Source: Elusimicrobiota bacterium (lineage in GTDB: Bacteria > Elusimicrobiota > UBA8919). From it: 64,000 nucleotides of DNA. The DNA lies in NCBI GenBank assembly GCA_028718185.1, contig JAQUMH010000001.1, forward strand, positions 31,186 through 95,185. The letters run 5' to 3'. The notes under the pieces were generated by a model. The model was not told the DNA's origin. It saw only the letters and a list, made by a program, of their open reading frames with translations, and searched no databases. Numbering within the stretch: the first letter of the stretch is position 1; the number at the start of each line of letters is the position of its first letter. Both the position numbers and the translations under genes were made by a program. Shown here one piece after another: positions 1 to 64,000 of the stretch.

Positions 1-474
1 CACAGTTCTTGTATGATTTAACGGCATTACTCTACGGGAAACCTCTTTCATCCTTTTAGATAAAAGCCCTTCTGCAACATTTATTGGCACTCCAAACTTT
101 TCGAGAATATCTGCCTGCATACCCATAACTTCATAAAAATTTGCATAAGCTTGCCCTGAAGGATGATGAGTTAAAATCAAATCAATTTTACGACCTGATT
201 TTTTTAAATGTTCGGATAGAAGGACTTCGGCAACATCAATATCAATTCCGGTAAGAATAGATTTTATTTCCTCGTTACCGTTTCCGTTCAATATTCTTGT
301 ATCTTTATATGGATTTTTTAATTTCTCCTTGTCATACTCAGATTTTTTTTCCTCATCAAGTTTGTCATATTTCTGTTTATCTATATTTAACCGTTTTTTT
401 ACTACCTCAACACCCCGCGGATCAGATAAAACACCCTCTTCTACAATAAATTCATAGAACTCTCTTAATTTCAA
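1..474 (-). CDS. Nif3-like (YqfO/YbgI family) protein, N-terminal part; 3' end runs off the window
   Basis: Continuous minus-strand reading frame from a TTG at 474-472 (GGAGGG Shine-Dalgarno 7 nt upstream) to window edge; translation contains ...GIDIDVAEVLLSEHLKKSGRKIDLILTHHP... resembling the Nif3 HHP region. Absent from ORF track because it has no ATG start. Confidence 0.4.
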   Translation of the reverse strand, partial: MKLREFYEFIVEEGVLSDPRGVEVVKKRLNIDKQKYDKLDEEKKSEYDKEKLKNPYKDTRILNGNGNEEIKSILTGIDIDVAEVLLSEHLKKSGRKIDLILTHHPSGQAYANFYEVMGMQADILEKFGVPINVAEGLLSKRMKEVSRRVMPLNHTRTV

Positions 475-535
475 TCCGTTACCCTCCGAAAAACAATCCA
501 CTACATCCACTGCAATCGGGTTGTCTTTACTTTAA

Positions 536-739
536 TTACCTGAAAAACACTCTTTTCCGGATTTTTCTTCTTGCTTCTTCTGATTTACGTTTTCTTTTTA
601 TAGAAGGAGTCTCATAAAATTCACGTTTTTTTATTTCAGCAAGAATACCGTCTCTTTCGCATTCTCTTTTGAATCTTCTTAACGCTTCTTCAATAGATTC
701 GCCTTCTCGTATCTTTACATTAGCCAATTTTAACACCAC
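536..739 (-). CDS. rpsU: 30S ribosomal protein S21
   Basis: 67 aa, basic, [33 protein letters not shown]... typical S21 sequence. Confidence 0.93.
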
Positions 740-879
740 CTTTCTGTTTAAATAGGGCTTTAAAATTTTTGCCCTTTATTACATTTATTAAAAACTATAT
801 TTTACGGATTAAACTTAACAAAAATATCTATATAAACATTAAATTCAAACTTTAATATCAAACATTAATACCGAACATT

Positions 880-1224
880 TTATCCCGGAGGCCAACTAAA
901 GTTTCTACCGCCTAATAAATGCCAGTGAATATGAAACACAGACTGTCCGGCGTCAGAATTGGTGTTTAACACCAACCTGTAACCCTTTTTATCTACACTA
1001 TTTTTTTTTGCAAGTTCTTTAACAAGAAAATGAACATCAGCAATAATACTGCTGTCTGTTTTAACAATATCATTTAAGGTTGGAATATGTTTTTTGGGAA
1101 TTACCAACACATGAAAAGGTGCTTGCTGATTAATATCTTGTATAGCAATTAAAGTATCTGTTTCAGCTATCACTTTTGCAGGAACTTTCTTTTCAATAAT
1201 ACTGCAAAACAAACAATCAGACAT
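880..1224 (-). CDS. HIT (histidine triad) family hydrolase
   Basis: 114 aa; HVLVIPKKHIPTL and C-terminal HIHWHLLGG histidine triad. Confidence 0.85.
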   Translation of the reverse strand: MSDCLFCSIIEKKVPAKVIAETDTLIAIQDINQQAPFHVLVIPKKHIPTLNDIVKTDSSIIADVHFLVKELAKKNSVDKKGYRLVLNTNSDAGQSVFHIHWHLLGGRNFSWPPG

Positions 1225-1269
1225 CTTATATTTATAAAGAATTTTCCCTGTTTTGTCAAGTACTTTATT

Positions 1270-3123
1270 TCATTTTATGAAATATGTCATTTCTTTCTGA
1301 ACTTTTAACAATCGATCTACCTGACTATTTAATAATTTACTATTCAGTACTTCCTTATAATTTTCATCATACATTTTAATTCTTGGTATATTATATGATT
1401 CCAGCGGTATTACTATTGAAAGGGATTTATTTATAACCGCCATTTCATCCCATGTCGTGGTAACGATATATTCCCTTTCTTTGTTTTCCAAAAGAGAGAA
1501 CCCCTGACTATAGTCGTTTGATGAATTTTTACAGCCTAAAAACGAGAACATTGTAGAAACTACATCTAAATGACTTGTCAGTTTTTTATATATCTGCGGT
1601 TTATGGTTTGGAATATACAAAACAAACGGGACTTTGACCTGTTCTTCGCAAAAACCCTGATTATGACCATAAAAACCTTTTTCAAAAAATGCCTCGCCAT
1701 GATCGCCGGAAATAATTACAATAGTGTTTTTTAGAATATTTTTTTTCTCCAATTCACTTAAAATTTTACCTATGAGATAATCATCGTAGTAAATGGCATT
1801 TTTATATCTATTGAAAACCGGTAATATATTATCTTTATTAAGTGTGATATAATTAAATGTTTCAGCGGCAGGTTTAAATTTATGGAAGTTTGAAGGTGAT
1901 TCATAACTGCCATGCGGACAATCAAAAAAAATAAATGAAAAGAAAGGAGTTTTGGATTCTTTTTTACTTATATACTCTATTAAATCATTTGCTATTATTG
2001 CATCTTTTTCTGATTTGTCTTCTGATTTAGGTTTATCCATTATTTTTTCCGGAGGTATTTCAACAAAACATGTCTTCGTAAATTCAGGGAAAGTTAGTTC
2101 AGTAGCAGCAAGTATCTTAAAATCATAATTTAACTTAATCAAGGAATCAACAAAAACCGGTGATTGTCTTTCCCCCAGTATAGAATTCCAATAATATCCG
2201 TCAATACCATAAAACAATGAAAACACGCCAAATCTTGTACAATTACCCCCACTATAATGATCCTTAAAAACCAAAGATTTTCTGCTAAATTCATAGATAT
2301 TAGGAGTTATGTCTTTGTTTAACATATCATATCTGAAAGAATCGATTAAAATCCATATAATATTAGGTAAATTCTGCTGGTTTTTGTAAAATTCTATCTT
2401 TTTTTTTGGATAAATAAGTCCGGAATGTTCTTTATCCAATTGAAAGGAAACTGTTTCGTCTATTTTTAAATTAAAATATTTTTGAGCTAATTTCTTAATT
2501 GTAAGAGGTTGATATAAAGGGAATAATTTCATATGCCTGGTTATATAAGGGTTGTTTTTCAAGTCGGCATATGCATAAATCCCTTTATCCGCAACTATAA
2601 CCGACAGAACGCAAATAACTGCCAAATAAATATTATTTTTTCTTAAAATATATTTTTTTTCTACTAAAGATTTAGCAAGATAATTATACAAAAATATCTC
2701 AAGCAGGAATAAAGATATAATGATAAAAACAAAAAACAGCTTTGTCGCCAAGTTAAAATCCAACGATTCCCACCCGCCTTTCGTAAATAAAGTATTTATT
2801 ACAAATCCATTTATATGAAATCTAAAAATCCTGTAAATCCCGACGTCTATAAAGAACAATAGATTAACCGTAAAAAACATAAATATAAATATAATTTTGG
2901 GTAATCGCATAAAATAAAATACCGACAAAAGCAATAACAACAAAATATAAACCAAAAAAATATTTGAGAGATATGCGATAATTGTATATATTATCTCCGC
3001 AGGATTATTACCGACAAATTTAAAATACGGGAGACCAATAAGCAAAGTTAATATAAGATTAAAAAATACAAAGATAATGATTTTTAAATATTTTTTATTT
3101 TCCATAATGGTATATAATTTCAT
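1270..3123 (-). CDS. Membrane protein with C-terminal sulfatase / alkaline-phosphatase-superfamily domain (YejM / LTA-synthase-like)
   Basis: N-terminal multi-helix hydrophobic region; DSFRYDMLN and ISGDHGEAF motifs typical of sulfatase-type metal sites. Confidence 0.6.
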   Translation of the reverse strand: MKLYTIMENKKYLKIIIFVFFNLILTLLIGLPYFKFVGNNPAEIIYTIIAYLSNIFLVYILLLLLLSVFYFMRLPKIIFIFMFFTVNLLFFIDVGIYRIFRFHINGFVINTLFTKGGWESLDFNLATKLFFVFIIISLFLLEIFLYNYLAKSLVEKKYILRKNNIYLAVICVLSVIVADKGIYAYADLKNNPYITRHMKLFPLYQPLTIKKLAQKYFNLKIDETVSFQLDKEHSGLIYPKKKIEFYKNQQNLPNIIWILIDSFRYDMLNKDITPNIYEFSRKSLVFKDHYSGGNCTRFGVFSLFYGIDGYYWNSILGERQSPVFVDSLIKLNYDFKILAATELTFPEFTKTCFVEIPPEKIMDKPKSEDKSEKDAIIANDLIEYISKKESKTPFFSFIFFDCPHGSYESPSNFHKFKPAAETFNYITLNKDNILPVFNRYKNAIYYDDYLIGKILSELEKKNILKNTIVIISGDHGEAFFEKGFYGHNQGFCEEQVKVPFVLYIPNHKPQIYKKLTSHLDVVSTMFSFLGCKNSSNDYSQGFSLLENKEREYIVTTTWDEMAVINKSLSIVIPLESYNIPRIKMYDENYKEVLNSKLLNSQVDRLLKVQKEMTYFIK

Positions 3124-4360
3124 TTTCAGGATATTTTTTAGGAAGCTTTAAATAAATATAATTAGATGTATACCCGTAACCATTTGTCTCGGTTAAAACT
3201 TCCATTTTTTTACCCATAAACTTTTTAGAAAAATCATGCCGGAGCTGCAAATCCAACATCCGCAGCTTTGTTTGCCATTTCTTCACTAGCGATGAGTTTT
3301 CTCTTATCATTTTAAAATTGACAGGATTTATCAACTCTGCTTCTGTCCCAGGTCTTCTGGAAAACTTAAAGATATGCAACCGCGAGAACTTGCACTTTTT
3401 TATGAAGTTATATGTATTGTCAAACGTCTCTTCCGTATCTGTCGGATATCCGACAATAATGTCTGTTGTAATTCCAATATCTGTAATCTTTTTTCTTATT
3501 TTACTGACTTTTTTTAAAAATTCCTTAGTTAAATAAGGTCTTTTCATGTCTATTAATATTTTATCATCACCAGACTGGAGCGGAATATGTAAATGATGAC
3601 AAAGTTTTTTTGACTCAGCCATATGTTCTATCAAATCATCGGTAATGTCGTTTAATTCAATCGAAGAAAGCCTTATACGATAAAGTCCTTCTGTTTTTTC
3701 TAATTCTTTTATTAAACCGGTTATATTAACCTTTAACTTATTCTCAATAAATTCATATTTTCCAAGCCGTATGCCGCATAGAACAACCTCCTTGTGTCCG
3801 GCTGAAACATAACATCCCACTTCTCTAACAACATCATCATAACTTTTTGAAGATAATGTCGGTCTGACTTTCGGCACAACACAATAAGCGCATTTACCGT
3901 TACAACCATCCTGAACTTTCACAAAAGCCCTGGTGCGATTGTGAAAAACTTCAGCCGCTATATCAATATTGTTTATTTTATTATAATTAGCATCTATTAT
4001 ATTTAAAATGTTTTCTTTGTTTGAATTTTTAAACAGTTTTACCTTGGGAAACTCATTTCTTAAACTACTCTCCGCTCTTTCAACATAACATCCCGTGAGA
4101 AATATTTTTGCTTTAGTATTTATTCTTAAACATTTTCTTAAATATTGCTTTGTTTTATGATCTGCATTAGAAGTTACTGTACAAGAATTAATAATAATAA
4201 TATCGGCGTCTTCAGGTCCCGTAAAAACACACCCTGCTCTTGAAACTTCAGCCTGCATTTTTGAAGTTTCACACTGATTTACTTTACAACCAAAAGTATA
4301 GAAATGTATTTTCATTATATCAGCTATATTATATAATAAGAAGGTGATTTTAGAGGACAA
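3095..4360 (-). CDS. mtaB: MiaB-family radical SAM tRNA methylthiotransferase (MtaB-like)
   Basis: N-terminal MTTase Cys triad (FGCKVNQCE...NSCTVT...GCYV) plus radical SAM CNGKCAYC; sits downstream of dnaJ-rsmE as yqeV does in Bacillus subtilis. Confidence 0.8.
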   Translation of the reverse strand: MSSKITFLLYNIADIMKIHFYTFGCKVNQCETSKMQAEVSRAGCVFTGPEDADIIIINSCTVTSNADHKTKQYLRKCLRINTKAKIFLTGCYVERAESSLRNEFPKVKLFKNSNKENILNIIDANYNKINNIDIAAEVFHNRTRAFVKVQDGCNGKCAYCVVPKVRPTLSSKSYDDVVREVGCYVSAGHKEVVLCGIRLGKYEFIENKLKVNITGLIKELEKTEGLYRIRLSSIELNDITDDLIEHMAESKKLCHHLHIPLQSGDDKILIDMKRPYLTKEFLKKVSKIRKKITDIGITTDIIVGYPTDTEETFDNTYNFIKKCKFSRLHIFKFSRRPGTEAELINPVNFKMIRENSSLVKKWQTKLRMLDLQLRHDFSKKFMGKKMEVLTETNGYGYTSNYIYLKLPKKYPENEIIYHYGK

Positions 4361-4372
4361 GTGCGGTGTTTT

Positions 4373-5230
4373 CTAGTCTTCCAACTCATATAAAATATTT
4401 GCCACTGCGGCCATGGGAGCTGTTTCTGCACGAAAAATTCTTTTACCGATTGAAACGGATATAATATTATTTTTTTTTGCTAGTTCGATTTCAGAATCCG
4501 AGAAACCGCCTTCCGGACCAACTAAAAGATTAATTGATTGAATAGCTGAACGGTCTAATGATTTAAGAACATTTTTTAAAGTATTTTCCTTTTCATATTC
4601 CCATAAAATTAAAGAAATGCTATTTTTTAAATCTGGTGGTTTTTTTTCACTCTTTTCCTTTGATTGTTTTTCTGTTACTGAATTCATTATTATATATGAG
4701 GTAGATATTGTCTCTACTTTAGTTGCCACTGGTTCTATTGAATTTATAGATTTAACGACATCCGCAAACTTCAGAACTTGTAAAACTTTTGGAACAATAG
4801 TTCTTCCGCATTGTTTAGATGCTGCAATTGCAATTTTTTGCCACCTGCTTAATTTAGTAACACATCGCTCCGCCATTTCAGGGATTGTCCTTTCGGAAAT
4901 TACAGGAATAATCGTATTTACACCAAGCTCGGTAGTTTTTTCAACAATTAAATCGAATTTCTTTCTTTTAGGAACTGACTGATAAAGATTAACCTTGATT
5001 TTTGCTTCAACATTCTCCCTTAACTTTAAAATGATTTTTACTTTTACACTATCAGGATTAATTTCCAATATTTCCGTTTTATACTCGTTACCTTTCCCAT
5101 CAAACAAAAAAACCAAATCACCCACATTTTTTCTTAAAACATTTTTCAGGTGATGCACTTCACCGCCGGTAATTAAAGCCGTACCGCTTTCTATTTTCTC
5201 AACAAAAAATCTTCGCATTTGACTCACCAC
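4373..5230 (-). CDS. rsmE: 16S rRNA (uracil1498-N3)-methyltransferase RsmE
   Basis: MRRFFVEKIE...GEVHHLKNVLR N-terminus and C-terminal LLVGPEGGFSDSEIELAK...RIFRAETAPMAA. Confidence 0.8.
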   Translation of the reverse strand: MVSQMRRFFVEKIESGTALITGGEVHHLKNVLRKNVGDLVFLFDGKGNEYKTEILEINPDSVKVKIILKLRENVEAKIKVNLYQSVPKRKKFDLIVEKTTELGVNTIIPVISERTIPEMAERCVTKLSRWQKIAIAASKQCGRTIVPKVLQVLKFADVVKSINSIEPVATKVETISTSYIIMNSVTEKQSKEKSEKKPPDLKNSISLILWEYEKENTLKNVLKSLDRSAIQSINLLVGPEGGFSDSEIELAKKNNIISVSIGKRIFRAETAPMAAVANILYELED

Positions 5231-5267
5231 TCCTAAATAATTTCAGAATGATACTATAAATATATAT

Positions 5268-6410
5268 CTATTTGTTAAATATCTTTTTAAAAAAACTTTC
5301 GTCTATTTTTTCGCCGGATATCTGAGCATATTCTTTCAAAAGCTCTTTTTGGCGGGTAGTAAGATTCTCCGGCGGCACTATAAAAACTTTTACATATTCA
5401 TCTCCAACCCGTGAAGAATTAACTGATGGCATCCCTTTTTCTTTAAGACGAAACACTTTATTGGAAGGTGTCCCTGAAGGAATTTTCATCGAAACATTTC
5501 CGTAAAGCGTCGGAACTATTATTTCACCGCCTAATGCTGCCGTGGAAAAACCTATCGGTACATCAACATAAATATCATCTTTTTCTCTTCGAAATATTTT
5601 ATGTTGCAAAACTCTGACAACTATATATAAATCCCCGGAAGGTCCGCCTTTTTCACCCGCTTCTCCTTGTCCTTTAGCTCTTATTGTATTTCCGGTATCT
5701 ACACCTGCAGGAATTTTTACAGTTATTTTAGATTGTTTTTTGACTTTTCCCCTGCCTGAGCATTCAGAACAAGGTGTACCGACTATTTCACCGCTTCCTC
5801 CGCATTTTGAACATGTCTGTTGAAGCGAAAAAAAACCACGCGAATATCTGACAACACCGCTACCTTTACAAGTAGAGCACGTTTTTTTTGATGTTCCTTT
5901 TTTTGCACCGCTACCCCGGCAAATGGAACATACCTGCGTATGATAAATATCAATTGCCTTTTCACTACTTTTGAACGCTTCTTCTAATGTAATTGTCAGG
6001 TGGTATTCTAAATCTGCCCCCTTTGTAGATAGTGTCCTGTGACTTTGACCGGAAAATCCTCCACCACCAAAAATATCAAAAATGTCACCAAAAACCTCAC
6101 CAAACCCTCCATTCTGAAAAATATCTTCAAAACCGGAAAAATCGGCATTTTTGAAAATATCTTCAGATGTATATCTCCCGTCAATGCCAGCATGACCATA
6201 TTGATCATACAACTTTCTTTTCTCAGTATCAGACAAAACAGCATAAGCCTCAGAAATTTCCTTAAATCTTTCTTCTGCTTCTTTCTTTTTGTCAGCGGTA
6301 ACCCTGTCAGGGTGAAATTGTAAAGCAAGATTTCTATAGGCTTTTTTTATTTCATCTGCAGTTGCATTCTTTTGAACACCAAGAATTTCATAATAATCAC
6401 GTTTTGTCAT
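5268..6410 (-). CDS. dnaJ: Chaperone DnaJ
   Basis: J domain (DYYEILGV...HPD), Gly-rich linker, four CxxCxG zinc-finger repeats. Confidence 0.95.
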
Positions 6411-6434
6411 AATAAAATGAGCTACTTCGTCGCC

Positions 6435-8312
6435 TTACTTGCTTTCTTCTTTGTAATCAGCATCAATTACATCATCTTTCTTTTTCGTTTCTTCTGTAGG
6501 TGTTTCTGATTTTGTTTCTGGTTCCTGCTGGTTTGCTCCTTGCGATTCTGCTGATTGTTTTTTTGTTGCATCTTTATAAATTTCTTCAGCAAGTTTATGT
6601 GAAGCAGTTAAAACCTCTTCTTTTGCTTTTTTTATTTTTTCAAGATCATCTGTTTTTAGTGCTTCCTTTGCATCAGCAATTGCTCTTTCTAATTTAAGCC
6701 GTTCTTCGGCAGAAACCTTATCACCATGTTCTTTAAGTGACTTTTCCGCTGAATATACCACAGCATCGGCTTCATTTTTAACCTCTATTTCCTCTTTCCT
6801 TTTCTTATCTTCTTCTGCAAATCTTTCAGATTCTTTCACCATTTTATCAACTTCTTCTTTGGATAGTTTGGTAGGTGCAGTAATTTTTATTGATTGTTCT
6901 TTGCCTGTTCCTAAATCCTTTGCAGAAACGTGTAAAATACCGTTAGAATCAATATCAAATGTAACTTCAATCTGAGGAACACCGCGAGGTGCTGCAGGGA
7001 TACCGACTAAATCAAATCTACCTAATGAAACATTGTCCTTTGCCAACTGTCTTTCACCTTGCAAAACATTTATAGTAACAGCCGGCTGGCTATCCGCAGC
7101 AGTTGAAAATATTTGTGATTTTTTAGTAGGTATAGTAGTATTCCTGTCAATTAATTTTGTCATAACACTACCCAATGTTTCAACTCCCAATGAAAGCGGT
7201 GTAACATCTAATAATAATATATCTTTCACCTCGCCTGTTAAAACAGCTGCCTGAACCGCAGCGCCCATAGCTACACATTCCATAGGATCTACGCCTCTTT
7301 CTACTTTCTTACCGACTAACTCTTCAACAAATTTCTGTACTGCAGGCATTCTTGTCGGACCGCCGACCAGAATAACTTTTGCAATATCATTAGGGGTAAG
7401 TTTAGAATCCGAAAGTGCTTGCTCAACAGAATGCCTGCATTTATCTATTATGGGACCAACTATTGATTCTAATTTGGAACGGGAAATCTTCATAGTAAGA
7501 TGTTTTGGACCCGATGCATCTGCAGTAATGAACGGCAAATTTACATCTGTTTCTAAAACATTGGAAAGCTCTATTTTTGCTTTTTCGGCTGCTTCCTTTA
7601 AACGCTGTATTGCCATTTTATCATTTCTTAGATCAATACCGGTTTCTCTTTTAAATTCTGAAGCGATATAATCAATCATGGCATTATCCATATCTGTCCC
7701 GCCAAGCTGAGTATCACCACTGGTTGATTTCACTTCAAAAACACCACCGCCGAAATCCATTACTGTAACATCAAGTGTCCCGCCGCCAAAATCAAAAACA
7801 AGTATTTTTTCTTCTTTACCTTTCTTGTCAAGTCCGTATGCAAGACATGCCGCAGTCGGTTCATTAACTATTCTTTCAACTTTAAGCCCCGCAATTTCTC
7901 CTGCATCTTTAGTTGCCTGGCGTTGATTGTCATTAAAATAGGCAGGAACAGTAATTACCGCTCTATCGACAGTTGTACCTAAAAATGCTTCAGCATCTCT
8001 TTTAATTTTCTGTAAAATAAAGGCAGAAATCTGTTGAGGGGTATATTCCTTACCATAAATATTATACTTATAATCCGTACCCATCTTTCTTTTTGCTGCC
8101 ATAACCGTACCTTCCGTATTAGCTACAGCTTGACGGCGGGCCGGTTCACCTACTATCAGTTGTCCATCTTTCGTAAATGCTACATATGACGGAAATGCTT
8201 TTCCACCAAGTGTCATCCCCTCAGCTGATGGAATAATAGTTGCTTTACCACCTTCCATAATAGCAGCAGCTGAATTTGATGTGCCTAAATCAATACCAAT
8301 AATTTTTGCCAT
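6435..8312 (-). CDS. dnaK: Chaperone DnaK (Hsp70)
   Basis: 625 aa; [19 protein letters not shown] and other Hsp70 signatures. Confidence 0.97.
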
Positions 8313-8361
8313 AAATGCCTCCCTATTAACATCATATTTAAGAACTAAGAACTCTTTATTC

Positions 8362-8934
8362 TCAATCCTCTTTTTTTAATTCTGTTTCTTTTGACTCTAT
8401 CTTTTTTGCAGTCTTAACTATTGCCGGTTTTAAAACCCTGTCACCTATTTTATAACCTGATTTAACCTCTTCTATAATTATACCATCTTCCACATTTTCC
8501 TGCTCTAATACCCCAATAATATCATGTAACATAGGATCATATTTTTCACCAATAGTTGCTATTTGTACTACATTATGCTTTTTCAAAATCTCAGACAACT
8601 TCTTTTCTATATGCTGTAAACCTTCCTGTATCGATTCACTGCTATTTACTTTTTCAATCATTGTTTTAGCTAATTTTACTGTCTCAAATATATCAAGCAA
8701 CTCCATTATTGTTGAATTTTTGCCATCCTCAAAAAACTCTTTTTTTTCTTTTTCTGATCTCTTCCTATAATTTTCAAAATCCGCCTTAATGCGTAATATT
8801 TGTTCATAATATATTTCTGCTTGTTTCTTATGTTCAGACAATGATTGCCTTAATATTTCAAGTTCTGAAACCTTTTCTTCTCTATAAAGCTCTTCATTGC
8901 TTTTTTTATCTTCAGTCATTTTTATTCCCTGCAA
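8362..8934 (-). CDS. grpE: Nucleotide exchange factor GrpE
   Basis: 190 aa coiled-coil N-terminus with ADFENYRKR motif; located between hrcA and dnaK. Confidence 0.9.
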
Positions 8935-9709
8935 CTGACATAATTTCGCTTACACCCTTACTAATCCTATATGTATTTGATGCAATATCTATACCTTTGG
9001 ATTCAACATCATTTTCAAAATTAAAAATATTATCAATATTTTGCCTTAAAAAATCTAATTCTTTTTTATTAGTTATTTGAAATGATTCTACTTTATTATT
9101 AATACTATTGTTATTAATATTATTAATAATATTTTTTATTTCCGACAATACGACTCCCCTCATAATATTATTAACCATTTTTGAAAAACTATTTAAAAAA
9201 TCCTGACTTACAGGGTCCTCTGTTTTTATTATAAAATTTCTCACAACACTTATATCGGAATAAATAACCCCAAAAATTGTTTTTTTGTTAATAGATGTCA
9301 GTATCAGTTCTTTAAAAAATACTTTTTCCGGTTTGGGTAATATTGAATAGCTGGAATGTTGTAAAACATAAAAATAGATTCTTGACAATTCCATTAAAGC
9401 ATTGTTTTGTGATTTTATCTGTATAAAATAATTCTTTTCAAGTTCGTCTTTTTTCTTAAAAATCACTTGCTGTGCTTCCATAAGTTCATTTATATAAAAT
9501 CGCCAAGCTTTATCAGTCGGGATTTTACCGGATGATTTATGTAAACCATGCAAATAGCCGTCTTTTTCAAGTTTTGACATCCAACTTCTTATTGAACTCG
9601 ATGAACATGAACATCTTTTTGTCAGTTGTTTTGAACTCACTGGTTTTAAAGATGTTTCAATATATTCCAAAATAACTGTCTCTAATATCTTTTTGTTCTT
9701 GATATCCAT
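8912..9709 (-). CDS. hrcA: Heat-inducible transcription repressor HrcA (short form)
   Basis: N-terminal winged-helix region with HKSSGKIPTDKAWRFYI matching the HrcA HTSAGRVPTDKGYRYY signature; hrcA-grpE-dnaK-dnaJ order. Confidence 0.75.
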   Translation of the reverse strand: MDIKNKKILETVILEYIETSLKPVSSKQLTKRCSCSSSSIRSWMSKLEKDGYLHGLHKSSGKIPTDKAWRFYINELMEAQQVIFKKKDELEKNYFIQIKSQNNALMELSRIYFYVLQHSSYSILPKPEKVFFKELILTSINKKTIFGVIYSDISVVRNFIIKTEDPVSQDFLNSFSKMVNNIMRGVVLSEIKNIINNINNNSINNKVESFQITNKKELDFLRQNIDNIFNFENDVESKGIDIASNTYRISKGVSEIMSVAGNKND

Positions 9710-9712
9710 TTT

Positions 9713-10504
9713 TTATCCGATTATCCTGCACACTTTGTTACATTTACCAGATTCTGCATCAATTGTTAAAACAATTCCGTTGAAAAATATATCGTTTTTA
9801 GCAACTTGAAATTTAGCAGGCATACCGGTTAAAAACCTTTTAAGAACATCTGATTTTTCAACTCCTATTATCGAATCAGATGATCCGACCATACCAGCAT
9901 CAGTAATATAACCTGTTCCATTTGCTAATATTTTTTCATCAGATGTTTGAACATGAGTATGCGTTCCCACCACACCACTTACCCGGCCGTCTAAAAAAAA
10001 TCCTAATGCCTGTTTCTCTGAAGTTAACTCGGCATGAAAATCAACAATTATAATAGGTCTTGGCTTTAATCTTGACAGTTGCTCTAAGATTTTATCTGCT
10101 GTTCTAAAAGGACAATCAACTAAAGGCATATTAAATCTTCCTAAAAGGTTTACAACTGTTACTTTAATTGTTTTATTTGAGTCAGGGGTAGTAATATCTA
10201 CTGAACACAAACCTTTTCCCGGTACACCTTCAGGATAATTTGCAGGCCTGATAATTTTCGGATGATCAATTGTTTCAGTGAATTCTCTTCTGTCAAAAGA
10301 ATGATTGCCCAACGTTATGACATCAACACCTGCAGAAAAAAGATCCTCAGATGTTTTTTTGGTTATACCTGCCCCGCCGGCTGAATTTTCACCGTTAGCA
10401 ATTGTGAAATCAATTGAGTGCTTTTCCCTTAGAATAGGTAACAAATCACTTACTTTTTCCCTGCCTGGTGAACCTATAATATCACCGATAAAAAGAATGT
10501 TCAT
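9713..10504 (-). CDS. ymdB: YmdB-family metallophosphoesterase (2',3'-cyclic-nucleotide phosphodiesterase-like)
   Basis: MNILFIGDIIGSPGR...ANGENSAGGAGIT...GNH motifs; directly downstream of rny as in Firmicutes. Confidence 0.85.
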   Translation of the reverse strand: MNILFIGDIIGSPGREKVSDLLPILREKHSIDFTIANGENSAGGAGITKKTSEDLFSAGVDVITLGNHSFDRREFTETIDHPKIIRPANYPEGVPGKGLCSVDITTPDSNKTIKVTVVNLLGRFNMPLVDCPFRTADKILEQLSRLKPRPIIIVDFHAELTSEKQALGFFLDGRVSGVVGTHTHVQTSDEKILANGTGYITDAGMVGSSDSIIGVEKSDVLKRFLTGMPAKFQVAKNDIFFNGIVLTIDAESGKCNKVCRIIG

Positions 10505-10680
10505 ATATAACGTATAATTGTCAAATTTACTAAAAAATCTAGTTTTAAACGATTTAGAGACATTTAGGCGAATAAACTGTTAAAAAATGACTCGTTTAGT
10601 GAAAAACTATGATTTTTCAGTAAAATCCATCTTCTACTTCATTTTCTACTTAGACTATAAAATCAATACAAAGCAAAAAA

Positions 10681-12237
10681 CTACTTAGCCAGCTCTTGAT
10701 ATCGTGTTTCTCTTATGACTGTTACCTTAATCTGACCCGGATATTCCAGTTCTGTCTCTATTTTTCTTGCAATATCCTGGGCAAGCTGACTTGCCGCAGC
10801 ATCATCAATATCTTCAGGTTCAACTAAAATTCTTACTTCTCTGCCTGCCTGAACTGCATATGATTTTGCAACTCCAATGAATGATTCAGCAACTTTTTCA
10901 AGCCGTTCTATCCTTTTCAAATAATGTTCAAGCGTTTCCCTCCTAACACCCGGACGTGCTGCGGAAATAGCATCAGCAGCCTGTAAAACAAACGCTTCAA
11001 CCGATTCGGGTTGAACAATACCTTCATGATGAGCCAATATTGCATTTATCATTTTTGGAGATTCGCCATACTGTTTTGCAGTATCTGCAGAAAGCTGATG
11101 ATGCGTTCCTTCTACATCCTTATCAACTGCTTTTCCTATATCATGCAGAAGTCCGGCTTTTTTACAAAAATGAACATCAACTCCGAGTTCTGCTGCAAGA
11201 TAACCTGCTATATTTGCGACTTCAAGAGTATGTGACAGCTGGTTCTGACCATAAGATGTTCTGTATTTCAATTTACCGATAAGTTTTGTAATTTCAGGAT
11301 TCAAATTTGTAATACCTACCTCTAAGGATGCATCTTCTCCTGCTGCTTTTATATTTTCGTCCATTTCCTTCTTCACTTGATTAACAACTTCTTCTATTCT
11401 AGTGGGGTGAATTCTTCCATCTGCCATTAATCGTTCAAGCGATATTTTTGCAACTTCTCTTCTAACCCCGTCAAAACTTGATAAAGTAATAGTATCCGGC
11501 GTATCATCAACTATTAAATCAACACCTGTCGCCTGTTCAAATGCGCGTATATTTCTACCTTCCCTTCCAATTATTCTTCCTTTCATATCGTCATTTGGTA
11601 ATGGGACAGTAGATACAGTTATTTCCTGTGTATAGGTATTCGCACAATGTTGAATTGCAATCGCCAGTATCTCTTTTGCTTTTTTTGAAGCTGTTTCTCT
11701 TGCTTCCTGTTCTAATTTTTTTGTTAAAACAGCTGCTTCTTTTCTAGCTTCTTCTTCCATAATCTTCATTAAAACTTTCTTTGCTTCATCACCTGTCATT
11801 TGAGATATTTTCTCAAGTATCTTTTTTTGTTCATCTTTCTGCTGGTTCAATTTAATAAGTTCTAATTCTATTATTTTAGATTTCGAATTAATTTCGGTTT
11901 CTTTTTTTACAATATCTCTTTCTTTTTTCTCGATAATTTCAAATCTTTTATCAAGATTTTCTTCTTTTTGCAAAAGACGCCTTTCAAGATTTGACAATTC
12001 CTGCCGTCTTATTTTTGTCTGTGCTTCAAATTCCTGGCGCTGACGATGCATCTCTTCTTTTATTGATAATTCTCCTTCCCTTTTCTTCGCTTCAGCATTT
12101 TTTTCTGCATCCGTGATAATTTTCTTAGCTAAAGTTTCGGACGATTTTAAACTTTTTTTGGCAATAGAAACTCTAATGAAATATCCAACAATCAAACATA
12201 TAATCGAAGCCGCTAAAACCATTAAAATATTATCCAT
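10681..12237 (-). CDS. rny: Ribonuclease Y
   Basis: N-terminal transmembrane helix, long coiled coil, KH domain (GRIIGREGRNIR), HD domain (LLHDIGK). Confidence 0.95.
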   Translation of the reverse strand: MDNILMVLAASIICLIVGYFIRVSIAKKSLKSSETLAKKIITDAEKNAEAKKREGELSIKEEMHRQRQEFEAQTKIRRQELSNLERRLLQKEENLDKRFEIIEKKERDIVKKETEINSKSKIIELELIKLNQQKDEQKKILEKISQMTGDEAKKVLMKIMEEEARKEAAVLTKKLEQEARETASKKAKEILAIAIQHCANTYTQEITVSTVPLPNDDMKGRIIGREGRNIRAFEQATGVDLIVDDTPDTITLSSFDGVRREVAKISLERLMADGRIHPTRIEEVVNQVKKEMDENIKAAGEDASLEVGITNLNPEITKLIGKLKYRTSYGQNQLSHTLEVANIAGYLAAELGVDVHFCKKAGLLHDIGKAVDKDVEGTHHQLSADTAKQYGESPKMINAILAHHEGIVQPESVEAFVLQAADAISAARPGVRRETLEHYLKRIERLEKVAESFIGVAKSYAVQAGREVRILVEPEDIDDAAASQLAQDIARKIETELEYPGQIKVTVIRETRYQELAK

Positions 12238-12249
12238 TTTTCCTCCTTT

Positions 12250-12828
12250 TTATTCGTTGTTACAAATACAAGCATTTCGCCTGAAAATTCGTTTTTCCGT
12301 AATTACAAAATCCATCGGAACATCTTTTTCTGAAACCGGTATCCTTTTCAAAACCTGAAAACTGTGCGACAAACCAATCTTTACCGTAGAAATATTTTTT
12401 AAAAACTTGTCAAAATATCCTTTACCAAAACCAATTCGATTACATTGTTTGTCAAATACTACACCCGGAACAATCACTGCATCTAAATTAAAGTTGTTTT
12501 TAAGATTATTACCTTTAGTTTCCGGTTCTAAAATCCCATATTTACCTGAAACTAAATTTTTTAAATCTTTAATTTTAACAAGCATTAACTTATTTTTCAC
12601 AATTTTGGGTAAAAAAACGTCCTTCTTTAATTTTAATGAACTTTCTATCATCTTACGAGTATCAACCTCGTTTTTAAAAGATACGTAAAACGATACTCTT
12701 CTGGCATCGCAAAACTCCCTTAGCTTAAAAAGTTTTTTTAATATCTTTTCACTATTTACATCTACTTCCTTTTTATTAATTTCTTCTCTTATTGCTAATA
12801 TTTTTTTCCTGATATCCTGTTTATTCAT
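12250..12828 (-). CDS. 5-formyltetrahydrofolate cyclo-ligase
   Basis: 192 aa; DAVIVPGVVFDKQCNRIGFGKGYFDKFL motif typical of MTHFS/YgfA family. Confidence 0.85.
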   Translation of the reverse strand: MNKQDIRKKILAIREEINKKEVDVNSEKILKKLFKLREFCDARRVSFYVSFKNEVDTRKMIESSLKLKKDVFLPKIVKNKLMLVKIKDLKNLVSGKYGILEPETKGNNLKNNFNLDAVIVPGVVFDKQCNRIGFGKGYFDKFLKNISTVKIGLSHSFQVLKRIPVSEKDVPMDFVITEKRIFRRNACICNNE

Positions 12829-13923
12829 TTACTTATTTTTAAGTTCTTCCGGAACATCAACAATTCTTTCTTTTTCTATCTTTTCAATTTTTTCAAATAT
12901 TTTAGAATATGCTTCTCTGGATTTTTTTGCTAAAGACAAATATATCGTTACCTGAGAAAGTGAAATCTTTGCTTCAGGCATACCGACAAAATCAACTGCT
13001 TTAAGAACTGATGCTGCTAAAACTAATCCCATCGGGTCAGCATTACCAACATCTTCACTGGCAAAAATTACGAGCCGCCTTGCTATAAATCTAGGATCTT
13101 CACCGGCAACTAACATTTTTGCAAGCCAATAAAGAGCATCATCTGCTTTACCGGAACGCATAGATTTAATAAATGCAGAAATGGTATCATAATGACCATC
13201 TCCTTTTTTATCATAGACAACAACCTTTTTTTGAATGGATTCTACTGCAACATCTAAAGAAAATTCAACAAAACCTTCTTTATTTTTCTTTGTCGTTTCA
13301 AAACCTATCTCAACAGCATTCAAAAGCCGCCTGGCATCTCCTTCTGAATATTTTTTTAAATGATTTTTAGCTTCTACTGAAAATATAATTTTTAATTTTA
13401 ACCCGGTACTTTGTAGAATATTTTCTAAATTATCTTCTGAAAGCTTTTTAAATTCAAAAACCTGTGATCTTGACAAAAGTGCAGAGTTAATATAAAAATA
13501 TGGATTTTCAGTTGTGATTCCAATCAAAACGATTACTCCTTTTTCTACATAAGGCAGAAGACAATCTTGTTGCGACTTGTTAAAATGATGTATTTCGTCA
13601 ATAAGCAAAATAGTTTTTTTATCTCTATTTTTCGCTGTATTAATTGTTTTTCTTAAATCATCTACACCGCTTATAACAGCGCTTATTTCCTGAAAATATC
13701 CCGATGTCATATTAGCGATAATCTTTGCTAAAGATGATTTTCCGCTACCGGAAGGACCGTAAAATATAACAGATGAAAGTTTATCCGATACAATTGCCCT
13801 TCTTAATAGCTTGCCTTCCGATAAAATATCTTCTTGTCCCACAAAATCATCAAGTGTCTTGGGACTCATTCTCGATGCTAATGGTTCTTTTCTTTTGATA
13901 TTTTCTTTTTCAAACAAGTCCAT
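12829..13923 (-). CDS. rarA: Replication-associated recombination protein A (AAA+ ATPase RarA/MgsA)
   Basis: Walker A GPSGSGKSS, LLIDEIHHFNKSQQD, GDARRLLN, and conserved C-terminal MgsA domain (ALYWLAKMLVAGEDPRFIARRL). Confidence 0.85.
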   Translation of the reverse strand: MDLFEKENIKRKEPLASRMSPKTLDDFVGQEDILSEGKLLRRAIVSDKLSSVIFYGPSGSGKSSLAKIIANMTSGYFQEISAVISGVDDLRKTINTAKNRDKKTILLIDEIHHFNKSQQDCLLPYVEKGVIVLIGITTENPYFYINSALLSRSQVFEFKKLSEDNLENILQSTGLKLKIIFSVEAKNHLKKYSEGDARRLLNAVEIGFETTKKNKEGFVEFSLDVAVESIQKKVVVYDKKGDGHYDTISAFIKSMRSGKADDALYWLAKMLVAGEDPRFIARRLVIFASEDVGNADPMGLVLAASVLKAVDFVGMPEAKISLSQVTIYLSLAKKSREAYSKIFEKIEKIEKERIVDVPEELKNK

Positions 13924-13994
13924 ATATAGATACTAAAATTACTGAAATATCCGCCACTAAACCGTTGGCGGATTTATCCTTTACGCATTCTGCG

Positions 13995-14165
13995 TAATAG
14001 GATAAAAAAATCCCCGCGAATGCCGTGTGAACAAAATGTTTGAAGCACTACTTACTAAGTGGGTATCCTGTTCAAGTAACCAAAATTACAAGAAACGCAG
14101 ATTCCCAAAATTGTGCTTGTAAGCTCAAAACAGTCTATTCAACACCAACACCGCAGGGAAATTAT
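13995..14165 (-). ncRNA. ssrS: Candidate structured small RNA, possibly 6S RNA (SsrS)
   Basis: 247-bp non-coding gap immediately downstream of zapA; minus-strand 5' CCCUGCGG (about 14150) can pair with CGCGGGG (about 14015) followed by a U-run, enclosing about 140 nt; E. coli places ssrS between zapA and the 5-formyl-THF cyclo-ligase gene. Not verified by covariance model. Confidence 0.25.
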
Positions 14166-14169
14166 AATA

Positions 14170-14457
14170 TCACAAACGTAATGCTGACTCTAAATGCAAA
14201 ATCAACTCATCAACATTTCTATCTAATTCCGTTTCAATATTTTCTTTTTCTTCTTTCAACGCAAAAACTTCCTCCGCTAATGTAATAAGTGTAAGATTTA
14301 GTATCTTCAAAGTATCAGGTGTGTTCTGTTCTTTGCTTACTTCATTCAATTTTTCATTAACATATTTTGCAAGCTGGCTGACAAACAAGGGCTCCATTTC
14401 TGTTTCAATATCAAACTCACTATTCAATATTTTTATAGAAACCCTTTCTTTTGTCAT
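14170..14457 (-). CDS. zapA: Cell division protein ZapA
   Basis: 95 aa; N-terminal beta region (VSIKILNSEFDIETE) followed by coiled coil, ZapA-like. Confidence 0.7.
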   Translation of the reverse strand: MTKERVSIKILNSEFDIETEMEPLFVSQLAKYVNEKLNEVSKEQNTPDTLKILNLTLITLAEEVFALKEEKENIETELDRNVDELILHLESALRL

Positions 14458-14696
14458 TAGATTTTCGCCCTCTCAATGTTTTCTATAATACTTTTTATTC
14501 TACCTTTTATTATATCCCTTTCTTTAACATACTTTCGCACCATTTTATTTTCCTCCTCAAACATATTTACCTTTGAAAGTAATTCTTCATTCATGTCTCT
14601 AAGTTTCTGATTTTCTTTTTTCAAATCACTTATTCTAAACGAAATGCCTTTAACTTTTTCTTTTAACAAAGCAACTTTACTGCCAATCTTATCCAT
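14457..14696 (-). CDS. Small coiled-coil protein, possibly ZapB-like cell-division factor
   Basis: 79 aa, almost entirely heptad-like K/E/L/N-rich sequence; start overlaps zapA stop. Confidence 0.35.
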   Translation of the reverse strand: MDKIGSKVALLKEKVKGISFRISDLKKENQKLRDMNEELLSKVNMFEEENKMVRKYVKERDIIKGRIKSIIENIERAKI

Positions 14697-14788
14697 TACA
14701 CTAAAAAATTATACAAAAATATTTGATTTTGTCAACTCTCTTTTTGGTGATTATTTTTATAATAATTATTTGAACGAAATTGGCTATA

Positions 14789-17700
14789 CTATTTATCAGC
14801 CCAGTCTTTGGCGATTAAAATTGCTTGTTCCAATACTGTTTCGGTTGCTTTTTTCTGTTTATCAGGTGGATACCCATATTTTCTTAAAATTCTTTTTACC
14901 ATTACCCTCAAATTTGCCTGTATATTTTCTCTTATTGTCCAGTCAATAGTAACATTATTTCTCACTGTCTTTATCAGTTCCCTTGCAATTGTTCTCAAGA
15001 TTTCATCTCCAAGAACCTTAACTGCACTGTCATTTACTTCCAAAGCATCATAGAATGCAAGTTCATCTTCAGTTAAATTTAATAACTCACCCCGTTTATC
15101 AGCATCCCTCAACTTCTTTGCTAATTCAATGAGTTCTTCTATAACTCTTGCTGTTTCTATTGCCTTATTCTGATATTTCCGAATCGTCTTTTCCAGCATT
15201 TCCGCAAATGACCTGCCCTGTATTAGATTTCTTTTTGTCCTTATTTTTATTTCGTCATTCAGCAATTTTTTCAAAAGTTCAAACGCTAAATTTTTGTGCG
15301 GCATATTTTTTACTTCCGCCAAAAACTCATCCGAAAGAATTGAAATATCCGGTTTTTTAATCCCAGCTGCTTCAAATACATCAATCACTTTATCAGAAGT
15401 AATTGCTTTTGATATTATCTGTTTTATTGCCGTATCAAGTTCTTCTTCTGTTTTACCACCACCCACTTCAAACTTCGCAATTCTTGACCTTACCGCTTGA
15501 AAAAAACCTACATTGTCTCTAATCTCAAGTGCCTTTTCATTCGGGACGGCAAGGGCAAACGCCTTTGATAACTGCGAGACATAATTCAAAAATCTTTCTT
15601 TTCCCTTCTCTTTTTCCTTGCCTAATATAAATTCGGCCGCTTCAGCCAATATGCCCATCTTTTCTCTTACACCAACAGTGAAAAACTTCTTATAATCAAA
15701 TTTACCTGCCTCGCCAACAGGCGGGACGAACATGCCACAAACGATTTCGTATTTTTCAAGCATAACTGCAACTGCTTCTCTCTGGTCAAAAGTGGGCTTC
15801 CCTTCTCCGCCACTTTCTGTATAGATTGAAAGTGCTTCTTTCAAATCGGCTGCAATGCCTAAATAGTCAACCACGAGTCCACCGGGCTTATCTTTGAAAA
15901 CCCTGTTCACTCTTGCTATCGCCTGCATAAGACCGTGCCCGCGCATCGGCTTGTCAATATACATCGTATGCAAACAAGGAACATCAAATCCCGTAAGCCA
16001 CATATCTCTCACAATTGATAGCTTAAGCGGGTCGCTGTCATCTTTCATTCTGTTGCCTATTTCTCTGCGTCTCTGTTTATTTCTTATATGTTCCTGCCAA
16101 CCAACATCATCACTTGCAGAGCCGGTCATTATTATTTTAAGAAAACCTTTGTCATCGTCTTTGTGATACCAATCGGGACGGAGTTTTATAATCTCATTAT
16201 GCAGTTCAATACAAATACGCCTACTCATACAGACAATCATTCCTTTGCCATCAAGCACTTTTAGACGCTCTTCAAAATGTTCTACAATATCTTTTGCAAT
16301 CTGTTTAATCCTTTTTTCACTGCCAATGATTGCCTCAAGCCGAGCCCATCTTGTTTTTAACTTCTCTTTTTTCTTTACTTCTTCGAATTCGGTCACTTCT
16401 TCGAATTCAGGGTCAATTTTAGGTCGCTCTTCTGCTTTTAACTCAAGTTTAGCAAGACGGTTTTCATAAAATATTCTGACTGTGGCACCATCTTTAACTG
16501 CCTGCTCAATATCATAAACATCAATGTAATCGCCAAAAACTGCAATCGTATTCCTGTCAGTTTTTTCTATAGGCGTTCCGGTAAATCCTATAAATGAAGC
16601 ATTCGGCAATGCATCCCGCATATGCTTTGCGAAACCATCTATAAAATCATACTGACTTCTGTGTGCCTCATCTGCAATAACTACTATGTTTCGTCTTTCA
16701 GACAACAATTGGAAACGGTTTGCATTTTCTTCAGGGAAAAATTTTTGTATTGTTGTAAATACAACACCACCGGATGCAACTTTTAAATATTCTTTAAGTT
16801 CATCTCGTGTTTCTGCCTGTACCGGCTCTTGCCTTAAAAGTTCCTGACACCTGCAAAAAGTACCATACAATTGGTCATCTAAATCGTTTCTATCTGTAAG
16901 AACGACAATAGTCGGATTATCCATCCTAAGAACAAGTTTGCCGGTATAATATGCCATTATTAAACTTTTCCCTGAACCCTGAGTATGCCACACAACACCG
17001 CACCGTTTGTCGCCTTTCTTACTTGATGCTTTAATCGTTGATTCAACCGCCTTATTTACCGCATAATATTGGTGATATGCTGCTATCTTTTTGGAAGTTT
17101 TAATTTGCTCATTTTCAAAAACAATAAAATGTCTAATTAAATCAAGAAGAACTTTTTTATTCAGCATCCCTTTCAATAGCACTTCTATCTGCGGAACAGT
17201 TGCCGGTTCTTTTTCTGTGCCATCAATTGTTTTCCAAGGCAAAAACCTCTCCCAATCAGAAGTTATTGTCCCTGCTCTTGCTTCATTGCCATCACTTATT
17301 ATAAGGATTTCGTTGTAATTGAAAACGGAAGGTATTTGTGTTTTGTAGGTTTCAAATTGCTTGAATGCCGATTTTATAGTAGCGTTTTCATCAGCAGGAT
17401 TTTTTAATTCAATGACAACTAACGGCAAACCATTCACAAAAATAACAATATCGGGACGCCTGTTGTTATTATTTTCTATAACTGTAAATTGATTTACTGC
17501 TAAAAACTCATTATTGTTGATATTCTTAAAATCAAAAAGCCATACTTTATCACCAACAATTTTTCCCACCTTTTTATATTCAACATCAACACCGTTAACC
17601 AAGAGTTTATGGAAATTATGATTATTTACAATCAGGTTAGGGGTTTTGTCTCTCAATACTTTTTTAAGGACTTCTTCTTGGGCAGTTTTTGGAACCTGTG

Positions 17701-17890
17701 GATTTAACCTGTCAATTGCTTCCATTAACCGCTCAATCAAAACAGAATTGAAATAATCATCTCTTTCAGGTCTCGTGCCATCAACAGCAATATCCGGACC
17801 ATAAAGTGTCTTATATCCCAATTCTTTTAATATGTCCAATGATAACTGTTCAATTTCCGATTCGGTGATTATGTGTGGCATATTTTTCAA
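14789..17890 (-). CDS. hsdR: Type I restriction enzyme R subunit (HsdR)
   Basis: 1033 aa; N-terminal nuclease region, SF2 helicase motifs (TQGSGKS, DEAH-like [10 protein letters not shown]). Confidence 0.95.
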
Positions 17891-17893
17891 TGT

Positions 17894-18658
17894 TTATGAA
17901 ACTAATTCTTGCCTTATTGCTTCTCTCTCACTCCAAATTACTGGATTAACTCCATAATTAAACAGTGCTTCAATAACCGAAGGCATAGTTTTTTGTTCTG
18001 AATCATTTAAGAAAGCATAAGCTTTAGAATTAGTAGGTCTAACTTCCTTGGTATCAATCCAAGAAAAAGCAAGAGCTTGTGCAGTATCTTTATTGGGTCT
18101 ATTTATTGTTTGAATAATTCTTTCCGGTTGCCTTTTTGATGCAGGAATTACAAAGTCAAATAAATGGTCATAACCGCTTTTCCCAGTAAATTTAATCCTC
18201 GGAGTATATCTAATATCATTTATATTCATCCAAGAAGTAACATCTTCAAAAAACAAACTGGCAACCATAGGTGCAGCTAAATAAAATAAATCATTTATTG
18301 CTAACATAGCCTGTACCAAATTATGCTTTTTTAATGAAAAGTTTTCAGATGAAGCATGCAAAGTTAAAGATTTTTCTTGCATTTTAACGCCAAAACCGTT
18401 TAATGTTAATAGAAGAAGATCCTTGCGTTTTTTACTATCTAATTCACAGCCCGATTGCATAAGATCAGCAATGGTATAGCCATCATCTGTTAAAATATAA
18501 CCATTATTATCCCGCTTAACATATATTTGTAAATAATCATTGTGTCTATCCAAATAAGGAGTCGTTATTTCGACCCAATCTTCTACTTGACGTAAAGCTG
18601 TTTTATCTTTCAACCAATTTAAGTAATTATCCAAAAGCTTTTGTATTTCGTCTATCAT
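17894..18658 (-). CDS. Uncharacterised protein embedded in type I R-M operon (from memory resembles DUF1828/DUF1829-type proteins)
   Basis: 254-aa ORF; ATG overlaps stop of upstream 151-aa ORF (ATGA), and it ends 4 nt before hsdR start; no catalytic motif recognised. Confidence 0.5.
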
Positions 18659-19110
18659 GAAAATAACCCCCTCTCTATGTTCGGTGGTTCTATTATATTA
18701 CATAATATCATAAAATCGCTCAAGGTTTGCCATAAATCAGAAATATTTGGGAATCTGTCAATTGGCAAAGGTACTGCCCACTTATCACCAAATCCTTCAC
18801 GATAATAATGTAAATGTGGTGATGCTATTTCTTGCCCATCAGGATTCCTATGAGGCTGTCCACCAAAATCTAATCTAACAAGTATTACTACTTGTTGTGC
18901 ACGATTTTGATATGAACCTTTTAGTAAGTCAATTCTACCTCTGCTAATATCAAGCATAAAGTTCTCACGTTTGTTTACAGAAGTTATAGGAACGCGTATT
19001 TGTCCACCATATCCAGGGTATTCCCAACTTACATCATTGACTTTTACTTTTTCCATTGCTATCAAAGTATTCGCTTCGGTTTGAGGTAAATTAATTTCAG
19101 GCATTTGCAC
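18655..19110 (-). CDS. Uncharacterised protein embedded in type I R-M operon
   Basis: 151-aa ORF overlapping hsdS 3' end by 14 nt and coupled to the following 254-aa ORF; contains PHLHYYREG and HRNPDG segments of unknown significance. Confidence 0.5.
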
Positions 19111-20290
19111 TCCTTTTTATTCTTATCTTTCCTGACATTAGTTTTGGTAAAAGAGAATCACAAATATCGTTTAATTTTTTATTTTCTCGCAAATTCTCTA
19201 ATATTTGCTGCATGATAGGCTCAATTACCTTATGAAACTTTTTCATTATGAAATCATTTGGAACAACAATACTTATTCGCGCAAAATTTCCTGTATTAAG
19301 ATTCAATGTAGCTGTTCCCCCAAGTCCCATAGTTTTTATTTCTTCACTTTTGTTCAACATAGAAAAATACATAAAATATGGACTAATTTCTTTTTTACAA
19401 ATAATGCTATTTATTTGTTGATTTGTCTGACTAACTTCACTTGTAAGTGATACTAAACCTGGAGTAGCTATACAACTGACACAGACAGATAACGCAGATA
19501 AATATTTATTTTTTTGTAAATCAGCCCCTTGTTTTGAAAGTATTTTTTCTGTTTTAATTACAAAAACAAAATTACGCATATCAGGAATAGTAATGAACGG
19601 TATATCTGCTCCATAATTATCTCTATTTATAGTTGCAGGAGTTTTTCCGCAAATAATATCACCACAGTCTTTTATTTCTTTTTTCCCCCATCCATCAGGT
19701 AAACCATTTTTAAATTTTGTTTTTTCATAGTCGGGGAAACGGAAAGCAATAAACCACTCCTTGAATATTGCCTGAGCTATTGACTCAAGGGTTTTATTCA
19801 TCTGGTTATTTAGTTCTATCTTTTCATCAAGGTCAGAAAGAATTTTTGCAATCGCCCGCTGTTCATTGAACGATGGTATATGTTTTTTTATTTCATACAC
19901 GTAATCACGATTAAGTCCGGGAACTGCTGAATGACTATTCATTTCAGTAAGATTTAATGTTTTAAGAAAATAATACCAAAACAATATGTCGTTTTCTCCT
20001 TTTGTTTTTACGTAATATGTTGTATCAATAGGCCAAAAATCAGTTTTTGAAAATGTAACTTGTCCAACAGTGCCTTTCCTGCCAATAATAATTCCAGGTC
20101 CTTTTACAAGTGCTTCATTATGCTGACCAATAATACCATTTGAACCATAGACCGATATATCACCACCTTTTCTCTCTCTTGTTATAAGCCCATCACCATA
20201 AACTAACTCAATATTATTTCCAACAGATGATTCTTCCCATCCTTCGGGAATTGCACCAATTTCTGTTTGTTTGAATTTATTCTTTTCCAT
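19097..20290 (-). CDS. hsdS: Type I restriction-modification specificity subunit (HsdS)
   Basis: Two target-recognition domains separated by conserved spacer; ORF track begins at 20347 but likely start is the internal Met (MEKNKF...) at 20290, just after the HNH gene stop. Confidence 0.85.
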   Translation of the reverse strand: MEKNKFKQTEIGAIPEGWEESSVGNNIELVYGDGLITRERKGGDISVYGSNGIIGQHNEALVKGPGIIIGRKGTVGQVTFSKTDFWPIDTTYYVKTKGENDILFWYYFLKTLNLTEMNSHSAVPGLNRDYVYEIKKHIPSFNEQRAIAKILSDLDEKIELNNQMNKTLESIAQAIFKEWFIAFRFPDYEKTKFKNGLPDGWGKKEIKDCGDIICGKTPATINRDNYGADIPFITIPDMRNFVFVIKTEKILSKQGADLQKNKYLSALSVCVSCIATPGLVSLTSEVSQTNQQINSIICKKEISPYFMYFSMLNKSEEIKTMGLGGTATLNLNTGNFARISIVVPNDFIMKKFHKVIEPIMQQILENLRENKKLNDICDSLLPKLMSGKIRIKRSANA

Positions 20291-20297
20291 ATTGTAT

Positions 20298-20990
20298 TTA
20301 ATTAGTTGCGATTGTCTTACATTTTTTACAAAAACATCCCGGGTCATGAAAACCTATCTGCATAATAAGTTTGTCCCAGAACAGCATACCCCAGAAGTGA
20401 AATTTATTTAACTCGGGAATAATAATATATTTATAATCAAATACTGCTGGATACTGCCCTTTTGATGAGATATTACGTATATACTCAAACTCCAAATCAG
20501 GTCTTTGTCCTTCTGAGTAAATCTTGTTAATACGCGGTGTTCTATCAGGAAGAAACTGTCCGCATTCTTTAAAAAATAACCCTCTTGTAATTTTCCAAAC
20601 CACTCTCCAAACACGCTCGCCATTGAATCGTTTTAGTACTTTATTATATGGTAAAATAAGCCCTGACGGCCTTGTTTCAAATTCTTTAAAAACCATTTTG
20701 TGAAGACGACTACCTGCGGGACGCTTTCTTCTGCATACAATATCCTTCCAAATTTCGCTTCCTGTATCTGATTCCATTGTTAATGGAGCTATAGAATGAA
20801 CAAAATAGTCTTCATCTATCTGGTATGGTTCATGACATTTGCGATGAACCGGCAAAGTAAATAAATTTGGGGAATCTTTCTTCCTAACACGGGTCGCATA
20901 AAATTGTTTCGGAGGAACGTGGTCTTTATCTACTTTACCCGATAGCATATTACCGCACAAGTAACATATTTCTATTTCTTTTTTAGCCAT
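20298..20990 (-). CDS. HNH-motif endonuclease-like protein
   Basis: CYLCG...DKDHVPP...VHRKCH arrangement consistent with an HNH/zinc-finger nuclease core; C-terminal CFCKKCK; lies between yhcG-like gene and hsdS. Confidence 0.55.
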   Translation of the reverse strand: MAKKEIEICYLCGNMLSGKVDKDHVPPKQFYATRVRKKDSPNLFTLPVHRKCHEPYQIDEDYFVHSIAPLTMESDTGSEIWKDIVCRRKRPAGSRLHKMVFKEFETRPSGLILPYNKVLKRFNGERVWRVVWKITRGLFFKECGQFLPDRTPRINKIYSEGQRPDLEFEYIRNISSKGQYPAVFDYKYIIIPELNKFHFWGMLFWDKLIMQIGFHDPGCFCKKCKTIATN

Positions 20991-20992
20991 TG

Positions 20993-22132
20993 CTATTTTT
21001 TTATTTTGTTTGTGCTTTTACTCAACTCTTTCTCAATTTGTTTTATTGTTGGTAGATTCGATTTGAATTTCTTGGGTAAAGAATGTGTTAATTGATATTC
21101 AGAAACACCAATTGGCTTATGAATATCGCTTAAAGCATACTCAGCGACCACTTTATCTTTGGTTTTGCAGATAATTATTCCGACAGTCGGTTGGTCGAAT
21201 TCACTTCTCAACTGGCGGTCTACTGCAGTAATATAAAAATTCAATTTTCCGGCAAACTCCGGTTGAAATACCACAGTTTTTAGTTCTATCACGATATAAC
21301 AACGCAATTTAATATGATAAAAAAGCAGGTCTATGTAGAATTCACTTTCACCTACACGCAATGGAATTTGCCGTCCTACATAAGAAAAACCGGTTCCTAA
21401 TTCCAATAGAAACTTTGCAATATGCTCAATAAGAGCATTCTCCATGTCTTTTTCATTGTATTCTTCGGTTAACCTTAAAAAGTCAAAAATATAGGGGTCT
21501 TTGAGTGTTTGTTTGGCGAGGTCAGATTGGGGTTTAGGCAGTGTAAGAGAAAAGTTATTAACCGCCTTGCCTTCTCGTTTGAAAAGTCCCCATTCAATCT
21601 GGTGAACTAATACAGAGCGGCTCCAATTGTGCGTAATTGTTTTTTGAACATAATAAATTGCTTCTTTTATATTCTTACATTTTGTTATAATTGCGATGTT
21701 ATGACCCCAAGGTATCTGGGTGATTTGTGCAACGGCTTGTTGCACAAATTGTCCGACAGACTTTTGGATAATTCTGTTTATTGGCAATTGGGCAACAGCC
21801 TGTTGCCCAATTAAGCCAACAGGCTGTTGGCTTATCGCATTTCCCCGGCTATAAAACTGATACCATTGCTTGATATATTTAAGATTTCTAAGTGAGAATC
21901 CCTTCATATCCGAAAACTCTGCTGTTAAATCCTTGCTAAGCTGAATTAGAAAACCGCCACCCCATTTGGTGTTTGCCTGTTTAGCCACAATATCTGCACC
22001 AAGCTCCCAATAAAAGGAGAGCATTTCTGAATTAACTTTTACCGCTGCTTTAATCTGGGCGTTACGGACTTTTGCTTTTAAATCAGCAAGCCAAACTTTG
22101 TATTCCTTATCAAATACTAAATTAGATTTCAT
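20993..22132 (-). CDS. YhcG-like PD-(D/E)xK nuclease (DUF1016 family)
   Basis: QIPWGHN N-terminal motif and C-terminal [10 protein letters not shown]...IVIELK PD-(D/E)xK core; overlaps hsdM stop by 11 nt. Confidence 0.8.
21725..21835 (-). repeat. Three in-frame near-perfect palindromes inside the yhcG-like coding sequence
   Basis: TTGTGCAACGG/CTTGTTGCACAA (21725-21747), AATTGGGCAACAG-C-CTGTTGCCCAATT (21786-21812), AAGCCAACAG-G-CTGTTGGCTT (21814-21834); encode repeated QQAVAQ peptide. Confidence 0.6.
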
Positions 22133-23729
22133 ATCCCAGTCCTTTTAAATTTTTCTTTATTTCTTTTTCAAGTTCTTCGGATTTTTCAAACTGTTCTGAA
22201 AGTTCTTTGGTAAGTCGTTTCATTTTTTCATTAAACTTTTCTTTATCTTCTTCCACTTCTTCGGTGCCTACATATCTACCGGGTGTCAAAATATAACCCT
22301 GTGATTTTATTTCTTCAAGTGTTGCCGATTTGCAATAACCTTTTTCATCTTTATACTTGCCCGCCGACGTCCCAGTGGCGGGTTTACCTTCTCCCCGCCA
22401 TGCATGATATGTATCAGCAATTCTATTTATCTCTTCTTCAGTTAATTCCCTGTGCCTGCGGTCTATCATTACGCCCATTTTCCGAGCATCAATGAAAAGA
22501 ACTTTGCCCCTTCTGTCTTTGAATTTGTGATTTTTCTTATCGCGAGCAATAAACCAAAGACAGGCGGGTATCATTACATTGTAGAAAAGTTGTGATGGCA
22601 AAGAAACCATACAATCCACTATGTCTGACTCAAGCATATTTTTTCTTATTTCACCTTCATTTGACTGGTTAGAAGACATAGAACCGTTTGCTAATACAAA
22701 GCCTGCAATACCTTTTGGCGATAGATGATAAACAAAATGCTGAACCCATGCGAAGTTGGCATTACCTGTCGGAGGGACACCGTATTTCCATCTCACATCA
22801 TCTCTTAATTGCTCGCCCTTCCAATCACTGTCATTAAATGGTGGATTGGCTAATATAAAATCTGCTTTTAAATCTTTATGTTCATCTTTTAAGAAACTGC
22901 CTTCATTATTCCACATTATATTTGCATCTATACCACGGATTGCTAAGTTCATTTTACAGAGACGCCATGTGGTTTGATTGGATTCCTGTCCATTGATAGC
23001 AATATCACCTAATTTACCACCGTGTGCTTTTACAAATTTTTCGCTTTGAACGAACATACCACCGGAACCACAACACGGGTCAAAAATACGACCTTTATAT
23101 GGCTCCATCATTTCCACAAGTAATTGCACTATGCTCCGCGGAGTATAAAATTGCCCGCCTCGTTTACCTTCCGAATCTGCAAACTGCCCTAAGAAATACT
23201 CATAAACTCTACCCAAAATATCTTTACTGCGATTTTCGTAATCTCCTAAACTAATTGTACCTATAAGGTCTATTAGTTCACCAAGACGCTGTTTATCAAG
23301 TTTAGGGTCTGCATAATTTTTAGGAAGAACACCCTTAAGGGTTGGATTTTCCTTTTCTATAACATACATTGCGTCATCTATGATTTTACCTATTGTGGGT
23401 TGTTTTGCATTTTTCTGTAGGCGTGACCAGCGGGCTTTTTCCGGGACATAAAACACGTTTACGGCTTTATATTCGTCTCTGTCTTCAATTGTCTCATAAC
23501 GCACTTCGGGTTCTTTTATATATTGATTGCTTTTTGGATTAGAAACTTCTTTTACAAGTATTTGATAATGTTCTTCGAATGCGTCGGAGATATACTTAAG
23601 AAAAATCAATCCTAATACAATATGTTTATACTCAGCAGCATCCATATTGTTCCGCAGTTTATCAGCTGCTTTCCACAGTTTTTCCTCAAAACCAAGATTT
23701 CCACCATTTGAATTATCTTCTTTTTTCAT
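22122..23729 (-). CDS. hsdM: Type I restriction-modification DNA methyltransferase subunit (HsdM)
   Basis: 535 aa; N6-adenine MTase motifs including NPPFN and SAM-binding region. Confidence 0.95.
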
Positions 23730-23967
23730 AATTTATTTTTTATCACACGTATCTGTTTAATCACTCATTTTTTATCCTCTCCACTATAGTGAAAAGAAAA
23801 GGTGAGGGTAAGTGGATTTTATTCAATCTTATATGAAAATTATACCCAATTTTTAAGAAAAATCAAGAAACTGTATTGTGTAGGTATTGCAAAATAAAAT
23901 GTGCAGACAGATAAAGGGTTTGAACTATTTGGCAGGAGATTTTGTTTATTTTACTTGTTAAGTATTT

Positions 23968-26358
23968 TTACCTTAATTTTGTTTGGAATTTATTTTCAAG
24001 TTGTAAAACAATCTTTTTTACAACCACATCCACTTCTTCATCTTTTAATGTCCTGTCTGATAATCTAAATCTTATTCTAAAAGTAAGTGATTTATATCCT
24101 TCCTTAATTTGTTTTCCGGTATAAAAATCACATACGCTCACATCAACAGGAATATTAGACGCTTTTTCTTTTATAGCATTACATATTTCTACTGCAGGAT
24201 ACTGTTGAGATACTTCAATTGAAATATCCCTTTCTATAAACGGATATTTGGGAATATGTACGTATTTCCTCTCAAAACCGGCAGAACAAATAAGCTTATC
24301 TAAATCCAACTCAAAAACATATAAACAATCATTTTTAATATCTTGTTTTTTTATTACTTCAACATTGAGCAATCCAAAACTTCCGACATTATTGTTTTCT
24401 ATTAAAATATCTGCTGACTGATTTTGCTGAAACATTTCTTTGTCAGATTTTTTATACTCCCATGACTTAACCCCAATTTCCCTGAATAGTCTCTCAATAA
24501 AACCTTTTAAAAAATAAAAATCTACTGCAACAGCTTTTTCTTTCCACCAGTCATATTCCGAACCTAAAATACATCCTGAAAAAAATGTTTTTTCTTCCTC
24601 CCCAAAAACCTTTCCAATCTCAAATATTCTTATATCTTTATTACCTCTATTAATATTTCTTACCACAGTTTTTACCAGTCTTGGGATAAGCGATATTGAC
24701 AAAAACGGTTCTTCTAAAGATATAGGATTGGCAACTTTTCTTGCGCCTTCTGCCAACGTAAAAACAGCAAAGTCATCTTTAGATATAAAATTATAATTAA
24801 TCGTTTCATAAAATCCCACTGACACTGCAGTATTTCTTACTTTATCTATAACCTTTTCTGATTTATTTAAAACAATATCTGTTCTGAATGTTATTTTATC
24901 GCTTGTTTTTATTTTATCATAACCAAAAATACGAACGATTTCTTCTATTAAATCAAAATCTGTTTTGACATCGTTCCTGTGAGAAGGAACGGTTACAGAA
25001 AGTAAATAGGGGACAGGAAGCCCGCCACTAAACATTGGCGAGGCAGGCAAGAAGCAAGAAAAACCAAGGCGGGATAGAATATCCCTTATTGCATCAATTG
25101 AAATATCTATGCCTAATATTTTATTTACCCTGTCGGCATCAAGTTCTATTTTAATTAATTCTTTTTTATTTGAATATTTGTCAATCATACCGCCGGAAAT
25201 TTCGCCGCTGCAATTTTTTTTAATCATTTCCGATGCTATCATTCCTATATTTGAAATATTTTCCATATCGACCCCTCTTATAAATCTATAAGACGAATCT
25301 GTGGAAATTCCAAGTTTTTTTGAGGTTTTGCGTATAGAAATAGGATTAAAACATGCTACTTCTAAAAATACATTTTTAGTATTTTCAGAAACGGCTGTAG
25401 GCTCACCACCGATTACACCTGCAATAGCAATAGGGTCTTTTTCATCGGCAATCACAAGCATTTCTTCATCAAGACTATATTCCTTATTATCAAGTGCTAA
25501 AATCTTCTCATCCTTTTTAGCATTTCTGATAACAATTTTTCCCTTTATTTTTTCAATATCAAATGCATGCAGCGGTTGTCCATATTCAAATAGAATATAA
25601 TTTGTAATATCAACAACATTATTTATTGTTCTTAAACCACAACCTTCTATACGGTCAATAAGCCATTGCGGAGATTTTCCTACTTTTATATTTTTTATAA
25701 TAAATCCAACATATCGAGGACAATCTTTCGTATTTTCTACAACTACGGGAAAAATATTCTCTACTTTAATATCATAATCCCCTATCTCTTTCTTTAATTT
25801 TTTATTTAGTATTGCGGAAATCTCCCTTGCAATTCCAAAAACCGATAAACAATCACCCCTGTTTATTGTAACTTCAGTTTCAACATAAGAATCCTTATTC
25901 AGATATTCATTAATCGGGACACCAAGATTTACATCCGGAGGCAGAAGCAAAATCCCGGATGAATCATTACCAATTTTAAGTTCAGATTCTGAACAAAGCA
26001 TACCTTCTGATTCAACCCCGCGAAGCACAGCTTTTTTTATTTCACCTGCTGGCAACTTTGCCCCAATTTTTGCCAGCGGTACAATATCATCAACTTTCAT
26101 ATTTTTAGCACCGCAAACAATTTTGTAATTCTTCTGACCGTCGGTAACACTGCATATTGAAAGCTTATCTGCATTAGGATGTTTTTCTATTGATAAGATT
26201 TTTACAACAACAACATTTCTATCAATTGAAACACATTTAACAGGTTTAGTTTCAATCCCTGACATTGTAAGAAGGGAAGATAATTTTTCGGCATCAATAT
26301 CAACATCAATAAAATCCGACAGCCATTTTAATGAAATTATCATAATAGTATTATACAA
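23968..26358 (-). CDS. pheT: Phenylalanine--tRNA ligase beta subunit
   Basis: 796 aa; N-terminal tRNA-binding domain (LKWLSDFIDVD...), B3/4 and B5 regions. Confidence 0.95.
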   Translation of the reverse strand: MYNTIMIISLKWLSDFIDVDIDAEKLSSLLTMSGIETKPVKCVSIDRNVVVVKILSIEKHPNADKLSICSVTDGQKNYKIVCGAKNMKVDDIVPLAKIGAKLPAGEIKKAVLRGVESEGMLCSESELKIGNDSSGILLLPPDVNLGVPINEYLNKDSYVETEVTINRGDCLSVFGIAREISAILNKKLKKEIGDYDIKVENIFPVVVENTKDCPRYVGFIIKNIKVGKSPQWLIDRIEGCGLRTINNVVDITNYILFEYGQPLHAFDIEKIKGKIVIRNAKKDEKILALDNKEYSLDEEMLVIADEKDPIAIAGVIGGEPTAVSENTKNVFLEVACFNPISIRKTSKKLGISTDSSYRFIRGVDMENISNIGMIASEMIKKNCSGEISGGMIDKYSNKKELIKIELDADRVNKILGIDISIDAIRDILSRLGFSCFLPASPMFSGGLPVPYLLSVTVPSHRNDVKTDFDLIEEIVRIFGYDKIKTSDKITFRTDIVLNKSEKVIDKVRNTAVSVGFYETINYNFISKDDFAVFTLAEGARKVANPISLEEPFLSISLIPRLVKTVVRNINRGNKDIRIFEIGKVFGEEEKTFFSGCILGSEYDWWKEKAVAVDFYFLKGFIERLFREIGVKSWEYKKSDKEMFQQNQSADILIENNNVGSFGLLNVEVIKKQDIKNDCLYVFELDLDKLICSAGFERKYVHIPKYPFIERDISIEVSQQYPAVEICNAIKEKASNIPVDVSVCDFYTGKQIKEGYKSLTFRIRFRLSDRTLKDEEVDVVVKKIVLQLENKFQTKLR

Positions 26359-26377
26359 AATTACTTAATATTTTCAA

Positions 26378-26411
26378 TAAAAAAAATTCGCTTAATCCCA
26401 TTTAAGCGAAT
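26378..26411 (-). terminator. Rho-independent terminator-like hairpin (minus strand)
   Basis: ATTCGCTTAA-6 nt loop-TTAAGCGAAT perfect 10-bp stem followed on the minus strand by an 8-nt U run; lies between the 103-aa ORF and pheT. Confidence 0.55.
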
Positions 26412-26457
26412 TTCTATATTATTATCCGTTATTTTGTTTTTTAACAAAAGATATTTA

Positions 26458-26769
26458 TTATCTTGGTATACTTGCTAACTGGTGTTTGACTTCAGTTATT
26501 ATCCTGGCAACAAAACTTCCTATAAGCGGCATATCTACCATTTTATGTAATATAAGAATTATTAACGTTACAACAATAGCACCAATAATAGTCATGCCAA
26601 GAAGCAACCCTACTCCTCTAGCAACACCTATCAAAAAGTTAGCCCATATAAGCTTCCATGGTTTTTTTACAAAATCAAGTATATCCCTGAATTCACATGT
26701 AACCATGTTTTTCACCTGTTTTGAAATGTGCTCATATTGTTGGTCTGTATCTTCTTCTTTATCCGGCAT
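26458..26769 (-). CDS. Small hypothetical membrane protein
   Basis: 103 aa with one or two predicted hydrophobic helices; no recognised family. Confidence 0.4.
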   Translation of the reverse strand: MPDKEEDTDQQYEHISKQVKNMVTCEFRDILDFVKKPWKLIWANFLIGVARGVGLLLGMTIIGAIVVTLIILILHKMVDMPLIGSFVARIITEVKHQLASIPR

Positions 26770-26783
26770 ATACTCTCCTTAAT

Positions 26784-27005
26784 TCAAATTCCAACAATCT
26801 GAATTACCTTATGTCTGGATTTTTCACCTCTTTTAATAAAAATACTGTTTTTTCTAACATTAAAACTTTCAGATAAAAATTCTATCAACTTTTTATTTGC
26901 TTTTCCCTCAACTGCAGGTGCAGTTATGTAAATCTTATATTTATCTCCTTCTTTTTTTATCTCGTTCTTTTTAGCATTAGGAATAATTTTTATCTCTAAA
27001 ATCAT
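26784..27005 (-). CDS. DUF167 (YggU-like) family protein
   Basis: 73 aa; IKIIPNAKKNEI...KIYITAPAVEGKANKKLIEFL pattern typical of YggU family. Confidence 0.6.
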   Translation of the reverse strand: MILEIKIIPNAKKNEIKKEGDKYKIYITAPAVEGKANKKLIEFLSESFNVRKNSIFIKRGEKSRHKVIQIVGI

Positions 27006-27910
27006 TTCTTCTCCAACTTTTTTACCATTTTAAGAAGTGCTTTATTAACTGGAACCTCTACTTTAATCTTATTAGCAATATCTACTACCGCACCATTTAA
27101 ATAATCAATTTCTGTTTTATGACTAGCAACAACATCCGCAAGCATTGAATTTATATTTCGGGAAGTTGAACTGCATACTTTTTCAATCTTTTCTGAAATT
27201 TTTGAAAATAATATTTTAATTCCCAGCACTTTCGCTACTTTCATAACCTCTTTCCCTGATTCTACCGCTACCTCTTTGTAATTTTTATTTTTAGCTATCT
27301 CTCCGTTTTTAACACCTGTAACAGCAGCAACAGGGTTTATTGCACAATTCAAAATAAGTTTTGACCATATTACCGAATCAATACTCTTACTTAGACTTGT
27401 TTTTATACCGCAATGATTAAAAATATTGCAGATCCTCTTTGATAGTATATTATCATTTTTATCAATTATTGTATCACCTTTCCCCGTATGAATAACTTCT
27501 CCATATTTAACAAATATTGCTGATTCTAAAGTCACCCCTCGTATTATTCTGTTTTTAGTGATATATTTTGAAATATTCTCATAATTTCTTAAACCATTCT
27601 GAAGGGTTAATACAACTGTGTTTTTACCCATCATTTTTCTTATTGATGGAATTACTGAACTTGTATCATAAGATTTTACAAAAATTATTATTAAATCCTG
27701 GGAACTTACAGAATCGGGCAGCGAAGTAATCCGCACTTTTGCGGGTGATATGAAGAATTTAGATAGTCCTGTAATTTTTATTCCTTTTTTTTTAAGGATT
27801 ATTTCTTTTTTTTTATCTCTTGCTAAAACCGTGACATTATTTCCGCCTTTTGCCAAAAATCCCGCAAAAAGTGTCCCCATTGCACCGGCACCGACAATTA
27901 CAATATTCAT
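27002..27910 (-). CDS. panE: 2-dehydropantoate 2-reductase (ketopantoate reductase)
   Basis: N-terminal Rossmann GAGAMG motif, ApbA/PanE-like length and layout. Confidence 0.75.
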   Translation of the reverse strand: MNIVIVGAGAMGTLFAGFLAKGGNNVTVLARDKKKEIILKKKGIKITGLSKFFISPAKVRITSLPDSVSSQDLIIIFVKSYDTSSVIPSIRKMMGKNTVVLTLQNGLRNYENISKYITKNRIIRGVTLESAIFVKYGEVIHTGKGDTIIDKNDNILSKRICNIFNHCGIKTSLSKSIDSVIWSKLILNCAINPVAAVTGVKNGEIAKNKNYKEVAVESGKEVMKVAKVLGIKILFSKISEKIEKVCSSTSRNINSMLADVVASHKTEIDYLNGAVVDIANKIKVEVPVNKALLKMVKKLEKK

Positions 27911-28116
27911 TTTTTATATTGAGTTATATATTTTTCTATAGACCTGTCATATGTCTTCTCCAAATCTTTAGAAAAGAAACAGCCCGGCAATTCGCTGTTT
28001 TTTAAGTGATATGCCACGCATTCGCAGCACTTTCCTCTCCTTGAACAGGAATTGTACGTGCATTTACATTCTTTCAGATTTCTATCTACATTACAATTAG
28101 GCATTTCCAAATCCAA
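27907..28116 (-). CDS. Small cysteine-rich hypothetical protein
   Basis: 69 aa with about 9 Cys (CNVDRNLKECKCTYNSCSRRGKCCECV). Confidence 0.4.
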   Translation of the reverse strand: MDLEMPNCNVDRNLKECKCTYNSCSRRGKCCECVAYHLKNSELPGCFFSKDLEKTYDRSIEKYITQYKK

Positions 28117-28480
28117 TTTTTCGGTCTAATTCACTTGAAACTTTTATCGTTCCAAATTTATCTTCATATTTTTTAATATTTTCGGAAAGCGCCTGCAAAA
28201 ATCTCTTGGCATGTACCGGACTTGAAATTATCCTGGCCCTGACTTTTGCTTTAGGCTGCTGTGGTTGTACATAAGTGAAATCAAAAACGAATTCCATATC
28301 GTTATGTGTAATAAGCGCAAGATTAGAATATAATCCTTGAGCTGTTGCATCATCTATCTCAATCTGTATCTGGACCTGTTTTTGAACATTTTCTTCCGGC
28401 ATACTCTTTACCTCCTTTATGTTGGGACCCCACTTCGTATAAATATGTTTCCCTTTTTTATATTTTTTTAGTTCTGACAT
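28097..28480 (-). CDS. Hypothetical protein (DUF3467-like)
   Basis: 127-aa ORF in operon context; weak family recollection only. Confidence 0.4.
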   Translation of the reverse strand: MSELKKYKKGKHIYTKWGPNIKEVKSMPEENVQKQVQIQIEIDDATAQGLYSNLALITHNDMEFVFDFTYVQPQQPKAKVRARIISSPVHAKRFLQALSENIKKYEDKFGTIKVSSELDRKIGFGNA

Positions 28481-29651
28481 AAAATTCAGCCGGTCTCTTG
28501 CTCCTCAATCCAAAATAAAACTCAATATATTCAACAGTTCTTAAAGCAGCAAACCCATCACCATACGGATTTACACTTTTGGCAATTTTTTCATAATATT
28601 TTTTATTAATAATAAGCTTTGAAACTTCATTAAATATTTTATGTTCATCAGGTCCTACAATCTTTACGGTACCCGATTTAACTGCTTCAGGTCTTTCTGT
28701 CACATATCTTGTTACAAGTACGGGCTTACCCAAAGCAGGCGCTTCCTCCTGTAACCCCCCTGAATCCGTTAAAACCAGATATGATATCCTTAAAAGATTT
28801 GTAAAATCAAGATAGTTGAGCGGTTCAATAAGGTATACATTTTTTATCTTATTTAATAACTTATAAACCACTGCTTTTATATTCGGATTAGGATGTACAG
28901 GATAAATAATACTATAAGTAGGAAATCTATACGAAATCCGTTTTATTGCTTTACAAATATTTTCAATGGGTTTACCGAAATTCTCACGGCGATGTGCGGT
29001 AACTAGTATTAGTTTAGAGTTTAAAGTTGAGAGTTGAGAATTAAACAATTCTTTTAATATTTGATTTTGAAATTTATGCTTCTTTTTCAAAATCATATAT
29101 AGCGCATCTATAACCGTATTTCCGGTTATAAAAATATTTTTTGTATTTATGTTTTCTTTAACAAGTGCTCTTTTAGCAGTTAAAGTAGGACAGAAATGTA
29201 TATCACAGACTGCATCTGTTAACCGGCGATTAACCTCTTCCGGATAAGGGTTGAATTTATCATACGAACGAAGACCTGATTCAACATGCCCGATAGGAAT
29301 TTTTCTATAAAAAGAAGATATCGTGGATGCAAAAGTAGTTGTTGTATCACCATGAACAAGAATTAAATCCGGTTTTTCTGATATAAGAATTGGTTCTAAA
29401 CGGTTAAGCACAGTAGAAGTTATATGAAAAAGCGTTTGATTATCTGTCATTATATTCAAGTCATAATCAGGTTCTATTTCAAATGTTCTTAAAATATCGT
29501 CTAAAAGATACCTGTGCTGGGCAGTCACACATACCTTAACTTTAAATCTTTTAGAATTGGCTTTCAGCTGTTTTACAACAGGTGCCATTTTTACGGCTTC
29601 AGGTCTTGTTCCGAATATACACAATATTTTTTTCATAATATTAACACTCAC
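28458..29651 (-). CDS. wecB: UDP-N-acetylglucosamine 2-epimerase (non-hydrolysing)
   Basis: IFGTRPEAVKMAPV...LVHGDTTTT...HVESGLRS...AHRREN motifs. Confidence 0.9.
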   Translation of the reverse strand: MSVNIMKKILCIFGTRPEAVKMAPVVKQLKANSKRFKVKVCVTAQHRYLLDDILRTFEIEPDYDLNIMTDNQTLFHITSTVLNRLEPILISEKPDLILVHGDTTTTFASTISSFYRKIPIGHVESGLRSYDKFNPYPEEVNRRLTDAVCDIHFCPTLTAKRALVKENINTKNIFITGNTVIDALYMILKKKHKFQNQILKELFNSQLSTLNSKLILVTAHRRENFGKPIENICKAIKRISYRFPTYSIIYPVHPNPNIKAVVYKLLNKIKNVYLIEPLNYLDFTNLLRISYLVLTDSGGLQEEAPALGKPVLVTRYVTERPEAVKSGTVKIVGPDEHKIFNEVSKLIINKKYYEKIAKSVNPYGDGFAALRTVEYIEFYFGLRSKRPAEFYVRTKKI

Positions 29652-30532
29652 TTTTGTCTATATGTTTTAAAATATATCTTAGCAATTCTAATATCATCTT
29701 CAATTCTTTTAACAAGTTTTTCAACAGTAGGGAACTTTTCGTCATTTCTTATTTTTGAGATTAATTCTATAGTCAACTTCTTATTATAAAGTTTGTCTGA
29801 AAAGTTAATTATATATATTTCTATAGTCTTTTTATGCAATCCGAATGTAGGTCTTTTGCCTATGTATGCTATTGCCTGGTATTTTCTCTTGCCTACTTTG
29901 ACATTGGCTATAAAAATTCCTTCAGGCAACATTTTATTATTATTCACTTTTAAATTTGCTGTAGGAAACCCGAGTTTTGCTCCTAAACCCCAGCCTTTAA
30001 TAACATTACCCTCGAAATCATACCTTCTTCTTAGTAAATTATTTACACGCTCAATTTCCCCTGAAATCAACAATTCTTTTATGTTTGTAGATGAAATTAT
30101 TTTGCTTTCATACTTTACCGGTTTTACCACAAGCGTGTGAACCGCTTGTGGTTTTACTCCCATCGTATTTTCATAAAATTGTTTTATTGTATTTATATTA
30201 CCTTCTTTATTTTTACCAAATCTAAAGTTATATCCAACTACAATAGCGGAATAATTTTTAAGGTATTTCTTTAAAAAACCGACAGGTGAAAGGTTTTTAA
30301 CTTTTTGAAAATAAATAATCTTTACTGTTTTTATACCAATGGATTTTATAAGTTTTATTTTTTCCTTTAAGGTGGAAAGATTTCCATAATTATTTTTTGG
30401 AATATTATCAAAAGTTAATACAACGCTTCTTAGTTTTTTATTTTTAGCATATTCAACCACTGTTTTTAACATTCTTTGATGTCCTAAATGAACACCATCA
30501 AACATCCCTATAGTAACTATTTCTTTTTCCAT
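29648..30532 (-). CDS. ribF: Bifunctional riboflavin kinase / FMN adenylyltransferase
   Basis: IGMFDGVHLGHQ N-terminal FAD synthetase motif and C-terminal riboflavin kinase domain. Confidence 0.9.
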   Translation of the reverse strand: MEKEIVTIGMFDGVHLGHQRMLKTVVEYAKNKKLRSVVLTFDNIPKNNYGNLSTLKEKIKLIKSIGIKTVKIIYFQKVKNLSPVGFLKKYLKNYSAIVVGYNFRFGKNKEGNINTIKQFYENTMGVKPQAVHTLVVKPVKYESKIISSTNIKELLISGEIERVNNLLRRRYDFEGNVIKGWGLGAKLGFPTANLKVNNNKMLPEGIFIANVKVGKRKYQAIAYIGKRPTFGLHKKTIEIYIINFSDKLYNKKLTIELISKIRNDEKFPTVEKLVKRIEDDIRIAKIYFKTYRQK

Positions 30533-30645
30533 AAAACAGCTCTCTCTTTGCTTGAAAATACGAACTTATTACTAATATTAGCGTGATATTCGCGATATTT
30601 CTATTATTCGCATTTATTCGCGCGTATTAGCTTAAAAATAGGATA

Positions 30646-31278
30646 CTATAAACTATTTAAACTAATTGCTTCGTCAATTGAGTATTTCCCGATACCTTCT
30701 CTTATTAGCTGACTGACAACGGCACAAGTCTTAAGTCTTTCCCCAATATCTTCAGCTAATTTTCTTATATAAGTTCCTTTTGAACAAGTAACATTCATTA
30801 CAATTTCTTCTTCATTAAAATTCAAAAGCTTGATTTTGTAAATCTGAATCATCCTTGGTTTTATTTTTATATTTATTCCCGCTCTTGCATATTCATAAAG
30901 TTTCTTACCCTTATATTTTATCGCAGAATAGATATGAGGCACTTGTTTTATTTTACCTTCATATTTTTTTAAAACTGCTGATATTTTCTTCCTATCCAAC
31001 ACAGGCACGCGACATTTTTTTATTACCACACCTGCCAAATCCCCGGTATCTGTCTTAATACCCAACCTCATCTTTACAAAATATTTCTTTTTCATCTCCA
31101 TAAACTTGTTTGATTCTTTTGTAGCTTCATTAATTAAAACAATTAGCAATCCGGAGGCAAGCGGGTCAAGGGTTCCTGCATGTCCTATCTTCTTAGGATG
31201 AAGTTTTCTTTTAATTATCCTTATAACATCATATGACGTAATTCCTGACGGCTTATTTATTAAAAGAACATTTTCCAT
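30646..31278 (-). CDS. truB: tRNA pseudouridine(55) synthase
   Basis: GHAGTLDPLASGLL catalytic motif. Confidence 0.9.
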   Translation of the reverse strand: MENVLLINKPSGITSYDVIRIIKRKLHPKKIGHAGTLDPLASGLLIVLINEATKESNKFMEMKKKYFVKMRLGIKTDTGDLAGVVIKKCRVPVLDRKKISAVLKKYEGKIKQVPHIYSAIKYKGKKLYEYARAGINIKIKPRMIQIYKIKLLNFNEEEIVMNVTCSKGTYIRKLAEDIGERLKTCAVVSQLIREGIGKYSIDEAISLNSL

Positions 31279-31321
31279 TTAGTTATTCCAATTATGCAGT
31301 TTATTACAAGCGGTTTACTCG

Positions 31322-32332
31322 CTAATGATTTAATTCACTTTCAACATAACCAATAACAATGTCTATAACTTTATCCAAATTACCATTAATCGTACAACCG
31401 GAAGCATTTTTATGACCGCCACCACCGAACTTATTGGAAATTTTATTAACATCTATTTCCTTTGCAGAGCGAAAACTTACTTTTACTAAATTTTGTTTAT
31501 GCATTTCTTTAAAAAGTAACCATACTTGAACATTCGGAATCATTCCGGCATAATTAATAATTTCTTCCGTATCTTCAATTGTAGTTTTTGTTTTATTTAA
31601 ATCATCTTCCGTAATCGTTGTATATGCAATTCTGTTTGACCTACTCATTTTTATCTTAGTTAAGACAATGCCTAATAGATGAAGAGCATTAAGCGTTTTT
31701 GTTCCATAAATATGTTTATTAATTATATTAGTTTCAACACCGTATTTTAAAAGTTCAGAAGTTATAATATGTGATTGAGATGTAGTATTGGCATGCCTGA
31801 AATTATAAGTATCCGTAACTATTCCGGTATAAAGTAAAGTTGCCTCTTCTTTTGTTAAAGACATTTTTAAATATTTAAAAACATAATAAATCATTTCAGA
31901 AACTGATGAAGAAGTTGAGTCGAACCAGTTAATATCCGCCCACTCCTGTTGAAACAAGTGATGATCGATATTTATCGCTGTTTTTATATTTTTTTTTACA
32001 TCTATCATATTGCCAAAACGGGAAATTTCCGAACACTCCAAAAACACACCTACATCGAATTTTTTATCAACTTTTTGAGTAACTACTATTTTTTCCGAAT
32101 AGGGCAGAAACTTCAGAAAAGACGGGGTCGGATCATAATTGTATAAAAAAACGTCTTTTTTTAAACGTTTTAAAATCGAATACATAACAAGTGCAGCACC
32201 GATAGTATCGCCATCCGGTTTTTGGTGACCTGTTATAAAAAAACTTTTATTTTTTGGATTTTTTAGAACTTTTTTTATATCGGCGAGGTTTTTTAAAAAC
32301 TGTTTCGGTACGTTCAAGATTTTCCTCCTCAA
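31322..32332 (-). CDS. nrnA: DHH-family phosphoesterase (NrnA-like oligoribonuclease / pAp phosphatase)
   Basis: DGDTIGA, DHH and GGGHKNASG (DHHA1) motifs; overlaps rbfA 3' end so true start may be downstream or non-ATG. Confidence 0.8.
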   Translation of the reverse strand: MRRKILNVPKQFLKNLADIKKVLKNPKNKSFFITGHQKPDGDTIGAALVMYSILKRLKKDVFLYNYDPTPSFLKFLPYSEKIVVTQKVDKKFDVGVFLECSEISRFGNMIDVKKNIKTAINIDHHLFQQEWADINWFDSTSSSVSEMIYYVFKYLKMSLTKEEATLLYTGIVTDTYNFRHANTTSQSHIITSELLKYGVETNIINKHIYGTKTLNALHLLGIVLTKIKMSRSNRIAYTTITEDDLNKTKTTIEDTEEIINYAGMIPNVQVWLLFKEMHKQNLVKVSFRSAKEIDVNKISNKFGGGGHKNASGCTINGNLDKVIDIVIGYVESELNH

Positions 32333-32672
32333 TTTGATTCAAAAGCTCAAAAACACGCGATGCACGGGCAGGTGTGTTGTCATACTCAAATCTGATTACC
32401 GGGGTATATTTTATATGAAGGTCTTGTCCTATTTGCTTATTAATATACGCTCTGTAATTTTCAAGAACTATAGCTGTTCTTTTTCTTTCATCTTCATTTC
32501 CTAAAACACTGTAGGAAACCGTGGCATTCCTTAAATCAGGGGTTACTTTTACTTCAGTTATTGTAGTAAAACCCATCTTATCGCGCAAATCCCTAATTAT
32601 AACTTCAGAGATCCTTGCTTTTAATATTTCAGAGATTCTTGCACATCTTAATTCATTCATATTTCTTACCAT
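32247..32672 (-). CDS. rbfA: Ribosome-binding factor A
   Basis: RbfA-like KH fold sequence (RISEVIIRDLRDK...TITEVKVTPDLRNATVSYSV). Confidence 0.85.
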   Translation of the reverse strand: MVRNMNELRCARISEILKARISEVIIRDLRDKMGFTTITEVKVTPDLRNATVSYSVLGNEDERKRTAIVLENYRAYINKQIGQDLHIKYTPVIRFEYDNTPARASRVFELLNQIEEENLERTETVFKKPRRYKKSSKKSKK

Positions 32673-32681
32673 CCTTATAAA

Positions 32682-33065
32682 TCAATTTATATTTAACATC
32701 AAACAAACATTATGTATGACTTTCAGCCCGTTATCAAAACAGAATTTCAATGCGGCTTCATTTTCCGCGCCCGGCTGCATCCATACATATTTTATATTTT
32801 TTCCTTTACAATCCTTGACTATTTGTTCGGTAACTTTCGGCGGAGTTACTATGTCTACAGCATCAATAGGATACGAAATATCATTTATAGTAGGATAACA
32901 TTTAATATTTTCCACTTCCGACAAAGCCGGATTTACAGGAAAAGCATTGTAACCTTTTTCTATAAGTTTTAAAAATATCTTATATGCTATCTTGTCTTTT
33001 GAACAAAAAGAACCAATAACTGCGATGTTTTTCTGTTCCAAATATTCTTTAATTATATTTTCCAT
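32682..33065 (-). CDS. CoA-binding domain protein (YccU-like)
   Basis: 127 aa; IAVIGSFCSKDKIAYKIFLKLIEKGYNAFPVNP resembles CoA-binding domain. Confidence 0.55.
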   Translation of the reverse strand: MENIIKEYLEQKNIAVIGSFCSKDKIAYKIFLKLIEKGYNAFPVNPALSEVENIKCYPTINDISYPIDAVDIVTPPKVTEQIVKDCKGKNIKYVWMQPGAENEAALKFCFDNGLKVIHNVCLMLNIN

Positions 33066-33637
33066 TAATAATTTTCTGATAATACTTCATAATAGCTTTG
33101 TGGATGTTTGCAGGCCGGACATTCCTTCGGCGATTCTTTGCCTTCATAAATATAACCGCAGTTGCGGCAGTGCCATTTTACGATTTTATCCTTTTTAAAT
33201 AAACTATTCCCTTGCAGCTGTTTAGCAAGAATTCGATATCTTTCCTCATGAAATTTTTCCACTTTAGCTATCTGATTAAATGATTCAGCAATATTATTAA
33301 ATCCCTCAGCTTTTGCTGTCTTTTCAAAATCCGAATAAATAGTTGTCCATTCCATATTTTCACCTACAGCGGCATGAAGTAAATTTTCCTCTGTTGATTT
33401 GATAATACCCGCGGGATAACTCGCTGTAATCTCCACATCGCCACCTGATAGATATTTAAAAAATATCTTAGCGTGTTCTTTTTCATTTTCTGCTGTTTCA
33501 ATAAAAAGAGATGAAATTTGTTCGTAACCTTCTTTTTTTGCAGCAGATGCAAAATAAGTATACCTATTTCTTGCCTGCGATTCACCTGCAAATGCCTTCA
33601 AAAGATTTTTTTCTGTTTTACTTCCTTTTAATTCCAT
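33065..33637 (-). CDS. rbr: Rubrerythrin
   Basis: Ferritin-like diiron domain with E..H motifs plus C-terminal rubredoxin-like CRNCGY...CPACKHP. Confidence 0.9.
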
Positions 33638-33878
33638 TCTTATTCTCCTTTAAAATATCTTTAACTTTATCCCATCTTTCTGCTCCGATACACTCTCTTG
33701 CAGACTTGCACCATTCGATACAAGACGGGATTTTATCTTTAAAAACAAACTTTTTGCATTTTGGACACTTGACCCGAAACTCATCAGAAAATATTTCAAC
33801 TTCCTGAGCACAATAAGAACATTTATATATTCCTACTTTTAGATTTCTTGTCGATTGACCGGGACACTTTTCAAACAT
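33618..33878 (-). CDS. Small cysteine-rich zinc-ribbon-like protein
   Basis: 86 aa with CPG, CSYC, CPKC and further Cys pairs. Confidence 0.4.
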
Positions 33879-33888
33879 AGCCTTTTAA

Positions 33889-34407
33889 TTACTTTTTTAT
33901 TTTACTATCTCTGTAAAACTTGTACAATAACGGTTCATCAGAAGCGACAACATCACCATTAATAACATCCGCAACAATTATCATATGTGTGCCACAATCA
34001 ATAAACATCTCTGATATAACTTTACATTCCATCCAGGCAAGAATATCGTCTAAAATAGGTGCTTTTACAGTAGAGAGGTTATATTTAACATTTTCAAATT
34101 TATTAATATCGCGCCCGGATTTAAGCCCAAAAAGAGAAACCAATTCTAACTGGCTCTGTTTTAATATATTTATCACAAAAACACCGCTTTCTTTAATAAG
34201 TTCATAAGTATAATTTTTCTTATTTATTCCAATGGCTACCCGTAAAGGCACTGACGTTATCTGAAAAACAGTGTTGCCTATTTGACCATTTATGCGACCG
34301 TCGCTACTTACTGATGTTATCACATAAAGCCCATAAGATATTTTATTTACTGCTTCGATTATTTTTTTTCTATTTTGTTCCATATTTATAAATTCATCCA
34401 GCTCCAT
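33889..34407 (-). CDS. Flavin reductase-like protein (FMN-binding split barrel)
   Basis: 172 aa; GLYVITSVSSDGRINGQIGNTVFQITSVPLRVAIGINK typical of flavin reductase/flavoredoxin family. Confidence 0.65.
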   Translation of the reverse strand: MELDEFINMEQNRKKIIEAVNKISYGLYVITSVSSDGRINGQIGNTVFQITSVPLRVAIGINKKNYTYELIKESGVFVINILKQSQLELVSLFGLKSGRDINKFENVKYNLSTVKAPILDDILAWMECKVISEMFIDCGTHMIIVADVINGDVVASDEPLLYKFYRDSKIKK

Positions 34408-34904
34408 GTTTTACTCTCTTCTTCCTGAAACCAATCGCCAGTTTTTGTTAAATAAAAATAAACATTGCTCAATGAATCCAAATGTTCTTTCTCTTGTTTC
34501 ATTAATTGTCCGAAAAAATCTTTTTCTAAATCATTTTTAGCGTTCTCGCGAAAATTAGCATATGCACTGTAACCCTTTTTTTCCATTTCCATTGCAATAT
34601 CATAACCGAAAACATTTTCAGAATCTTTTTTTAAATCTATGTTTTTTGCCCGAATAAAATATTCCTTAATTTCTTTTTCAATAGAAAAAACACTTTTCGA
34701 CATATCTAATTCAGAATTATTATTTACTTTTATTTGTTCATATATCTCTTCCACATCTTTAGCATGATTAACTTCTTGTGATGCCAACGAATAAAAAAGC
34801 TGTTTAGATAGTATATTTTTAGTTTTTTTAGCAATCTTAAGATAAAGTATTGTTCCTTTTATTTCGAAATCAAGTGCAAATTCCAAAGATTTAATTTTTC
34901 CCAT
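34386..34904 (-). CDS. Ferritin-like / rubrerythrin-like domain protein
   Basis: Paired E-x-x-H motifs (EVNHAKD, EKEHLD); ORF track starts at 34982 overlapping pheS, the internal Met at 34904 is the more likely start. Confidence 0.5.
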   Translation of the reverse strand: MGKIKSLEFALDFEIKGTILYLKIAKKTKNILSKQLFYSLASQEVNHAKDVEEIYEQIKVNNNSELDMSKSVFSIEKEIKEYFIRAKNIDLKKDSENVFGYDIAMEMEKKGYSAYANFRENAKNDLEKDFFGQLMKQEKEHLDSLSNVYFYLTKTGDWFQEEESKTWSWMNL

Positions 34905-34920
34905 AATACCTCCATATGCC

Positions 34921-35934
34921 TTAAAATTGTTTAAGAAAATCCAGTTCATTCTCATAGAAAAGACGCATGTCATCAATACCATATTTCAACATGGCGATAC
35001 GTTCAATACCCATGCCAAAAGCATAACCTGAATATTTCTTAGCATCATAACCCACGAATTCAAAAACCTTAGGATTCACCATTCCGCAACCCAGCAACTC
35101 AAGCCAACCGCTCTGTTTACAAACACTGCAACCTTTACCTTTACAAATCAAACATTGTATATCCACTTCAGCAGATGGTTCTGTGAAAGGAAAATAACTT
35201 GGTCTAAATCGTGATAATACATCAACTCCAAACATCCTTTTGACGAAAATTTCAAGCAGCGTTTTTAAATCAGCAAAAGTAATATCCTCATCAACAGCAA
35301 GACCCTCAACCTGATGAAATGTAAATGAATGTGAAGCATCAACAGCCTCGTGTCTATAAACCTTACCAGGTGCTATTATTCTTACAGGCGGCTTCTGTTT
35401 TTCCATCACATGTATCTGAACCGGTGAAGTATGTGTTCTTAAAAGCAAATCGTCTTTCCCTTCTATATAAAAAGTGTCCTGCATATCTCTCGATGGATGA
35501 TCTTTTGGAATATTTAAAGCTGTAAAATTATAATAATCAGTTTCAATTTCAGGTCCCGTTGCAACTTTAAAACCAAGGCTTAAAAAAATATTTTTCACTT
35601 CGGACATTATCTGTGTGATAGGATGAATTTTACCTATTATAAAAGGTTTCCCCGGAAGCGTAACATCAATTAAATCTTCCGAGTTGTTAGTTGTTGTTTT
35701 CTTTTTATTTATTTCAACTATACGTTCTTCAATTATATCGCTTAATTTTTGCTTTAAGATATTCAGTTTCTTACCAAAAGTTTTTTTGTCTTCTAAAGAT
35801 AATTTTGAAAGATTAGACAATTCTTCAGTAACTATACCTTTCCTGCCCAAATACTTAATCCGGATTTTTTCTATCTCTTCTATTGTTTGAGATTTAGATA
35901 TCTCTTCGAGTGCTTCTTTTTCAATGTCTTTCAT
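34921..35934 (-). CDS. pheS: Phenylalanine--tRNA ligase alpha subunit
   Basis: Class II aaRS motifs (FRPSYFPFTEPSAEVD, GMGIERIAMLKYGIDD). Confidence 0.95.
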   Translation of the reverse strand: MKDIEKEALEEISKSQTIEEIEKIRIKYLGRKGIVTEELSNLSKLSLEDKKTFGKKLNILKQKLSDIIEERIVEINKKKTTTNNSEDLIDVTLPGKPFIIGKIHPITQIMSEVKNIFLSLGFKVATGPEIETDYYNFTALNIPKDHPSRDMQDTFYIEGKDDLLLRTHTSPVQIHVMEKQKPPVRIIAPGKVYRHEAVDASHSFTFHQVEGLAVDEDITFADLKTLLEIFVKRMFGVDVLSRFRPSYFPFTEPSAEVDIQCLICKGKGCSVCKQSGWLELLGCGMVNPKVFEFVGYDAKKYSGYAFGMGIERIAMLKYGIDDMRLFYENELDFLKQF

Positions 35935-36218
35935 ATTCCTACCAGCTTATCAAGATGTTTTTTTGCCGTTTTATGGTCCGGCTTTATTTCAAGGGTTTTT
36001 TCAAACATTTTCTTTGCACCATCAATATCATTCTTAGCTTCCTTGACAATCCCCATGTTAAAATATGCATCCGCACTTTTAGGATTTATTTTTATAACCT
36101 TTTCAAATTCCGAAATTGCCTCATCATATTTTTCACTCAAAAAATAAAACTTGCCCATCTCAATCAAATCAATTTCATTTTTTGAATCAATTTCTAAACT
36201 TGAATCTTTATCTTTCAT
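35931..36218 (-). CDS. Small TPR-repeat protein
   Basis: 95 aa with two to three TPR-like units (AISEFEKVIKINPKSADAYFNMG...). Confidence 0.55.
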   Translation of the reverse strand: MKDKDSSLEIDSKNEIDLIEMGKFYFLSEKYDEAISEFEKVIKINPKSADAYFNMGIVKEAKNDIDGAKKMFEKTLEIKPDHKTAKKHLDKLVGI

Positions 36219-36901
36219 ATCTTTTTCACCCTATCGATATCAGTATAAGTCCCAATAATAACTATTGTATCACCATCCTGTAAAATATCTGATGCAGAAG
36301 GAGCAATAATCAATTCCTCTTTGAAATCGGTATCACCATCATCTTTTACATATGGTATTTTCCTTTTTATTCCTATAATATGTAATTTATACTTAGCTCT
36401 GATATCCAAATCTTTAATCGTTTTATTAATAAATTCTTTAGGAACTATTATTTCAGCTAAATTATATTCAGGTGAAAGTTCTATCTCTTCTATAATATTG
36501 GGTGATATCAGCATTTCAGCAAGTTTTATTCCCATATCTCTTTCCGGAAAAACAATTCTATCAGCACCAATCTTTTGGAGTACTCTTGAATGCAGCGGGT
36601 CAAGTCCTTTTACTATAATATGTTTTATGCCTAATTTTTTCAATATTAAGGTAGTCATAATACTTGCTTCACGATTATCCCCTGTAGCAACAACCACTGT
36701 CTCGCAATCATGTAATCCTAATTCTTTCATCGTTTTCTCATCAGTAGAATCTGCAACAATTGATTGTGTTACAAATGTAGAAATATCTTGTACTTTCTGC
36801 TCGTTTGTATCAATAGCTAATACTTGGACTCCTTTATCAGAAAGTTCCTTTGCAACTGCCACACCGAAAGTTCCAAGCCCGATCACTGCTACTTGTTTCA
36901 T
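36215..36901 (-). CDS. trkA: Potassium uptake protein TrkA/KtrA (RCK domain, NAD-binding)
   Basis: VAVIGLGTFG Rossmann motif, RCK_N and RCK_C layout. Confidence 0.85.
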   Translation of the reverse strand: MKQVAVIGLGTFGVAVAKELSDKGVQVLAIDTNEQKVQDISTFVTQSIVADSTDEKTMKELGLHDCETVVVATGDNREASIMTTLILKKLGIKHIIVKGLDPLHSRVLQKIGADRIVFPERDMGIKLAEMLISPNIIEEIELSPEYNLAEIIVPKEFINKTIKDLDIRAKYKLHIIGIKRKIPYVKDDGDTDFKEELIIAPSASDILQDGDTIVIIGTYTDIDRVKKI

Positions 36902-36954
36902 AATTAAGAACAGTTATTTAGTGACTTTATAACTATTCACTTTTTCACTGCCCC

Positions 36955-38286
36955 CTAACCGACAGCAATTTTATCTTCTGCGTAATAATATTTTTTATTA
37001 CTGTTTTCTTCCATAACTGCAACCGCAATTGTTAAAGGACCTAATCGACCGACAAACATAGCAATTATTATTAAAAACTTGCCCAATGGAGTAAAAAATG
37101 ATGAAAAAGAAAGTGGAGTTCTTAATGCTGCGGATAATCCACATGTAGCAAAAGCAGAAACTACTTCAAAAAGTGTCCTTAAAAAGTCCTTACCTTCAGT
37201 AACAAGTAAAGTAAAAGTTATGCCTAAAACAAAAATGAAAGATAGTAATGTCAAAATAAAAGATTTTTGAACAATTTCCGAAGAAATGGACCGTTTGAAT
37301 AAAGAAACATTCTTCCTGTTCTTAAAGGTCGCCCTTATGGCTGCAAAAAGAGTAGCAAAAGTAGTTGTTTTTATTCCGCCGCCTGTACCCGATGGTGAAG
37401 CACCTATGAACATAAGTCCGATAATCAATAATAAAACCGGTGCATTAAGAACTGATATATCAACAGTATTAAAACCTGCTGTTCGCGGGGTTATAGCCTG
37501 AAAATAAGCAGCTAAAATTTTACCTTTAAGTGACAATGCTCCAATTGTCATAGGATTTTTATATTCAAGCCAAAAAATTAAAACAGTAGATGATATTATG
37601 AGAAAAATTGTTGTAACTAATACTATTTTTGTATGTAAAAGAAGTCTTTTTGTCCTTTTGTAAGAATGTAAATCACTTATTACTATATAACCAATTCCGC
37701 CTATAATAATAAGAATGGTTATCCCTAAATTTACCGGTACTGAATCAACATATTTCATAAGATTGGTTTCAAATGTTGAAAAACCGGCATTACAAAAAGC
37801 TGAAACTGAATGAAAAATAGAATGCCCTGAACCGGCTAAAAAACCATACTCCGGAATCCATTTTAAAGATAGAATTAAAGCACCTATAAACTCAAAAAAC
37901 AACGTAATTTTTACAACATAAACAATAAATTTTCTTATTTCAGTAAATGAAAATGTTTGTATGCCTTCCACAAACGCCAATCTATCTTTAAGAGATATTT
38001 GTTTCCCAATCATTATAACAAAAAGAGTAGCTAGAGTCATATAACCTAACCCGCCAATCTGAATAAGTAATGCAATTACTATCTTCCCGAATAAAGACCA
38101 GTGTACTGCCGTATTAACAACAATCAACCCGGTAACACAAACAGCAGATGTTGTAGTAAACAAAGCATCTATAAAGCTAGTAAACAAACCTGATGCTGAA
38201 GAGATAGGTAAAGATAAAATAACACTTCCTGTAAAAATAACCGCAGCAAAACCAATTACTAGAATTTGTTGTGGTGAAAATTTCAT
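36955..38286 (-). CDS. trkH: Potassium transporter TrkH/KtrB
   Basis: 443-aa polytopic membrane protein with repeated selectivity-filter-like GxG segments (TGL, GGGIKT). Confidence 0.85.
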   Translation of the reverse strand: MKFSPQQILVIGFAAVIFTGSVILSLPISSASGLFTSFIDALFTTTSAVCVTGLIVVNTAVHWSLFGKIVIALLIQIGGLGYMTLATLFVIMIGKQISLKDRLAFVEGIQTFSFTEIRKFIVYVVKITLFFEFIGALILSLKWIPEYGFLAGSGHSIFHSVSAFCNAGFSTFETNLMKYVDSVPVNLGITILIIIGGIGYIVISDLHSYKRTKRLLLHTKIVLVTTIFLIISSTVLIFWLEYKNPMTIGALSLKGKILAAYFQAITPRTAGFNTVDISVLNAPVLLLIIGLMFIGASPSGTGGGIKTTTFATLFAAIRATFKNRKNVSLFKRSISSEIVQKSFILTLLSFIFVLGITFTLLVTEGKDFLRTLFEVVSAFATCGLSAALRTPLSFSSFFTPLGKFLIIIAMFVGRLGPLTIAVAVMEENSNKKYYYAEDKIAVG

Positions 38287-38292
38287 CTTAGA

Positions 38293-38655
38293 TTAAGCAG
38301 CCGGTAACGATTGCGATTTTGCAACATTAGCAAGTTGAGCAAAATCATCTGGCGAGGAAACAGCAATTTCTGCTAACATTTTCCGGTTTAGCAATATGCC
38401 TGCTTTTTTTATTCCGCTTATAAACTTACTGTACGTCAAACCATTGATGCGGGCAGCCGCATTAAGCGTCATAATCCATTGGCTTTTTTTATCTCGTTTT
38501 TTTTGTTTCCTGCCAACATAAGAATGAACCAATGCTTTATCTACCCGTTCAGAAGCATGAATATAAACATTCTTGTTTGATAACCGAAAACCCTTGGATT
38601 TCTTAAATAATCTCTTTTTTCTTCTTCTTGTAACAATACCGCCTTTAATTCGCAT
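38293..38655 (-). CDS. rplT: 50S ribosomal protein L20
   Basis: MRIKGGIVTRRRKKR...typical L20. Confidence 0.95.
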   Translation of the reverse strand: MRIKGGIVTRRRKKRLFKKSKGFRLSNKNVYIHASERVDKALVHSYVGRKQKKRDKKSQWIMTLNAAARINGLTYSKFISGIKKAGILLNRKMLAEIAVSSPDDFAQLANVAKSQSLPAA

Positions 38656-38747
38656 GATAAATTCAGTGATTAAGCAATTAAGTGATTAAGCGTTTAAGTA
38701 AAAACTAAACTACTTATCTGCTTATCTGCTTTTTATCCCCGCCTCCT

Positions 38748-38945
38748 TTATAGATAAGGTAGAATAGTCCTTATCATTTTCGTATCCGTCTTATTAAGTA
38801 CACCAGATTTCCTTAAACTACGCATTTTGCTGGATGATTTATCTGTCAGAAGATGACGGGCAAATGCTTTTTTCCTTTTAATCTTTCCGGTCGATGAAAT
38901 AAAAAATCTTTTTTTTGCGCCACTATGTGATTTTAACTTTGGCAT
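38748..38945 (-). CDS. rpmI: 50S ribosomal protein L35
   Basis: MPKLKSHSGAKKRF... typical L35, 65 aa. Confidence 0.9.
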   Translation of the reverse strand: MPKLKSHSGAKKRFFISSTGKIKRKKAFARHLLTDKSSSKMRSLRKSGVLNKTDTKMIRTILPYL

Positions 38946-39106
38946 TTTTCTCTCCTATAATAGAAACCCTGCAGACCCCTACTCAGTAACTATAAAAAAC
39001 TAAACAGCCACTGAGACTCTAACTTGTGTAATCCAATTTTTAATCTATTGAATTACAATCCTTGTGCTTTTTCAACTAAAAACTATTTATAATTTGTCGG
39101 TATTTG

Positions 39107-39685
39107 CTATTCGTGTTTGGTTTTTGGTGAAAGAATTACATTTATAGAATTTCCTATTAAACGAGGCGAAGCATCAGGTGCACCATATTCACTAACTTCT
39201 GCAAGCAACCGGTTAATTATCTCTCCACCTATTGAGATATGCTCTCTTTCTCTGCCAAAAAACTGCATTAATACCTTCACCTTATTTTTCTCTTCAAGAA
39301 ACTTTTGAATGTGCCGTATTTTAACTACTAAGTCATGTTCTCCAATTTTAGGCCTTATCTTTATTTCTTTCATTACACCTGTTTTATGCACCACTTTATT
39401 TTTCTTTTCCTGAATATACCTAAACTTTTTATAATCAATAACCTTACAAACCGGCGGAACCGCCTGTGGGGCTATTTCAACAAGGTCCAATCCTGCTTCT
39501 CTTGCCAGATGCAATGCTTCCTGTATAGGCTTTATTCCAAGCTGAGATCCATCTTCACTGACAAGCCTAACATTCTGTGCCCTAATCTGACCATTAATCC
39601 TTAAAAAACTTTTTGCGATTTTACACCACCCCCTATATAAAAAAGATAGCCCAGTGGCTATCTTAAATTCGGTGCTTTGCACCAC
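39107..39685 (-). CDS. infC: Translation initiation factor IF-3
   Basis: INGQIRAQNVRLV...LDLVEIAPQAVPPVCKVIDY signature; infC-rpmI-rplT order; true start may be an unusual codon. Confidence 0.9.
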   Translation of the reverse strand: MVQSTEFKIATGLSFLYRGWCKIAKSFLRINGQIRAQNVRLVSEDGSQLGIKPIQEALHLAREAGLDLVEIAPQAVPPVCKVIDYKKFRYIQEKKNKVVHKTGVMKEIKIRPKIGEHDLVVKIRHIQKFLEEKNKVKVLMQFFGREREHISIGGEIINRLLAEVSEYGAPDASPRLIGNSINVILSPKTKHE

Positions 39686-39782
39686 CTTTTCTCCACTGGA
39701 TTAAGGTGACTCATAAAACAAATGAGTTCTTATATTGCAATTATACAATTAAAAGTTTATTTGTCAAGCCCAATTGTGTTTT

Positions 39783-40466
39783 TTATTTTTTCAACAATTT
39801 TTTAGATTCGTTAAGTTTCTGTTGAGCATCTTTATAAGAAGGAGCTACTTTAAGAACATTCTTAAATTCAGCAATAGCAAGTTCATATTCTTCATTGTTA
39901 AAGTATATTACCCCTCTTTGATAAATTTCGTTCAACATTACTGCCATTTTTTTCTCTGAAGGTTCAGATGATTCACTACCAAACAACCGATAATAAAGTG
40001 CAATGTTACAAACAAATTCTACACCGTCAACTTTTACATCGTCAGAATTAAGGGCAATAAATGTCGGTGAAAAATCCAATGCAAGCGATAATTCTTCTGT
40101 AATAAAATACTCACTTCCAACAAACAATGCACCTTCATATCCTGTACCTTTGATATCCAAAGTGTCAAACCCTATATACCCGCCTTCAAGTCCTATGAAT
40201 AACCTTAATTTATCAGCAGAATAAAAATTGTAATACAATCTTCCTGCATAAACATTTATTCCGTCACTTGTAGCAAACCTTCCTTCACCAACAAGTTTTG
40301 AGAAATCATATTTCAATCCAATATAAGGCCAACCAAGTCCGATACTAACCTCACCAGCATTAAGGACAGTGAGAAAACAAGAGAGTAAGAGGGTAAAAAC
40401 AAAAAACCTATTAAAAAACAAGTGAGCAAAACTACGAATTTGAGACCGTTTTGAAAATTGATACAT
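39783..40466 (-). CDS. Secreted hypothetical protein, outer-membrane beta-barrel-like N-region with C-terminal TPR-like tail
   Basis: Signal-peptide-like N-terminus, alternating hydrophobic Gly/Tyr-rich strands, C-terminal NNEEYELAIAEFKNVLKVAP. Confidence 0.4.
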   Translation of the reverse strand: MYQFSKRSQIRSFAHLFFNRFFVFTLLLSCFLTVLNAGEVSIGLGWPYIGLKYDFSKLVGEGRFATSDGINVYAGRLYYNFYSADKLRLFIGLEGGYIGFDTLDIKGTGYEGALFVGSEYFITEELSLALDFSPTFIALNSDDVKVDGVEFVCNIALYYRLFGSESSEPSEKKMAVMLNEIYQRGVIYFNNEEYELAIAEFKNVLKVAPSYKDAQQKLNESKKLLKK

Positions 40467-40636
40467 GTTCTTATATCCTGTTATTGAGCATTCTATCTAA
40501 CGTTTCAGACTATATGAAGTCGGCGTAAACCTATTTGGGTGAATGCATTGAGCCATAATCATTAACCCCTAATTATTCTTATGTGAATTATACGGACTTG
40601 GATATACATTTACATTACTTAAATTATCTCCATGAA

Positions 40637-42334
40637 TTATTTTATATTTTCTTGTATAGCTTTTTTATATGCATAGAATGCTGGTGTTTCTTTAAAATCT
40701 GTTGTATGTAGATTTCTTCCATAAAAGAGAACATATCCATCAAAATTATTTTTTTGTGCAAAATATATTGTAGCTTTTATGTAATCTTCTGCTAAACTAT
40801 CTAAATACTGTCCAGCATTATCCCAAGTTTCTCCAATCCAAAGTTTTTTATTATTTCTGTTAGGAAGAATTTTTGACTCAATCCAATCTTTATATCCACT
40901 AAGCACATAAGGATTCAAACCAATAACATCTATGCTTTCCACTAATGATAACTTTTGAAATAATACGGTTGGATCATTACTGCATATAGAATTTATTACA
41001 ATACATTGTGGTAAAAGTTGCTTTACTCTTTTGGATAAAACAGAAATAACATTTATCCATTCATCTACCGAAGGACTACCACTTACACGCGTTCCAGTCC
41101 ATCCATAAGGTTCATTAGCTACTATAACATACTCTGGCATATAACGAGGGATTAATGCTTCAATTTCTTGCAGGCATATATCCTTATAGTTTTCAAGGGT
41201 TGTTGGAGTATCCCATTCCTTAAGCCCACGTATATCAAGACAAAATTTCTTATTATTTTTCCTTATTTGCTCAACCGCAGTATCAGTTTTATTAATTATC
41301 TCAGTATTATTATCTTTAAACCAAGTGTAAAAAACATCCAATCTAATTATATCAACCCCTGTATTACTTCCCATATCTATTTCGTTTCTTATATATTCTA
41401 ATGTAACAGCAGAATCTTTTATATTATCGTAACTTGGTGGATCAAACTGAACTGCAAATTTCATCGGATGATAATTGCCAGGTGCATATTTTTCTATAAA
41501 TGCTTTATACTCTGATGTAAGGTATTTTGCGCGTAACGTTCTTTCTAAAGGAATAATATTAATTCTTTTTTCTTTTACTTGTAAATAATCATTGTATAAA
41601 ATATTTGCATCTGCGTCTGAAAGAGGTATACTCATACTAACAAGAGCATTTGTGGATATGTTTATAGCACTATCTACTTCTGCTTCTTTAAGATGAAGGT
41701 TGCTTACATCTTCAGAAGAGAATTTATTTTCTAATCCTAACAATAAAGTGATAGGATATACCCATTTTACCCTAACCCAGTAACTTAACACGCTGTTTTT
41801 ATCAAAATCAACCCATAAGCGTAATTGTTCTTTTGATAATGAGAGAAACAAATCATTTATAGTAGTGTTTATATAATGTTGGTCGTAATCATTTGTTGTC
41901 CATAATATACCGATCGTTATTACATTCACGCTCCGTTGTGCAGTTCCGCCTTTACCATCCGAAACAATACACGAAACAATATAAGTACTTGAAGATGCTG
42001 GTGCAATCCAGTTAACGGATGAACCGCTACCAGAGATCGTTCCACTGGTGCAACTCCAAGTATACGTTAATTTATCCCCGTCAGGGTCAGAGGCAGTGCA
42101 GGTAATGGTAGTTACTGCAACTATATAAACATTTGTAGAATTTACAACAAGTGAAGATATTACCGGTGAGTGATTAGCAGATTTCTCTTCCTTTACTTTT
42201 TTCAGTTCTTTTACTTTAGTTTTAACTGCTGATGTTATTCCCAAATTAGTTTTTGCTACCATACATGTCGTAGGGAAAAAAACTAAAATACCTAAAACCA
42301 ACAAAACCATTTTTACATTAAAACTCTTACCCAT
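40637..42334 (-). CDS. Secreted protein with PKD-like domain and glycoside-hydrolase-like TIM-barrel region
   Basis: Signal peptide; DPDGDKLTYTW PKD-type motif; C-terminal region with WIGETW resembling GH catalytic segment. Confidence 0.5.
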   Translation of the reverse strand: MGKSFNVKMVLLVLGILVFFPTTCMVAKTNLGITSAVKTKVKELKKVKEEKSANHSPVISSLVVNSTNVYIVAVTTITCTASDPDGDKLTYTWSCTSGTISGSGSSVNWIAPASSSTYIVSCIVSDGKGGTAQRSVNVITIGILWTTNDYDQHYINTTINDLFLSLSKEQLRLWVDFDKNSVLSYWVRVKWVYPITLLLGLENKFSSEDVSNLHLKEAEVDSAINISTNALVSMSIPLSDADANILYNDYLQVKEKRINIIPLERTLRAKYLTSEYKAFIEKYAPGNYHPMKFAVQFDPPSYDNIKDSAVTLEYIRNEIDMGSNTGVDIIRLDVFYTWFKDNNTEIINKTDTAVEQIRKNNKKFCLDIRGLKEWDTPTTLENYKDICLQEIEALIPRYMPEYVIVANEPYGWTGTRVSGSPSVDEWINVISVLSKRVKQLLPQCIVINSICSNDPTVLFQKLSLVESIDVIGLNPYVLSGYKDWIESKILPNRNNKKLWIGETWDNAGQYLDSLAEDYIKATIYFAQKNNFDGYVLFYGRNLHTTDFKETPAFYAYKKAIQENIK

Positions 42335-42442
42335 TTTGTTCCCTCCTTTAAAATCACACTTTTTTAGTGACCTTTGTATGTTTAATTTTATTTTACTAAA
42401 AACATAAAACTTGTAAAGCGAAAAAGGGCAATGTGTAAAAAG

Positions 42443-42564
42443 TCACAATTTGAGGTTCACCGAAAAAAAGCAAAGTTTTTTTAGAAATACTGATGGAAAG
42501 AAGCTATAACAGGGTTATCAAGATTTTGTAGGTTGAAAAGCAGTCTTCACAAATTGAGGTTCAC
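42443..42564. promoter_or_regulatory. Pair of 18-bp direct repeats in the 326-bp intergenic region upstream of the PKD/GH gene
   Basis: TCACAATTTGAGGTTCAC (42443-42460) and TCACAAATTGAGGTTCAC (42547-42564), one mismatch, about 104 bp apart. Confidence 0.3.
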
Positions 42565-42660
42565 TTAAAAACTTAGACTTAATCAAAAATGTAATATAAA
42601 TTGATTAATTATTTGGTTAAAAAATTGGGGAGGAATTAAATATAAGACTGAGGGCTCTTA

Positions 42661-43728
42661 TTATTTTGTTTTTTGACTTTTTAATTTCTCCTGATCTTTC
42701 TTCATTTGCTGTACTGTTGCTTTTGCGTCAAGGTAAACATCTTTACCTGATAATTTATATGCTATCATAAATTCATTTTCAGCATTATCAAGTTCCCCCG
42801 TAACTTCATAATATACTCCCAAATTATTATATACTTTGGGATATATTTTTTTAAGCGATGGGTCATTTAATATTTCCATCCAAATATTTTTTGCGTCCTC
42901 CCACATACCTCTTTTAACCAGATCATATGACTGCTTCATCTTCTTATGTCCGCTATTCTCAACATATCTCAATTCAGATACATAATAAGGCGCAATCTGT
43001 TGAATAAGGTAATCTAAAACCTTATTTGCAGCAAGTAATAACATCTTCTCAGAATCAGGAAGATTTGAAGTAGCTTCATCTTTTGCTTTCTCTTCAGAAC
43101 TTCTAAAATCCTTATTAATAGCCTTTTCGGCAATTGATTCGAGACTGAAATATTCCTTCAACTTTTCAGGCTTGTATTCCACCCTTTCCGGCTCTGATAC
43201 AATCTTCTCAGATTTGGATATTGTATGTAAAACCTTACCTGTTTCAGCACTGACTATTTTTAAAATAATATCAACCTTAGCTTCCCGTTGAACAACATAA
43301 TAATTTTTCTTTACCTTTGTTTTAGTTTTTTTATCTTCGTATTCTTCTTCTTTTGCTCCCCCAACATCATTAAAAGAATAATCAATAACATTACCTGATA
43401 TGAACATATCAACCTTTAATTGTTTACCAAGTTTTATTATTTCTTCTGAATCAGATAAGTCTATCTTTTGCTCTTTTGTTGTTTTAGAAGGTTGTTCCTT
43501 TTCAATAATTTCATAAGATTTATTATCTAAAAGTTTTTTGACAAATAAACCAGTAACCACTTCGCTTTTTTTACCTTCAAAATCAAGAACGGATATTCTT
43601 TTTATTCCGGCAAGATAGTTCGTCTCAGCCGGCTTTAAATATTTTATATTAATTTTTCCCGTTCCACAACCAACAATTAAAATTGGAAGTGTGAAAAATA
43701 AAAAATAACTAATTATCTTTTTTCTCAT
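42661..43728 (-). CDS. Lipoprotein (hypothetical)
   Basis: Signal peptide with lipobox LIVGC; ISVLDFEGK segment resembling CsgG/LpoB-like lipoproteins; C-terminal TPR-like region. Confidence 0.5.
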   Translation of the reverse strand: MRKKIISYFLFFTLPILIVGCGTGKINIKYLKPAETNYLAGIKRISVLDFEGKKSEVVTGLFVKKLLDNKSYEIIEKEQPSKTTKEQKIDLSDSEEIIKLGKQLKVDMFISGNVIDYSFNDVGGAKEEEYEDKKTKTKVKKNYYVVQREAKVDIILKIVSAETGKVLHTISKSEKIVSEPERVEYKPEKLKEYFSLESIAEKAINKDFRSSEEKAKDEATSNLPDSEKMLLLAANKVLDYLIQQIAPYYVSELRYVENSGHKKMKQSYDLVKRGMWEDAKNIWMEILNDPSLKKIYPKVYNNLGVYYEVTGELDNAENEFMIAYKLSGKDVYLDAKATVQQMKKDQEKLKSQKTK

Positions 43729-43745
43729 ATGATGGCAAGAATTAT

Positions 43746-44168
43746 TTATTTGCTACCGGATTTTTTTCTTTTTTTAATATCACCAATTACTTTAATACGG
43801 GCAGTAGCGCGTTGAATTGCCGCCTGGATTTGAATTGAATCAATATTAGGTTCTTTTAATTTCTCTTTTGCTCTCATCTTTGAGAGGTTCGCTCTTTCTA
43901 TATCTATCTCTTCTGCTGATTCTGCTGTTTCACATAAAACAACAACATTCTTCGGGTGAATTTCAACAAACCCGCCGGAAATAGCAAGCAACTCTAAATC
44001 ATCACCATTTTTTATTCTTATCTCACCGGGTGTAAGTAATGATAAATAATCTATATGTCCCGGCAAAACCCCTAATTCACCGTTATATGCCGGTACAACA
44101 ACGCTTTCCACGTTGTTGCTATAAGCTACTTTATCGGGTGTTATTATTTCAAGTAAAAATGTCTTCAT
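43746..44168 (-). CDS. atpC: ATP synthase F1 epsilon subunit
   Basis: LEIITPDKV...GELGVLPGH motif. Confidence 0.9.
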   Translation of the reverse strand: MKTFLLEIITPDKVAYSNNVESVVVPAYNGELGVLPGHIDYLSLLTPGEIRIKNGDDLELLAISGGFVEIHPKNVVVLCETAESAEEIDIERANLSKMRAKEKLKEPNIDSIQIQAAIQRATARIKVIGDIKKRKKSGSK

Positions 44169-44238
44169 ATAAATACCACGGAACCGACACGGAACTAATA
44201 CACGGAACTTTTAGCGTTCTTTTCCGCATCCTACTGTT

Positions 44239-45707
<1,469 letters not shown>

Positions 45708-45812
45708 TTATACCTTATGATGATTTTTTAACACCTATTACATTGATTAAAACATATCCCTATTAACTAAAATCTGTGTAATCTATTTTTTAATCTGCGT
45801 AATCAGACACTC

Positions 45813-46655
45813 TTACGCTTCACTCGCATTTACTATTTCCGTCAATTCTTTGGTTATCTGTTGCTGGCGAAGTTTATTTAAATAAAGTGATAGACCATCT
45901 ATAAGTTCTGATGCATTTTTGGTTGCATTTTCCATAGAATTTCTTCTTGCTGCTATTTCCGAAGTATACGCATTAATGAGAATCCTAAAAAACTCTGATT
46001 TTACATATCTACTGAAAAGTTTATCTAAAATAATCTCTTTTGACGGTTCATATATATAATCATATTTTAGTTCATCTACAGGTACTTTTTCTATAGGAAG
46101 TATCTGTTTTATAACAATCTGTTGAGAAAACAGCGATTTATATTCCGCATATATTACATTAAACCTTAAAAGTTTATTAAAAAAAAATAACTTTGTAATT
46201 TCATCTGAAATGATTTCCGCTTGATTGGAAGAAAAATTTTTAAATACATCAAAATAATCATGATTTATTTTTAGCCCGTTCCTCCTGAAGAATTCCCTGC
46301 CTTTTTTTCCTATAACGGAAATATCCAATTCAGTTTGTGGTTTTGATTTTATAAATTCAAAAGTTTTTTTTATTATATTGGTATTATACGAACCACAAAG
46401 TCCTTTTTCTGATGTTATTACAAGAAGCCCTTCGTTATTTGTTATGCCGGCTTCTAAAAACGGATGTGACTTCCCTGTTTTCTTAAGCAAATCAAATAGC
46501 AACTGTTGGATTTTTTGTGAGTAAGATTTTGTTGAATTTATTTGTTGTTGTAATTTCTGAAACCTTGCGGCAGAAATCATCTGCATCGCCCTGGTTGTTT
46601 TCTGTATTGATTTAGTTGATTTTATCTTTTTTCTTATTTCCCTTAAAGTCGCCAT
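45813..46655 (-). CDS. atpG: ATP synthase F1 gamma subunit
   Basis: MATLREIRKKIKSTKSIQKTTRAMQMISAARF N-terminus and C-terminal NASEA. Confidence 0.9.
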   Translation of the reverse strand: MATLREIRKKIKSTKSIQKTTRAMQMISAARFQKLQQQINSTKSYSQKIQQLLFDLLKKTGKSHPFLEAGITNNEGLLVITSEKGLCGSYNTNIIKKTFEFIKSKPQTELDISVIGKKGREFFRRNGLKINHDYFDVFKNFSSNQAEIISDEITKLFFFNKLLRFNVIYAEYKSLFSQQIVIKQILPIEKVPVDELKYDYIYEPSKEIILDKLFSRYVKSEFFRILINAYTSEIAARRNSMENATKNASELIDGLSLYLNKLRQQQITKELTEIVNASEA

Positions 46656-46791
46656 AATAAAAAATTACTTCTGCTGTCATTGCGAGAGCCAATTTATTGG
46701 CTCGTGGCAATCCTGTCTTAGACGGACTACATTTTACGAGATTGCTTCGCTAACGCTCGCAATGACAAATTACGAGATTTTTCAATATACA

Positions 46792-48291
46792 CTATTTAGA
46801 TTTATACTCTTTTATTGCACTATCTATTTTCTCATTAAGTTCTTTCGAAATTTCATTTTTCTGTCTTAATTCATCCAATATTCCAGGATATTTATTTTCA
46901 AAATACTCATATAATTCATTTTCTGTTTTTTTCACTTTTGATATTTCTATGTCATCAAGATACCCGCCAATACCTGCAAAAATAATAATTACCTGTTTTT
47001 CAATTGGAAGCGGATTATATTGGTCCTGTTTCAATATTTCAACAAGTCGTTCGCCCCTGGTTATTTGCGCTTTTGTTGAGGCGTCTAACTCAGATGAAAA
47101 CTGGGCAAATGACGATAAATCGTTATACTGAGCAATTTCAAGTCTAAGACGACCGGCAACCTGTTTTATTGCCTTAGTTTGTGCATGCCCTCCTACACGG
47201 GAAACCGATAACCCGACATTTACGGCAGGACGGATACCTGAATAAAAAAGGTTACCTTCTAAAAAAATCTGACCGTCAGTTATTGAAATGACATTTGTAG
47301 GAATATAAGCTGAAATATCACCTGCCTGGGTTTCTATTATAGGAAGTGCAGTTATAGAACCACCGCCATTTTCGTCGGAAAGTTTACATGCCCGCTCAAG
47401 AAGCCGGGAATGTAAATAAAACACATCTCCGGGATATGCTTCTCTGCCAGGAGGCCTCCTTAAAAGAAGCGATATCTGCCTGTATGCCTGCGCATGTTTT
47501 GAAAGGTCGTCATATACAATAAAAACATCTTTACCTTGCCACAAAAATTCTTCCGCAATCGCACAACCGCTATATGGTGCAATATAAAGAAGCGGAGCAG
47601 GGTCAGAAGCAGAAGCTGATACCACAATAGTATATTCATCTGCTTTATTTTTCTTTAATGTTTCAAAAATACCTGCTATAGTTGATTGCTTCTGTCCTAT
47701 GGCAACATATATACAAATAGGTCTATTTTTAACGTTCTTTTGATTTATTATTGCATCTATCGCTATTGCTGTTTTACCAATCTGCCTATCTCCTATAATC
47801 AACTCGCGCTGCCCTCTTCCAATTGGAATCATTGAGTCAATTGCTTTTATACCTGTTTGAAGCGGAACCTTGACCGGTTGTCTTTCAGCCATATTCGGTG
47901 CAACAACTTCTATCGGTCTTTTCTTGTTAGATTTTGGATTTTCTCTGCCATCTAACGCTCTACCTAAAGGATCTATAATCCTTCCTATGAGCGAATCACC
48001 GACAGGTACTTCCATTATACGGCTAGTTCTTTTTACAATATCCCCTTGTTTGAGAAATTTTTCATCACCAAATAAGATACAGCCTACTTCCTCTTCTTCA
48101 AGATTAAGGGCTATACCCATAATATCATTTGGAAATTCTATTAATTCATTGACAAAAGCATTTTCTAATCCCTGCACCCTGGCAATACCGTCGCCGACAG
48201 TTACAATACTACCAACTTCATTTATAGAAATATCTTTATTAAAAGAAGCAATTTTTGACTTTATTATCTCAGTAATTTCCCCAGTTTTCAT
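46792..48291 (-). CDS. atpA: ATP synthase F1 alpha subunit
   Basis: Walker A GDRQIGKT, conserved alpha subunit. Confidence 0.97.
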
Positions 48292-48309
48292 TTTCTAACT
48301 TTCTCCTTC

Positions 48310-48450
48310 TATTCATCGCGGAGCGAAGGAGTTGTTGAGCAGAACTTCACGGAGTCCCGCTTAAAACATTCAGCGGGACGAGTGAGAGTGCCCCGACGTA
48401 ACGTCGGGGACAACGGTTCTGCGAAACAAGCTTCCGAACGCATATTACTT
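48310..48450 (-). repeat. Intercistronic hairpin repeat element, copy A1 (atpH-atpA spacer)
   Basis: Shares about 110 bp with copy A2 (GAGTTGTTGAGCAGAACTTCACGGAGT.CCGCTTAAAACATTCAGCGG.ACGAGTGAGAGTGCC...GGTTCTGCGAAACAA); two internal hairpins; 3' terminus overlaps last codons of atpH. Confidence 0.65.
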
Positions 48451-48984
48451 ACGAGCGATTTCCCGACTCAAAATACCAACCCTTCCTCTTATACTTCCAT
48501 CAATTACAAAATCCCCTACTTTTATCAACAAACCACCGATAAGCGATTTATCGATTTCTTCGTCAACTAAAATATCCTTATTAGTAATCCTGTTTATCGC
48601 TTTTTTTATTTTTTCAATAGATGTTTTTTCAAGCTTATCGGTAGAAATTATTTTTGCCTTTATAATATTTCTTGAAAGTAAAAATGCATCATTATATTTT
48701 TCTTCTATTTCCGATAAAAGATACATCTTATTCCTATCAATAAGCATATACATAAGATTTAAAATAATTTCAGGCAAATCAGGAAAATTATCTTTTACTA
48801 AATTTATTTTCTCTTCTTTATCCACAAAAGGATTCACTAAAAACCTTACAACATCTTCACTATAAAGAAACTTAATTTCCCTGAATGAATCTTTGATTAT
48901 TTCTATTTGCTTTGTTTCATCTGCTAATTGAAACAACGCCTTTGCATACTTTTTTGAATTGTCTTTCTTCATTAACATCCTCAC
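48445..48984 (-). CDS. atpH: ATP synthase F1 delta subunit
   Basis: OSCP/delta-like 179 aa, position between atpF and atpA. Confidence 0.8.
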   Translation of the reverse strand: MRMLMKKDNSKKYAKALFQLADETKQIEIIKDSFREIKFLYSEDVVRFLVNPFVDKEEKINLVKDNFPDLPEIILNLMYMLIDRNKMYLLSEIEEKYNDAFLLSRNIIKAKIISTDKLEKTSIEKIKKAINRITNKDILVDEEIDKSLIGGLLIKVGDFVIDGSIRGRVGILSREIARK

Positions 48985-49514
48985 CGCTGCTCAGAATAGG
49001 CGGATATATCATTTAAAAACTTATCAATAAGCTGCTTTTGAGTACCTTTATCAATAGTCTTCTCCATAATTTTTTCAGCAATAGAAATAGCAATTGGAAC
49101 TATCTCCCGCCTTAAGTCATCTTTAACCAAATCTCTTTCCTGTTCAATTTGTTTTTTTGCTATCTCAAGAATTTTCTTTGCTTCCTCTCTAGCTTCAGTT
49201 ATTATCTTTTGCTTATTTTCCTCACCGGAAAGAGTTGCTTTTTGAAGAAATTCCTGTGCCTTTTTATCAATATCTGCTACCATCTGTTCATACTCAACTT
49301 TTAATTTATCTGTTTGCAATTTCAAACTTTCAGCATCTGAAATGCTTTTGGCAATATCACTTTTTCTCTTTGATAAAACATCAACAAGTGATTTCCATGC
49401 TATTTTCCATAAAACAAAAACAGCAATCAAAAACGTTATAACCTGCACCAGAATAATTTTAAAATCAATATCTAACATAAAAATTCGCGAATAAAACATC
49501 ACGAATATTATCAC
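48981..49514 (-). CDS. atpF: ATP synthase Fo subunit b
   Basis: N-terminal TM helix followed by long charged helix; operon position. Confidence 0.8.
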   Translation of the reverse strand: MIIFVMFYSRIFMLDIDFKIILVQVITFLIAVFVLWKIAWKSLVDVLSKRKSDIAKSISDAESLKLQTDKLKVEYEQMVADIDKKAQEFLQKATLSGEENKQKIITEAREEAKKILEIAKKQIEQERDLVKDDLRREIVPIAISIAEKIMEKTIDKGTQKQLIDKFLNDISAYSEQR

Positions 49515-49594
49515 AAATGTTCACGAATAAACCAACGTCGTTATTCGTGTATTGTTCGTGATGTGTGCCTTTATTCGTGTGCTTCTATTCGTGA

Positions 49595-49960
49595 CTACTG
49601 TACGAAGTACTTAGTAAACGGATTCGCAAATAAAAGTATTATACTTATAAAAAGCACGTATAAAACCAACGATTCAATAAATGCAAGACCTATAATCATT
49701 ACTAATTGCAATTGCCCGCCTGCTTCAGGTTGCCTCGCTATTCCTTCCAATGCTTTTTTGATTGCAACCGACTGCATACTTGCGCCGACAGCAGCAACAA
49801 CTACAAGACCCATTGCCGCTACAACAACTGATGTCTTAAAAAAATCAGCCGCCCCCTGATTTAATACAACCGCTACCTTATCTTCAGCAAAAACAACGCT
49901 ACTCAATAACATAAGAACACAAGAACACAAGAACATAATAACACAAGAACGCCTTTTCAT
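49595..49960 (-). CDS. atpE: ATP synthase Fo subunit c (with unusually long N-terminal extension as drawn)
   Basis: GIARQPEA loop and two TM helices; first about 35 residues are hydrophobic and encoded by ACAAGAAC tandem repeats, true start uncertain. Confidence 0.8.
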   Translation of the reverse strand: MKRRSCVIMFLCSCVLMLLSSVVFAEDKVAVVLNQGAADFFKTSVVVAAMGLVVVAAVGASMQSVAIKKALEGIARQPEAGGQLQLVMIIGLAFIESLVLYVLFISIILLFANPFTKYFVQ

Positions 49961-49976
49961 AACCCTTTCCTCCTTT

Positions 49977-50702
49977 TTAATGTTCCGACTTTACTGCACC
50001 ACCAACATATATTATACTCAAAATCAAAAAAATCAGTGCTTGAACTAGACCAACTACTAAAGCTAATAAAATTATAATTGGTCTTAAAAACAAAGGCATT
50101 ACTAATATCGCTTTAAGCATCCCTGGTAATGAATAAAAGGTAATAATAAGAAATCCTAATACACCTAAAAGCGTCTCTTTAGCGAATACATTGCAAAACA
50201 AACGAAGTGATAAAGAAAAAGGCCTGACAAACTGGCTTATCACTTCAATAGAAAAAATTAATATATTTATAGGAAACATCCACTTTGGAAGACCAGGCAC
50301 AATAAAATGTTTCAAGTATGATATTTTATGTTTAATGAAACCTTGTATATTATAATAAACAAAAACAATGATTGCGAGTGAAATCGGTATATTTATATTT
50401 GATGTCGGCGATATCATTCCCGGAACAATTCCTAAAATATTAGAAATAAAAATGAAAAAAAATATTCCTAAGAAAAGAGGGTAATATCTTTTCGCTTCAT
50501 CACCGATTATAGTGTCTGCTAAATTAAAGATCTGCTCAAAAACCATTTCAAGAAAATTCTGCATCCGATTGGGAACAACCGAAACTTTTATTGTACCCAA
50601 TATTGACAAAATAAAAACCACAAACCATACTATTAATGACATTAAAACTATTGTCGGTAAATGCGGTATATTAAATTCTATTGCTTCTTTAACAATCTGC
50701 AT
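49977..50702 (-). CDS. atpB: ATP synthase Fo subunit a
   Basis: Polytopic membrane protein with conserved Arg region (LSLRLFCNVFA). Confidence 0.9.
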   Translation of the reverse strand: MQIVKEAIEFNIPHLPTIVLMSLIVWFVVFILSILGTIKVSVVPNRMQNFLEMVFEQIFNLADTIIGDEAKRYYPLFLGIFFFIFISNILGIVPGMISPTSNINIPISLAIIVFVYYNIQGFIKHKISYLKHFIVPGLPKWMFPINILIFSIEVISQFVRPFSLSLRLFCNVFAKETLLGVLGFLIITFYSLPGMLKAILVMPLFLRPIIILLALVVGLVQALIFLILSIIYVGGAVKSEH

Positions 50703-50959
50703 CTAATTACCTCAAAACACATAATAAACAAGGGTATCCCAAAACCGCCAAGCACAGCAATAACATTTACTTTCAACTTCAATAAAATATAAAACAAAAG
50801 CAGAATAGTGATAAATTTTATTATTGTCCTGATGAAGTATCTTTTTAAATCCAGATTCTTTGTTGTAAAAAACGTAAATAAAATGTTAATAAGACCCAAA
50901 GATACACCACCCAAAATACCAAATATTACCATTTTATCTCTAAAAATAAACAAAGACAC
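50678..50959 (-). CDS. Small membrane protein, AtpI-like
   Basis: 93-aa hydrophobic ORF immediately upstream of atpB. Confidence 0.4.
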   Translation of the reverse strand: MSLFIFRDKMVIFGILGGVSLGLINILFTFFTTKNLDLKRYFIRTIIKFITILLLFYILLKLKVNVIAVLGGFGIPLFIMCFEVIRCRLLKKQ

Positions 50960-50985
50960 AATTACAACAATTAGCGTTTCAATAA

Positions 50986-51192
50986 TTATTGTTTTTTTTG
51001 AAATATTCTAATCTCCTTAAATACAGAATATATGCCACTCACCATTCCGATTGCTGTAAAAATCACAGTAAAAACCGGATGCGTCTTAAAAATTTTGTCA
51101 AGAAATATTCCGATACCCAACCCGACAACAATAGATAAAACAAATATAAATCCAAAAGACGCCGCAGATATAAAATTATAAATATTCTTCAT
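50986..51192 (-). CDS. Small membrane protein, AtpZ/AtpI-like
   Basis: Two TM helices; ORF track start 51225 is encoded by upstream repeat, internal Met at 51192 more plausible. Confidence 0.35.
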   Translation of the reverse strand: MKNIYNFISAASFGFIFVLSIVVGLGIGIFLDKIFKTHPVFTVIFTAIGMVSGIYSVFKEIRIFQKKQ

Positions 51193-51250
51193 TAAAAACC
51201 ACGAAACCGACACGGAACAAAACACAGAACTGACACGAAAAGTTTAATGT

Positions 51251-52234
51251 TTACCTTATGAGACGACAGAGGTCTCCACGAGACGGTTTTGAACCGCTTA
51301 AAACCTTTGCAGTAGAACCATTGTCGCCAAAATAATCAGCAACCGCTACTTCACCGACTTTTTCTTCTGTTTTACCGATTACCATCCCGGTATCAGGACT
51401 TCTAATCTCTTTTCCCTGGTGATAGACTACTAATTTTGTTCCTATTTTCAGATTAGATTCTTGTCCTGCATCAAGATAGATATTATTTTCATCAACTTCG
51501 GCAACTCTGCATGACCAGGGGCGAGCATTAACCTGAAAAACTATGTTGTCAACAAATTTTGCAATAGCTGCTCTCAACGCCTCACCTTCAAGCGTTTCAT
51601 CATAACCACCTTTTGTCCCCATTCCTAAAAACGAGCCTTTGGAAGATTTTGCTACACCCTTACCCGAATCAATATAAATTATTCTTCCGGTTTCTACTTC
51701 AATTACTCTTATATCAACAGTACATTCTGCAACCTGTTGCTTTGATTGGGTAATAAGATAATCCGAACCTCCGGTTTTAACCCCGAATTGTGAAATAGAA
51801 CCAACAACAATAGCATCAAGTCCTAAAATTTTTCCCATCTGGACAGCGGTGTTTGCATCAGTCATACCTGTTGTCTGAAGTTTTTGTTCTTCCATAACCT
51901 TATCTAATTTTGACCTTTCAATTAGAATAAACTTTTTTGACTTGCCAAGTTCAGTCAGAAGAACATCAGAAGCTGCAGTTCCAAGTCGCCTTTGACCATA
52001 TGCGGTTTTGTTTTCAAACTCAACAACTGATATCTTCTTCTTAGGTGGAATAAATTCATCTTTTGGTTTCTCAATAGTTATCGCCTCTTTTTTCCTCACC
52101 GATGTTGACGGTGCACAAGATGTTAGAAACAAGAGACAAGAGACTAGAGGCAAGAGACAAGATGCAAGATGCAAGATGCAAGAAGACTTTGCCCGCTGAC
52201 TACTGTGTGCTGAATACTGAATGCTGACTTTCAT
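51251..52234 (-). CDS. CsgG-family lipoprotein
   Basis: ISVVEFENKTAYG...LLTELGKSKKFILIERSKLDKVMEEQ resembles CsgG/curli-transport-component-like lipoproteins; N-terminus encoded by tandem repeats. Confidence 0.55.
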   Translation of the reverse strand: MKVSIQYSAHSSQRAKSSCILHLASCLLPLVSCLLFLTSCAPSTSVRKKEAITIEKPKDEFIPPKKKISVVEFENKTAYGQRRLGTAASDVLLTELGKSKKFILIERSKLDKVMEEQKLQTTGMTDANTAVQMGKILGLDAIVVGSISQFGVKTGGSDYLITQSKQQVAECTVDIRVIEVETGRIIYIDSGKGVAKSSKGSFLGMGTKGGYDETLEGEALRAAIAKFVDNIVFQVNARPWSCRVAEVDENNIYLDAGQESNLKIGTKLVVYHQGKEIRSPDTGMVIGKTEEKVGEVAVADYFGDNGSTAKVLSGSKPSRGDLCRLIR

Positions 52235-52236
52235 AC

Positions 52237-52899
52237 CTACCTCCCTGGAAGCGTCTGAATAGAAATGTTTACTACTCCATTCGCTTCTTCTTTTAAAGGA
52301 GAACGCAACGCCTTATCAACTGTTTTCTCAATAAGCTGTGAAGCGAATGCTTTCCCTATATCTTTAAATTCAAATTTTTTATTCGATATCTTTCTTTCAT
52401 CTTCCCATAATAACTGTTCTTTCTTTACATCAAACAACTTGAAATTGGCTTGAACAGTTCTTGCATAATAAAAACCAAGCGTTGTATACTTAAATTCAAT
52501 AACATCGCCATAAACAAGCCCGTCAACATTTAGTTTTTCGCCAAGCTCTTTTATTGTCGCTGTAGGCAACTGTCCTGCGTCGGTAATCCCTAATTCCCTA
52601 AGTTCTGAATCTATTATTTCAAACGATATAGTGTCATAACCACGATTTATTAATCTCTTATTAAAAAGGTATCTTAATAAAACCGGTGCATCTAAATCTA
52701 TTGATTGGTTAGAAAACGGCAATACTGCAACTTTTGCAGGAGGCACATAATTTTCAATTAAATATTTAGCCTTAGGCGCACAACCCCAAAAACCAGCAGA
52801 CAGCACACAAAATACAGCAAACAGTAGTAAAACCCACTTCTGAATCCTGAATTCTGAGTGCTGAATTCTGAGTACTGAATCATCAATTCTGACTTCCAC
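52237..52899 (-). CDS. Lipoprotein (hypothetical, partner of CsgG-like gene)
   Basis: Signal peptide with lipobox FWGC; VAVLPFSNQS segment; first about 20 codons derive from CTGAATTCTGAGT-type repeats. Confidence 0.45.
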   Translation of the reverse strand: MEVRIDDSVLRIQHSEFRIQKWVLLLFAVFCVLSAGFWGCAPKAKYLIENYVPPAKVAVLPFSNQSIDLDAPVLLRYLFNKRLINRGYDTISFEIIDSELRELGITDAGQLPTATIKELGEKLNVDGLVYGDVIEFKYTTLGFYYARTVQANFKLFDVKKEQLLWEDERKISNKKFEFKDIGKAFASQLIEKTVDKALRSPLKEEANGVVNISIQTLPGR

Positions 52900-53376
52900 C
52901 TATCCTCCCCTTGCCATCGCTATTATTCCTGTTCTTGCCATTTCTTTTATACCAAATGGTTTAAGCATATTTAATAGAGCCTGTATCTTTTCTTCGTCTC
53001 CTGTCATTTCTATAATCAGTACATTTGTCGAAACATCAACTATTTTTGCTCTAAAAATATCAACAATTTGTAATATTTCGTTCCTGGTGCTTTTATCAGC
53101 TTTTACTTTAAGTAGCACTAAATCCCTTTCAACGTGTTCCACGTTGAGAAAATCGTTAAGTTTTATAATGTCAATTAGTTTATTTAACTGTTTTTCGACC
53201 TGTTCAAGAATTTTCTCGTCACCGCGAACAACAATGGTCATCCTGGAAATACTCGGATCGTCAGTTTCACCGACAGAAAGCGAATCAATATTGTATCCCC
53301 GCGCAGCAAAAAGTGTAGCAATCCGCGCTAATACACCTGACTTATTTTCTACTAAAACAGAAATAGTATGCCTCAT
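52900..53376 (-). CDS. ilvH: Acetolactate synthase small (regulatory) subunit
   Basis: ACT domain HTISVLVENKSGVLARIATLFAARGYNIDSLSV; ORF track start 53421 lies in repeat element, Met at 53376 preferred. Confidence 0.9.
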   Translation of the reverse strand: MRHTISVLVENKSGVLARIATLFAARGYNIDSLSVGETDDPSISRMTIVVRGDEKILEQVEKQLNKLIDIIKLNDFLNVEHVERDLVLLKVKADKSTRNEILQIVDIFRAKIVDVSTNVLIIEMTGDEEKIQALLNMLKPFGIKEMARTGIIAMARGG

Positions 53377-53394
53377 AAACCCCCCATCGCATAG

Positions 53395-53507
53395 CGAGGG
53401 AGTTGTTGAGCAGAACTTCACGGAGTTCCGCTTAAAACATTCAGCGGAACGAGTGAGAGTGCCAGCACAGGCTGGACACGGTTCTGCGAAACAATCTCCC
53501 GAGCGAT
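53395..53507 (-). repeat. Intercistronic hairpin repeat element, copy A2 (ilvB-ilvH spacer)
   Basis: Near-identical to A1 with compensatory changes in both hairpins; ends immediately after ilvB stop codon. Confidence 0.65.
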
Positions 53508-53509
53508 TT

Positions 53510-55237
53510 TTATGCTAGACTCGTTATAATTTCATCCAATGCTGCGCCTGCGGGAACCATCGGAAAAACATTCTCTTCTTCCTCAACTAAAAAATCCATA
53601 ACTACCGTTTTTTCTATCTTTAACGCTTTTATAAGAGTATTTTCAACATCTTCCTTTTTTGTAACTCTTATACCAACAGCGCCATATGCTTCGGCAAGTT
53701 TTACAAAATCAGGTATCATCAATGGTGACCTCTTAAAAGAAAGTTCTGAAGCAAGACACCCGTTTGGTTTTGCTAAACATACAGCAGAATATCTTTTCTT
53801 ATAAAACATTTCCTGCCATTGACGAACCATTCCCAAACAATTGTTATTTAAAATAACAATTTTCACGTTTATATTATTCAGGACTGCGGTTGCAAGCTCC
53901 TGTATATTCATTTGTATAGAACCGTCGCCTGCAATATCAATAACCGTTTTTTTAGGATTAGCTATTTTAGCTCCGATAGCCGCAGGAAAACCATAGCCCA
54001 TCGTCCCAAGCCCGCCGCTTGACAAAAAATGCCGGGGATACTTTGGTTTATAGAACTGTGCAGACCACATCTGGTTCTGACCCACTTCCGTAACAACAAT
54101 CGCTTCGCCTTTCGTTATCTCTGAAATTTTATCGATAATATATTGCGGACGAAGTTTATTATCTTTTTTATATGAAAATGGATTTGCTTTTTGCCATTCT
54201 GATATTTTTTTAAGCCAATCTTTATTGTTTTTCTTATTCACATACTTTAAAAGTTCAGTAATAACATTTTTTGCATCACCGACAATAGGTATATCAACCA
54301 TAACATTTTTAGAAATTGAGGTTGGGTCGATATCAATATGGATTATTTTGGCTTTTGGTGCAAAAGCAGAAAGCTTTCCCGTTACCCTGTCATCAAATCT
54401 TGCACCGATTGCTATTATTAAATCGCAATTCTGGAATGCGTGGTTAGCTGCATAATTTCCATGCATGCCCGGCATATAAAGATTCAATGGATGATCCGGA
54501 GGAAAACATCCTATTGCCATTAGAGTTGTAGTAACCGGCGTATGTATTTTTTCAGCAAGTTTCAAAAGTTCGGTTGAAGCATCTGATGAAACTATTCCGC
54601 CGCCTACATACAACAATGGCTGTTTAGCAGAGTTTATCATATCTGCAACTTTCTTTATTTGTCCGATATGACCCGAATAAACCGGTTTATATGAACGTAT
54701 ATCTACTTTTTCAGGCCAGACAAACTCTGTAGTTGCTCTTTGAATATCAGCGGGAATATCTACAAGAACCGGTCCCGGTCTGCCGGTTTTTGCAATATAA
54801 AACGCTTCACGTATTGTTCTTGCTAAATCTTTAACATCTTTTACTAGAAAATTATGTTTAGTAACAGGTCTGGTTATACCTGTTGTATCAGCTTCTTGAA
54901 AAGCATCATTTCCTATAAGTGTTGTTACTACCTGTCCGGTAAATGCAACAACCGGAATTGAATCCATGTTTGCTGTTGCAAGCGCAGTAGTTAGATTTGC
55001 TGCTCCGGGCCCGCTAGTTGCAATACAAACACCAACATCACCTGTAGATCTGGCATACCCGTCAGCCATATGCCCGGCACCCTGTTCATGTCGTGTCAAA
55101 ACAAACTTTATTTTATCCCTTGCGTCAAATATTTTATCAAAAATCGGAAGCACCTGTCCACCCGGAATTCCAAATAACACTTTGACATTTTCTTTTAAAA
55201 GACATTCAATAAATATTTCAGCCCCGGTTTTTATCAT
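53510..55237 (-). CDS. ilvB: Acetolactate synthase large subunit
   Basis: TPP-enzyme motifs, 575 aa. Confidence 0.95.
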   Translation of the reverse strand: MIKTGAEIFIECLLKENVKVLFGIPGGQVLPIFDKIFDARDKIKFVLTRHEQGAGHMADGYARSTGDVGVCIATSGPGAANLTTALATANMDSIPVVAFTGQVVTTLIGNDAFQEADTTGITRPVTKHNFLVKDVKDLARTIREAFYIAKTGRPGPVLVDIPADIQRATTEFVWPEKVDIRSYKPVYSGHIGQIKKVADMINSAKQPLLYVGGGIVSSDASTELLKLAEKIHTPVTTTLMAIGCFPPDHPLNLYMPGMHGNYAANHAFQNCDLIIAIGARFDDRVTGKLSAFAPKAKIIHIDIDPTSISKNVMVDIPIVGDAKNVITELLKYVNKKNNKDWLKKISEWQKANPFSYKKDNKLRPQYIIDKISEITKGEAIVVTEVGQNQMWSAQFYKPKYPRHFLSSGGLGTMGYGFPAAIGAKIANPKKTVIDIAGDGSIQMNIQELATAVLNNINVKIVILNNNCLGMVRQWQEMFYKKRYSAVCLAKPNGCLASELSFKRSPLMIPDFVKLAEAYGAVGIRVTKKEDVENTLIKALKIEKTVVMDFLVEEEENVFPMVPAGAALDEIITSLA

Positions 55238-55357
55238 AATTTAATTCTCCTATAACATTAAATATAAAGTTATTGGGTTATAGCGTTATAGAGTTATAGG
55301 GTTTTAGTGTCATAGGATTGCAACTCTACAAACTCTATAACACTATAAACTCTAAAA

Positions 55358-57010
55358 CTACTTCAATATTGCACCCAAATCTGCAGAAGTTACCAGCTTG
55401 GCGTATCTTGAAAGCCAACCGGTTTTTACTTTTGATTCAAAAGGTTTTCTCCTTGCTAAACGAAGTTTTACTTCTACATCAGTAAGACGGACATTTATCG
55501 TTCTATTCGGTATATCTATTGTAATTTCTTCTCCATCTTTTATAATTCCAATAGGACCGCCATCTACTGCTTCCGGTGCAATATGACCTATACACGGACC
55601 GCGAGTCCCGCCAGAAAATCTACCATCAGTAATTAAAGCAACTGACTCTGAAAGTCCCATGCCGACAATTGCTGAAGTCGGAGAAAGCATTTCTCTCATA
55701 CCAGGCCCGCCTTTGGGTCCCTCATTCCTGATGACTATTACTTCTCCTTTCTTAATTCTTTTAAGCGTAATTAAATTCATAGCCGATTCTTCGGACTCAC
55801 AAACCCTTGCTTTTCCTGAAAATTTTAACATTTTTGAACTAACAGCTGATTGTTTTACAACACAACCATTAGGAGCGATATTACCAAAAAGTATTGCTAT
55901 ACCTCCGGTTTGGCTGTAAGGTTTGTTCAAAGGTCTAATAACTTTGTCATCGCCAACTTTTCCAATTTTGGAAATTTCCGAAATTCTTTTCCCGGATATA
56001 GTCGGATTATCTTTTAATTTACCCTTTAAGACAGAAATAACTGCCGGAATTCCACCGGCATTATCAAGGTCTTCCATGTAATAATCTCCTGCCGGTTCAA
56101 GTTTGACTATATTTGGCGTCTTTTTAGATATTTCATCAAAAAGTGAAAGCGGAAGTTTTATATTACACTCATTTGCTATTGCAGGAAGATGCAAAACTGT
56201 ATTAGTTGAACCGCCTAATGCCATATCCATAACTATTGCATTATAAAATGCTTCGCTTGTCATTATTCTTTTTGGTAAAATTTGCTTATTAACAATTTCA
56301 ACAATCCTCTGACCTGATTCGTATGCAATCCGTCTCTTTTTACTTGATACAGCAGGAGCGGTAGCACATCCGGGAAGAGACATTCCCATAGTTTCCGTTA
56401 AACATGCCATTGTATTTGCAGTATAAAGTCCCTGACAACTTCCTGAACCGGGACATGCAGCCATTTCGAGTTCTTCAAGTTCAGTTGCATCCATCTTCTT
56501 TGCACGGAAAAGTCCGACCGCTTCAAATGAATCTCTAACAAGTGAACGCCTCTTGCCATTGTAAAAACCGGTCAACATTGGACCTGCAGTAACTACTATT
56601 GAAGGAATATTCAAACGTCCCGCTGCCATAAGCATTCCGGGCGTGATTTTATCACAATTAGTCAGCAAAATTAAACCGTCAAGCTTATGAGCATTTGCTA
56701 CTGATTCAACACAATCAGATATAAGTTCTCTTGAGGGCAATGAATAACACATTCCCGAGTGTCCCATAGCAATTCCATCGCATATAGCAGGAACACCGAA
56801 AATAAAAGGTGTACCGCCGGCGGATTCTACTCCCCGTTCTATAAATCTTTCTAAATCTCTCATTCCAAAATGACCCGGAACCAGATCGGAGTAACTTGAA
56901 GCTATTCCGATAAATGGCTTCTGTACCGACGCTTTAGAAATTCCTGTTGCATAAATAAGACACCTGTTTGGAGCTCTTTCAACACCTTTCTTCGCATCAT
57001 CGCTTCTCAT
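55358..57010 (-). CDS. ilvD: Dihydroxy-acid dehydratase
   Basis: IlvD/EDD family signatures (CDGIAMGH, Fe-S Cys ligands). Confidence 0.95.
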
Positions 57011-57077
57011 TTCCTTCCTCCATTCACTTCGCTTACACGCAAATATTCGCGTGTATTCACGCTCTTTATATTTGCGT

Positions 57078-58634
57078 TTATTCGCGGTCCTTTAAAAGCT
57101 TATATTCTATTGCATCAACTAATGCCTGCCAAGACGCCTCAATTATGTTTTCTGAAACACCAACAGTATTCCATTCATCTTTACCGTCAGTGGATTGTAT
57201 TAAAACCCTTACTTTCGCTTCAGTTCCGCCGGACGGATTTATAATCCTCACCTTGAAATCGGAAAGACGAACATTTCTCAGTTGCGGATAAAAATTTTCC
57301 AATGCCTTTCTTAATGCATTATCAAGTGCATTTACGGGACCATCGCCTTCCGCAGCAGTAAGTTCTTCTACACCTTTTACAAAAACCTTAATTGTCGCTT
57401 CTGATTTGATATGTCCCATTCTATCTTTTTCAACTGAAACCCTGAAACCGCCTAAACTAAAAAATGTTTTATGCTTACCAATATTTTTCTTTACTAAAAC
57501 CTCAAATGAACCCTCAGCACCTTCATAAAGATATCCTTTCTTTTCATGGTCTTTTACAATTTGCAAAATCTTTTTTGTCGTATCGCTGTCTTTTTCAAAA
57601 TCTATATTTAACTCTTTGGACTTAAGTAAAATATTGGCGCGACCGGAAAGTTCTGATATTAAAATTCTTCTTTGATTACCGACAATAGACGGATCAATAT
57701 GTTCATATGTTGACGACTTTTTAGAAATTGCGGAAACATGAATACCACCCTTGTGTGCAAAAGCCGAGTAACCCGTATACGGCTGCTTGTCGTTGGGAAT
57801 GATATTGGCAACTTCTGATATATAACGCGATGTCTCTGTAAGCAATTTGAGTTTTTGGTCAGAAATACAGTCAATTCCAACCTTAAGTTTGAGATTAGCA
57901 ATCACTGCTGACAGATTTGCATTTCCACATCTCTCACCCCATCCATTGAGCGTCCCCTGCACAATAACGCAGCCCGATTGTATAGCAACTATTGAATTTG
58001 CGACAGCACATCCGGAATCGTTATGCGCATGAATACCTAATGGAACAGAAACATGGTTTTTTATTTCTGAGATTATTTCTATAATTTGATTAGGAAGCAT
58101 TCCCCCGTTAGTATCACAAAGAGAAATATTATCTGCATCAGAAGCAGCTTCAAGCGTCTTTAATGCATAATCACTATTTGAAATATAACCGTCAAAAAAA
58201 TGTTCGGCATCATAAATAACTTCCAGACCCTTTGACTTCAAAAATTTTATGGATGAATAAATCATATCCAAATTTTTTTCAAGACTTGTATTTAAAGCAT
58301 ATTTTACATGTAAATCCCATGTTTTTCCAAATATACAGGCACAATCCGGCTTAATTTTTACTATTGCCAGAAGATTCTCATCTTTTTCCGGCTTATTATC
58401 TTTGTGCCTGGTAGAACCAAAAGCAGTAATCTTTGCATTTTTTAATTTAAGCTTTTTAACTTTTTTAAAAAATTCAATATCTTTTGGGTTTGAATACGGC
58501 CAACCACCTTCGATATAATGTATTCCAATATTGTCCAGTGCTACTGCAATCTTCAATTTATCCTCAACAGTAAGAGAAATCCCCTCTCCCTGAGTTCCAT
58601 CTCTTAACGTCGTATCAAAAACCTTTATCTCCAT
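57078..58634 (-). CDS. cimA: 2-isopropylmalate / (R)-citramalate synthase family enzyme (CimA-like)
   Basis: [11 protein letters not shown]-terminal motif, HxH metal site, LeuA-dimerisation C-terminus; long-form length about 520 aa. Confidence 0.8.
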
Positions 58635-58653
58635 ATTTTAACACCTCTTGAAT

Positions 58654-59880
58654 TTATTTTATCAGACTATCTGCTAAATTAAATTTTCTATGTAACGACT
58701 TAACTGCTCTCTCCGTATCCCTGTTTGATATGATACAGGAAATCTTAATCTCTGAAGTTGAAATCATCTGAATATTTATACCTTCATCAAAAAATATTTT
58801 AAACATCTTTGCAGCAATACCGGGATGACTTCTCATCCCTATCCCGATTATCGATACTTTAGATACATTCTCATCGGCAATAACAGGACCACCGCCAAGT
58901 TTCTTAGATATGTTTTTCAACAATGGGACAGCATTTTTTAGCTCGTTTTTTGAAACAGTAAATGAAATATCATTAGTTTTTTCTCTTGCTGCCGACTGAA
59001 TTATCATATCAACATTTATGTTTTTTTTTGCAAGCGCCCCGAATATTTTTGCAGCAATTCCGGGTTTATCAGGAACATCCGTTACTGAAAGTTTTGCTTC
59101 GTTTTTATCGTAGGCAACTCCTGATACAACAACATCCTCCATATAAGGAACCTCCTTTGTTATAATAGTACCTTTTTCATTGGAAAAAGTGGAACGAACA
59201 TGTATATCCACGTTATATTTTTTTGCAACTTCAATTGAACGCGCCATCATAACCTGACTGCCACTACCGGCATATTCCAGCATTTCGTCGTATGAAATTT
59301 TATCAATTTTTCTTGCATCATCAACAATTCGTGGATCCGTTGTATAAACCCCTTTTACATCCGTATAAATTTCACATTCTTTTGCTTTAAGCGCTGCTGC
59401 TAATGCAACAGCTGTTAAATCACTTCCACCACGACCAAGAGTAGTAATATCTTCATTTGAGTTTAATCCCTGGAAACCGGCTACTATTACTATCTTATTT
59501 TTTTTAAGTTCTTCTATTATTTTCTTTGGCCGGATTCTTTTTATCCTTGCCTTTGTATGAACATTATCAACATGAATACCCGCCTGTGGACCGGTCAGAG
59601 AAATCGCATCTAACCCGTCAGATTTTATAGCCATTGAAAGAAGGGCAATTGACTGCATTTCACCGGTTGCAAGAAGCATATCCATTTCCCTCGGGTCAGG
59701 TGACTCTGTTATACTTTTTGCTTTTTCTATTAAATCATCAGTCATATCACCGGGCGCAGAAACAACCACAACAATCCTGTGTTTTTTTGCTTTTGCAGCC
59801 ACGCGACCGGCAACATTTTTTATTTTCTCAGGGTTAGAAACCGACGACCCCCCAAATTTCATTACAATAAGATTATCCAT
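58654..59880 (-). CDS. lysC: Aspartate kinase
   Basis: VMKFGGSSV, kinase core and two C-terminal ACT domains. Confidence 0.9.
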   Translation of the reverse strand: MDNLIVMKFGGSSVSNPEKIKNVAGRVAAKAKKHRIVVVVSAPGDMTDDLIEKAKSITESPDPREMDMLLATGEMQSIALLSMAIKSDGLDAISLTGPQAGIHVDNVHTKARIKRIRPKKIIEELKKNKIVIVAGFQGLNSNEDITTLGRGGSDLTAVALAAALKAKECEIYTDVKGVYTTDPRIVDDARKIDKISYDEMLEYAGSGSQVMMARSIEVAKKYNVDIHVRSTFSNEKGTIITKEVPYMEDVVVSGVAYDKNEAKLSVTDVPDKPGIAAKIFGALAKKNINVDMIIQSAAREKTNDISFTVSKNELKNAVPLLKNISKKLGGGPVIADENVSKVSIIGIGMRSHPGIAAKMFKIFFDEGINIQMISTSEIKISCIISNRDTERAVKSLHRKFNLADSLIK

Positions 59881-59899
59881 AAATACACCTAATAACGGC

Positions 59900-59933
59900 G
59901 TTCACGTGTTCACGTGTTGATATGTTCACGTGT
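59900..59933 (-). promoter_or_regulatory. Three tandem TTCACGTG units upstream of lysC
   Basis: TTCACGTG at 59901-59908, 59909-59916 and 59925-59932, 20-50 nt upstream of the lysC start codon; each contains the CACGTG palindrome. Confidence 0.35.
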
Positions 59934-60009
59934 AAATTGCTAATAGAAAGTTAAAAATTTTATTAAGACTTTTAAAGAGCATATAATCCTTACAAATCAA
60001 AGCGAAGTA

Positions 60010-60100
60010 AGAAATTTCTGAAGAGCCTGAATTTGCGACTTATTTTTTCCAGGAGCAAATGTTAGAGCGACCACAAGGGAGCGTCTCAAAGAAATTTACT
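60010..60100 (-). repeat. Intercistronic repeat element, copy B1 (thrB-lysC spacer)
   Basis: About 85 bp nearly identical to B2 (GAAATTTCTGAAGAGCCTGAATTTGCGACTTATTTTTTCCAGGAGCAAATGTTAGAGCGACCACAAGGGAGCGTCTC); terminus overlaps thrB stop. Confidence 0.65.
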
Positions 60101-61015
60101 TACGAGCACACCTTTATTATCAAAATCACAAACGATATATTTTGACTTAATTCTATGTCCTGCAAACGCTCTTTGCATTGATTTCCCGATGCCAACTGAT
60201 AGACGCTGACTACTGAGCGATAATATAGTAGAACCACTACCGGAAATACAAACACCGTAAGCACCTGATTTTTTGGCAGAACTGAAAACTTCTTCCATTC
60301 CCGGAATTAGTTTTTTTCTATACGGCTGATGTAGTCTGTCTTCCATAGCTGTCCCTAGTAGATTATATTTTTTTTGAATGATTGCCGATAAAAAAAATCC
60401 GACTCTGCTTGAATTAAAAACTGCATCTTCACGACTTATCATTTTTGGTAAAATTTTTCTTGCCTTATCTGTTGAAACTTCAAAATCAGGAATACAAAGA
60501 ACTGCCTTTAAATCACCTGGCATTTTTATCTTTGTACATTTTATATCTTTTCCATTATAATTGCAAACACAAAGTCCGCCAAAAAGCGAAGGAACTACAT
60601 TATCGGGATGCCCTTCAAGTTTCGTGACCATCTGTATAATTTCATTATCTGAAAGTTTACTACCGCAAATTTTATTTGCTGCAATAAATCCGCCAAGTCG
60701 TGCGGCAGCCGAACTTCCCAATCCCCGTGCAAGAGGAATATGATTAATAAACCGTATATGTAATGTGTTATGTGTAATATGTAATATATCGAAAACCTTT
60801 TTCATCGCCTGCCAAACAATATTTTTTTCATCTCTTGGAAGTTTCTCTTCCCCTTCACCTTCAATATCTATTTTTAGACCTCGGACATTGGACTTCGGAC
60901 ATTGGACGATATTTACTTCTATCTCATTATAAAGTTTTAATGCAGCCCCGAGCACATCATATCCGGCACCAAAATTTGATGTCGTAGCCGGAATTTTAAT
61001 TTTTATTTTGTTCAT
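60086..61015 (-). CDS. thrB: Homoserine kinase
   Basis: GHMP kinase motif [11 protein letters not shown]. Confidence 0.85.
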
Positions 61016-62142
61016 AAACCTATTGTTTTTACAATTTTTTTCAAATCCGGCTCCATAATTTTAGGCTTTATTGCAGATTTTATCGCTCTATCCGGATCTT
61101 TAAGTCCATGTCCCGTAAGAGTGCAAACGATTGTAGTTTGTAGTTTTTGGTTTGCAGTTCGTGAACCCATAAACGCATGAACTCGTGAACGATATTTTAT
61201 AAGCCCGGCTACCGATGCAGCAGATGCCGGCTCTACAAAAACTCCTTCAAGAGATGCAAGTAACTTGTATGCTTTTAGAATTTCAGTATCTGTAACTATA
61301 TCAATAACTCCCTTTGATTCATCCCTCGCTTCTTCTGCTTTCTTCCAACTAGCAGGATTTCCTATTTTTATTGCAGTCGCTATCGTTTTAGGATTTTTTA
61401 TTGGTTTTCCTTTAACAATCGGTGCAGCACCCGCTGCCTGAAAACCCATCATGTGAGGCAGTTTATTAGTTAATAGTTCATTGTTCATAGTTTTTTGATT
61501 TTTCTCTGAACTCTGAACCCTGAACTCTGAACTGTATTCCTTATATCCCTTCCAATATGCTGTTATATTTCCTGCATTGCCAACTGGGATAAAATGGTAA
61601 TTAGGCGCTTTACCTAAAAAATCAATTATCTCAAAAGCAGCAGTCTTTTGTCCCTCAATACGATAAGGATTTAATGAATTTACAAGCGTGATGGGATATT
61701 TTTCTGTAATTTCGAGAACTATTTTTAACGCATCATCAAAATTGCCTTTTAACGCAATAACCTTTGCTCCATGCATCATCGATTGTGAAAGTTTACCGAG
61801 CGCAATAGAACCGTCCGGTATTATAACAACACATTTCAATCCTGCTCTTGCCGAATATGCAGCAGCAGATGCAGCAGTATTACCTGTTGATGCACAAATC
61901 ACCGCTTTGCTACCCTCTTCAACAGCTTTAGAAATAGCCATCGTCATTCCACGGTCCTTAAATGAACCGGTTGGATTTGTACCTTCAAACTTAAGATATA
62001 TATCAACGTTTATATTAAGATATTTTTCTAAATTTTTTGCTCTCAAAAGCGGCGTATTGCCTTCGTAAAGAGTGACAACAGGCATCTTGTCCATTACCGG
62101 CAAATATTTTCGATACCTTTCAATTATACCTTTATAAACCAT
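61012..62142 (-). CDS. thrC: Threonine synthase
   Basis: PLP-dependent fold with [14 protein letters not shown] lysine motif. Confidence 0.9.
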
Positions 62143-62157
62143 ATATAAACCTTAAAG

Positions 62158-62240
62158 CGTTCATGTGTTCACGTGTTGATGTGTTCAAATATTAATCATA
62201 AATGCGTTCACGTGTTCACATGTTCATATGTTCAAATGTT
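62158..62240 (-). promoter_or_regulatory. Array of about 8 degenerate TTCAYRTG units upstream of thrC
   Basis: GTTCATGTG, TTCACGTG, GTTGATGTG, TTCAAAT, GTTCACGTG, TTCACATG, TTCATATG, TTCAAATG in tandem beginning 16 nt upstream of thrC start. Confidence 0.35.
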
Positions 62241-62317
62241 AATCGCAAAACAAGTTACATATTTTATCTTCTCTTCATCGCGAAGCGAGAAACAAACCTT
62301 ATCCACGCTTAATCGCG

Positions 62318-62425
62318 AAGCGAGGAAGAAATTTCTGAAGAGCCTGAATTTGCGACTTATTTTTTCCAGGAGCAAATGTTAGAGCGACCACAAGGGAGCG
62401 TCTCGAAGAAATTTGCTCCCGAGCG
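62318..62425 (-). repeat. Intercistronic repeat element, copy B2 (hom-thrC spacer)
   Basis: Near-identical to B1; abuts hom stop codon; preceded at 62277-62295 by an extra partial copy of the CATCGCGAAGCGAG terminus. Confidence 0.65.
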
Positions 62426-63724
62426 TTATTCCATGATACGCAACACAACTGCTTTAGTTTTAACAAAAGATAAATTATTAATTATTTTTATCGCTTTCCT
62501 GATATTTCCTTCTTTTGCCTGATGTGTAAGCATTACTATAGGAACACCGTATTTTTTATGACACTCTTCCTGAAGACAAGCAGAAATAGAAACATTATTA
62601 TCCCCTAATATTCCGAAAATTTTTGAAAGCGCCCCGGGTTTATCTGCTGTCATAACTCTTATATAATATTTAGTCTCAATATTTTCAACCGGCTTTATAT
62701 TCAGTTTTACTTTTTTATCATACGAAATATATGGTGATTTCCCTGCTATACCATAAAAAATATTTCTTGCGAGATATATTATATCAGAAACAACAGCACT
62801 CGCAGCAGCAGAACCACCGGCACCTTTTCCATAAAACATCACATCACCTACAAAGTCACCATCGACATAAATTGCATTATATTCATTTTCCACTGATGCA
62901 AGAGGATGCTCATCAGAAATAAAAGTCGGATAAACAGTCGCAGAAATTTCATTATTTTCATTTTTCACAGTTGCTAAAAGCTTTAGAACATAGTTAAACT
63001 CTTCCTTGGCATATTTTATATCTATAGAATTTATATCAGAAATGCCTTCCCTGTAAATTTTTTCAAACGGCAAATGATTTCCATATGCTATTGATGCAAG
63101 TATTGAAAGTTTATGCGCTGCATCAGAACCGTCAATATCAAGAGAAGGATTTGATTCTGCAAAACCGGATTTTTGCGCTAATTTAACTGCTTCATCAAAA
63201 CTCATATTATCATCTGTCATTTTTGAAAGAATAAAATTAGTTGTACCATTCAAAATACCAATTATTGACTGTATTTTATTTGCAGCCAGCCCTTCATTTA
63301 ACGACTGAATTATCGGTATCCCTGCACCTACAGCTGCTTCGAAATATACAAGAACCTTTTTCCTCAGAGCAAGCGAAAATATCTCGTCCCAGTTACTCGA
63401 AAGTACCGCTTTATTGGCAGTAACAATATGTTTCCCACGATTCATTGCCTCTATAATTATTTTTTTCGAAACATCCATGCCGCCTATCAACTCAACAATA
63501 ATATCAACTGACGGGTCAAGAATAATCTTACTTGCATCTGAAGTGAAAGTTTCCCTGGGTAAATTTGATTGTTTAAACCGCGAAGTATCTTTATCGCAAA
63601 CCCATTTTATATTTATCTCGCAACCAACTTTCCTATTTACAATAGATGAATGCTTTAATAATATTTTTATAACATTTAGCCCTACGGTACCACATCCAAC
63701 AATTCCAATATTAATTTTTCTCAT
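62426..63724 (-). CDS. hom: Homoserine dehydrogenase
   Basis: N-terminal NAD-binding GCGTVG, catalytic domain, C-terminal ACT domain. Confidence 0.9.
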   Translation of the reverse strand: MRKINIGIVGCGTVGLNVIKILLKHSSIVNRKVGCEINIKWVCDKDTSRFKQSNLPRETFTSDASKIILDPSVDIIVELIGGMDVSKKIIIEAMNRGKHIVTANKAVLSSNWDEIFSLALRKKVLVYFEAAVGAGIPIIQSLNEGLAANKIQSIIGILNGTTNFILSKMTDDNMSFDEAVKLAQKSGFAESNPSLDIDGSDAAHKLSILASIAYGNHLPFEKIYREGISDINSIDIKYAKEEFNYVLKLLATVKNENNEISATVYPTFISDEHPLASVENEYNAIYVDGDFVGDVMFYGKGAGGSAAASAVVSDIIYLARNIFYGIAGKSPYISYDKKVKLNIKPVENIETKYYIRVMTADKPGALSKIFGILGDNNVSISACLQEECHKKYGVPIVMLTHQAKEGNIRKAIKIINNLSFVKTKAVVLRIME

Positions 63725-63780
63725 AACGCTGATTTCCTGTACGCTGATTACCGCTGATAATCTGCGGTCATATGTGACAT

Positions 63781-64000
63781 TTATCTGCCAGTATCTGCGT
63801 TTTTTATAAACTTTCCCAATCTTAACAAGGCATCGTGAAATCTGTTAAAATGAGTAACTAACGCAAACCGTAAATAACCTTCCCCATATTTTCCAAAACC
63901 GGTTCCCGGAGAGCAAGCAATACCTGTTTTTTTTATTAGTTCTTCAGAAAATTTCAACGAATCCATTTTTTGAGATTCAGGAATCTTTGCCCATAGATAC
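63781..64000 (-). CDS. PLP-dependent aminotransferase, C-terminal fragment (5' end outside window)
   Basis: C-terminal GIACSPGTGFG...GYLRFAL pattern typical of class I aminotransferases; open to window edge. Confidence 0.5.
   Translation of the reverse strand, partial: YLWAKIPESQKMDSLKFSEELIKKTGIACSPGTGFGKYGEGYLRFALVTHFNRFHDALLRLGKFIKNADTGR

Follow-up and report, generated by a model that had tools for sequence, protein, structure and literature searches.

Analysis of a type I restriction–modification (R-M) operon in the window, the whole 64,000-nt stretch of Elusimicrobiota DNA under study, yielded as its main new result a family of proteins of about 230 residues whose member in the window probably has an HNH fold; the tandem arrangement in which this gene stands beside yhcG is itself ordinary, as embedded cargo is common in type I R-M operons and YhcG/DUF1016 is a known example. 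The operon comprises seven genes, all on the minus strand, in the order hsdM, yhcG, the 230-aa gene, hsdS, DUF6978, DUF1828/1829 and hsdR. The features, in that order, are:

22122..23729, minus strand: hsdM, the methyltransferase subunit of the type I R-M system and first gene of the operon (Pfam N6_Mtase, 6.2e-112; HsdM_N, 1.1e-27).
20993..22132, minus strand: yhcG-like gene, 379 aa, with a DUF1016 N-terminal domain and a YhcG PD-(D/E)xK nuclease domain (Pfam, PADLOC, PHROG).
20298..20990, minus strand: the 230-aa gene, from an unnamed family of solitary, probably HNH-type proteins (homologues, AlphaFold2 model).
20802..20966, minus strand: predicted HNH (beta-beta-alpha-metal) core, residues 9–63 of the 230-aa protein.
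20301..20777, minus strand: C-terminal alpha+beta region, residues 72–230 of the 230-aa protein.
19097..20347, minus strand: hsdS, gene for the specificity subunit, a protein with two target-recognition domains (two stretches matching Pfam Methylase_S, 6e-37); the ATG at 20290 is the probable true start.
18655..19110, minus strand: DUF6978 gene, 151 aa, PADLOC PDC-M24A (Pfam DUF6978, 5e-43; PDC-M24A, 2.3e-55).
17894..18658, minus strand: DUF1828/DUF1829 gene, 254 aa, PADLOC PDC-M24B (DUF1828, 1.3e-29; DUF1829, 2.5e-34; PDC-M24B, 3.4e-108).
14789..17890, minus strand: hsdR, which closes the operon and encodes the restriction/translocase subunit (Pfam HSDR_N, SWI2_SNF2, ResIII, T1R_D3-like, T1RH-like_C).

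The genes are tightly packed, with overlaps or spacers of ≤7 nt at every junction whose sequence was read. The ATG of yhcG lies within an 11-nt overlap with the end of hsdM, the 230-aa gene starts with an ATG 2 nt beyond the yhcG stop codon, and its own stop lies 7 nt short of the likely hsdS ATG. The two open reading frames between hsdM and hsdS that the original prediction described are real, and the motifs quoted from the shorter one are present in its translation (CYLCG at residues 9–13, DHVPP at 23–27 and HRKCH at 49–53). The DUF6978 and DUF1828/DUF1829 genes between hsdS and hsdR, which went unmentioned there, together constitute the PADLOC candidate PDC-M24 A/B. A search for terminal or flanking repeats around the inserts found none, and the GC content of the locus (0.357) is barely off that of the rest of the window (0.337), giving no signal of recent transfer. 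We read the operon as an intact type I system (hsdM, hsdS and hsdR) whose two inter-subunit junctions would hold three unrelated, probably co-transcribed cargo modules, namely yhcG/DUF1016, the 230-aa gene, and the DUF6978 plus DUF1828/1829 pair.

The assignment of the 379-aa protein to YhcG/DUF1016 was correct. Its Pfam matches to YhcG_C (4.8e-66; 221.9 bits, cut-off 32.5) and DUF1016_N (3.6e-37; 127.9 bits, cut-off 32.8) are both full-length, and it also matches PADLOC PDC-S02 (2.2e-154) and PHROG 22762 (1.3e-96). The residues of the PD-(D/E)xK motif are intact (E262/E264, D268 and E283-x-K285). Judged by its sequence, this is an ordinary full-length member of the YhcG/DUF1016 PD-(D/E)xK family and an instance of PDC-S02, a single-gene candidate in PADLOC. 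The N-terminal domain carries an insertion of ~30 residues rich in Gln, Ala and Val, with a duplicated QQAVAQ; the protein is otherwise typical of the family (PF06250 and PF17761), including its R-M-embedded position. The occurrence of DUF1016 in type I loci is not unusual: it is documented already (PMC3424549, PMC9881135), in addition to its listing as a PADLOC candidate. One PDC-S02 representative gave no protection against T4, T5 or T7 (10.1101/2024.09.26.614923), so that embedding alone is no guarantee of a measurable defense phenotype.

The 230-aa protein had no significant match among the Pfam, NCBIfam, PADLOC (PADLOC-DB v2) and PHROG models, and searches of PDB sequences with the single protein, a full-length profile and an N-terminal profile returned only noise. 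In contrast to a chance open reading frame, it has 145 full-length homologues (lowest E value 1e-130), and in a library of 1.84 billion proteins the family is represented by 2,903 clusters at 50% identity. Family members are uniform in length (~230 aa), 27–86% identical to the window protein and basic (median pI 8.75). Their spread is patchy across many phyla, mostly of uncultivated bacteria: a scan of 185,579 species genomes, by exact peptide patterns only, found 77 loci, one per genome.

Three lines of evidence, namely predicted topology, structural matches and residue conservation, support an HNH core at the N-terminus of the 230-aa protein. The AlphaFold2 model (pLDDT 89.3, pTM 0.87) has a beta-beta-alpha topology in this part (β20–25, β44–49 and α50–71). 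Structure-based domain assignment, which had been suggested as a check, gave the HNH domain of ZRANB3 (5mkw) as the top match, with many other HNH nucleases ranking below it; Z was low throughout, at most 4.4. Further neighbors include the GVE2 HNH protein (5h0o), EcoKMcrA (6ghc) and the Cas9 HNH domain. Conservation of the putative catalytic His and metal-ligand Cys residues, the other proposed check, was counted across 313 family sequences and is high: C9 is present in 95%, C12 in 94%, H24 in 97%, and H49 and C52 in 99% each. The accompanying positions are equally constrained, with D23 in 93% (Glu in a further 4%), D59 in 100% and E60 in 99%; position 53 is Asn in 94% and His in 4%, the window protein having His. 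The Pfam model HNH_5 (PF14279) did not match the window protein. The family consensus reached 19.1 bits (E = 0.0013), below the 27.5-bit gathering threshold, in an alignment of profile positions 1–21 of 56 with family residues 8–27, and 11 of 44 family members gave sub-threshold matches to the same model.

The features that define the HNH/His-Me finger superfamily are accordingly recognizable in the 230-aa protein. The predicted structure has the beta-beta-alpha-metal fold; an Asp/Glu and a putative general-base His end strand 1, and an Asn/His opens the helix; and two flanking Cys/His pairs could form the structural zinc site, as a CCHC variant of the usual CCCC. We therefore conclude with good confidence that this is an HNH-fold protein with a retained active site. 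Like the zinc-ribbon-type HNH nucleases, the family has a CxxC before the D-H dipeptide that ends strand 1, and an Asn/His at the helix start right after the second x2-Cys pair; unlike them, its second zinc pair is H-x2-C rather than C-x2-C. It further differs from them in an invariant D59-E60-x-Y62 motif after the metal-binding Asn, and in the fusion of the core to a region of ~160 residues without a fold match.

That long C-terminal region was originally described as having no recognized domain, which family and fold searches bore out: its ~160 residues matched no known fold or family, and no modified-base reader domain of the McrA-N, SRA or SBD kind was matched in it. Within it are a basic helix that is conserved (R126, R129, K133 and R136) and an optional H215/C219/C221/C224 cluster.

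We then compared the genomic surroundings of the family, whose loci are numbered here with the prefix L. A partner gene was sought by all-against-all BLAST of 128 immediate neighbors from 69 loci, and only HsdS (three) and HsdM (two) recurred. A Pfam scan of 126 immediate neighbors gave 168 families, none of them in more than three proteins; N6_Mtase was present in two of the 126, both HsdM. Copies inside a type I operon are those of the window, L011, L012, L021/L134 and L092, that is, ~5 of ~150 distinct loci, and in about five independent loci the gene lies between hsdM and hsdS. The remaining loci have no hsd gene within the available flanks (<1 kb to 8 kb). Other members adjoin Fic, HigB, an XhoI-type R-M system, REase-ARP, TIR, PIN/MazE, DruA, integrases or a STAND-like NTPase, and several (such as L001 and L003) lie among housekeeping genes with no defense gene within 8 kb. 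In L092, a ThsB-type TIR gene occupies the junction between hsdS and hsdR.

Elusimicrobia metagenome contigs contain close HsdM homologues at 82–92% identity. The closest relatives of the window R-M system (identity 82–91% for HsdM and 81% for HsdR) lack all three cargo modules. In the same slots these relatives have DUF3800 or a 459-aa unknown protein, and Fic, TIR_2 or further unknown proteins. Co-inheritance of the 230-aa gene within one R-M lineage, considered for the embedded loci with their HsdM/HsdR identities of 62–79%, was dropped because HsdM at 70–80% identity is extremely common (8,000 matches) and because these closest relatives lack the gene.

The architecture of the window operon, with foreign same-strand co-transcribed genes between hsd genes, is that of PrrC in EcoprrI, of TgvAB in Vibrio VPI-2 and of the PADLOC candidates nominated by guilt by embedding (PMC12707154, PMC11411939, 10.1101/2024.01.29.577857). 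In the case of TgvAB, a type I operon houses a type IV system (PMC11411939), and a gene found inside a type I R-M, BREX or Hma system frequently serves in defense (10.1101/2024.01.29.577857). Among the guilt-by-embedding candidates, the other two inserts of the window operon are already listed, as PDC-S02 and PDC-M24, whereas the 230-aa family matches no model in PADLOC-DB v2. By sequence, the family is unrelated both to the ABC-ATPase anticodon nuclease PrrC and to the DUF262/DUF1524 proteins TgvAB/GmrSD.

The PrrC precedent (PMC12707154) raises the alternative that the 230-aa protein is an accessory or guard that HsdMSR keeps inactive until inhibition of the R-M complex by a phage sets it free. 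The hsdM–hsdS position shared by five independent loci would fit such a role, as would the neighbor-joining tree, in which the embedded copies of the window, L011, L012 and L092 form one clade. However, PrrC is almost exclusively embedded in type I R-M loci (10.1101/2024.01.29.577857), whereas the 230-aa family is mostly found outside R-M systems, with only the ~5 embedded loci noted above; the closest relatives of the window system do without the gene, and L005, the sister of the embedded clade, adjoins Fic and no R-M system. We regard this alternative as unlikely.

To the same degree, we doubt a non-defense role, in which the protein would act in DNA repair or recombination, or as a catalysis-dead zinc-finger nucleic-acid binder whose presence in the operon is incidental. 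The members among housekeeping genes point in this direction, the top structural match is to ZRANB3, a structure-specific nuclease of DNA repair, and the fold matches are weak. Against this, D23-H24, N53 and D59-E60 are near-invariant, which suggests that the active site is retained; the family is rare and patchy in the scan by exact peptide patterns, which is not expected of a core repair function; and R-M operons, as well as the vicinity of toxin or defense genes, are recurrent locations of the gene.

Free-standing HNH genes are often mobile, and the very diverse contexts and phyla of the 230-aa gene could likewise be taken to indicate a selfish HNH endonuclease of the homing type, which reached the operon by its own insertion. 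We consider this very unlikely. Among 50,697 phage and 72,556 plasmid records the family had no match, and IMG/VR yielded a single one; the gene is present in a single copy in the window, as in the one-locus-per-genome pattern of the scan, and no repeats flank the insert. Members diverge from the window protein without near-identical copies, and they have a large conserved non-nuclease region, yet no known homing-endonuclease DNA-binding module was detected in the family.

The proposal that the YhcG PD-(D/E)xK protein works together with the HNH protein as a module of two nucleases, with a second restriction or abortive-infection activity beside the type I system, is highly improbable despite the adjacency of the genes on one strand of one operon and the intact nuclease motifs of both proteins, because tblastn found YhcG in the available flanks of none of ~170 other homologue loci, L012, L021/L134 and L092 have hsdM, the homologue and hsdS in direct succession with no yhcG, the nearest relatives of the window R-M system carry neither gene, and DUF1016 is found on its own in many R-M loci (PMC3424549, PMC9881135) and is a single-gene PADLOC candidate. 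We are thus confident that yhcG and the 230-aa gene are independent cargo rather than a two-nuclease system.

Based on these findings, we somewhat favor an overall account in which an intact type I operon carries independent cargo, and the 230-aa protein is a solitary HNH-type defense nuclease; for the last element taken alone, a defense nuclease, which is the most likely function, the odds appear about even. We infer its nuclease activity, substrate and defense role, the last of these from type I embedding, toxin and defense neighbors, patchy distribution, basic pI and the published embedding precedent. In the proposed mechanism, the N-terminal ~65 residues would form a zinc-stabilized HNH (His-Me finger) nuclease core, with a putative zinc ion held by C9, C12, H49 and C52. 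H24 would act as the general base; the catalytic metal would be coordinated by D23 and N/H53, probably assisted by D59/E60, two helical turns further on. The core is predicted to pack against the alpha+beta region of unrecognized fold, whose basic helix probably contacts nucleic acid. As a stand-alone defense nuclease, the protein might cut a form of DNA that is absent from the host, such as modified or structurally aberrant invader DNA, in the manner of type IV enzymes, and would thereby complement the type I system, which is itself a cutter of unmodified DNA.

The type IV HNH enzymes McrA, ScoMcrA and SRA-HNH (TagI) offer the nearest parallel for this solitary-nuclease account. Like the 230-aa protein, they combine an HNH nuclease and a second domain in a single polypeptide and have no cognate methyltransferase, and they share with the family an occurrence in defense contexts, including beside or inside type I R-M loci. 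Their reader domain (McrA-N, SRA or SBD) is recognizable and usually N-terminal, whereas the 230-aa protein has its HNH core at the N-terminus and shows no match to a known reader in its other region; a type IV-like substrate is, for that reason, a guess. A bolder version, which we put forward tentatively and hold to be less probable than the solitary defense nuclease as such, is that the family represents a new and widespread single-gene anti-phage system, in which a zinc-HNH nuclease is joined to a previously unseen sensor or specificity domain and detects some feature of invader DNA by a mechanism unlike those of known type IV readers. RefSeq-based guilt-by-embedding screens would then have missed it because it occurs almost only in uncultivated bacteria.

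With regard to the R-M systems, these results present both inter-subunit junctions of one type I family as interchangeable cargo slots. The 230-aa family comprises ~2,900 clusters and lacks a model in Pfam, NCBIfam, PADLOC and PHROG. With a structure predicted at high confidence, an HNH active site that is conserved and an unrecognized fold in its second region, it is a well-defined candidate both for defense testing and for the creation of a new family entry. If that C-terminal region is a new reader of DNA features, the family would be an addition to the modification- or structure-dependent nucleases.

The genes embedded in the type I restriction-modification (R-M) operon are tightly packed on one strand. 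In operon order, the window contains the following ORFs:

22122..23729 (−), hsdM, 535 aa, with N6_Mtase (6e-112) and HsdM_N domains, upstream of yhcG
20993..22132 (−), yhcG, 379-aa ORF
20298..20990 (−), the 230-aa gene, as in the ORF list
19097..20347 (−), hsdS, 416 aa, with Methylase_S in two stretches, downstream of the 230-aa gene
18655..19110 (−), DUF6978 gene, 151 aa, PADLOC candidate PDC-M24A (2.3e-55)
17894..18658 (−), DUF1828/DUF1829 gene, 254 aa, PADLOC candidate PDC-M24B (3.4e-108)
14789..17890 (−), hsdR, 1033 aa, with every expected domain present

The ORF list, domain matches and tight junctions confirmed the tandem ORFs between hsdM and hsdS described in the original prediction. 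In the junction sequences, the yhcG ATG overlaps the end of hsdM by 11 nt, the ATG of the 230-aa gene follows the yhcG stop after a 2-nt gap, and 7 nt lie between the stop of the 230-aa gene and an in-frame ATG at 20290. As called, the hsdS ORF begins at 20347, which gives a 50-nt overlap with the 230-aa gene; the true hsdS start is probably the ATG at 20290 instead. The DUF6978 and DUF1828/DUF1829 genes (17894-19110, minus strand; 4-nt overlap) form a second embedded module between hsdS and hsdR, the third if yhcG and the 230-aa gene are counted singly, which the original prediction omitted. A search of a paper library under the name PDC-M24 returned nothing.

The 379-aa protein is a full-length YhcG/DUF1016 protein (Pfam YhcG_C, 4.8e-66; DUF1016_N, 3.6e-37) with an intact PD-(D/E)xK motif, D268...E283-x-K285, and matches PADLOC candidate PDC-S02 at 2e-154. 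DUF1016 has already been described alongside type I R-M genes (PMC3424549), is enriched beside phase-variable hsdS genes (PMC9881135), and reached PADLOC by ‘guilt-by-embedding’ (10.1101/2024.01.29.577857); a PDC-S02 representative that was tested gave no protection against T4, T5 or T7 (10.1101/2024.09.26.614923). The YhcG half of the finding is already known. Within the DUF1016 N-terminal domain, yhcG carries a 22-nt inverted repeat (21784-21838; 82% complementary, 11-nt loop) that coincides with a Gln/Ala/Val-rich stretch containing QQAVAQ twice (residues 110 and 131). With 169 residues aligned to 137 profile positions, it appears to be an insert of ~30 residues when compared with the Pfam model.

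The 230-aa protein had no match in Pfam, NCBIfam, PADLOC or PHROGs, nor among PDB sequences. A first search returned 145 homologues, nearly all 220-245 aa long and all lacking Pfam domains; one, a hypothetical protein from an Elusimicrobia metagenome-assembled genome (MAG), is identical to the query. Searching 1.84 billion cluster representatives with a profile gave 2,903 matches at E<=1e-3, of which 1,022 reached E<=1e-10, and all of the best 150, evident fragments excepted, covered the whole profile. The family is thus real and widespread. Its genome matches, almost all MAGs, fall in Desulfobacterota, Atribacterota, Omnitrophota, Actinomycetota, Proteobacteria, Acidobacteriota, Planctomycetota, Nitrospinota and others.

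An AlphaFold2 model built from a 44-sequence alignment is one confident globule (pLDDT 89.3, pTM 0.87), in which strands 20-24 and 45-49 are followed by a long helix (50-71); this predicted N-terminal topology, beta-beta-alpha, is that of His-Me finger nucleases. Sub-threshold matches to Pfam HNH_5 occur in 11 of the 44 members, and the family consensus scores 19 bits (cut-off 27.5), with profile positions 1-21 falling on residues 8-27, the CxxC...DHxxP stretch. Across 313 aligned, non-identical members there is almost no variation at the positions on which an HNH reading depends: C9 (95%), C12 (94%), D23 (93%, with Glu in another 4%), H24 (97%), H49 (99%), C52 (99%), N53 (94%, with His in another 4%, as in the window protein), D59 (100%), E60 (99%) and Y62 (99%). 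The shortfall at C9 and C12 mostly reflects gaps from N-terminally truncated sequences. By general analogy with HNH enzymes, we take C9, C12, H49 and C52 to be a putative structural Zn site, H24 the proposed general base, and D23 and N/H53 the proposed ligands of the catalytic metal; D59/E60, two helical turns past N53, may, like Glu127 of Serratia nuclease, hold a metal-bound water. For the HNH reading, the original prediction had named two adverse outcomes, no HNH fold and non-conserved residues. Both were tested and neither occurred: the fold is predicted, and the proposed catalytic and metal-ligand positions are conserved among homologues. With its CCHC pattern the core is a divergent HNH variant, and an invariant DE-x-Y motif comes after it.

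The C-terminal ~160 residues are modeled as three helices, a long helix (124-143) and a four-stranded sheet. No Pfam domain was found in this region in any of the 44 members, and a structure search returned no fold match to it. The long helix has residues conserved across the 313 members (R126 97%, R129 89%, K133 100%, R136 92%, G137 99%), and the family is basic (median pI 8.75); both features are consistent with nucleic-acid binding, without proving it. A complete H215/C219/C221/C224 cluster (H-x3-C-x-C-x2-C; window 20319-20348) is present in 206 of the 313 members, and most others have gaps or non-Cys residues at the Cys positions, a pattern that suggests a putative, optional second Zn site.

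The possibility that the two nucleases form a pair was not borne out. With the window YhcG as tblastn query, no homologue was found in any of ~170 loci encoding a family member (exact-protein look-ups, 77 species genomes and 80 metagenome contigs). When 128 immediate neighbours, drawn from 69 loci, were compared by all-against-all BLAST, only HsdS (3) and HsdM (2) recurred, and a Pfam scan of 126 of these neighbours gave 168 families, each in at most 3 proteins. The family is a single-gene module. The tandem layout of the two genes arose by accident through two insertions and does not make them a system.

Besides the window, four loci carry a homologue between hsdM and hsdS. At L012 (70% identity to the window protein) hsdM lies directly upstream and yhcG is absent; L021, identical to L134 (53%), reads hsdM, homologue, hsdS, hsdR; and L092 (64%) reads hsdM, homologue, hsdS, two unknowns, a ThsB-type TIR gene, hsdR. 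At L011, which has the closest homologue (84-86%), a PRiA4_ORF3-like gene precedes it, and hsdS and a gene for a 461-aa Schlafen/AlbA_2-domain protein follow (2293-3678). Neighbour-joining groups the window copy with those of L011, L012 and L092 in a single clade and puts L134 elsewhere; the sister of this clade is L005, which adjoins a Fic gene. Outside R-M operons, members adjoin Fic, lie near HigB and an XhoI-type R-M system, beside integrases, among REase-ARP, TIR, PIN/MazE, IS66 and DruA genes, or among plain housekeeping genes.

Co-inheritance with the R-M lineage, first read from HsdM/HsdR identities of 62-79%, was rejected: HsdM at 70-80% identity is extremely common, and the three closest contig-placed HsdM relatives (91%, 85% and 82% identical; HsdR 81%) lack all three cargo modules of the window. 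Their hsdM-hsdS slot holds DUF3800 or an unknown 459-aa protein, and hsdS is followed by two unknowns and Fic (L175/L176) or a TIR_2 protein (L177). In this R-M family, then, each of the two junctions serves as a slot for interchangeable cargo, and the 230-aa gene is one such insert. In the related operons the cargo comprises 234-aa, 132-aa and ThsB-type TIR proteins at L092 (3113-4725), the unknown 459-aa, 262-aa and 307-aa proteins and Fic at L175 (11571-17610), and DUF3800 and TIR_2 at L177 (11539-14394); several of these proteins lack a Pfam domain and may be additional embedded defence candidates. At L172 (10001-14431), the hsdM gene for the closest HsdM homologue (91%) lies within a glycosyltransferase/radical-SAM cluster and precedes DUF3800, a small ORF, PRiA4_ORF3 and RadC genes. 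Neither hsdS nor hsdR occurs within 10 kb of it, so L172 has the look of a type I system that is orphaned or decayed. The PRiA4_ORF3 family is common to L011 and the L172/L173 cargo.

The evidence best supports a type I R-M operon with three independent passengers that would be co-transcribed, the 230-aa protein being a putative solitary Zn-HNH nuclease. Because such an enzyme would act without a methyltransferase, antitoxin or partner, it must avoid host DNA, most simply by recognising a feature that the host lacks. We infer nuclease activity, a substrate and a role in protection: the target might be modified bases, which McrA and SRA-HNH enzymes recognise, or unusual DNA structures, as for the structural neighbour ZRANB3. 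Either would complement a type I system, whose target is unmodified DNA; TgvAB, which sits inside the type I operon of Vibrio VPI-2, is a demonstrated case of such complementation (PMC11411939), and so is BrxU in BREX. The embedded clade may have a guard role like that of PrrC (PMC12707154), but such a role does not fit the ~97% of members outside R-M loci. A homing endonuclease is unlikely, since the family is absent from PLSDB plasmids and INPHARED phages (IMG/VR gave a single match), the gene is single-copy, and a search for repeats flanking the insert found none.

The family is new, having no database model and combining its divergent core and DE-x-Y motif with a region whose fold is not recognised. 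It fits best within known kinds: HNH nucleases and R-M-embedded defence candidates. The observations so far involve no departure from established principles, and the family offers a clean, testable candidate from uncultivated bacteria.

Follow-up and report, generated by a model that had tools for sequence, protein, structure and literature searches.

Short in-frame tandem repeats that lie between two protein modules and vary in copy number are found in the central conserved region of type I HsdS subunits of the EcoR124 type; these repeats are reportedly direct, 12 bp long and shown to affect the length of the recognition-site spacer. In-frame selfish palindromic insertions are said to have been described by Ogata et al. 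in 2000 and 2002, and Rickettsia palindromic elements (RPEs) represent palindromic DNA tolerated in frame within unstructured parts of proteins, the gene being left intact. In the part of PMC6649704 that deals with them, RPEs are described as about 100-150 nt long, spread within a single genome over intergenic regions and numerous unrelated genes, and losing repeat identity with time. PARCEL repeats, which are linked with the mobile gene pool, are coding repeats that vary in tandem number and show dyad symmetry; their units of 25 residues (75 nt) are amphipathic, are matched by DUF285/TIGR02167 and occur mostly in membrane or surface proteins, the dyad is imperfect and its phase variable, and palindromes that follow one another in tandem can, when alike in sequence, adopt alternative extended structures.

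Quasi-palindrome correction was reportedly described by Ripley in 1982 and by the Lovett laboratory. For perfect inverted repeats that are conserved in the non-coding DNA of Proteobacteria, template switching is the accepted explanation; these repeats keep perfect arms over time, change in both arms, are strictly Watson-Crick paired and require only hairpin formation in replication, coding repeats having been deliberately set aside in that study (Genome Biol Evol 2018, PMC5941160). Perfect inverted repeats with both arms coding occur in functional mitochondrial genes of Nematomorpha; they reach 284 bp, affect many genes of one organelle genome, are gained and lost between species and show a preferred codon phase for pairing, and the authors prefer arm conversion such as template switching, and possibly a parasitic character, over a function (PMC6649704).

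Here we describe a palindromic unit in a gene of the DUF1016/YhcG family, located in a window of 64 kb, the term window denoting the whole stretch of DNA analysed. The unit resembles the template-switch-conserved repeats in the features listed above, whereas it is coding, phase-locked, orthologous through a protein family of many phyla and tandemly multiplied. Unlike the Nematomorpha repeats, it measures 27 nt and occupies one homologous site of one gene family in bacteria, archaeal MAGs, plasmids and phages. It shares tandem dyad-symmetric coding repeats of variable number with PARCEL, but is near-perfect, phase-locked and confined to DUF1016 nucleases, its length is 9 codons instead of 25 residues and Pfam returns only DUF1016_N and YhcG_C. 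In contrast to RPEs, it is family-specific, actively kept perfect and non-dispersed, both in the window and over 80 loci, and only the first three units of the window gene are predicted to be unstructured in-frame insertions. Compared with the HsdS repeats, the units are palindromic and their host protein is a nuclease. A literature search found no prior description of a family-wide coding palindrome.

Palindromic units in the YhcG-like gene

The relevant features of the window are the following.

20993-22132, minus strand: gene for a YhcG-like PD-(D/E)XK nuclease of 379 aa (ORF, Pfam, PADLOC), carrying the palindrome array
21575-22081: DUF1016_N, residues 18-186 (Pfam E = 3.6e-37, 127.9 bits, cut-off 32.8)
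21050-21514: YhcG_C, residues 207-361 (Pfam E = 4.8e-66, 221.9 bits, cut-off 32.5)
21810-21836, no strand assigned: unit 1, ISQQPVGLI, with perfect 11-nt arms at 21812-21834 and a 1-nt centre at 21823
21812-21834: palindrome of unit 1, TAAGCCAACAG g CTGTTGGCTTA, 11-nt arms
21786-21812, no strand assigned: unit 2, IGQQAVAQL, palindrome AATTGGGCAACAG c CTGTTGCCCAATT, perfect 13-nt arms, centre 21799, 12/12 pairs
21747-21773, no strand assigned: unit 3, decayed, IIQKSVGQF, AATTATCCAAAA gtc TGTCGGACAATT, centre 21760, 9/12 pairs
21723-21749, no strand assigned: unit 4, FVQQAVAQI, palindrome ATTTGTGCAAC ggctt GTTGCACAAAT, 11-nt arms, 5-nt centre, centre 21736, 11/12 pairs
21746-21841, minus strand: codons for residues 98-129 (units 1-3), with predicted pLDDT < 50 and no predicted secondary structure
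21698-21712, minus strand: PWGHN codons, residues 141-145, the anchor for the homologous unit position across the family

The protein belongs to the DUF1016/YhcG family, as it has DUF1016_N and, C-terminal to it, the YhcG_C PDDEXK domain, each scoring above its Pfam gathering threshold. It shows 29% identity with E. coli YhcG over 359 aligned residues (E = 6e-51), and a 100%-identical protein is on record from an Elusimicrobia MAG. The PADLOC profile PDC-S02, which designates a phage defence candidate only, is matched end to end (E = 2.2e-154), and a literature search on PDC-S02 function found no functional study. In its type I R-M operon the gene is flanked by hsdM and hsdS.

Alignment A2 shows no variation at residues P141, W142, G143, H144 and N145. 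A PDB sequence search returned no solved relative. Order and disorder were read from an AlphaFold2 model built on a 60-sequence alignment, which has a mean pLDDT of only 63 and was used solely for this purpose. According to this model and to the Pfam profile, units 1-3 probably encode a disordered loop inserted relative to the profile, while a helix predicted at residues 127-137 (block pLDDT about 72) suggests that unit 4 encodes the helix leading into PWGHN.

The initial annotation had reported three in-frame palindromes in this gene and a tandem QQAVAQ-type peptide repeat just before PWGHN. Both are present, the palindromes with slightly different edges (21723-21749, 21786-21812 and 21812-21834) and the repeat as FVQQAVAQI, IGQQAVAQL and ISQQPVGLI. 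If arms of 10 nt or more and loops of up to 6 nt are required, the window contains five perfect palindromes, three of them within 112 bp of this gene, as compared with 0-3 in total in the mononucleotide-shuffled window. The sequence CAACAGNCTGTTG was found nowhere else in the window, with 0.10 matches expected.

Units 1 and 2 have a self-complementary AATT in common and their centres are 24 nt apart; unit 1 holds 10/12 pairs in the family register (k=2-13), and both gave p < 0.001 against a null model of synonymous codons. Unit 3 is a fourth copy, missed by the initial annotation, between the palindromes of units 2 and 4, and a direct-repeat family (D1) ties 21725-21772 to 21788-21835. All four units share one register, the centre falling on base 1 of the codon that follows the second Q. 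The unit is 27 nt or 9 codons long and directly precedes PWGHN; its 12-bp stem encloses a loop of 3 nt, and its centre coincides with codon position 1.

Secondary-structure prediction for 21715-21842 returned three discrete hairpins on both DNA strands (-35.4 and -34.3 kcal/mol, z = -8.2 each). A search for terminator-like sites in 21400-22200 found none, the stems ending in AATT followed by coding sequence, and promoter and terminator scans gave nothing over shuffles.

Occurrence of the unit in the family

Units were located across homologues by motif-free scans. A unit with at least 10/12 pairs was found in 74/82 homologue genes, the background elsewhere in the same genes being 7e-5 per in-phase centre. 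Of 80 homologue genes, 64 contain a perfect palindrome whose arms measure 9-17 nt, longer where flanking codons permit; nearly all of these lie at gene nt 245-460 with the centre on codon position 1. Phase 0 was observed for 97/98 units. E. coli K-12 yhcG, at 29% identity, contains three units encoding different peptides (e.g. KIWQTLSAKS), and the terminal unit, corresponding to unit 4 of the window, is orthologous across the whole family, E. coli included. The E. coli ncRNA G0-10703, considered as a candidate, belongs to the yhcG 5' UTR and not to the palindromes.

The unit also occurs in most viral and prophage copies, down to 25% identity, and in all eight sampled plasmid copies, among them those of Rhodococcus and Cryobacterium at 59% GC and those of Citrobacter and Klebsiella with unrelated peptides (ILVSLIREL, IVATLSRQL), as well as in archaeal MAGs and in high-GC Actinobacteria, the latter by way of disfavoured codons. 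All 35 single-unit genes hold at least 9/12 pairs while surplus units decay, as does unit 3 of the window; decay in an intact gene was seen in one clade only, Obscuribacterales (L046, L053).

Over 80 loci the site had 3.0 units per kb, as compared with 0.044 per kb in the remaining sequence, where roughly half of the matches correspond to a second DUF1016 paralogue or to remnants of DUF1016 genes. Some genes carry an extra unit in their N-terminal tail (L063, L069, L075, L040), and solitary units lie just outside some others. The unit is a hallmark of the DUF1016/YhcG nuclease family, and the three palindromes of the window together with the decayed fourth are its tandem copies.

Conservation of complementarity at the DNA level

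A synonymous-codon null that keeps the peptide and draws codons at the frequencies of the respective locus gives 6.16/13 pairs; 10.58/13 were observed, and 54/69 units gave p <= 0.01. Covariation analysis identified double-sided changes at 12/12 pairs, with 214 compensatory cells against 58 in shuffles. Paired cells amounted to 94.5% versus 28-42% with the partner slid, and as the units of alignment A1 were picked for pairing its percent-paired figure is biased, the unbiased test being the synonymous-codon null. By position, the paired fraction was 0.79-0.99 for k=2-13, while the innermost pair reached 0.51 and positions past k=13 about 0.33.

The initial annotation had proposed that the palindromes would be incidental if homologues showed the same residues without palindromic DNA. 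The opposite was found, homologues being palindromic even where their residues differ, with the excess over the synonymous null reported above. Since the palindrome keeps the same spot and codon phase despite a changed peptide, it is the DNA itself and not the protein that is kept palindromic. A remnant unit containing an in-frame TAA is still 12/12 paired at three loci.

Glutamine codons opposite T in the stem were CAA in 87 cases and CAG in none, while elsewhere in those genes CAG is the commoner codon (417, as compared with 326 CAA). This exclusion of wobble pairs places the constraint on DNA and not on the sense RNA. In addition, G.U-type mismatches were not more frequent than A.C-type mismatches in either of two scans (14 vs 18 and 74 vs 111). 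We conclude that complementarity is kept at the DNA level by strict Watson-Crick pairing, whatever the peptide or the host codon usage.

E. coli alleles include a fully compensated 3-bp swap (GTG/CAC vs CGC/GCG) and also segregate single uncompensated polymorphisms in the arms. Between single-unit genes only 80-89% identical overall, the 27-nt unit is 96-100% identical.

Copy number variation and rearrangements

Among 120 close homologues the linker measures 31-72 aa and changes in steps of 8 or 13 codons, and in the window protein 169 residues align to 136 positions of the Pfam DUF1016_N profile; units 1-3 are therefore in-frame expansions. The suggestion of an in-frame insertion made in the initial annotation was correct in this respect, but the inserted copies are those of a family-native unit and, as units occur almost only in or beside DUF1016 genes, not of a foreign dispersed element. 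Phase variation, also suggested, is not supported: intact genes differ by whole in-frame units, and the sole out-of-frame change seen is an 80-nt deletion that takes out units 2-3 in E. coli O111, where the gene is annotated as a pseudogene.

The arrays are hotspots of divergence and rearrangement. Identity between E. coli K-12 and JML285 is 92-100% outside nt 220-430 and falls to 38-75% within this segment. The mosaic pairs L049/L056 and L063/L075 switch identity just 3' of the array, and a block shared by L046 and L053 stops exactly at the edge of a unit. In these two loci a non-coding remnant unit and the adjoining 12 nt are identical, while the neighbouring spacer shows, by eye, an identity of only about 60%. 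Just downstream of four genes, the unit region recurs as inverted remnants. The coincidence of breakpoints, deletion, inverted remnants and shared-block edge with units in several lineages lends circumstantial support to the earlier proposal of a recombination site.

In E. coli, one cassette edge lies at the conserved GFS motif and not at a unit, and a truncation at nt 235 with IS629 is likewise not at a unit. Another allele is truncated at nt 406, within the 3' arm of unit 3, next to a small 'transposase' ORF for which a Pfam search gave no match; as this truncation is probably a single inherited event, it was not counted as independent evidence.

Programmed inversion was considered and rejected, as the inverted remnants, at most about 30-40 codons, are too short for alternative domains and as a NAR 2023 survey lists DUF1016 solely as adjacent to hsdS or type II targets (PMC9881135).

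Discussion

Hairpin-templated arm-to-arm correction combined with slippage, to which we assign an even chance of being correct, would account for both the maintenance and the multiplication of the unit. The unit would fold into a hairpin on single-stranded DNA at the replication fork, and intramolecular template switching (quasi-palindrome correction) would copy one arm from the other, so that a mutation in one arm would either be reverted or be passed to its partner. The expected outcome is perfect arms, frozen synonymous sites and apparent covariation, with no hairpin function required. The terminal unit could not be deleted because it would encode the helix before PWGHN, and the palindrome would thus be trapped at that position. 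Slippage or mis-alignment at the hairpins would gain or lose whole units in 24- or 39-nt steps, and the extra units would be tolerated because they would encode a disordered loop. The same hairpins may be the source of the divergence, deletions, inverted duplications and recombination junctions, their product being a hypervariable cassette between the N-terminal and nuclease domains.

Templated correction would need a rate of template switching well above the point-mutation rate, a figure that comes from E. coli reporter studies. Both signatures of template switching, excess complementarity at freely variable sites and both-arm changes between orthologous repeats, were found here, and arm conversion has been proposed for the coding palindromes of Nematomorpha mitochondria (PMC6649704). 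Some points run counter to templated correction. A pure mutational drive should irreversibly lose the palindrome in some lineages, and one clade only has let it decay in an intact gene. Purifying selection on a functional hairpin would equally explain why the palindrome is retained in proteins of only 25-29% identity and in spite of high-GC codon bias. Templated correction would also not by itself account for the concentration in this one family, comparable coding palindromes being rare in the other genes of these loci, and the L046/L053 remnant looks like conservation of sequence, beyond pairing alone.

It is possible, if rather unlikely, that the family retains the unit for some function as a selected cis-acting DNA hairpin or cruciform. 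This could be a built-in recombination site exchanging N-terminal modules or unit number, a mark of the cassette boundary, or a structured DNA sensed by the encoded PD-(D/E)XK nuclease or by the replication/repair machinery. The near-universal retention at one site in such different replicons and hosts, the persistence of pairing in every single-unit gene while surplus units decay, and the strict Watson-Crick pairing on both strands are in agreement with selection, as are the junctions at units (the E. coli cassette at nt 220-430, L049/L056, L063/L075 and the L046/L053 block) and the inverted remnants 3' of four genes. Moreover, the 27 bp of the frozen unit are about the minimum length for efficient homologous recombination in E. 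coli. However, such a function is hypothetical, the intact genes of L046 and L053 lack a good palindrome, and uncompensated mismatches segregate in E. coli. Arms of 9-17 nt extending where flanking codons allow are what conversion would give, and junctions favour conserved stretches anyway, the E. coli edge at the GFS motif being an example. Templated correction predicts all the structural features equally; synonymous-site rates, mismatch positions and arm-end extension are expected to be the same from selection and from templated correction. That a hairpin or cruciform acting in cis was selected specifically as part of diversifying or controlling YhcG-family defence nucleases is an unlikely, still tentative proposal.

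A role of the hairpins in mRNA, either as an inter-domain translation pause, in processing or stability of the hsdM-yhcG-hsdS transcript, or in masking an internal start, is quite improbable. The sense RNA of 21715-21842 does fold well (-49.6 kcal/mol, z = -6.2), the hairpins are placed at a domain boundary and the pairing covaries. However, selection on RNA would leave G.U near-neutral, and CAG, which would form G.U, is absent from the stem, so that this reading is largely refuted by the wobble test. The predicted RNA fold also mixes the arms of units 1 and 2 instead of forming discrete units, and no Rfam family exceeded its threshold, a permissive search yielding chance hits below it, the best being DapZ with 28.3 bits against a gathering score of 56. 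Finally, as E. coli yhcG adjoins the fimbrial yhc genes and the nan operon and lies in no R-M operon, an operon-specific role is unlikely.

We regard as very improbable that the units are a miniature mobile palindromic element inserted in frame, similar to the Rickettsia elements. Units 1-3 are additional to the Pfam profile and fall in a predicted disordered loop, copy number differs between close relatives, and additional units are found in N-terminal tails and just outside genes. Nevertheless, such an element should be dispersed, whereas in the window the unit occurs in this gene only and the outside matches over the 80 loci are sparse and for about half DUF1016-derived; the terminal unit is orthologous family-wide, and it has neither an associated transposase nor a target-site signature.

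Hardly any weight can be given to the palindromes being core sites of a recombinase, or operators to which a dimeric protein, for instance a regulator, would bind. A 27-bp dyad with an unconstrained 3-bp centre does resemble two 12-bp half-sites, and its AATT ends are highly conserved. Yet, in our own reading of the alignments, these ends are explicable by conserved Ile, Gln/Glu/Lys and Leu/Phe codons together with pairing, and the half-sites differ within one gene (AAGCCAACA, TTGGGCAACA and TTTGTGCAACA in the window, three different ones in E. coli), each pairing only with itself. The sequence-specific protein-binding site suggested by the initial annotation is therefore unlikely, because the units within a gene differ and still stay self-complementary. 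Crossover regions of serine and tyrosine recombinases measure 2 bp or 6-8 bp, which the odd centre does not fit, and DUF1016 is merely a neighbour of the targets in the inversion survey cited above.

The idea that the palindromes arise incidentally from codon usage and the QQxVxQ peptide repeat is already refuted, as the partial self-complementarity of first and second codon positions in I-x-Q-Q-x-V-x-Q-L yields about 6 of 13 pairs under the null, well short of those observed, and as palindromy persists with unrelated peptides, in high-GC genomes and in the stop-codon remnant.

Inverted repeats seldom survive in coding sequence, and here one 27-nt palindrome persists at one site and in one phase across a horizontally mobile family. 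Both the varying length of these genes and their hypervariable cassette are accounted for by the array, which also marks frequent rearrangement breakpoints. If arm-to-arm templated correction is the cause, the unit would be the cleanest natural example in coding sequence over deep time known to us, and E. coli yhcG, because it has three units and natural compensated and uncompensated alleles, would provide a ready experimental system. It would also call for caution in covariation-based RNA discovery and in codon models, because conversion at the DNA level leaves synonymous sites frozen and looks like a structure under selection. Should it be the hairpin that is selected, the finding would bear directly on the role of DUF1016 genes in type I R-M and other defence loci, and bacteria, archaea, plasmids and phages would share a protein family whose coding sequence itself contains a conserved, functional DNA structure.

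The YhcG-like gene and its palindromes

The gene under study belongs to a type I restriction-modification operon (14789-23729, minus strand) with several embedded genes:

22122-23729, minus strand: hsdM, its 3' end overlapped by the YhcG-like gene
20993-22132, minus strand: YhcG-like gene, 379 aa, Pfam DUF1016_N and YhcG_C, PADLOC PDC-S02
20298-20990, minus strand: unannotated ORF of 230 aa, between the nuclease gene and hsdS
19097-20347, minus strand: hsdS
18655-19110, minus strand: PDC-M24A, PADLOC candidate
17894-18658, minus strand: PDC-M24B, PADLOC candidate
14789-17890, minus strand: hsdR

PDC-S02 is a class of phage-defence candidates, and the 379-aa protein is identical to one recorded from an Elusimicrobia MAG. 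The 230-aa ORF, which at its 3' end runs 50 nt into hsdS, returned no Pfam or PADLOC match; inspected by eye, its N-terminal sequence (CYLCGN...DKDHVPPK...HRKCH) resembles the motif of an HNH or zinc-finger nuclease.

The initial annotation had described three in-frame palindromes within the YhcG-like gene, and these were confirmed at 21723-21834:

21723-21749: perfect palindrome, arms 11 nt, centre 5 nt
21786-21812: perfect palindrome, arms 13 nt, centre 1 nt
21812-21834: perfect palindrome, arms 11 nt, centre 1 nt

They encode the peptides ISQQPVGLI, IGQQAVAQL and FVQQAVAQI just before PWGHN, and a fourth, decayed copy (IIQKSVGQF, 9/12 pairs) between the second and third in coding order slightly extends the tandem arrangement. 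The whole 64-kb window (34% G+C) contained only five perfect palindromes with arms of 10 nt or longer, against 0-3 in total after shuffling, and the core CAACAGNCTGTTG was found nowhere else in the window (0.10 matches expected). When 21715-21842 was folded as single-stranded DNA, each strand returned three separate hairpins (z = -8.2). The centre of every window palindrome is base 1 of the codon following the second Q; in this register the third codon position faces the second position of the opposite arm, so that palindromy hinges on synonymous choices. An RNA fold prediction of the same region paired the arms of units 1 and 2 together.

Elsewhere in the window, a perfect palindrome at 26384-26413 (AAATTCGCTTAA tcccat TTAAGCGAATTT, arms 12 nt, loop 6 nt), unrelated in sequence to the YhcG units, sits in the gap between the minus-strand ORFs 23968-26358 and 26458-26769 and could be a terminator or operator. 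An AT-rich perfect palindrome with 11-nt arms occurs at 53839-53861 (AATTGTTATTT a AAATAACAATT).

Conservation of the DNA palindrome beyond the peptide

Homologous genes (80 from GTDB genomes, 44-75% identity) were collected from Bacteroidota, Verrucomicrobiota, Acidobacteriota, Chloroflexota, Planctomycetota, Thermodesulfobacteriota, Methanothrix, Nanohaloarchaea and others. The window register was again palindromic in these genes with different sequences, as in Emticicia (AAATTCGCCAACAA g TTGTTGGCGAATTT), Pontibacter (AATTAGTCCCACAA c TTGTGGGACTAATT) and a Verrucomicrobia MAG (CAATTGTGCCGCAG c CTGCGGCACAATTG). Of 13 possible pairs, 10.58 were matched in the observed units. A synonymous null, in which the peptide was kept constant and codons were resampled by each locus's own usage, gave 6.16, and p was <= 0.01 in 54/69 units. 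The palindromes are therefore not incidental, and the DNA palindrome itself is conserved, not the peptide alone.

A motif-free scan recovered perfect palindromes (arms 9-17 nt) in 64/80 genes; nearly all fell within gene nt 245-460, with codon position 1 at the centre. The best unit had at least 10/12 pairs in 74/82 genes, a level whose chance at in-phase centres elsewhere in the same genes is 7e-5. Pairing frequency was 0.79-0.99 at arm positions 2-13, fell to chance at the innermost pair (0.51) and was about 0.33 past position 13, which sets the unit at 27 nt, with a stem of 12 bp and a loop of 3 nt. Across 88 aligned units, each of the 12 pairs had changed on both sides (214 cells vs 58 in shuffles) and sliding the partner lowered pairing from 94.5% to 28-42%; as these units were selected for pairing, the synonymous-codon null is the unbiased test. 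The palindromy is thus phase-locked at the DNA level and covaries across the family.

Units 24 nt apart share a self-complementary AATT. In two homologue loci (L003 and L007, both centred at gene coordinate 321) a third palindrome is centred on the AATT common to two similar adjacent units, so a tandem array can take alternative, longer fold-backs.

Repeat array in the protein family

Among 120 close homologues (64-75% identity), the stretch from the conserved W-Y-x-F-Y to PWGHN consists of arrayed [QK]Q-x-V-x-[QL] units, of which 0-4 are strict copies. The GFS-to-PWGH distance ranged over 31-72 aa with modes at 31, 39, 52, 60 and 68, in steps of 8 or 13 codons; copy number thus changes in frame. 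The Pfam alignment matches 136 profile positions to 169 residues of the protein in the window. The AlphaFold2 model, whose mean pLDDT was only 63, placed residues 98-129 (units 1-3) below pLDDT 50 and without secondary structure, and predicted the last unit as a helix (residues 127-137) running into PWGHN. The length steps, the surplus residues and the low-pLDDT loop together show the extra units to be in-frame expansions coding for a probably disordered loop.

Occurrence in E. coli, plasmids, viruses and paralogues

E. coli K-12 yhcG (locus L081, 12828-13955; NC_000913.3 3367827-3368954) shares 29% identity with the window protein, and neither QQxVxQ nor PWGHN is present in it. Three 27-nt units were found in the homologous place and phase, centred at gene nt 316, 355 and 394 and encoding EIHQTMSGEL, GIPQTPSAEF and KIWQTLSAKS, the last with 15-nt arms (AAAGATTTGGCAGAC gct GTCTGCCAAATCTTT). 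The finding is real and more general than the initial annotation could see, namely a family-wide coding DNA palindrome that includes the K-12 gene.

Viral and prophage copies also carried units, one at 25% identity, as did 8/8 plasmid copies sampled (Legionella, Rhodococcus, Cryobacterium, Burkholderia, Paraburkholderia, Parabacteroides, Citrobacter and Klebsiella). The Rhodococcus and Cryobacterium units use ATT, CAA and TTG despite 59% G+C, while those of Citrobacter (ILVSLIREL, AATTCTCGTATC act GATACGAGAATT) and Klebsiella (IVATLSRQL, AATTGTCGCGAC act GTCGCGACAATT) encode other peptides. An Epsilonproteobacteria MAG (L014, 424-1431) has two DUF1016 paralogues in the same orientation, separated by about 300 nt, the divergent upstream one bearing its own perfect unit with a different peptide, IVNAVRSQL. 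Intact genes with a decayed unit (7/12 pairs) were confined to an Obscuribacterales clade (L046 and L053).

Polymorphism, rearrangement and remnants

In related single-unit genes the 27 nt were 96-100% identical against 80-89% for the genes, hence synonymous sites are frozen; multi-unit arrays diverged faster than their flanks. A yhcG match was present in 4,465/5,426 E. coli genomes and covered at least 80% of the gene in only 3,349, leaving 1,116 of the 4,465 without such coverage. K-12 and JML285 are 92-100% identical at nt 1-247 and 398-1128 and 38-75% identical at about nt 220-430, a stretch comprising the array and about 60 nt upstream. Unit 1 is perfect in O111 and most alleles sampled (Arg codon), shows one A.C mismatch in K-12 from the His/Arg difference (His codon), and carries a fully compensated 3-bp swap in JML285. 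Single changes without compensation segregate as well, and unit 3 does not vary. O111-type alleles, annotated as frameshifted, have lost 80 nt spanning units 2-3. A widespread truncated allele (L083, 3001-3802, E. coli Ec387; H26-H29) stops at nt 406, within the 3' arm of unit 3; the 101-aa ORF that comes after it carries a transposase annotation and has no Pfam match. In L121, a different allele, IS629 cuts the gene short at nt 235. In two mosaic pairs (L049/L056 and L063/L075), identity rises from near random to about 97% just 3' of the array. The locus is thus locally hypervariable and rearranged.

In one subclade, four genes carry an extra in-frame unit in the N-terminal tail ahead of DUF1016_N:

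L063, centre 2986
L069, centre 2968
L075, centre 2968
L040, centres 590 and 635

The extra stretch, for example MAAKKKSISRKSPIVQQGVAQLKNIPSGY, resembles a unit and IPWGH relic fused to a complete gene. Four Chloroflexota and Obscuribacterales loci carry short, inverted remnants from the middle of yhcG (the unit region), 60-190 nt downstream of a yhcG-like gene that is either intact or decayed; on the opposite strand these remnants read EF.QQ.AAQLLWG:

L047, centre 1675
L038, centres 1395-1437
L046, centre 4188
L053, centre 2724

In L047 the remnant unit and the one inside the gene are almost the same in sequence, so that two copies flank the nuclease domain, and a remnant unit with an in-frame TAA is still 12/12 paired. 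A 1,345-nt block common to the two Obscuribacterales MAGs, L046 (2857-4201) and L053, has its edge exactly at the outer edge of this TAA-containing downstream unit; the unit and 12 nt upstream are identical between the two loci, and the adjacent spacer is about 60% identical by eye. In L053 (1397-2984), 63 nt of the block's upstream edge recur about 185 nt past the unit and may be a direct repeat flanking a cassette.

Mechanism of maintenance

The most likely explanation, to which we give about an even chance, is that each unit would form a hairpin on single-stranded DNA during replication and that one arm would be templated by the other through intramolecular template switching, the quasi-palindrome mechanism. 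A third-position change would either be undone or be transferred to a second position and eliminated there, freezing synonymous sites. The terminal unit would be trapped, since it encodes a helix of the domain and cannot be lost, while slippage at hairpins would multiply units inside the tolerant loop. Template switching predicts arms that are perfect Watson-Crick complements, a loop free to vary, frozen synonymous sites, occasional compensated multi-base swaps, persistence in a non-coding remnant, and arms that lengthen where flanking codons permit (observed 9-17 nt). The mechanism is established: it has been invoked to explain why inverted repeats are conserved in the non-coding DNA of Proteobacteria (PMC5941160), and again for palindromes within the coding sequences of Nematomorpha mitochondria (PMC6649704).

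The main rival, possible but less probable, is that the hairpin is selected as a cis-acting DNA element, serving for instance in recombination or as the boundary of a cassette. In its favour are the near-universal retention, the tendency of each gene to keep one good unit or more as its surplus copies decay, the junctions that coincide with units and the scarcity of similar coding palindromes elsewhere; both it and templated correction predict the patterns seen.

A role of the hairpins in mRNA appears improbable. Opposite T, CAA forms a Watson-Crick pair and CAG a G.U wobble in mRNA; stem Gln codons in this position were CAA 87 times and CAG never, against 417 CAG and 326 CAA in the rest of the same genes. 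G.U-type mismatches were no commoner than A.C-type ones (14 vs 18; 74 vs 111 under a symmetric selection criterion). As G.U would be near-neutral under selection on RNA structure, these counts place the constraint on DNA, with both strands equivalent. The unit region gave no Rfam hit above threshold and no promoter or terminator signal above chance.

We regard a dispersed mobile element as very unlikely, and identity with a Rickettsia-type element was rejected because the dispersal tested for was not found in the window or in 80 homologue loci. A protein operator is slightly more doubtful still, and a coding artefact is scarcely credible given the excess of pairs with the peptide fixed.

Comparison with known systems

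The closest working analogue would be an inverted repeat kept by template switching; nearest in appearance are the Nematomorpha mitochondrial coding palindromes and the dyad-symmetric PARCEL tandem repeats. Identity with PARCELs was rejected on unit size and HMM mismatch. Unlike all of these systems, YhcG units are at once short, near-perfect, locked to one codon phase and orthologous at one site in a single protein family, whether from bacteria, archaeal MAGs, plasmids or phages. No prior description was found in literature searches on DUF1016, YhcG, coding or intragenic palindromes and quasi-palindromes. A family-wide coding palindrome is surprising to a specialist, while its parsimonious mechanism is already known, and the question is directly testable in E. 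coli.

What the first reader, a model, noticed from the sequence alone, without database searches (positions are those of the whole stretch)
28990..61545. In-frame short tandem repeats inside housekeeping coding regions (wecB, thrB, thrC)
wecB has an AGAGTT-type repeat at about 28995-29040 encoding FNSQLSTLNSKL. thrB has a 2x CGGACATTGGAC repeat at about 60882-60910 and an ATGTAAT-type repeat at 60760-60790 encoding [12 protein letters not shown]. thrC has a CTCTGAAC repeat at 61500-61540 encoding EFRVQSSEK. These look like insertions relative to typical family members and match the word-repeat style seen in intergenic regions, suggesting an active repeat-generating process that is tolerated in frame.
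Basis: partly seen in the sequence, partly recalled or inferred. Interest (0 to 1): 0.45.

Follow-up and report, generated by a model that had tools for sequence, protein, structure and literature searches.

The report
Seven-base repeats written inside essential genes
Short runs of a repeated 7-base word, the kind normally found between genes, sit in frame inside conserved enzymes (ThrC, ThrB, WecB) of an uncultivated Elusimicrobia bacterium, and these patches change between close relatives while the rest of each protein barely does.

Summary
The four repeats are real, at the stated places, and far beyond chance. They belong to one class of roughly 4-5-copy arrays of 7- or 8-nt units: the window has 16 period-7/8 TRF rows with at least 3.5 copies, against 0.4 expected.

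In genes the arrays lie in loops or N-terminal leader peptides and give 7-residue peptide periods. The thrC segment is a true 16-aa insertion and thrB array A a 3-6-aa one. thrB array B and the wecB array overwrite variable loops without changing their length.

It also missed that the thrC insertion is two arrays in inverted orientation, forming a 70-90-nt hairpin. That architecture recurs at the same codon position in 8 species with different units, including one double change compensated in all units of both arms. Proteins 93-95% identical elsewhere carry no insert or one of three different inserts.

Similar arrays occur near thrC in Omnitrophota, Nitrospirota and Desantisbacteria.

Best reading: heptanucleotide simple-sequence repeats (STRR/LSSR type), made by slippage and template switching and filtered by selection for frame and absence of stops. 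This is a new variant of a known kind. The mechanism is unproven.

The parts
28458..29651 (-). wecB (UDP-GlcNAc 2-epimerase), host gene
   Evidence: E 1.7e-122 to PDB 5enz; ORF
29011..29039 (-). Heptamer array in wecB. Sense strand TCTCAAC TCTCAAC TTTAAAC TCTAAAC, residues 205-214. A solitary, unstructured array in a hypervariable loop of near-constant length.
   Evidence: TRF period 7 x4.1; lag-7 scan; the loop varies in sequence but hardly in length in A2; fold z -1.7
60086..61015 (-). thrB (homoserine kinase), host gene
   Evidence: E 1e-44 to PDB 5wat
60877..60907 (-). thrB array A. Sense strand GTCCAAT GTCCGAA GTCCAAT GTCCGAG GTC, residues 37-47. A 6-aa insertion against PDB homologues and 3 aa against close relatives.
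   Evidence: Relatives carry other units at the same place (GTCCGAA, GGTCAAA, TCAGAAT, AAAGTTA). Fold z +1.2.
60753..60787 (-). thrB array B. Sense strand ATATTAC ATATTAC ACATAAC ACATTAC ATATACG, residues 76-87. No length change. It runs into the beta-strand before the GHMP motif [11 protein letters not shown].
   Evidence: L086 has ACACTTT x4 and L088 ACAAATT x5 at the same place. Fold z +1.4.
61012..62142 (-). thrC (threonine synthase), host gene
   Evidence: E 2.7e-142 to PDB 2zsj; 100% identical to P0001, an Elusimicrobia MAG protein on a 970-kb contig
61504..61533 (-). thrC site 1, left arm. Sense strand AGTTCAG AGTTCAG GGTTCAG AGTTCAG AG.
   Evidence: TRF period 7 x4.3, 91% matches
61491..61503 (-). 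thrC site 1, A-rich spacer that forms the hairpin loop (AAAAATCAAAAAA)
61460..61490 (-). thrC site 1, right arm. Sense strand CTATGAA CAATGAA CTATTAA CTAATAA ACT. It is an approximate reverse complement of the left arm and is decaying.
   Evidence: TRF 61467-61492 period 7 x3.7. Inverted-repeat scan hit 61467-61534. Fold -19.7 kcal/mol, z -3.5. With the left arm and spacer it makes the 16-aa insertion, residues 209-224. AF2 pLDDT is below 50 there.
61131..61158 (-). thrC site 2, heptamer array. Sense strand ACTGCAA ACCAAAA ACTACAA ACTACAA, residues about 328-338.
   Evidence: TRF period 7 x4.1. About 9 aa longer than PDB homologues. The same loop carries heptamer arrays in 17 of 89 ThrC loci from several phyla.
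61159..61190 (-). thrC site 2, octamer array. Sense strand GTTCACGA GTTCATGC GTTTATGG GTTCACGA. Same unit as the intergenic arrays at 59900 and 62153, but on the opposite strand.
   Evidence: Read directly; not reported by TRF at score 30
62153..62244 (-). Intergenic arrays upstream of thrC: two 47-nt units, each holding four octamers (TGAACAYR)
   Evidence: TRF period 47 x2.0 and period 8 x3.6 and x4.4
59900..59933 (-). Intergenic octamer array ACGTGAAC x4, about 20 nt upstream of the aspartate kinase start codon
   Evidence: TRF period 8 x4.2
55263..55360 (.). Inverted pair of octamer arrays (GTTATAGG-type and AACTCTAT-type) forming a hairpin, lying mostly in the gap between ORFs 53510-55237 and 55358-57010
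   Evidence: TRF; inverted-repeat scan; fold z -5.1; same family as L090 3316-3408
52115..52227 (-). Heptamer arrays encoding the N-terminal leader and lipoprotein signal peptide of a CsgG-like protein (CILHLAS CLLPLVS CLLFLTS C)
   Evidence: TRF period 7/14/21; Pfam CsgG; translation
52838..52896 (-). Heptamer array (TCAGNAY x8) encoding the N-terminal extension of a GNA1162-like lipoprotein
   Evidence: TRF period 7 x8.4
49904..49950 (-). Octamer array (TGTTCTTG x6) encoding the N-terminal extension of the ATP synthase c subunit ORF
   Evidence: TRF period 8 x5.9; Pfam ATP-synt_C matches residues 48-109; AAGGAGG lies upstream of the ATG
38660..38731 (.). Intergenic pair of octamer arrays in roughly inverted orientation
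   Evidence: TRF; fold z -1.9

Best explanation
The repeats are heptanucleotide (and, between genes, also octanucleotide) simple-sequence arrays of about 4-5 copies (28-35 bp). This is the class known as STRR or long SSRs in cyanobacteria, Beggiatoaceae and Xanthomonas.

Proposed origin (inferred). A copying process that works in a 7/8-nt register and ignores the reading frame creates and homogenises the arrays. Candidates are replication slippage or dislocation, and template switching. Switching would include copying between the two arms of an inverted pair and between nearby arrays.

Role of selection (largely shown). Inside genes only some versions persist:
- those that sit in permissive loops or leader peptides;
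- those whose net length change is a multiple of 3;
- those with no stop codon in any of the three frames the array passes through.

This yields 7-residue peptide periods in otherwise nearly invariant enzymes.

ThrC site 1 is a special case. Two arrays in inverted orientation make a hairpin of 5-6-bp helices separated by small internal loops. Its architecture persists while the unit sequence drifts in concert in both arms.

Shown: the existence, period, position and turnover of the arrays, the hairpin potential, and the stop-avoidance pattern. Inferred: the generating mechanism, and the assumption that the peptides have no function.
For: Period.
- Only lags 7 and 8 give 4-copy arrays. Lags 6, 9, 12 and 15, which coding would favour, give none.
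- TRF: 16 arrays against 0.4 expected.

One class in and out of genes.
- Copy number peaks at 4-5 in 78 of 132 arrays.
- Half of 134 arrays lie in the 13% of sequence outside long ORFs. Even so, 60 of 102 period-7 arrays are inside ORFs.

Position.
- Arrays coincide with gaps against PDB homologues or with variable loops.
- The AF2 model has pLDDT below 50 at thrC residues 209-224.
- 13 of 50 internal indels against orthologues lie next to lag-7/8 periodic DNA, versus 2.1% of background positions.

Turnover.
- ThrC relatives of 343-396 aa differ almost only at the two sites.
- Proteins 93-95% identical elsewhere have an empty site 1 or one of three different cassettes.
- Units differ at homologous positions in thrC and thrB.

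Overwriting without length change (thrB array B, the wecB loop) fits templated dislocation rather than insertion.

Frame-blind origin followed by selection.
- The perfect complement of AGTTCAG would contain TGA.
- The right arm departs from the consensus exactly in the unit where TGA would be in frame: CTATTAA in the window, CTACGAA in L089.
- The third unit in L086, AGTGACA, avoids TAA.

Local spread.
- 13 of the window's 15 arrays lie in 49.9-62.3 kb.
- Neighbouring arrays share cores: GTTCA at 59900, 61159, 61467, 61504 and 62153, and TCAGNAY at 52115 and 52838.

Published background. Heptanucleotides are the commonest long SSR in many bacteria, and polymerase slippage has been proposed as the cause (Mrazek 2007, as summarised in PMC4679880).
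Against: - Slippage alone does not explain the inverted partner arrays. 32 of 132 arrays have one, against 3 and 11 in the two controls.
- It does not explain the narrow 4-5-copy mode.
- It does not explain why two strains 99.9% identical over 9.3 kb carry entirely different array hairpins just upstream of the thrC ATG.
- The same GTTATAGG/AACTCTAT hairpin family occurs at a different locus in the window, which looks like import or mobility.
- The thrC hairpin keeps 4+4 units across three species, so slippage there is slow.
- The compensated double change between L081 and L091, in all units of both arms, could equally reflect selection for pairing.
- No enzyme was identified.
- Only 64 kb of this genome was seen, and the relatives were sampled only around thrC.
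Confidence: 0.5

Rival explanations
1. The array hairpins are small mobile or exchangeable cassettes, like MITEs, REPINs or Rickettsia palindromic elements. They insert into or replace sequence at permissive sites, including in frame within genes. Solitary arrays would be their remnants.
For: - L089 and L090 are 99.9% identical in their flanks but carry unrelated cassettes with sharp boundaries (AATTAAA/TTAATTT against GTTATAGG/AACTCTAT).
- The L090 cassette aligns with the window's 55263-55360 hairpin, which lies at another locus in another species.
- ThrC site 1 is empty or filled among proteins 93-95% identical elsewhere.
- In-frame palindromic elements in housekeeping genes have a precedent in RPEs (PMC10969869).
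Against: - There is no shared consensus sequence among cassettes; units differ almost everywhere.
- No terminal inverted repeats or target-site duplications appear at the empty/filled junction.
- L081, L091, the window and L089 share the start phase (TAC/TAT AGT), an A-rich spacer and the right-arm core CTACG. That argues for descent in place, not re-insertion.
- thrB array B and the wecB array change no length.
- No transposase was seen near the arrays.
Confidence: 0.22
2. The hairpins, and perhaps the direct arrays, are selected cis-elements. Examples would be an mRNA structure that controls processing, stability, translation pausing or operon polarity, or periodic binding sites for a protein. 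The in-gene position would then be functional rather than merely tolerated.
For: - ThrC site 1 folds far better than shuffles in 7 of 8 array-bearing species (z -3.4 to -5.9).
- The architecture is kept while the units change.
- Between L081 and L091, UU->AG in the left arm is matched by AA->CU in the right arm in all units, and the 2-nt internal loop (AG/AC) is unchanged.
- Arrays lie directly upstream of start codons, as reported for Beggiatoaceae and Nostoc, where a role in translation has been suggested (PMC4679880; bioRxiv 10.1101/2022.06.06.494920).
Against: - Close relatives lack the insert altogether (P0013, P0015, P0018).
- The window's right arm is decaying (-19.7 against -27 kcal/mol in L081).
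- L084 folds no better than shuffles (z -0.9).
- The complementarity of each left arm with its own right arm exceeds the cross-species value only moderately (18 against 15.1 of 24).
- The solitary arrays in thrB and wecB and thrC site 2 are unstructured (z +1.4 to -1.7).
- No Rfam family matches.
Confidence: 0.15
3. The arrays are contingency loci. Gain or loss of one 7-nt unit would shift the frame and switch genes on and off (phase variation).
For: The unit length is not a multiple of 3. Arrays lie at the 5' ends of two lipoprotein genes and in their leaders (52115-52227, 52838-52896), which is the classic layout.
Against: - thrC, thrB and wecB are biosynthetic genes in which a frameshift simply inactivates the enzyme.
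- No copy-number differences were found within the arrays of three near-identical assembly pairs.
- The arrays are short and imperfect.
Confidence: 0.05
4. The repeats are chance, a compositional effect of an AT-rich genome, or an assembly artefact.
For: The genome is 30-39% G+C. Low-complexity sequence is common in such genomes.
Against: - 16 arrays against 0.4 in Markov-3 shuffles, and none at other lags.
- The arrays are much shorter than a sequencing read.
- They are identical in independent assemblies (L082/L083 and L084/L085).
- The reading frames remain intact.
Confidence: 0.01

Closest known systems
Heptanucleotide long simple-sequence repeats, or STRR (short tandemly repeated repetitive sequences), of cyanobacteria, with related surveys in Burkholderia and Xanthomonas (Mazel 1990 and Mrazek 2007, as cited in PMC4679880 and PMC4692102)
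   Same: A 7-nt unit, short arrays, many arrays per genome, enrichment between genes, and patchy phylogenetic distribution. A preference for about four units was also reported for the GGGNATC repeats (PMC4692102 abstract).
   Different: - The units here are very diverse rather than a few genome-wide families.
- They are not G-rich, so G-quadruplexes cannot explain the four-unit mode.
- Roughly half the arrays lie inside ORFs, including conserved enzymes, whereas those reports describe under-representation in coding regions.
- Many form inverted pairs.
- The host lineages (Elusimicrobia, Omnitrophota and others) did not come up in the papers I retrieved.
TAACTGA direct repeats of marine Beggiatoaceae, some cyanobacteria and Bacteroidetes (MacGregor 2015, PMC4679880)
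   Same: Heptamer arrays of 2-6 copies, often immediately upstream of start codons that lack a clear Shine-Dalgarno sequence. Occasional in-ORF copies are read as 7-aa repeats. Indels between strains come in 7-nt steps.
   Different: - That system is a single unit, TAACTGA, which is absent here.
- Its in-ORF copies are rare and lie at protein ends or in hypothetical proteins.
- Only one indirect repeat was reported there.
Rickettsia palindromic elements (RPEs) and other intragenic MITEs (reviewed in PMC10969869)
   Same: Hairpin-forming DNA inserted in frame into unrelated housekeeping genes at positions compatible with protein fold and function.
   Different: RPEs are about 150 bp, fall into families with conserved sequence and a conserved encoded peptide, and are not built from tandem short units. 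Here there is no conserved consensus, the inserts are 30-90 bp, and the units differ between species at the same site.
Phase-variable simple-sequence contingency loci (for example Haemophilus tetra- and heptanucleotide repeats, PMC2651432)
   Same: Tandem units whose length is not a multiple of 3, placed in or just upstream of coding regions.
   Different: Here the host genes are biosynthetic enzymes, the arrays are short and imperfect, and no copy-number variation was seen in near-identical assemblies.

Membership tests
Heptanucleotide long SSR / STRR class | Head-to-tail copies of a 5-11-nt (typically 7-nt) unit, longer than expected by chance | tested here: met
   16 arrays against 0.4 expected; arrays appear only at lags 7 and 8
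Heptanucleotide long SSR / STRR class | Many arrays dispersed through the genome | tested here: inconclusive
   15 arrays in 64 kb, but 13 of them lie in 49.9-62.3 kb and none in the first 28 kb. The rest of the 970-kb contig was not available.
Heptanucleotide long SSR / STRR class | Over-representation in non-coding DNA | tested here: met
   67 of 134 arrays lie outside long ORFs, which make up 13% of the sequence (p = 1e-25). The coding share is nonetheless unusually large.
Heptanucleotide long SSR / STRR class | A few unit sequences recurring genome-wide (STRR1-3 style) | tested here: not met
   More than 10 different units occur in the window. There are only loose shared cores (GTTCA, TCAGNAY), and no single 4-mer stands out.
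TAACTGA repeat system (Beggiatoaceae) | The unit TAACTGA | tested here: not met
   No match with up to 2 mismatches
RPE / intragenic MITE | In-frame insertion into housekeeping genes at structurally permissive sites | tested here: met
   thrC site 1 is a 16-aa insertion in a low-confidence loop; thrB array A
RPE / intragenic MITE | A conserved element consensus shared by the copies | tested here: not met
   Units differ between sites and between species. Only one cross-locus family was found (GTTATAGG).
RPE / intragenic MITE | Terminal inverted repeats and target-site duplication | tested here: not met
   The alignment of empty against filled sites shows neither
REP / REPIN | Extragenic 20-40-nt palindromes with a conserved sequence and a cognate RAYT transposase | tested here: inconclusive
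   The hairpins are built from tandem units with no conserved sequence, and some are intragenic. Presence of a RAYT cannot be tested from a 64-kb window.
Phase-variation contingency locus | Copy-number variation within a population that switches the reading frame | tested here: not met
   Three near-identical assembly pairs show no indels within arrays. Read-level data were not available.
Known structured RNA families (Rfam) | A match to a curated covariance model | tested here: not met
   The only hit in the window is 6S RNA at 14007-14162

The most novel reading that the evidence does not exclude
Several uncultivated phyla (Elusimicrobia, Omnitrophota, Nitrospirota, Desantisbacteria) may share a dedicated process that writes and maintains periodic hairpins. 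These hairpins are inverted arrays of 7-8-nt units, about 4 units per arm, with 5-6-bp helices separated by small internal loops. They would be written into genomes, including into the coding sequence of essential enzymes at recurrent hot spots such as ThrC. The hairpins would be recognised cis-elements for a protein or for RNA processing, rather than neutral slippage products. That would explain the narrow 4-unit mode, the compensatory concerted changes in both arms, and the cassette swap between 99.9%-identical strains.
Probability: 0.15. Interest if true: 0.8.

Novelty: new variant of a known kind. Interest (0 to 1): 0.55.

Why it matters
Non-triplet tandem repeats are generally described as under-represented in coding sequence (PMC4692102; Mrazek 2007 as summarised in PMC4679880). 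Here 7-nt arrays occupy loops of threonine synthase, homoserine kinase and UDP-GlcNAc 2-epimerase. They are the main source of length variation in ThrC, and the same ThrC loop carries them in several phyla.

This offers three things:
- a natural map of where conserved enzymes tolerate arbitrary 7-residue-period peptides;
- a marker that changes much faster than the surrounding genes, which might help tell strains apart in metagenomes;
- a test case for why 7 nt, and about 4 copies, is the preferred register of bacterial long SSRs. G-quadruplex formation, proposed for the GGGNATC repeats of Xanthomonas and Nostoc, cannot apply to these units.

The in-gene inverted-array hairpin, with concerted and compensated unit change, would be of real interest if selection rather than mutation maintains it. 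For annotation, these segments also inflate protein length variation and spawn spurious small ORFs. In one search most listed hits were 40-74-aa proteins with no Pfam domain.

Tried and rejected
- An exact look-up of the window's ThrC found no record.
Close relatives were fetched one at a time through the look-up of encoding contigs.
- The metagenome scan with a degenerate flank-plus-array pattern found no strain of the window's own species. It found only L089 and L090, a species at 78% ThrC identity. Within-species copy-number variation at the window's arrays therefore remains untested.
- A search with the peptide (SSEFRVQ)x6 returned almost only 40-74-aa hypothetical ORFs called over arrays. 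It gave no information on in-enzyme copies.
- A possible common recognition core was tested. GAAC/GTTC is 3.3-fold enriched in units, but ACAC, ACTC and AGTG are as enriched or more, so there is no single motif.
- Cross-species arm complementarity gave only a moderate own-versus-cross difference. The covariation argument therefore rests on the fold z-scores and the L081/L091 comparison.
- The simple ungapped inverted-repeat scan was noisy: 17 clusters against 5 in shuffles.
- The terminator and promoter scans, the Rfam search and the tRNA scan said nothing about the arrays.
- Mrazek 2007 (PNAS) is not in the library and is cited only second-hand.
- My recollection that Jackman & Mulligan 1995 described variable STRR stem-loops in Anabaena nif spacers could not be checked and is not used as evidence.
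- A diversity-generating retroelement origin was considered and dropped. There is no template-repeat/variable-repeat architecture and no adenine-specific variation pattern.

Full report
**Source and context.** The window's ThrC is 100% identical to a protein of an Elusimicrobia MAG on a 970-kb contig (P0001). The window is 30-39% G+C. Almost all long ORFs are on the minus strand.

The three host genes are securely identified:
- threonine synthase, E 2.7e-142 to PDB 2zsj;
- homoserine kinase, E 1e-44 to 5wat;
- UDP-GlcNAc 2-epimerase, E 1.7e-122 to 5enz.

- wecB 29011-29039: AGTTGAG x4.1.
- thrB 60877-60907: the '2x 12-mer' is period 14 = 2x7, x4.4 as heptamers.
- thrB 60753-60787: x4.6.
- thrC 61504-61533: CTCTGAA x4.3, not an 8-mer.

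The excess over chance is large. TRF reports 16 period-7/8 rows with at least 3.5 copies (15 non-overlapping arrays with at least 3 copies). One hundred third-order Markov shuffles gave a mean of 0.4 and a maximum of 3.

A lag scan for 4-copy arrays finds them only at lag 7 (4 arrays) and lag 8 (1 array). None appear at lags 4-6 or 9-15, and none in shuffles. Lags 6, 9, 12 and 15 are the ones a reading frame would favour. Their absence shows that the period comes from how the DNA is made, not from protein-level selection.

- thrC has a second site at 61131-61190: ACTACAA x4 next to GTTCAYGN x4.
- The thrC repeat has a partner array at 61460-61490 in inverted orientation.
- Arrays also encode the N-terminal leaders of a CsgG-like lipoprotein (52115-52227; CILHLAS CLLPLVS CLLFLTS C), a GNA1162-like lipoprotein (52838-52896) and the ATP synthase c-subunit ORF (49904-49950).
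- The unit composition suits its context. It is hydrophobic in the signal peptide and hydrophilic in the enzyme loops, as expected if selection filters what can stay.

**Insertions or not.**
- thrC residues 209-224 are a 16-aa insertion relative to PDB homologues, and residues about 325-335 a further 9 aa or so.
- thrB array A is a 6-aa insertion.
- thrB array B aligns without a gap. It runs into the beta-strand that precedes the GHMP motif.
- The wecB loop is 7 aa longer than in 5enz but the same length as in 3dzc and 1vgv.
- An AF2 model of the window's ThrC (mean pLDDT 75) gives pLDDT below 50 and coil for residues 209-224, and about 58 around site 2. That fits exposed loops.

**Relatives show hypervariability confined to these patches.**

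ThrC:
- 25 relatives at 68-85% identity range from 343 to 396 aa. Nearly all the length difference falls at the two sites, which hold 0 to about 40 extra residues and show 7-aa periods such as EIRDRRYEIRDDS and NYELRTTNYE.
- With the two sites masked, P0002, P0003, P0009, P0013, P0015 and P0018 are 93-95% identical. Yet site 1 is empty (WKTRPK) in three of them and holds three unrelated inserts in the others.

ThrB: arrays sit at the same two positions in five relatives, with different units. Examples are GTCCGAA, GGTCAAA, TCAGAAT and AAAGTTA at A, and ACACTTT and ACAAATT at B.

WecB: the loop stays mostly 9-10 aa long but is scrambled among relatives, again with 7-aa periods.

Between the window and its orthologues, 13 of 50 internal indels lie next to lag-7/8 periodic DNA, against 2.1% of background positions. 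Almost all of these are in thrC.

**The thrC site-1 hairpin.** In every array-bearing species examined at the DNA level, the insert has the same layout: [unit]x4, then an A-rich spacer, then [approximate reverse complement]x4.

| Species | Left unit | Right unit |
|---|---|---|
| window | AGTTCAG | CTATGAA |
| L081 | AGTTCAG | CTACGAA |
| L089 | AGTTCAG | CTAYGAA |
| L091 | AGCAGAG | CTCTACG |
| L086 | AGTGTAA | ACCTTAC |
| L087 | AGTTGAT | CTCAACT |
| L088 | GAGATAC | CTCACAT |
| L084 | AAAGTTA | TACCTTTC |

Seven of the eight fold much better than dinucleotide shuffles (z -3.4 to -5.9). They form 5-6-bp helices separated by small internal loops. L084 does not (z -0.9).

L081 and L091 share the start phase, an A-rich spacer and the right-arm core. 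Between them the helix changes from AGUUC/GAACU to AGAGC/GCUCU. That is UU->AG on the left matched by AA->CU on the right, in all units of both arms, and the AG/AC internal loop stays the same.

The coding frame limits how complementary the arms can be.
- The exact complement of AGTTCAG contains TGA, and a 7-nt array is read in all three frames.
- The right arm departs from its consensus precisely where TGA would be in frame: CTATTAA in the window, CTACGAA in L089.
- The third left unit in L086, AGTGACA, avoids GTG TAA.

By contrast, the thrB arrays, the wecB array and thrC site 2 have no inverted partner and no structure (z +1.4 to -1.7).

**Generality.**
- Across 132 arrays in about 1 Mb of thrC neighbourhoods, 32 have a reverse-complement array within 90 nt at 75% identity or better. 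Control probes made from the reversed unit and from the complemented (not reversed) unit found 3 and 11.
- Copy number peaks sharply at 4-5 (78 of 132).
- In a slightly larger set (134 arrays), half lie outside long ORFs, which make up only 13% of the sequence.
- Period-7 arrays are inside ORFs far more often than period-8 arrays (60 of 102 against 7 of 32, Fisher p = 4.5e-4). I have no explanation for that difference.
- Array density is patchy in other phyla. It is high in a Nitrospirota MAG (10 arrays in 8.7 kb), a Desantisbacteria MAG (8), an Endomicrobia MAG (6) and some Omnitrophota.
- ThrC site 2 carries at least 3 near-perfect lag-7 copies in 17 of 89 loci. The counts at lags 6, 8 and 9 are 2, 3 and 0.

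Caveat: all relatives were sampled around thrC. In the window itself, 13 of 15 arrays lie in 49.9-62.3 kb and none in the first 28 kb. Genome-wide density is therefore unknown.

**Evidence that slippage is not the whole story.** L089 and L090 are 99.9% identical over 9.3 kb with no indels. But the roughly 100 nt immediately upstream of the thrC ATG differ completely.
- One strain has an inverted pair of AATTAAA/TTAATTT heptamers.
- The other has an inverted pair of GTTATAGG/AACTCTAY octamers.
- The boundaries are sharp.

The second cassette aligns with the window's hairpin at 55263-55360, which is at a different locus in a different species. So array hairpins can be replaced as units, and they belong to families that cross loci and species.

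Against a classical mobile element:
- there is no shared consensus;
- the empty/filled junction shows no terminal repeats or target duplications;
- the site-1 elements of L081, L091, the window and L089 look like descendants of one insertion.

**Interpretation.** The best-supported account is that these are heptanucleotide simple-sequence arrays of the STRR/long-SSR kind. Published work establishes that heptamers dominate long SSRs in many bacteria and that slippage has been proposed as the cause. It also places such repeats mostly between genes, often just upstream of start codons, with unsettled function (PMC4679880; PMC4692102; bioRxiv 10.1101/2022.06.06.494920).

What differs here:
- the lineage;
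- the diversity of units;
- the high share of arrays inside conserved enzymes;
- recurrent hot spots in ThrC across phyla;
- the in-gene inverted-array hairpin with concerted, compensated change.

Overwriting without length change (thrB array B, wecB) points to templated dislocation in a 7-nt register rather than simple insertion. Inverted partners and shared cores among neighbouring arrays point to template switching or local copying. These mechanistic steps are inferred. Selection for the hairpin, and cassette mobility, remain live alternatives.

**Comparison with the closest in-frame precedent.** Rickettsia palindromic elements also insert hairpin DNA in frame into housekeeping genes (PMC10969869). 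But they are about 150 bp with conserved family sequences and a conserved peptide. The present elements fail that test. They also fail the TAACTGA test and match no Rfam family.

**Verdict.** This is a new variant of a known kind, of moderate interest. The interest would rise if the hairpins prove to be maintained by selection or by a dedicated process.

Noticed in passing
L089 6581-6691 versus L090 3316-3408: Two metagenome contigs are 99.9% identical over 9.3 kb with no indels. Yet they carry completely different inverted-array hairpins, ending 2 nt before the thrC ATG: AATTAAA/TTAATTT in one, GTTATAGG/AACTCTAY in the other. The boundaries are sharp.
   Followed up: partly
window 59900-59933 and 62153-62244, also 61159-61190: The same octamer (ACGTGAAC or ACATGAAC on the sense strand) is arrayed upstream of the aspartate kinase gene and upstream of thrC, where it forms two 47-nt units. 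It also occurs in the opposite orientation inside thrC. This could be local copying or a shared operator or leader of the threonine genes. Relatives have other units at these spacers.
   Followed up: partly
window + 89 ThrC loci: Period-8 arrays are mostly outside ORFs (25 of 32), whereas period-7 arrays are mostly inside (60 of 102; Fisher p = 4.5e-4). Copy number is sharply modal at 4-5 units. Neither pattern is explained.
   Followed up: partly
window 21783-21839 (inside ORF 20993-22132, - strand): Two adjacent G+C-rich near-perfect palindromes (stems AATTGGGCAACAG/CTGTTGCCCAATT and AAGCCAACAG/CTGTTGGCTT) lie inside a YhcG/DUF1016 nuclease gene. They encode repeated QQ(A/P)V(A/G)Q motifs, and the N-terminal domain is about 32 aa longer than the Pfam profile. 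L088 has a similar G+C-rich palindrome at thrC site 2.
   Followed up: partly
L081 11554-13302, L086 11125-15404 and 17066-19044, L088 11204-14069, L092 3463-5339, L082 11022-11985: In relatives the thrC-thrB junction (and in L086 also the thrB-aspartate kinase junction) holds inserted DNA methyltransferase and restriction-modification genes (N6_N4_Mtase, a BanI-like endonuclease, NmeDI_C). In the window, thrC and thrB overlap by 4 nt. The junction looks like a hot spot for R-M gene insertion.
   Followed up: no
window 14007-14162 (-): 6S RNA (Rfam RF00013, 64 bits). It is the only Rfam hit in the window, and no tRNA genes were found in 64 kb.
   Followed up: no
window 57026-57088: An inverted-repeat-rich stretch (CGCAAATATTCGCGTG / CACGC...TTTGCG) covers the spacer between ORFs 55358-57010 and 57078-58634 and runs a few bases into both. 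It is not built from 7/8-nt arrays.
   Followed up: no
alignment A2, columns 26-41 (wecB residues about 26-41): Relatives of WecB carry 7-aa-period peptides (FKLQSSEFRVK, LRVHSSEFRAK, FGVRSSEFGVK) just before the conserved KVCVTAQHR strand. This is the peptide that AGTTCAG-type arrays encode in thrC. The window's own wecB is only weakly periodic there.
   Followed up: partly
L009 (Nitrospirota MAG), L013 (Desantisbacteria), L032 (Endomicrobia), L010/L061/L007 (Omnitrophota): These distant lineages are also rich in 7/8-nt arrays, often as inverted pairs. Several carry a heptamer array in the same ThrC loop (site 2), for example ACCGATT x5, TCGTGCG x4.6 and AACGATA x4.7.
   Followed up: partly
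one search hits P0241-P0360: Searching the protein database with (SSEFRVQ)x6 returns more than 100 proteins, nearly all 40-74 aa with no Pfam domain and many labelled hypothetical. These look like spurious gene calls over AGTTCAG-type arrays in environmental contigs.
   Followed up: no
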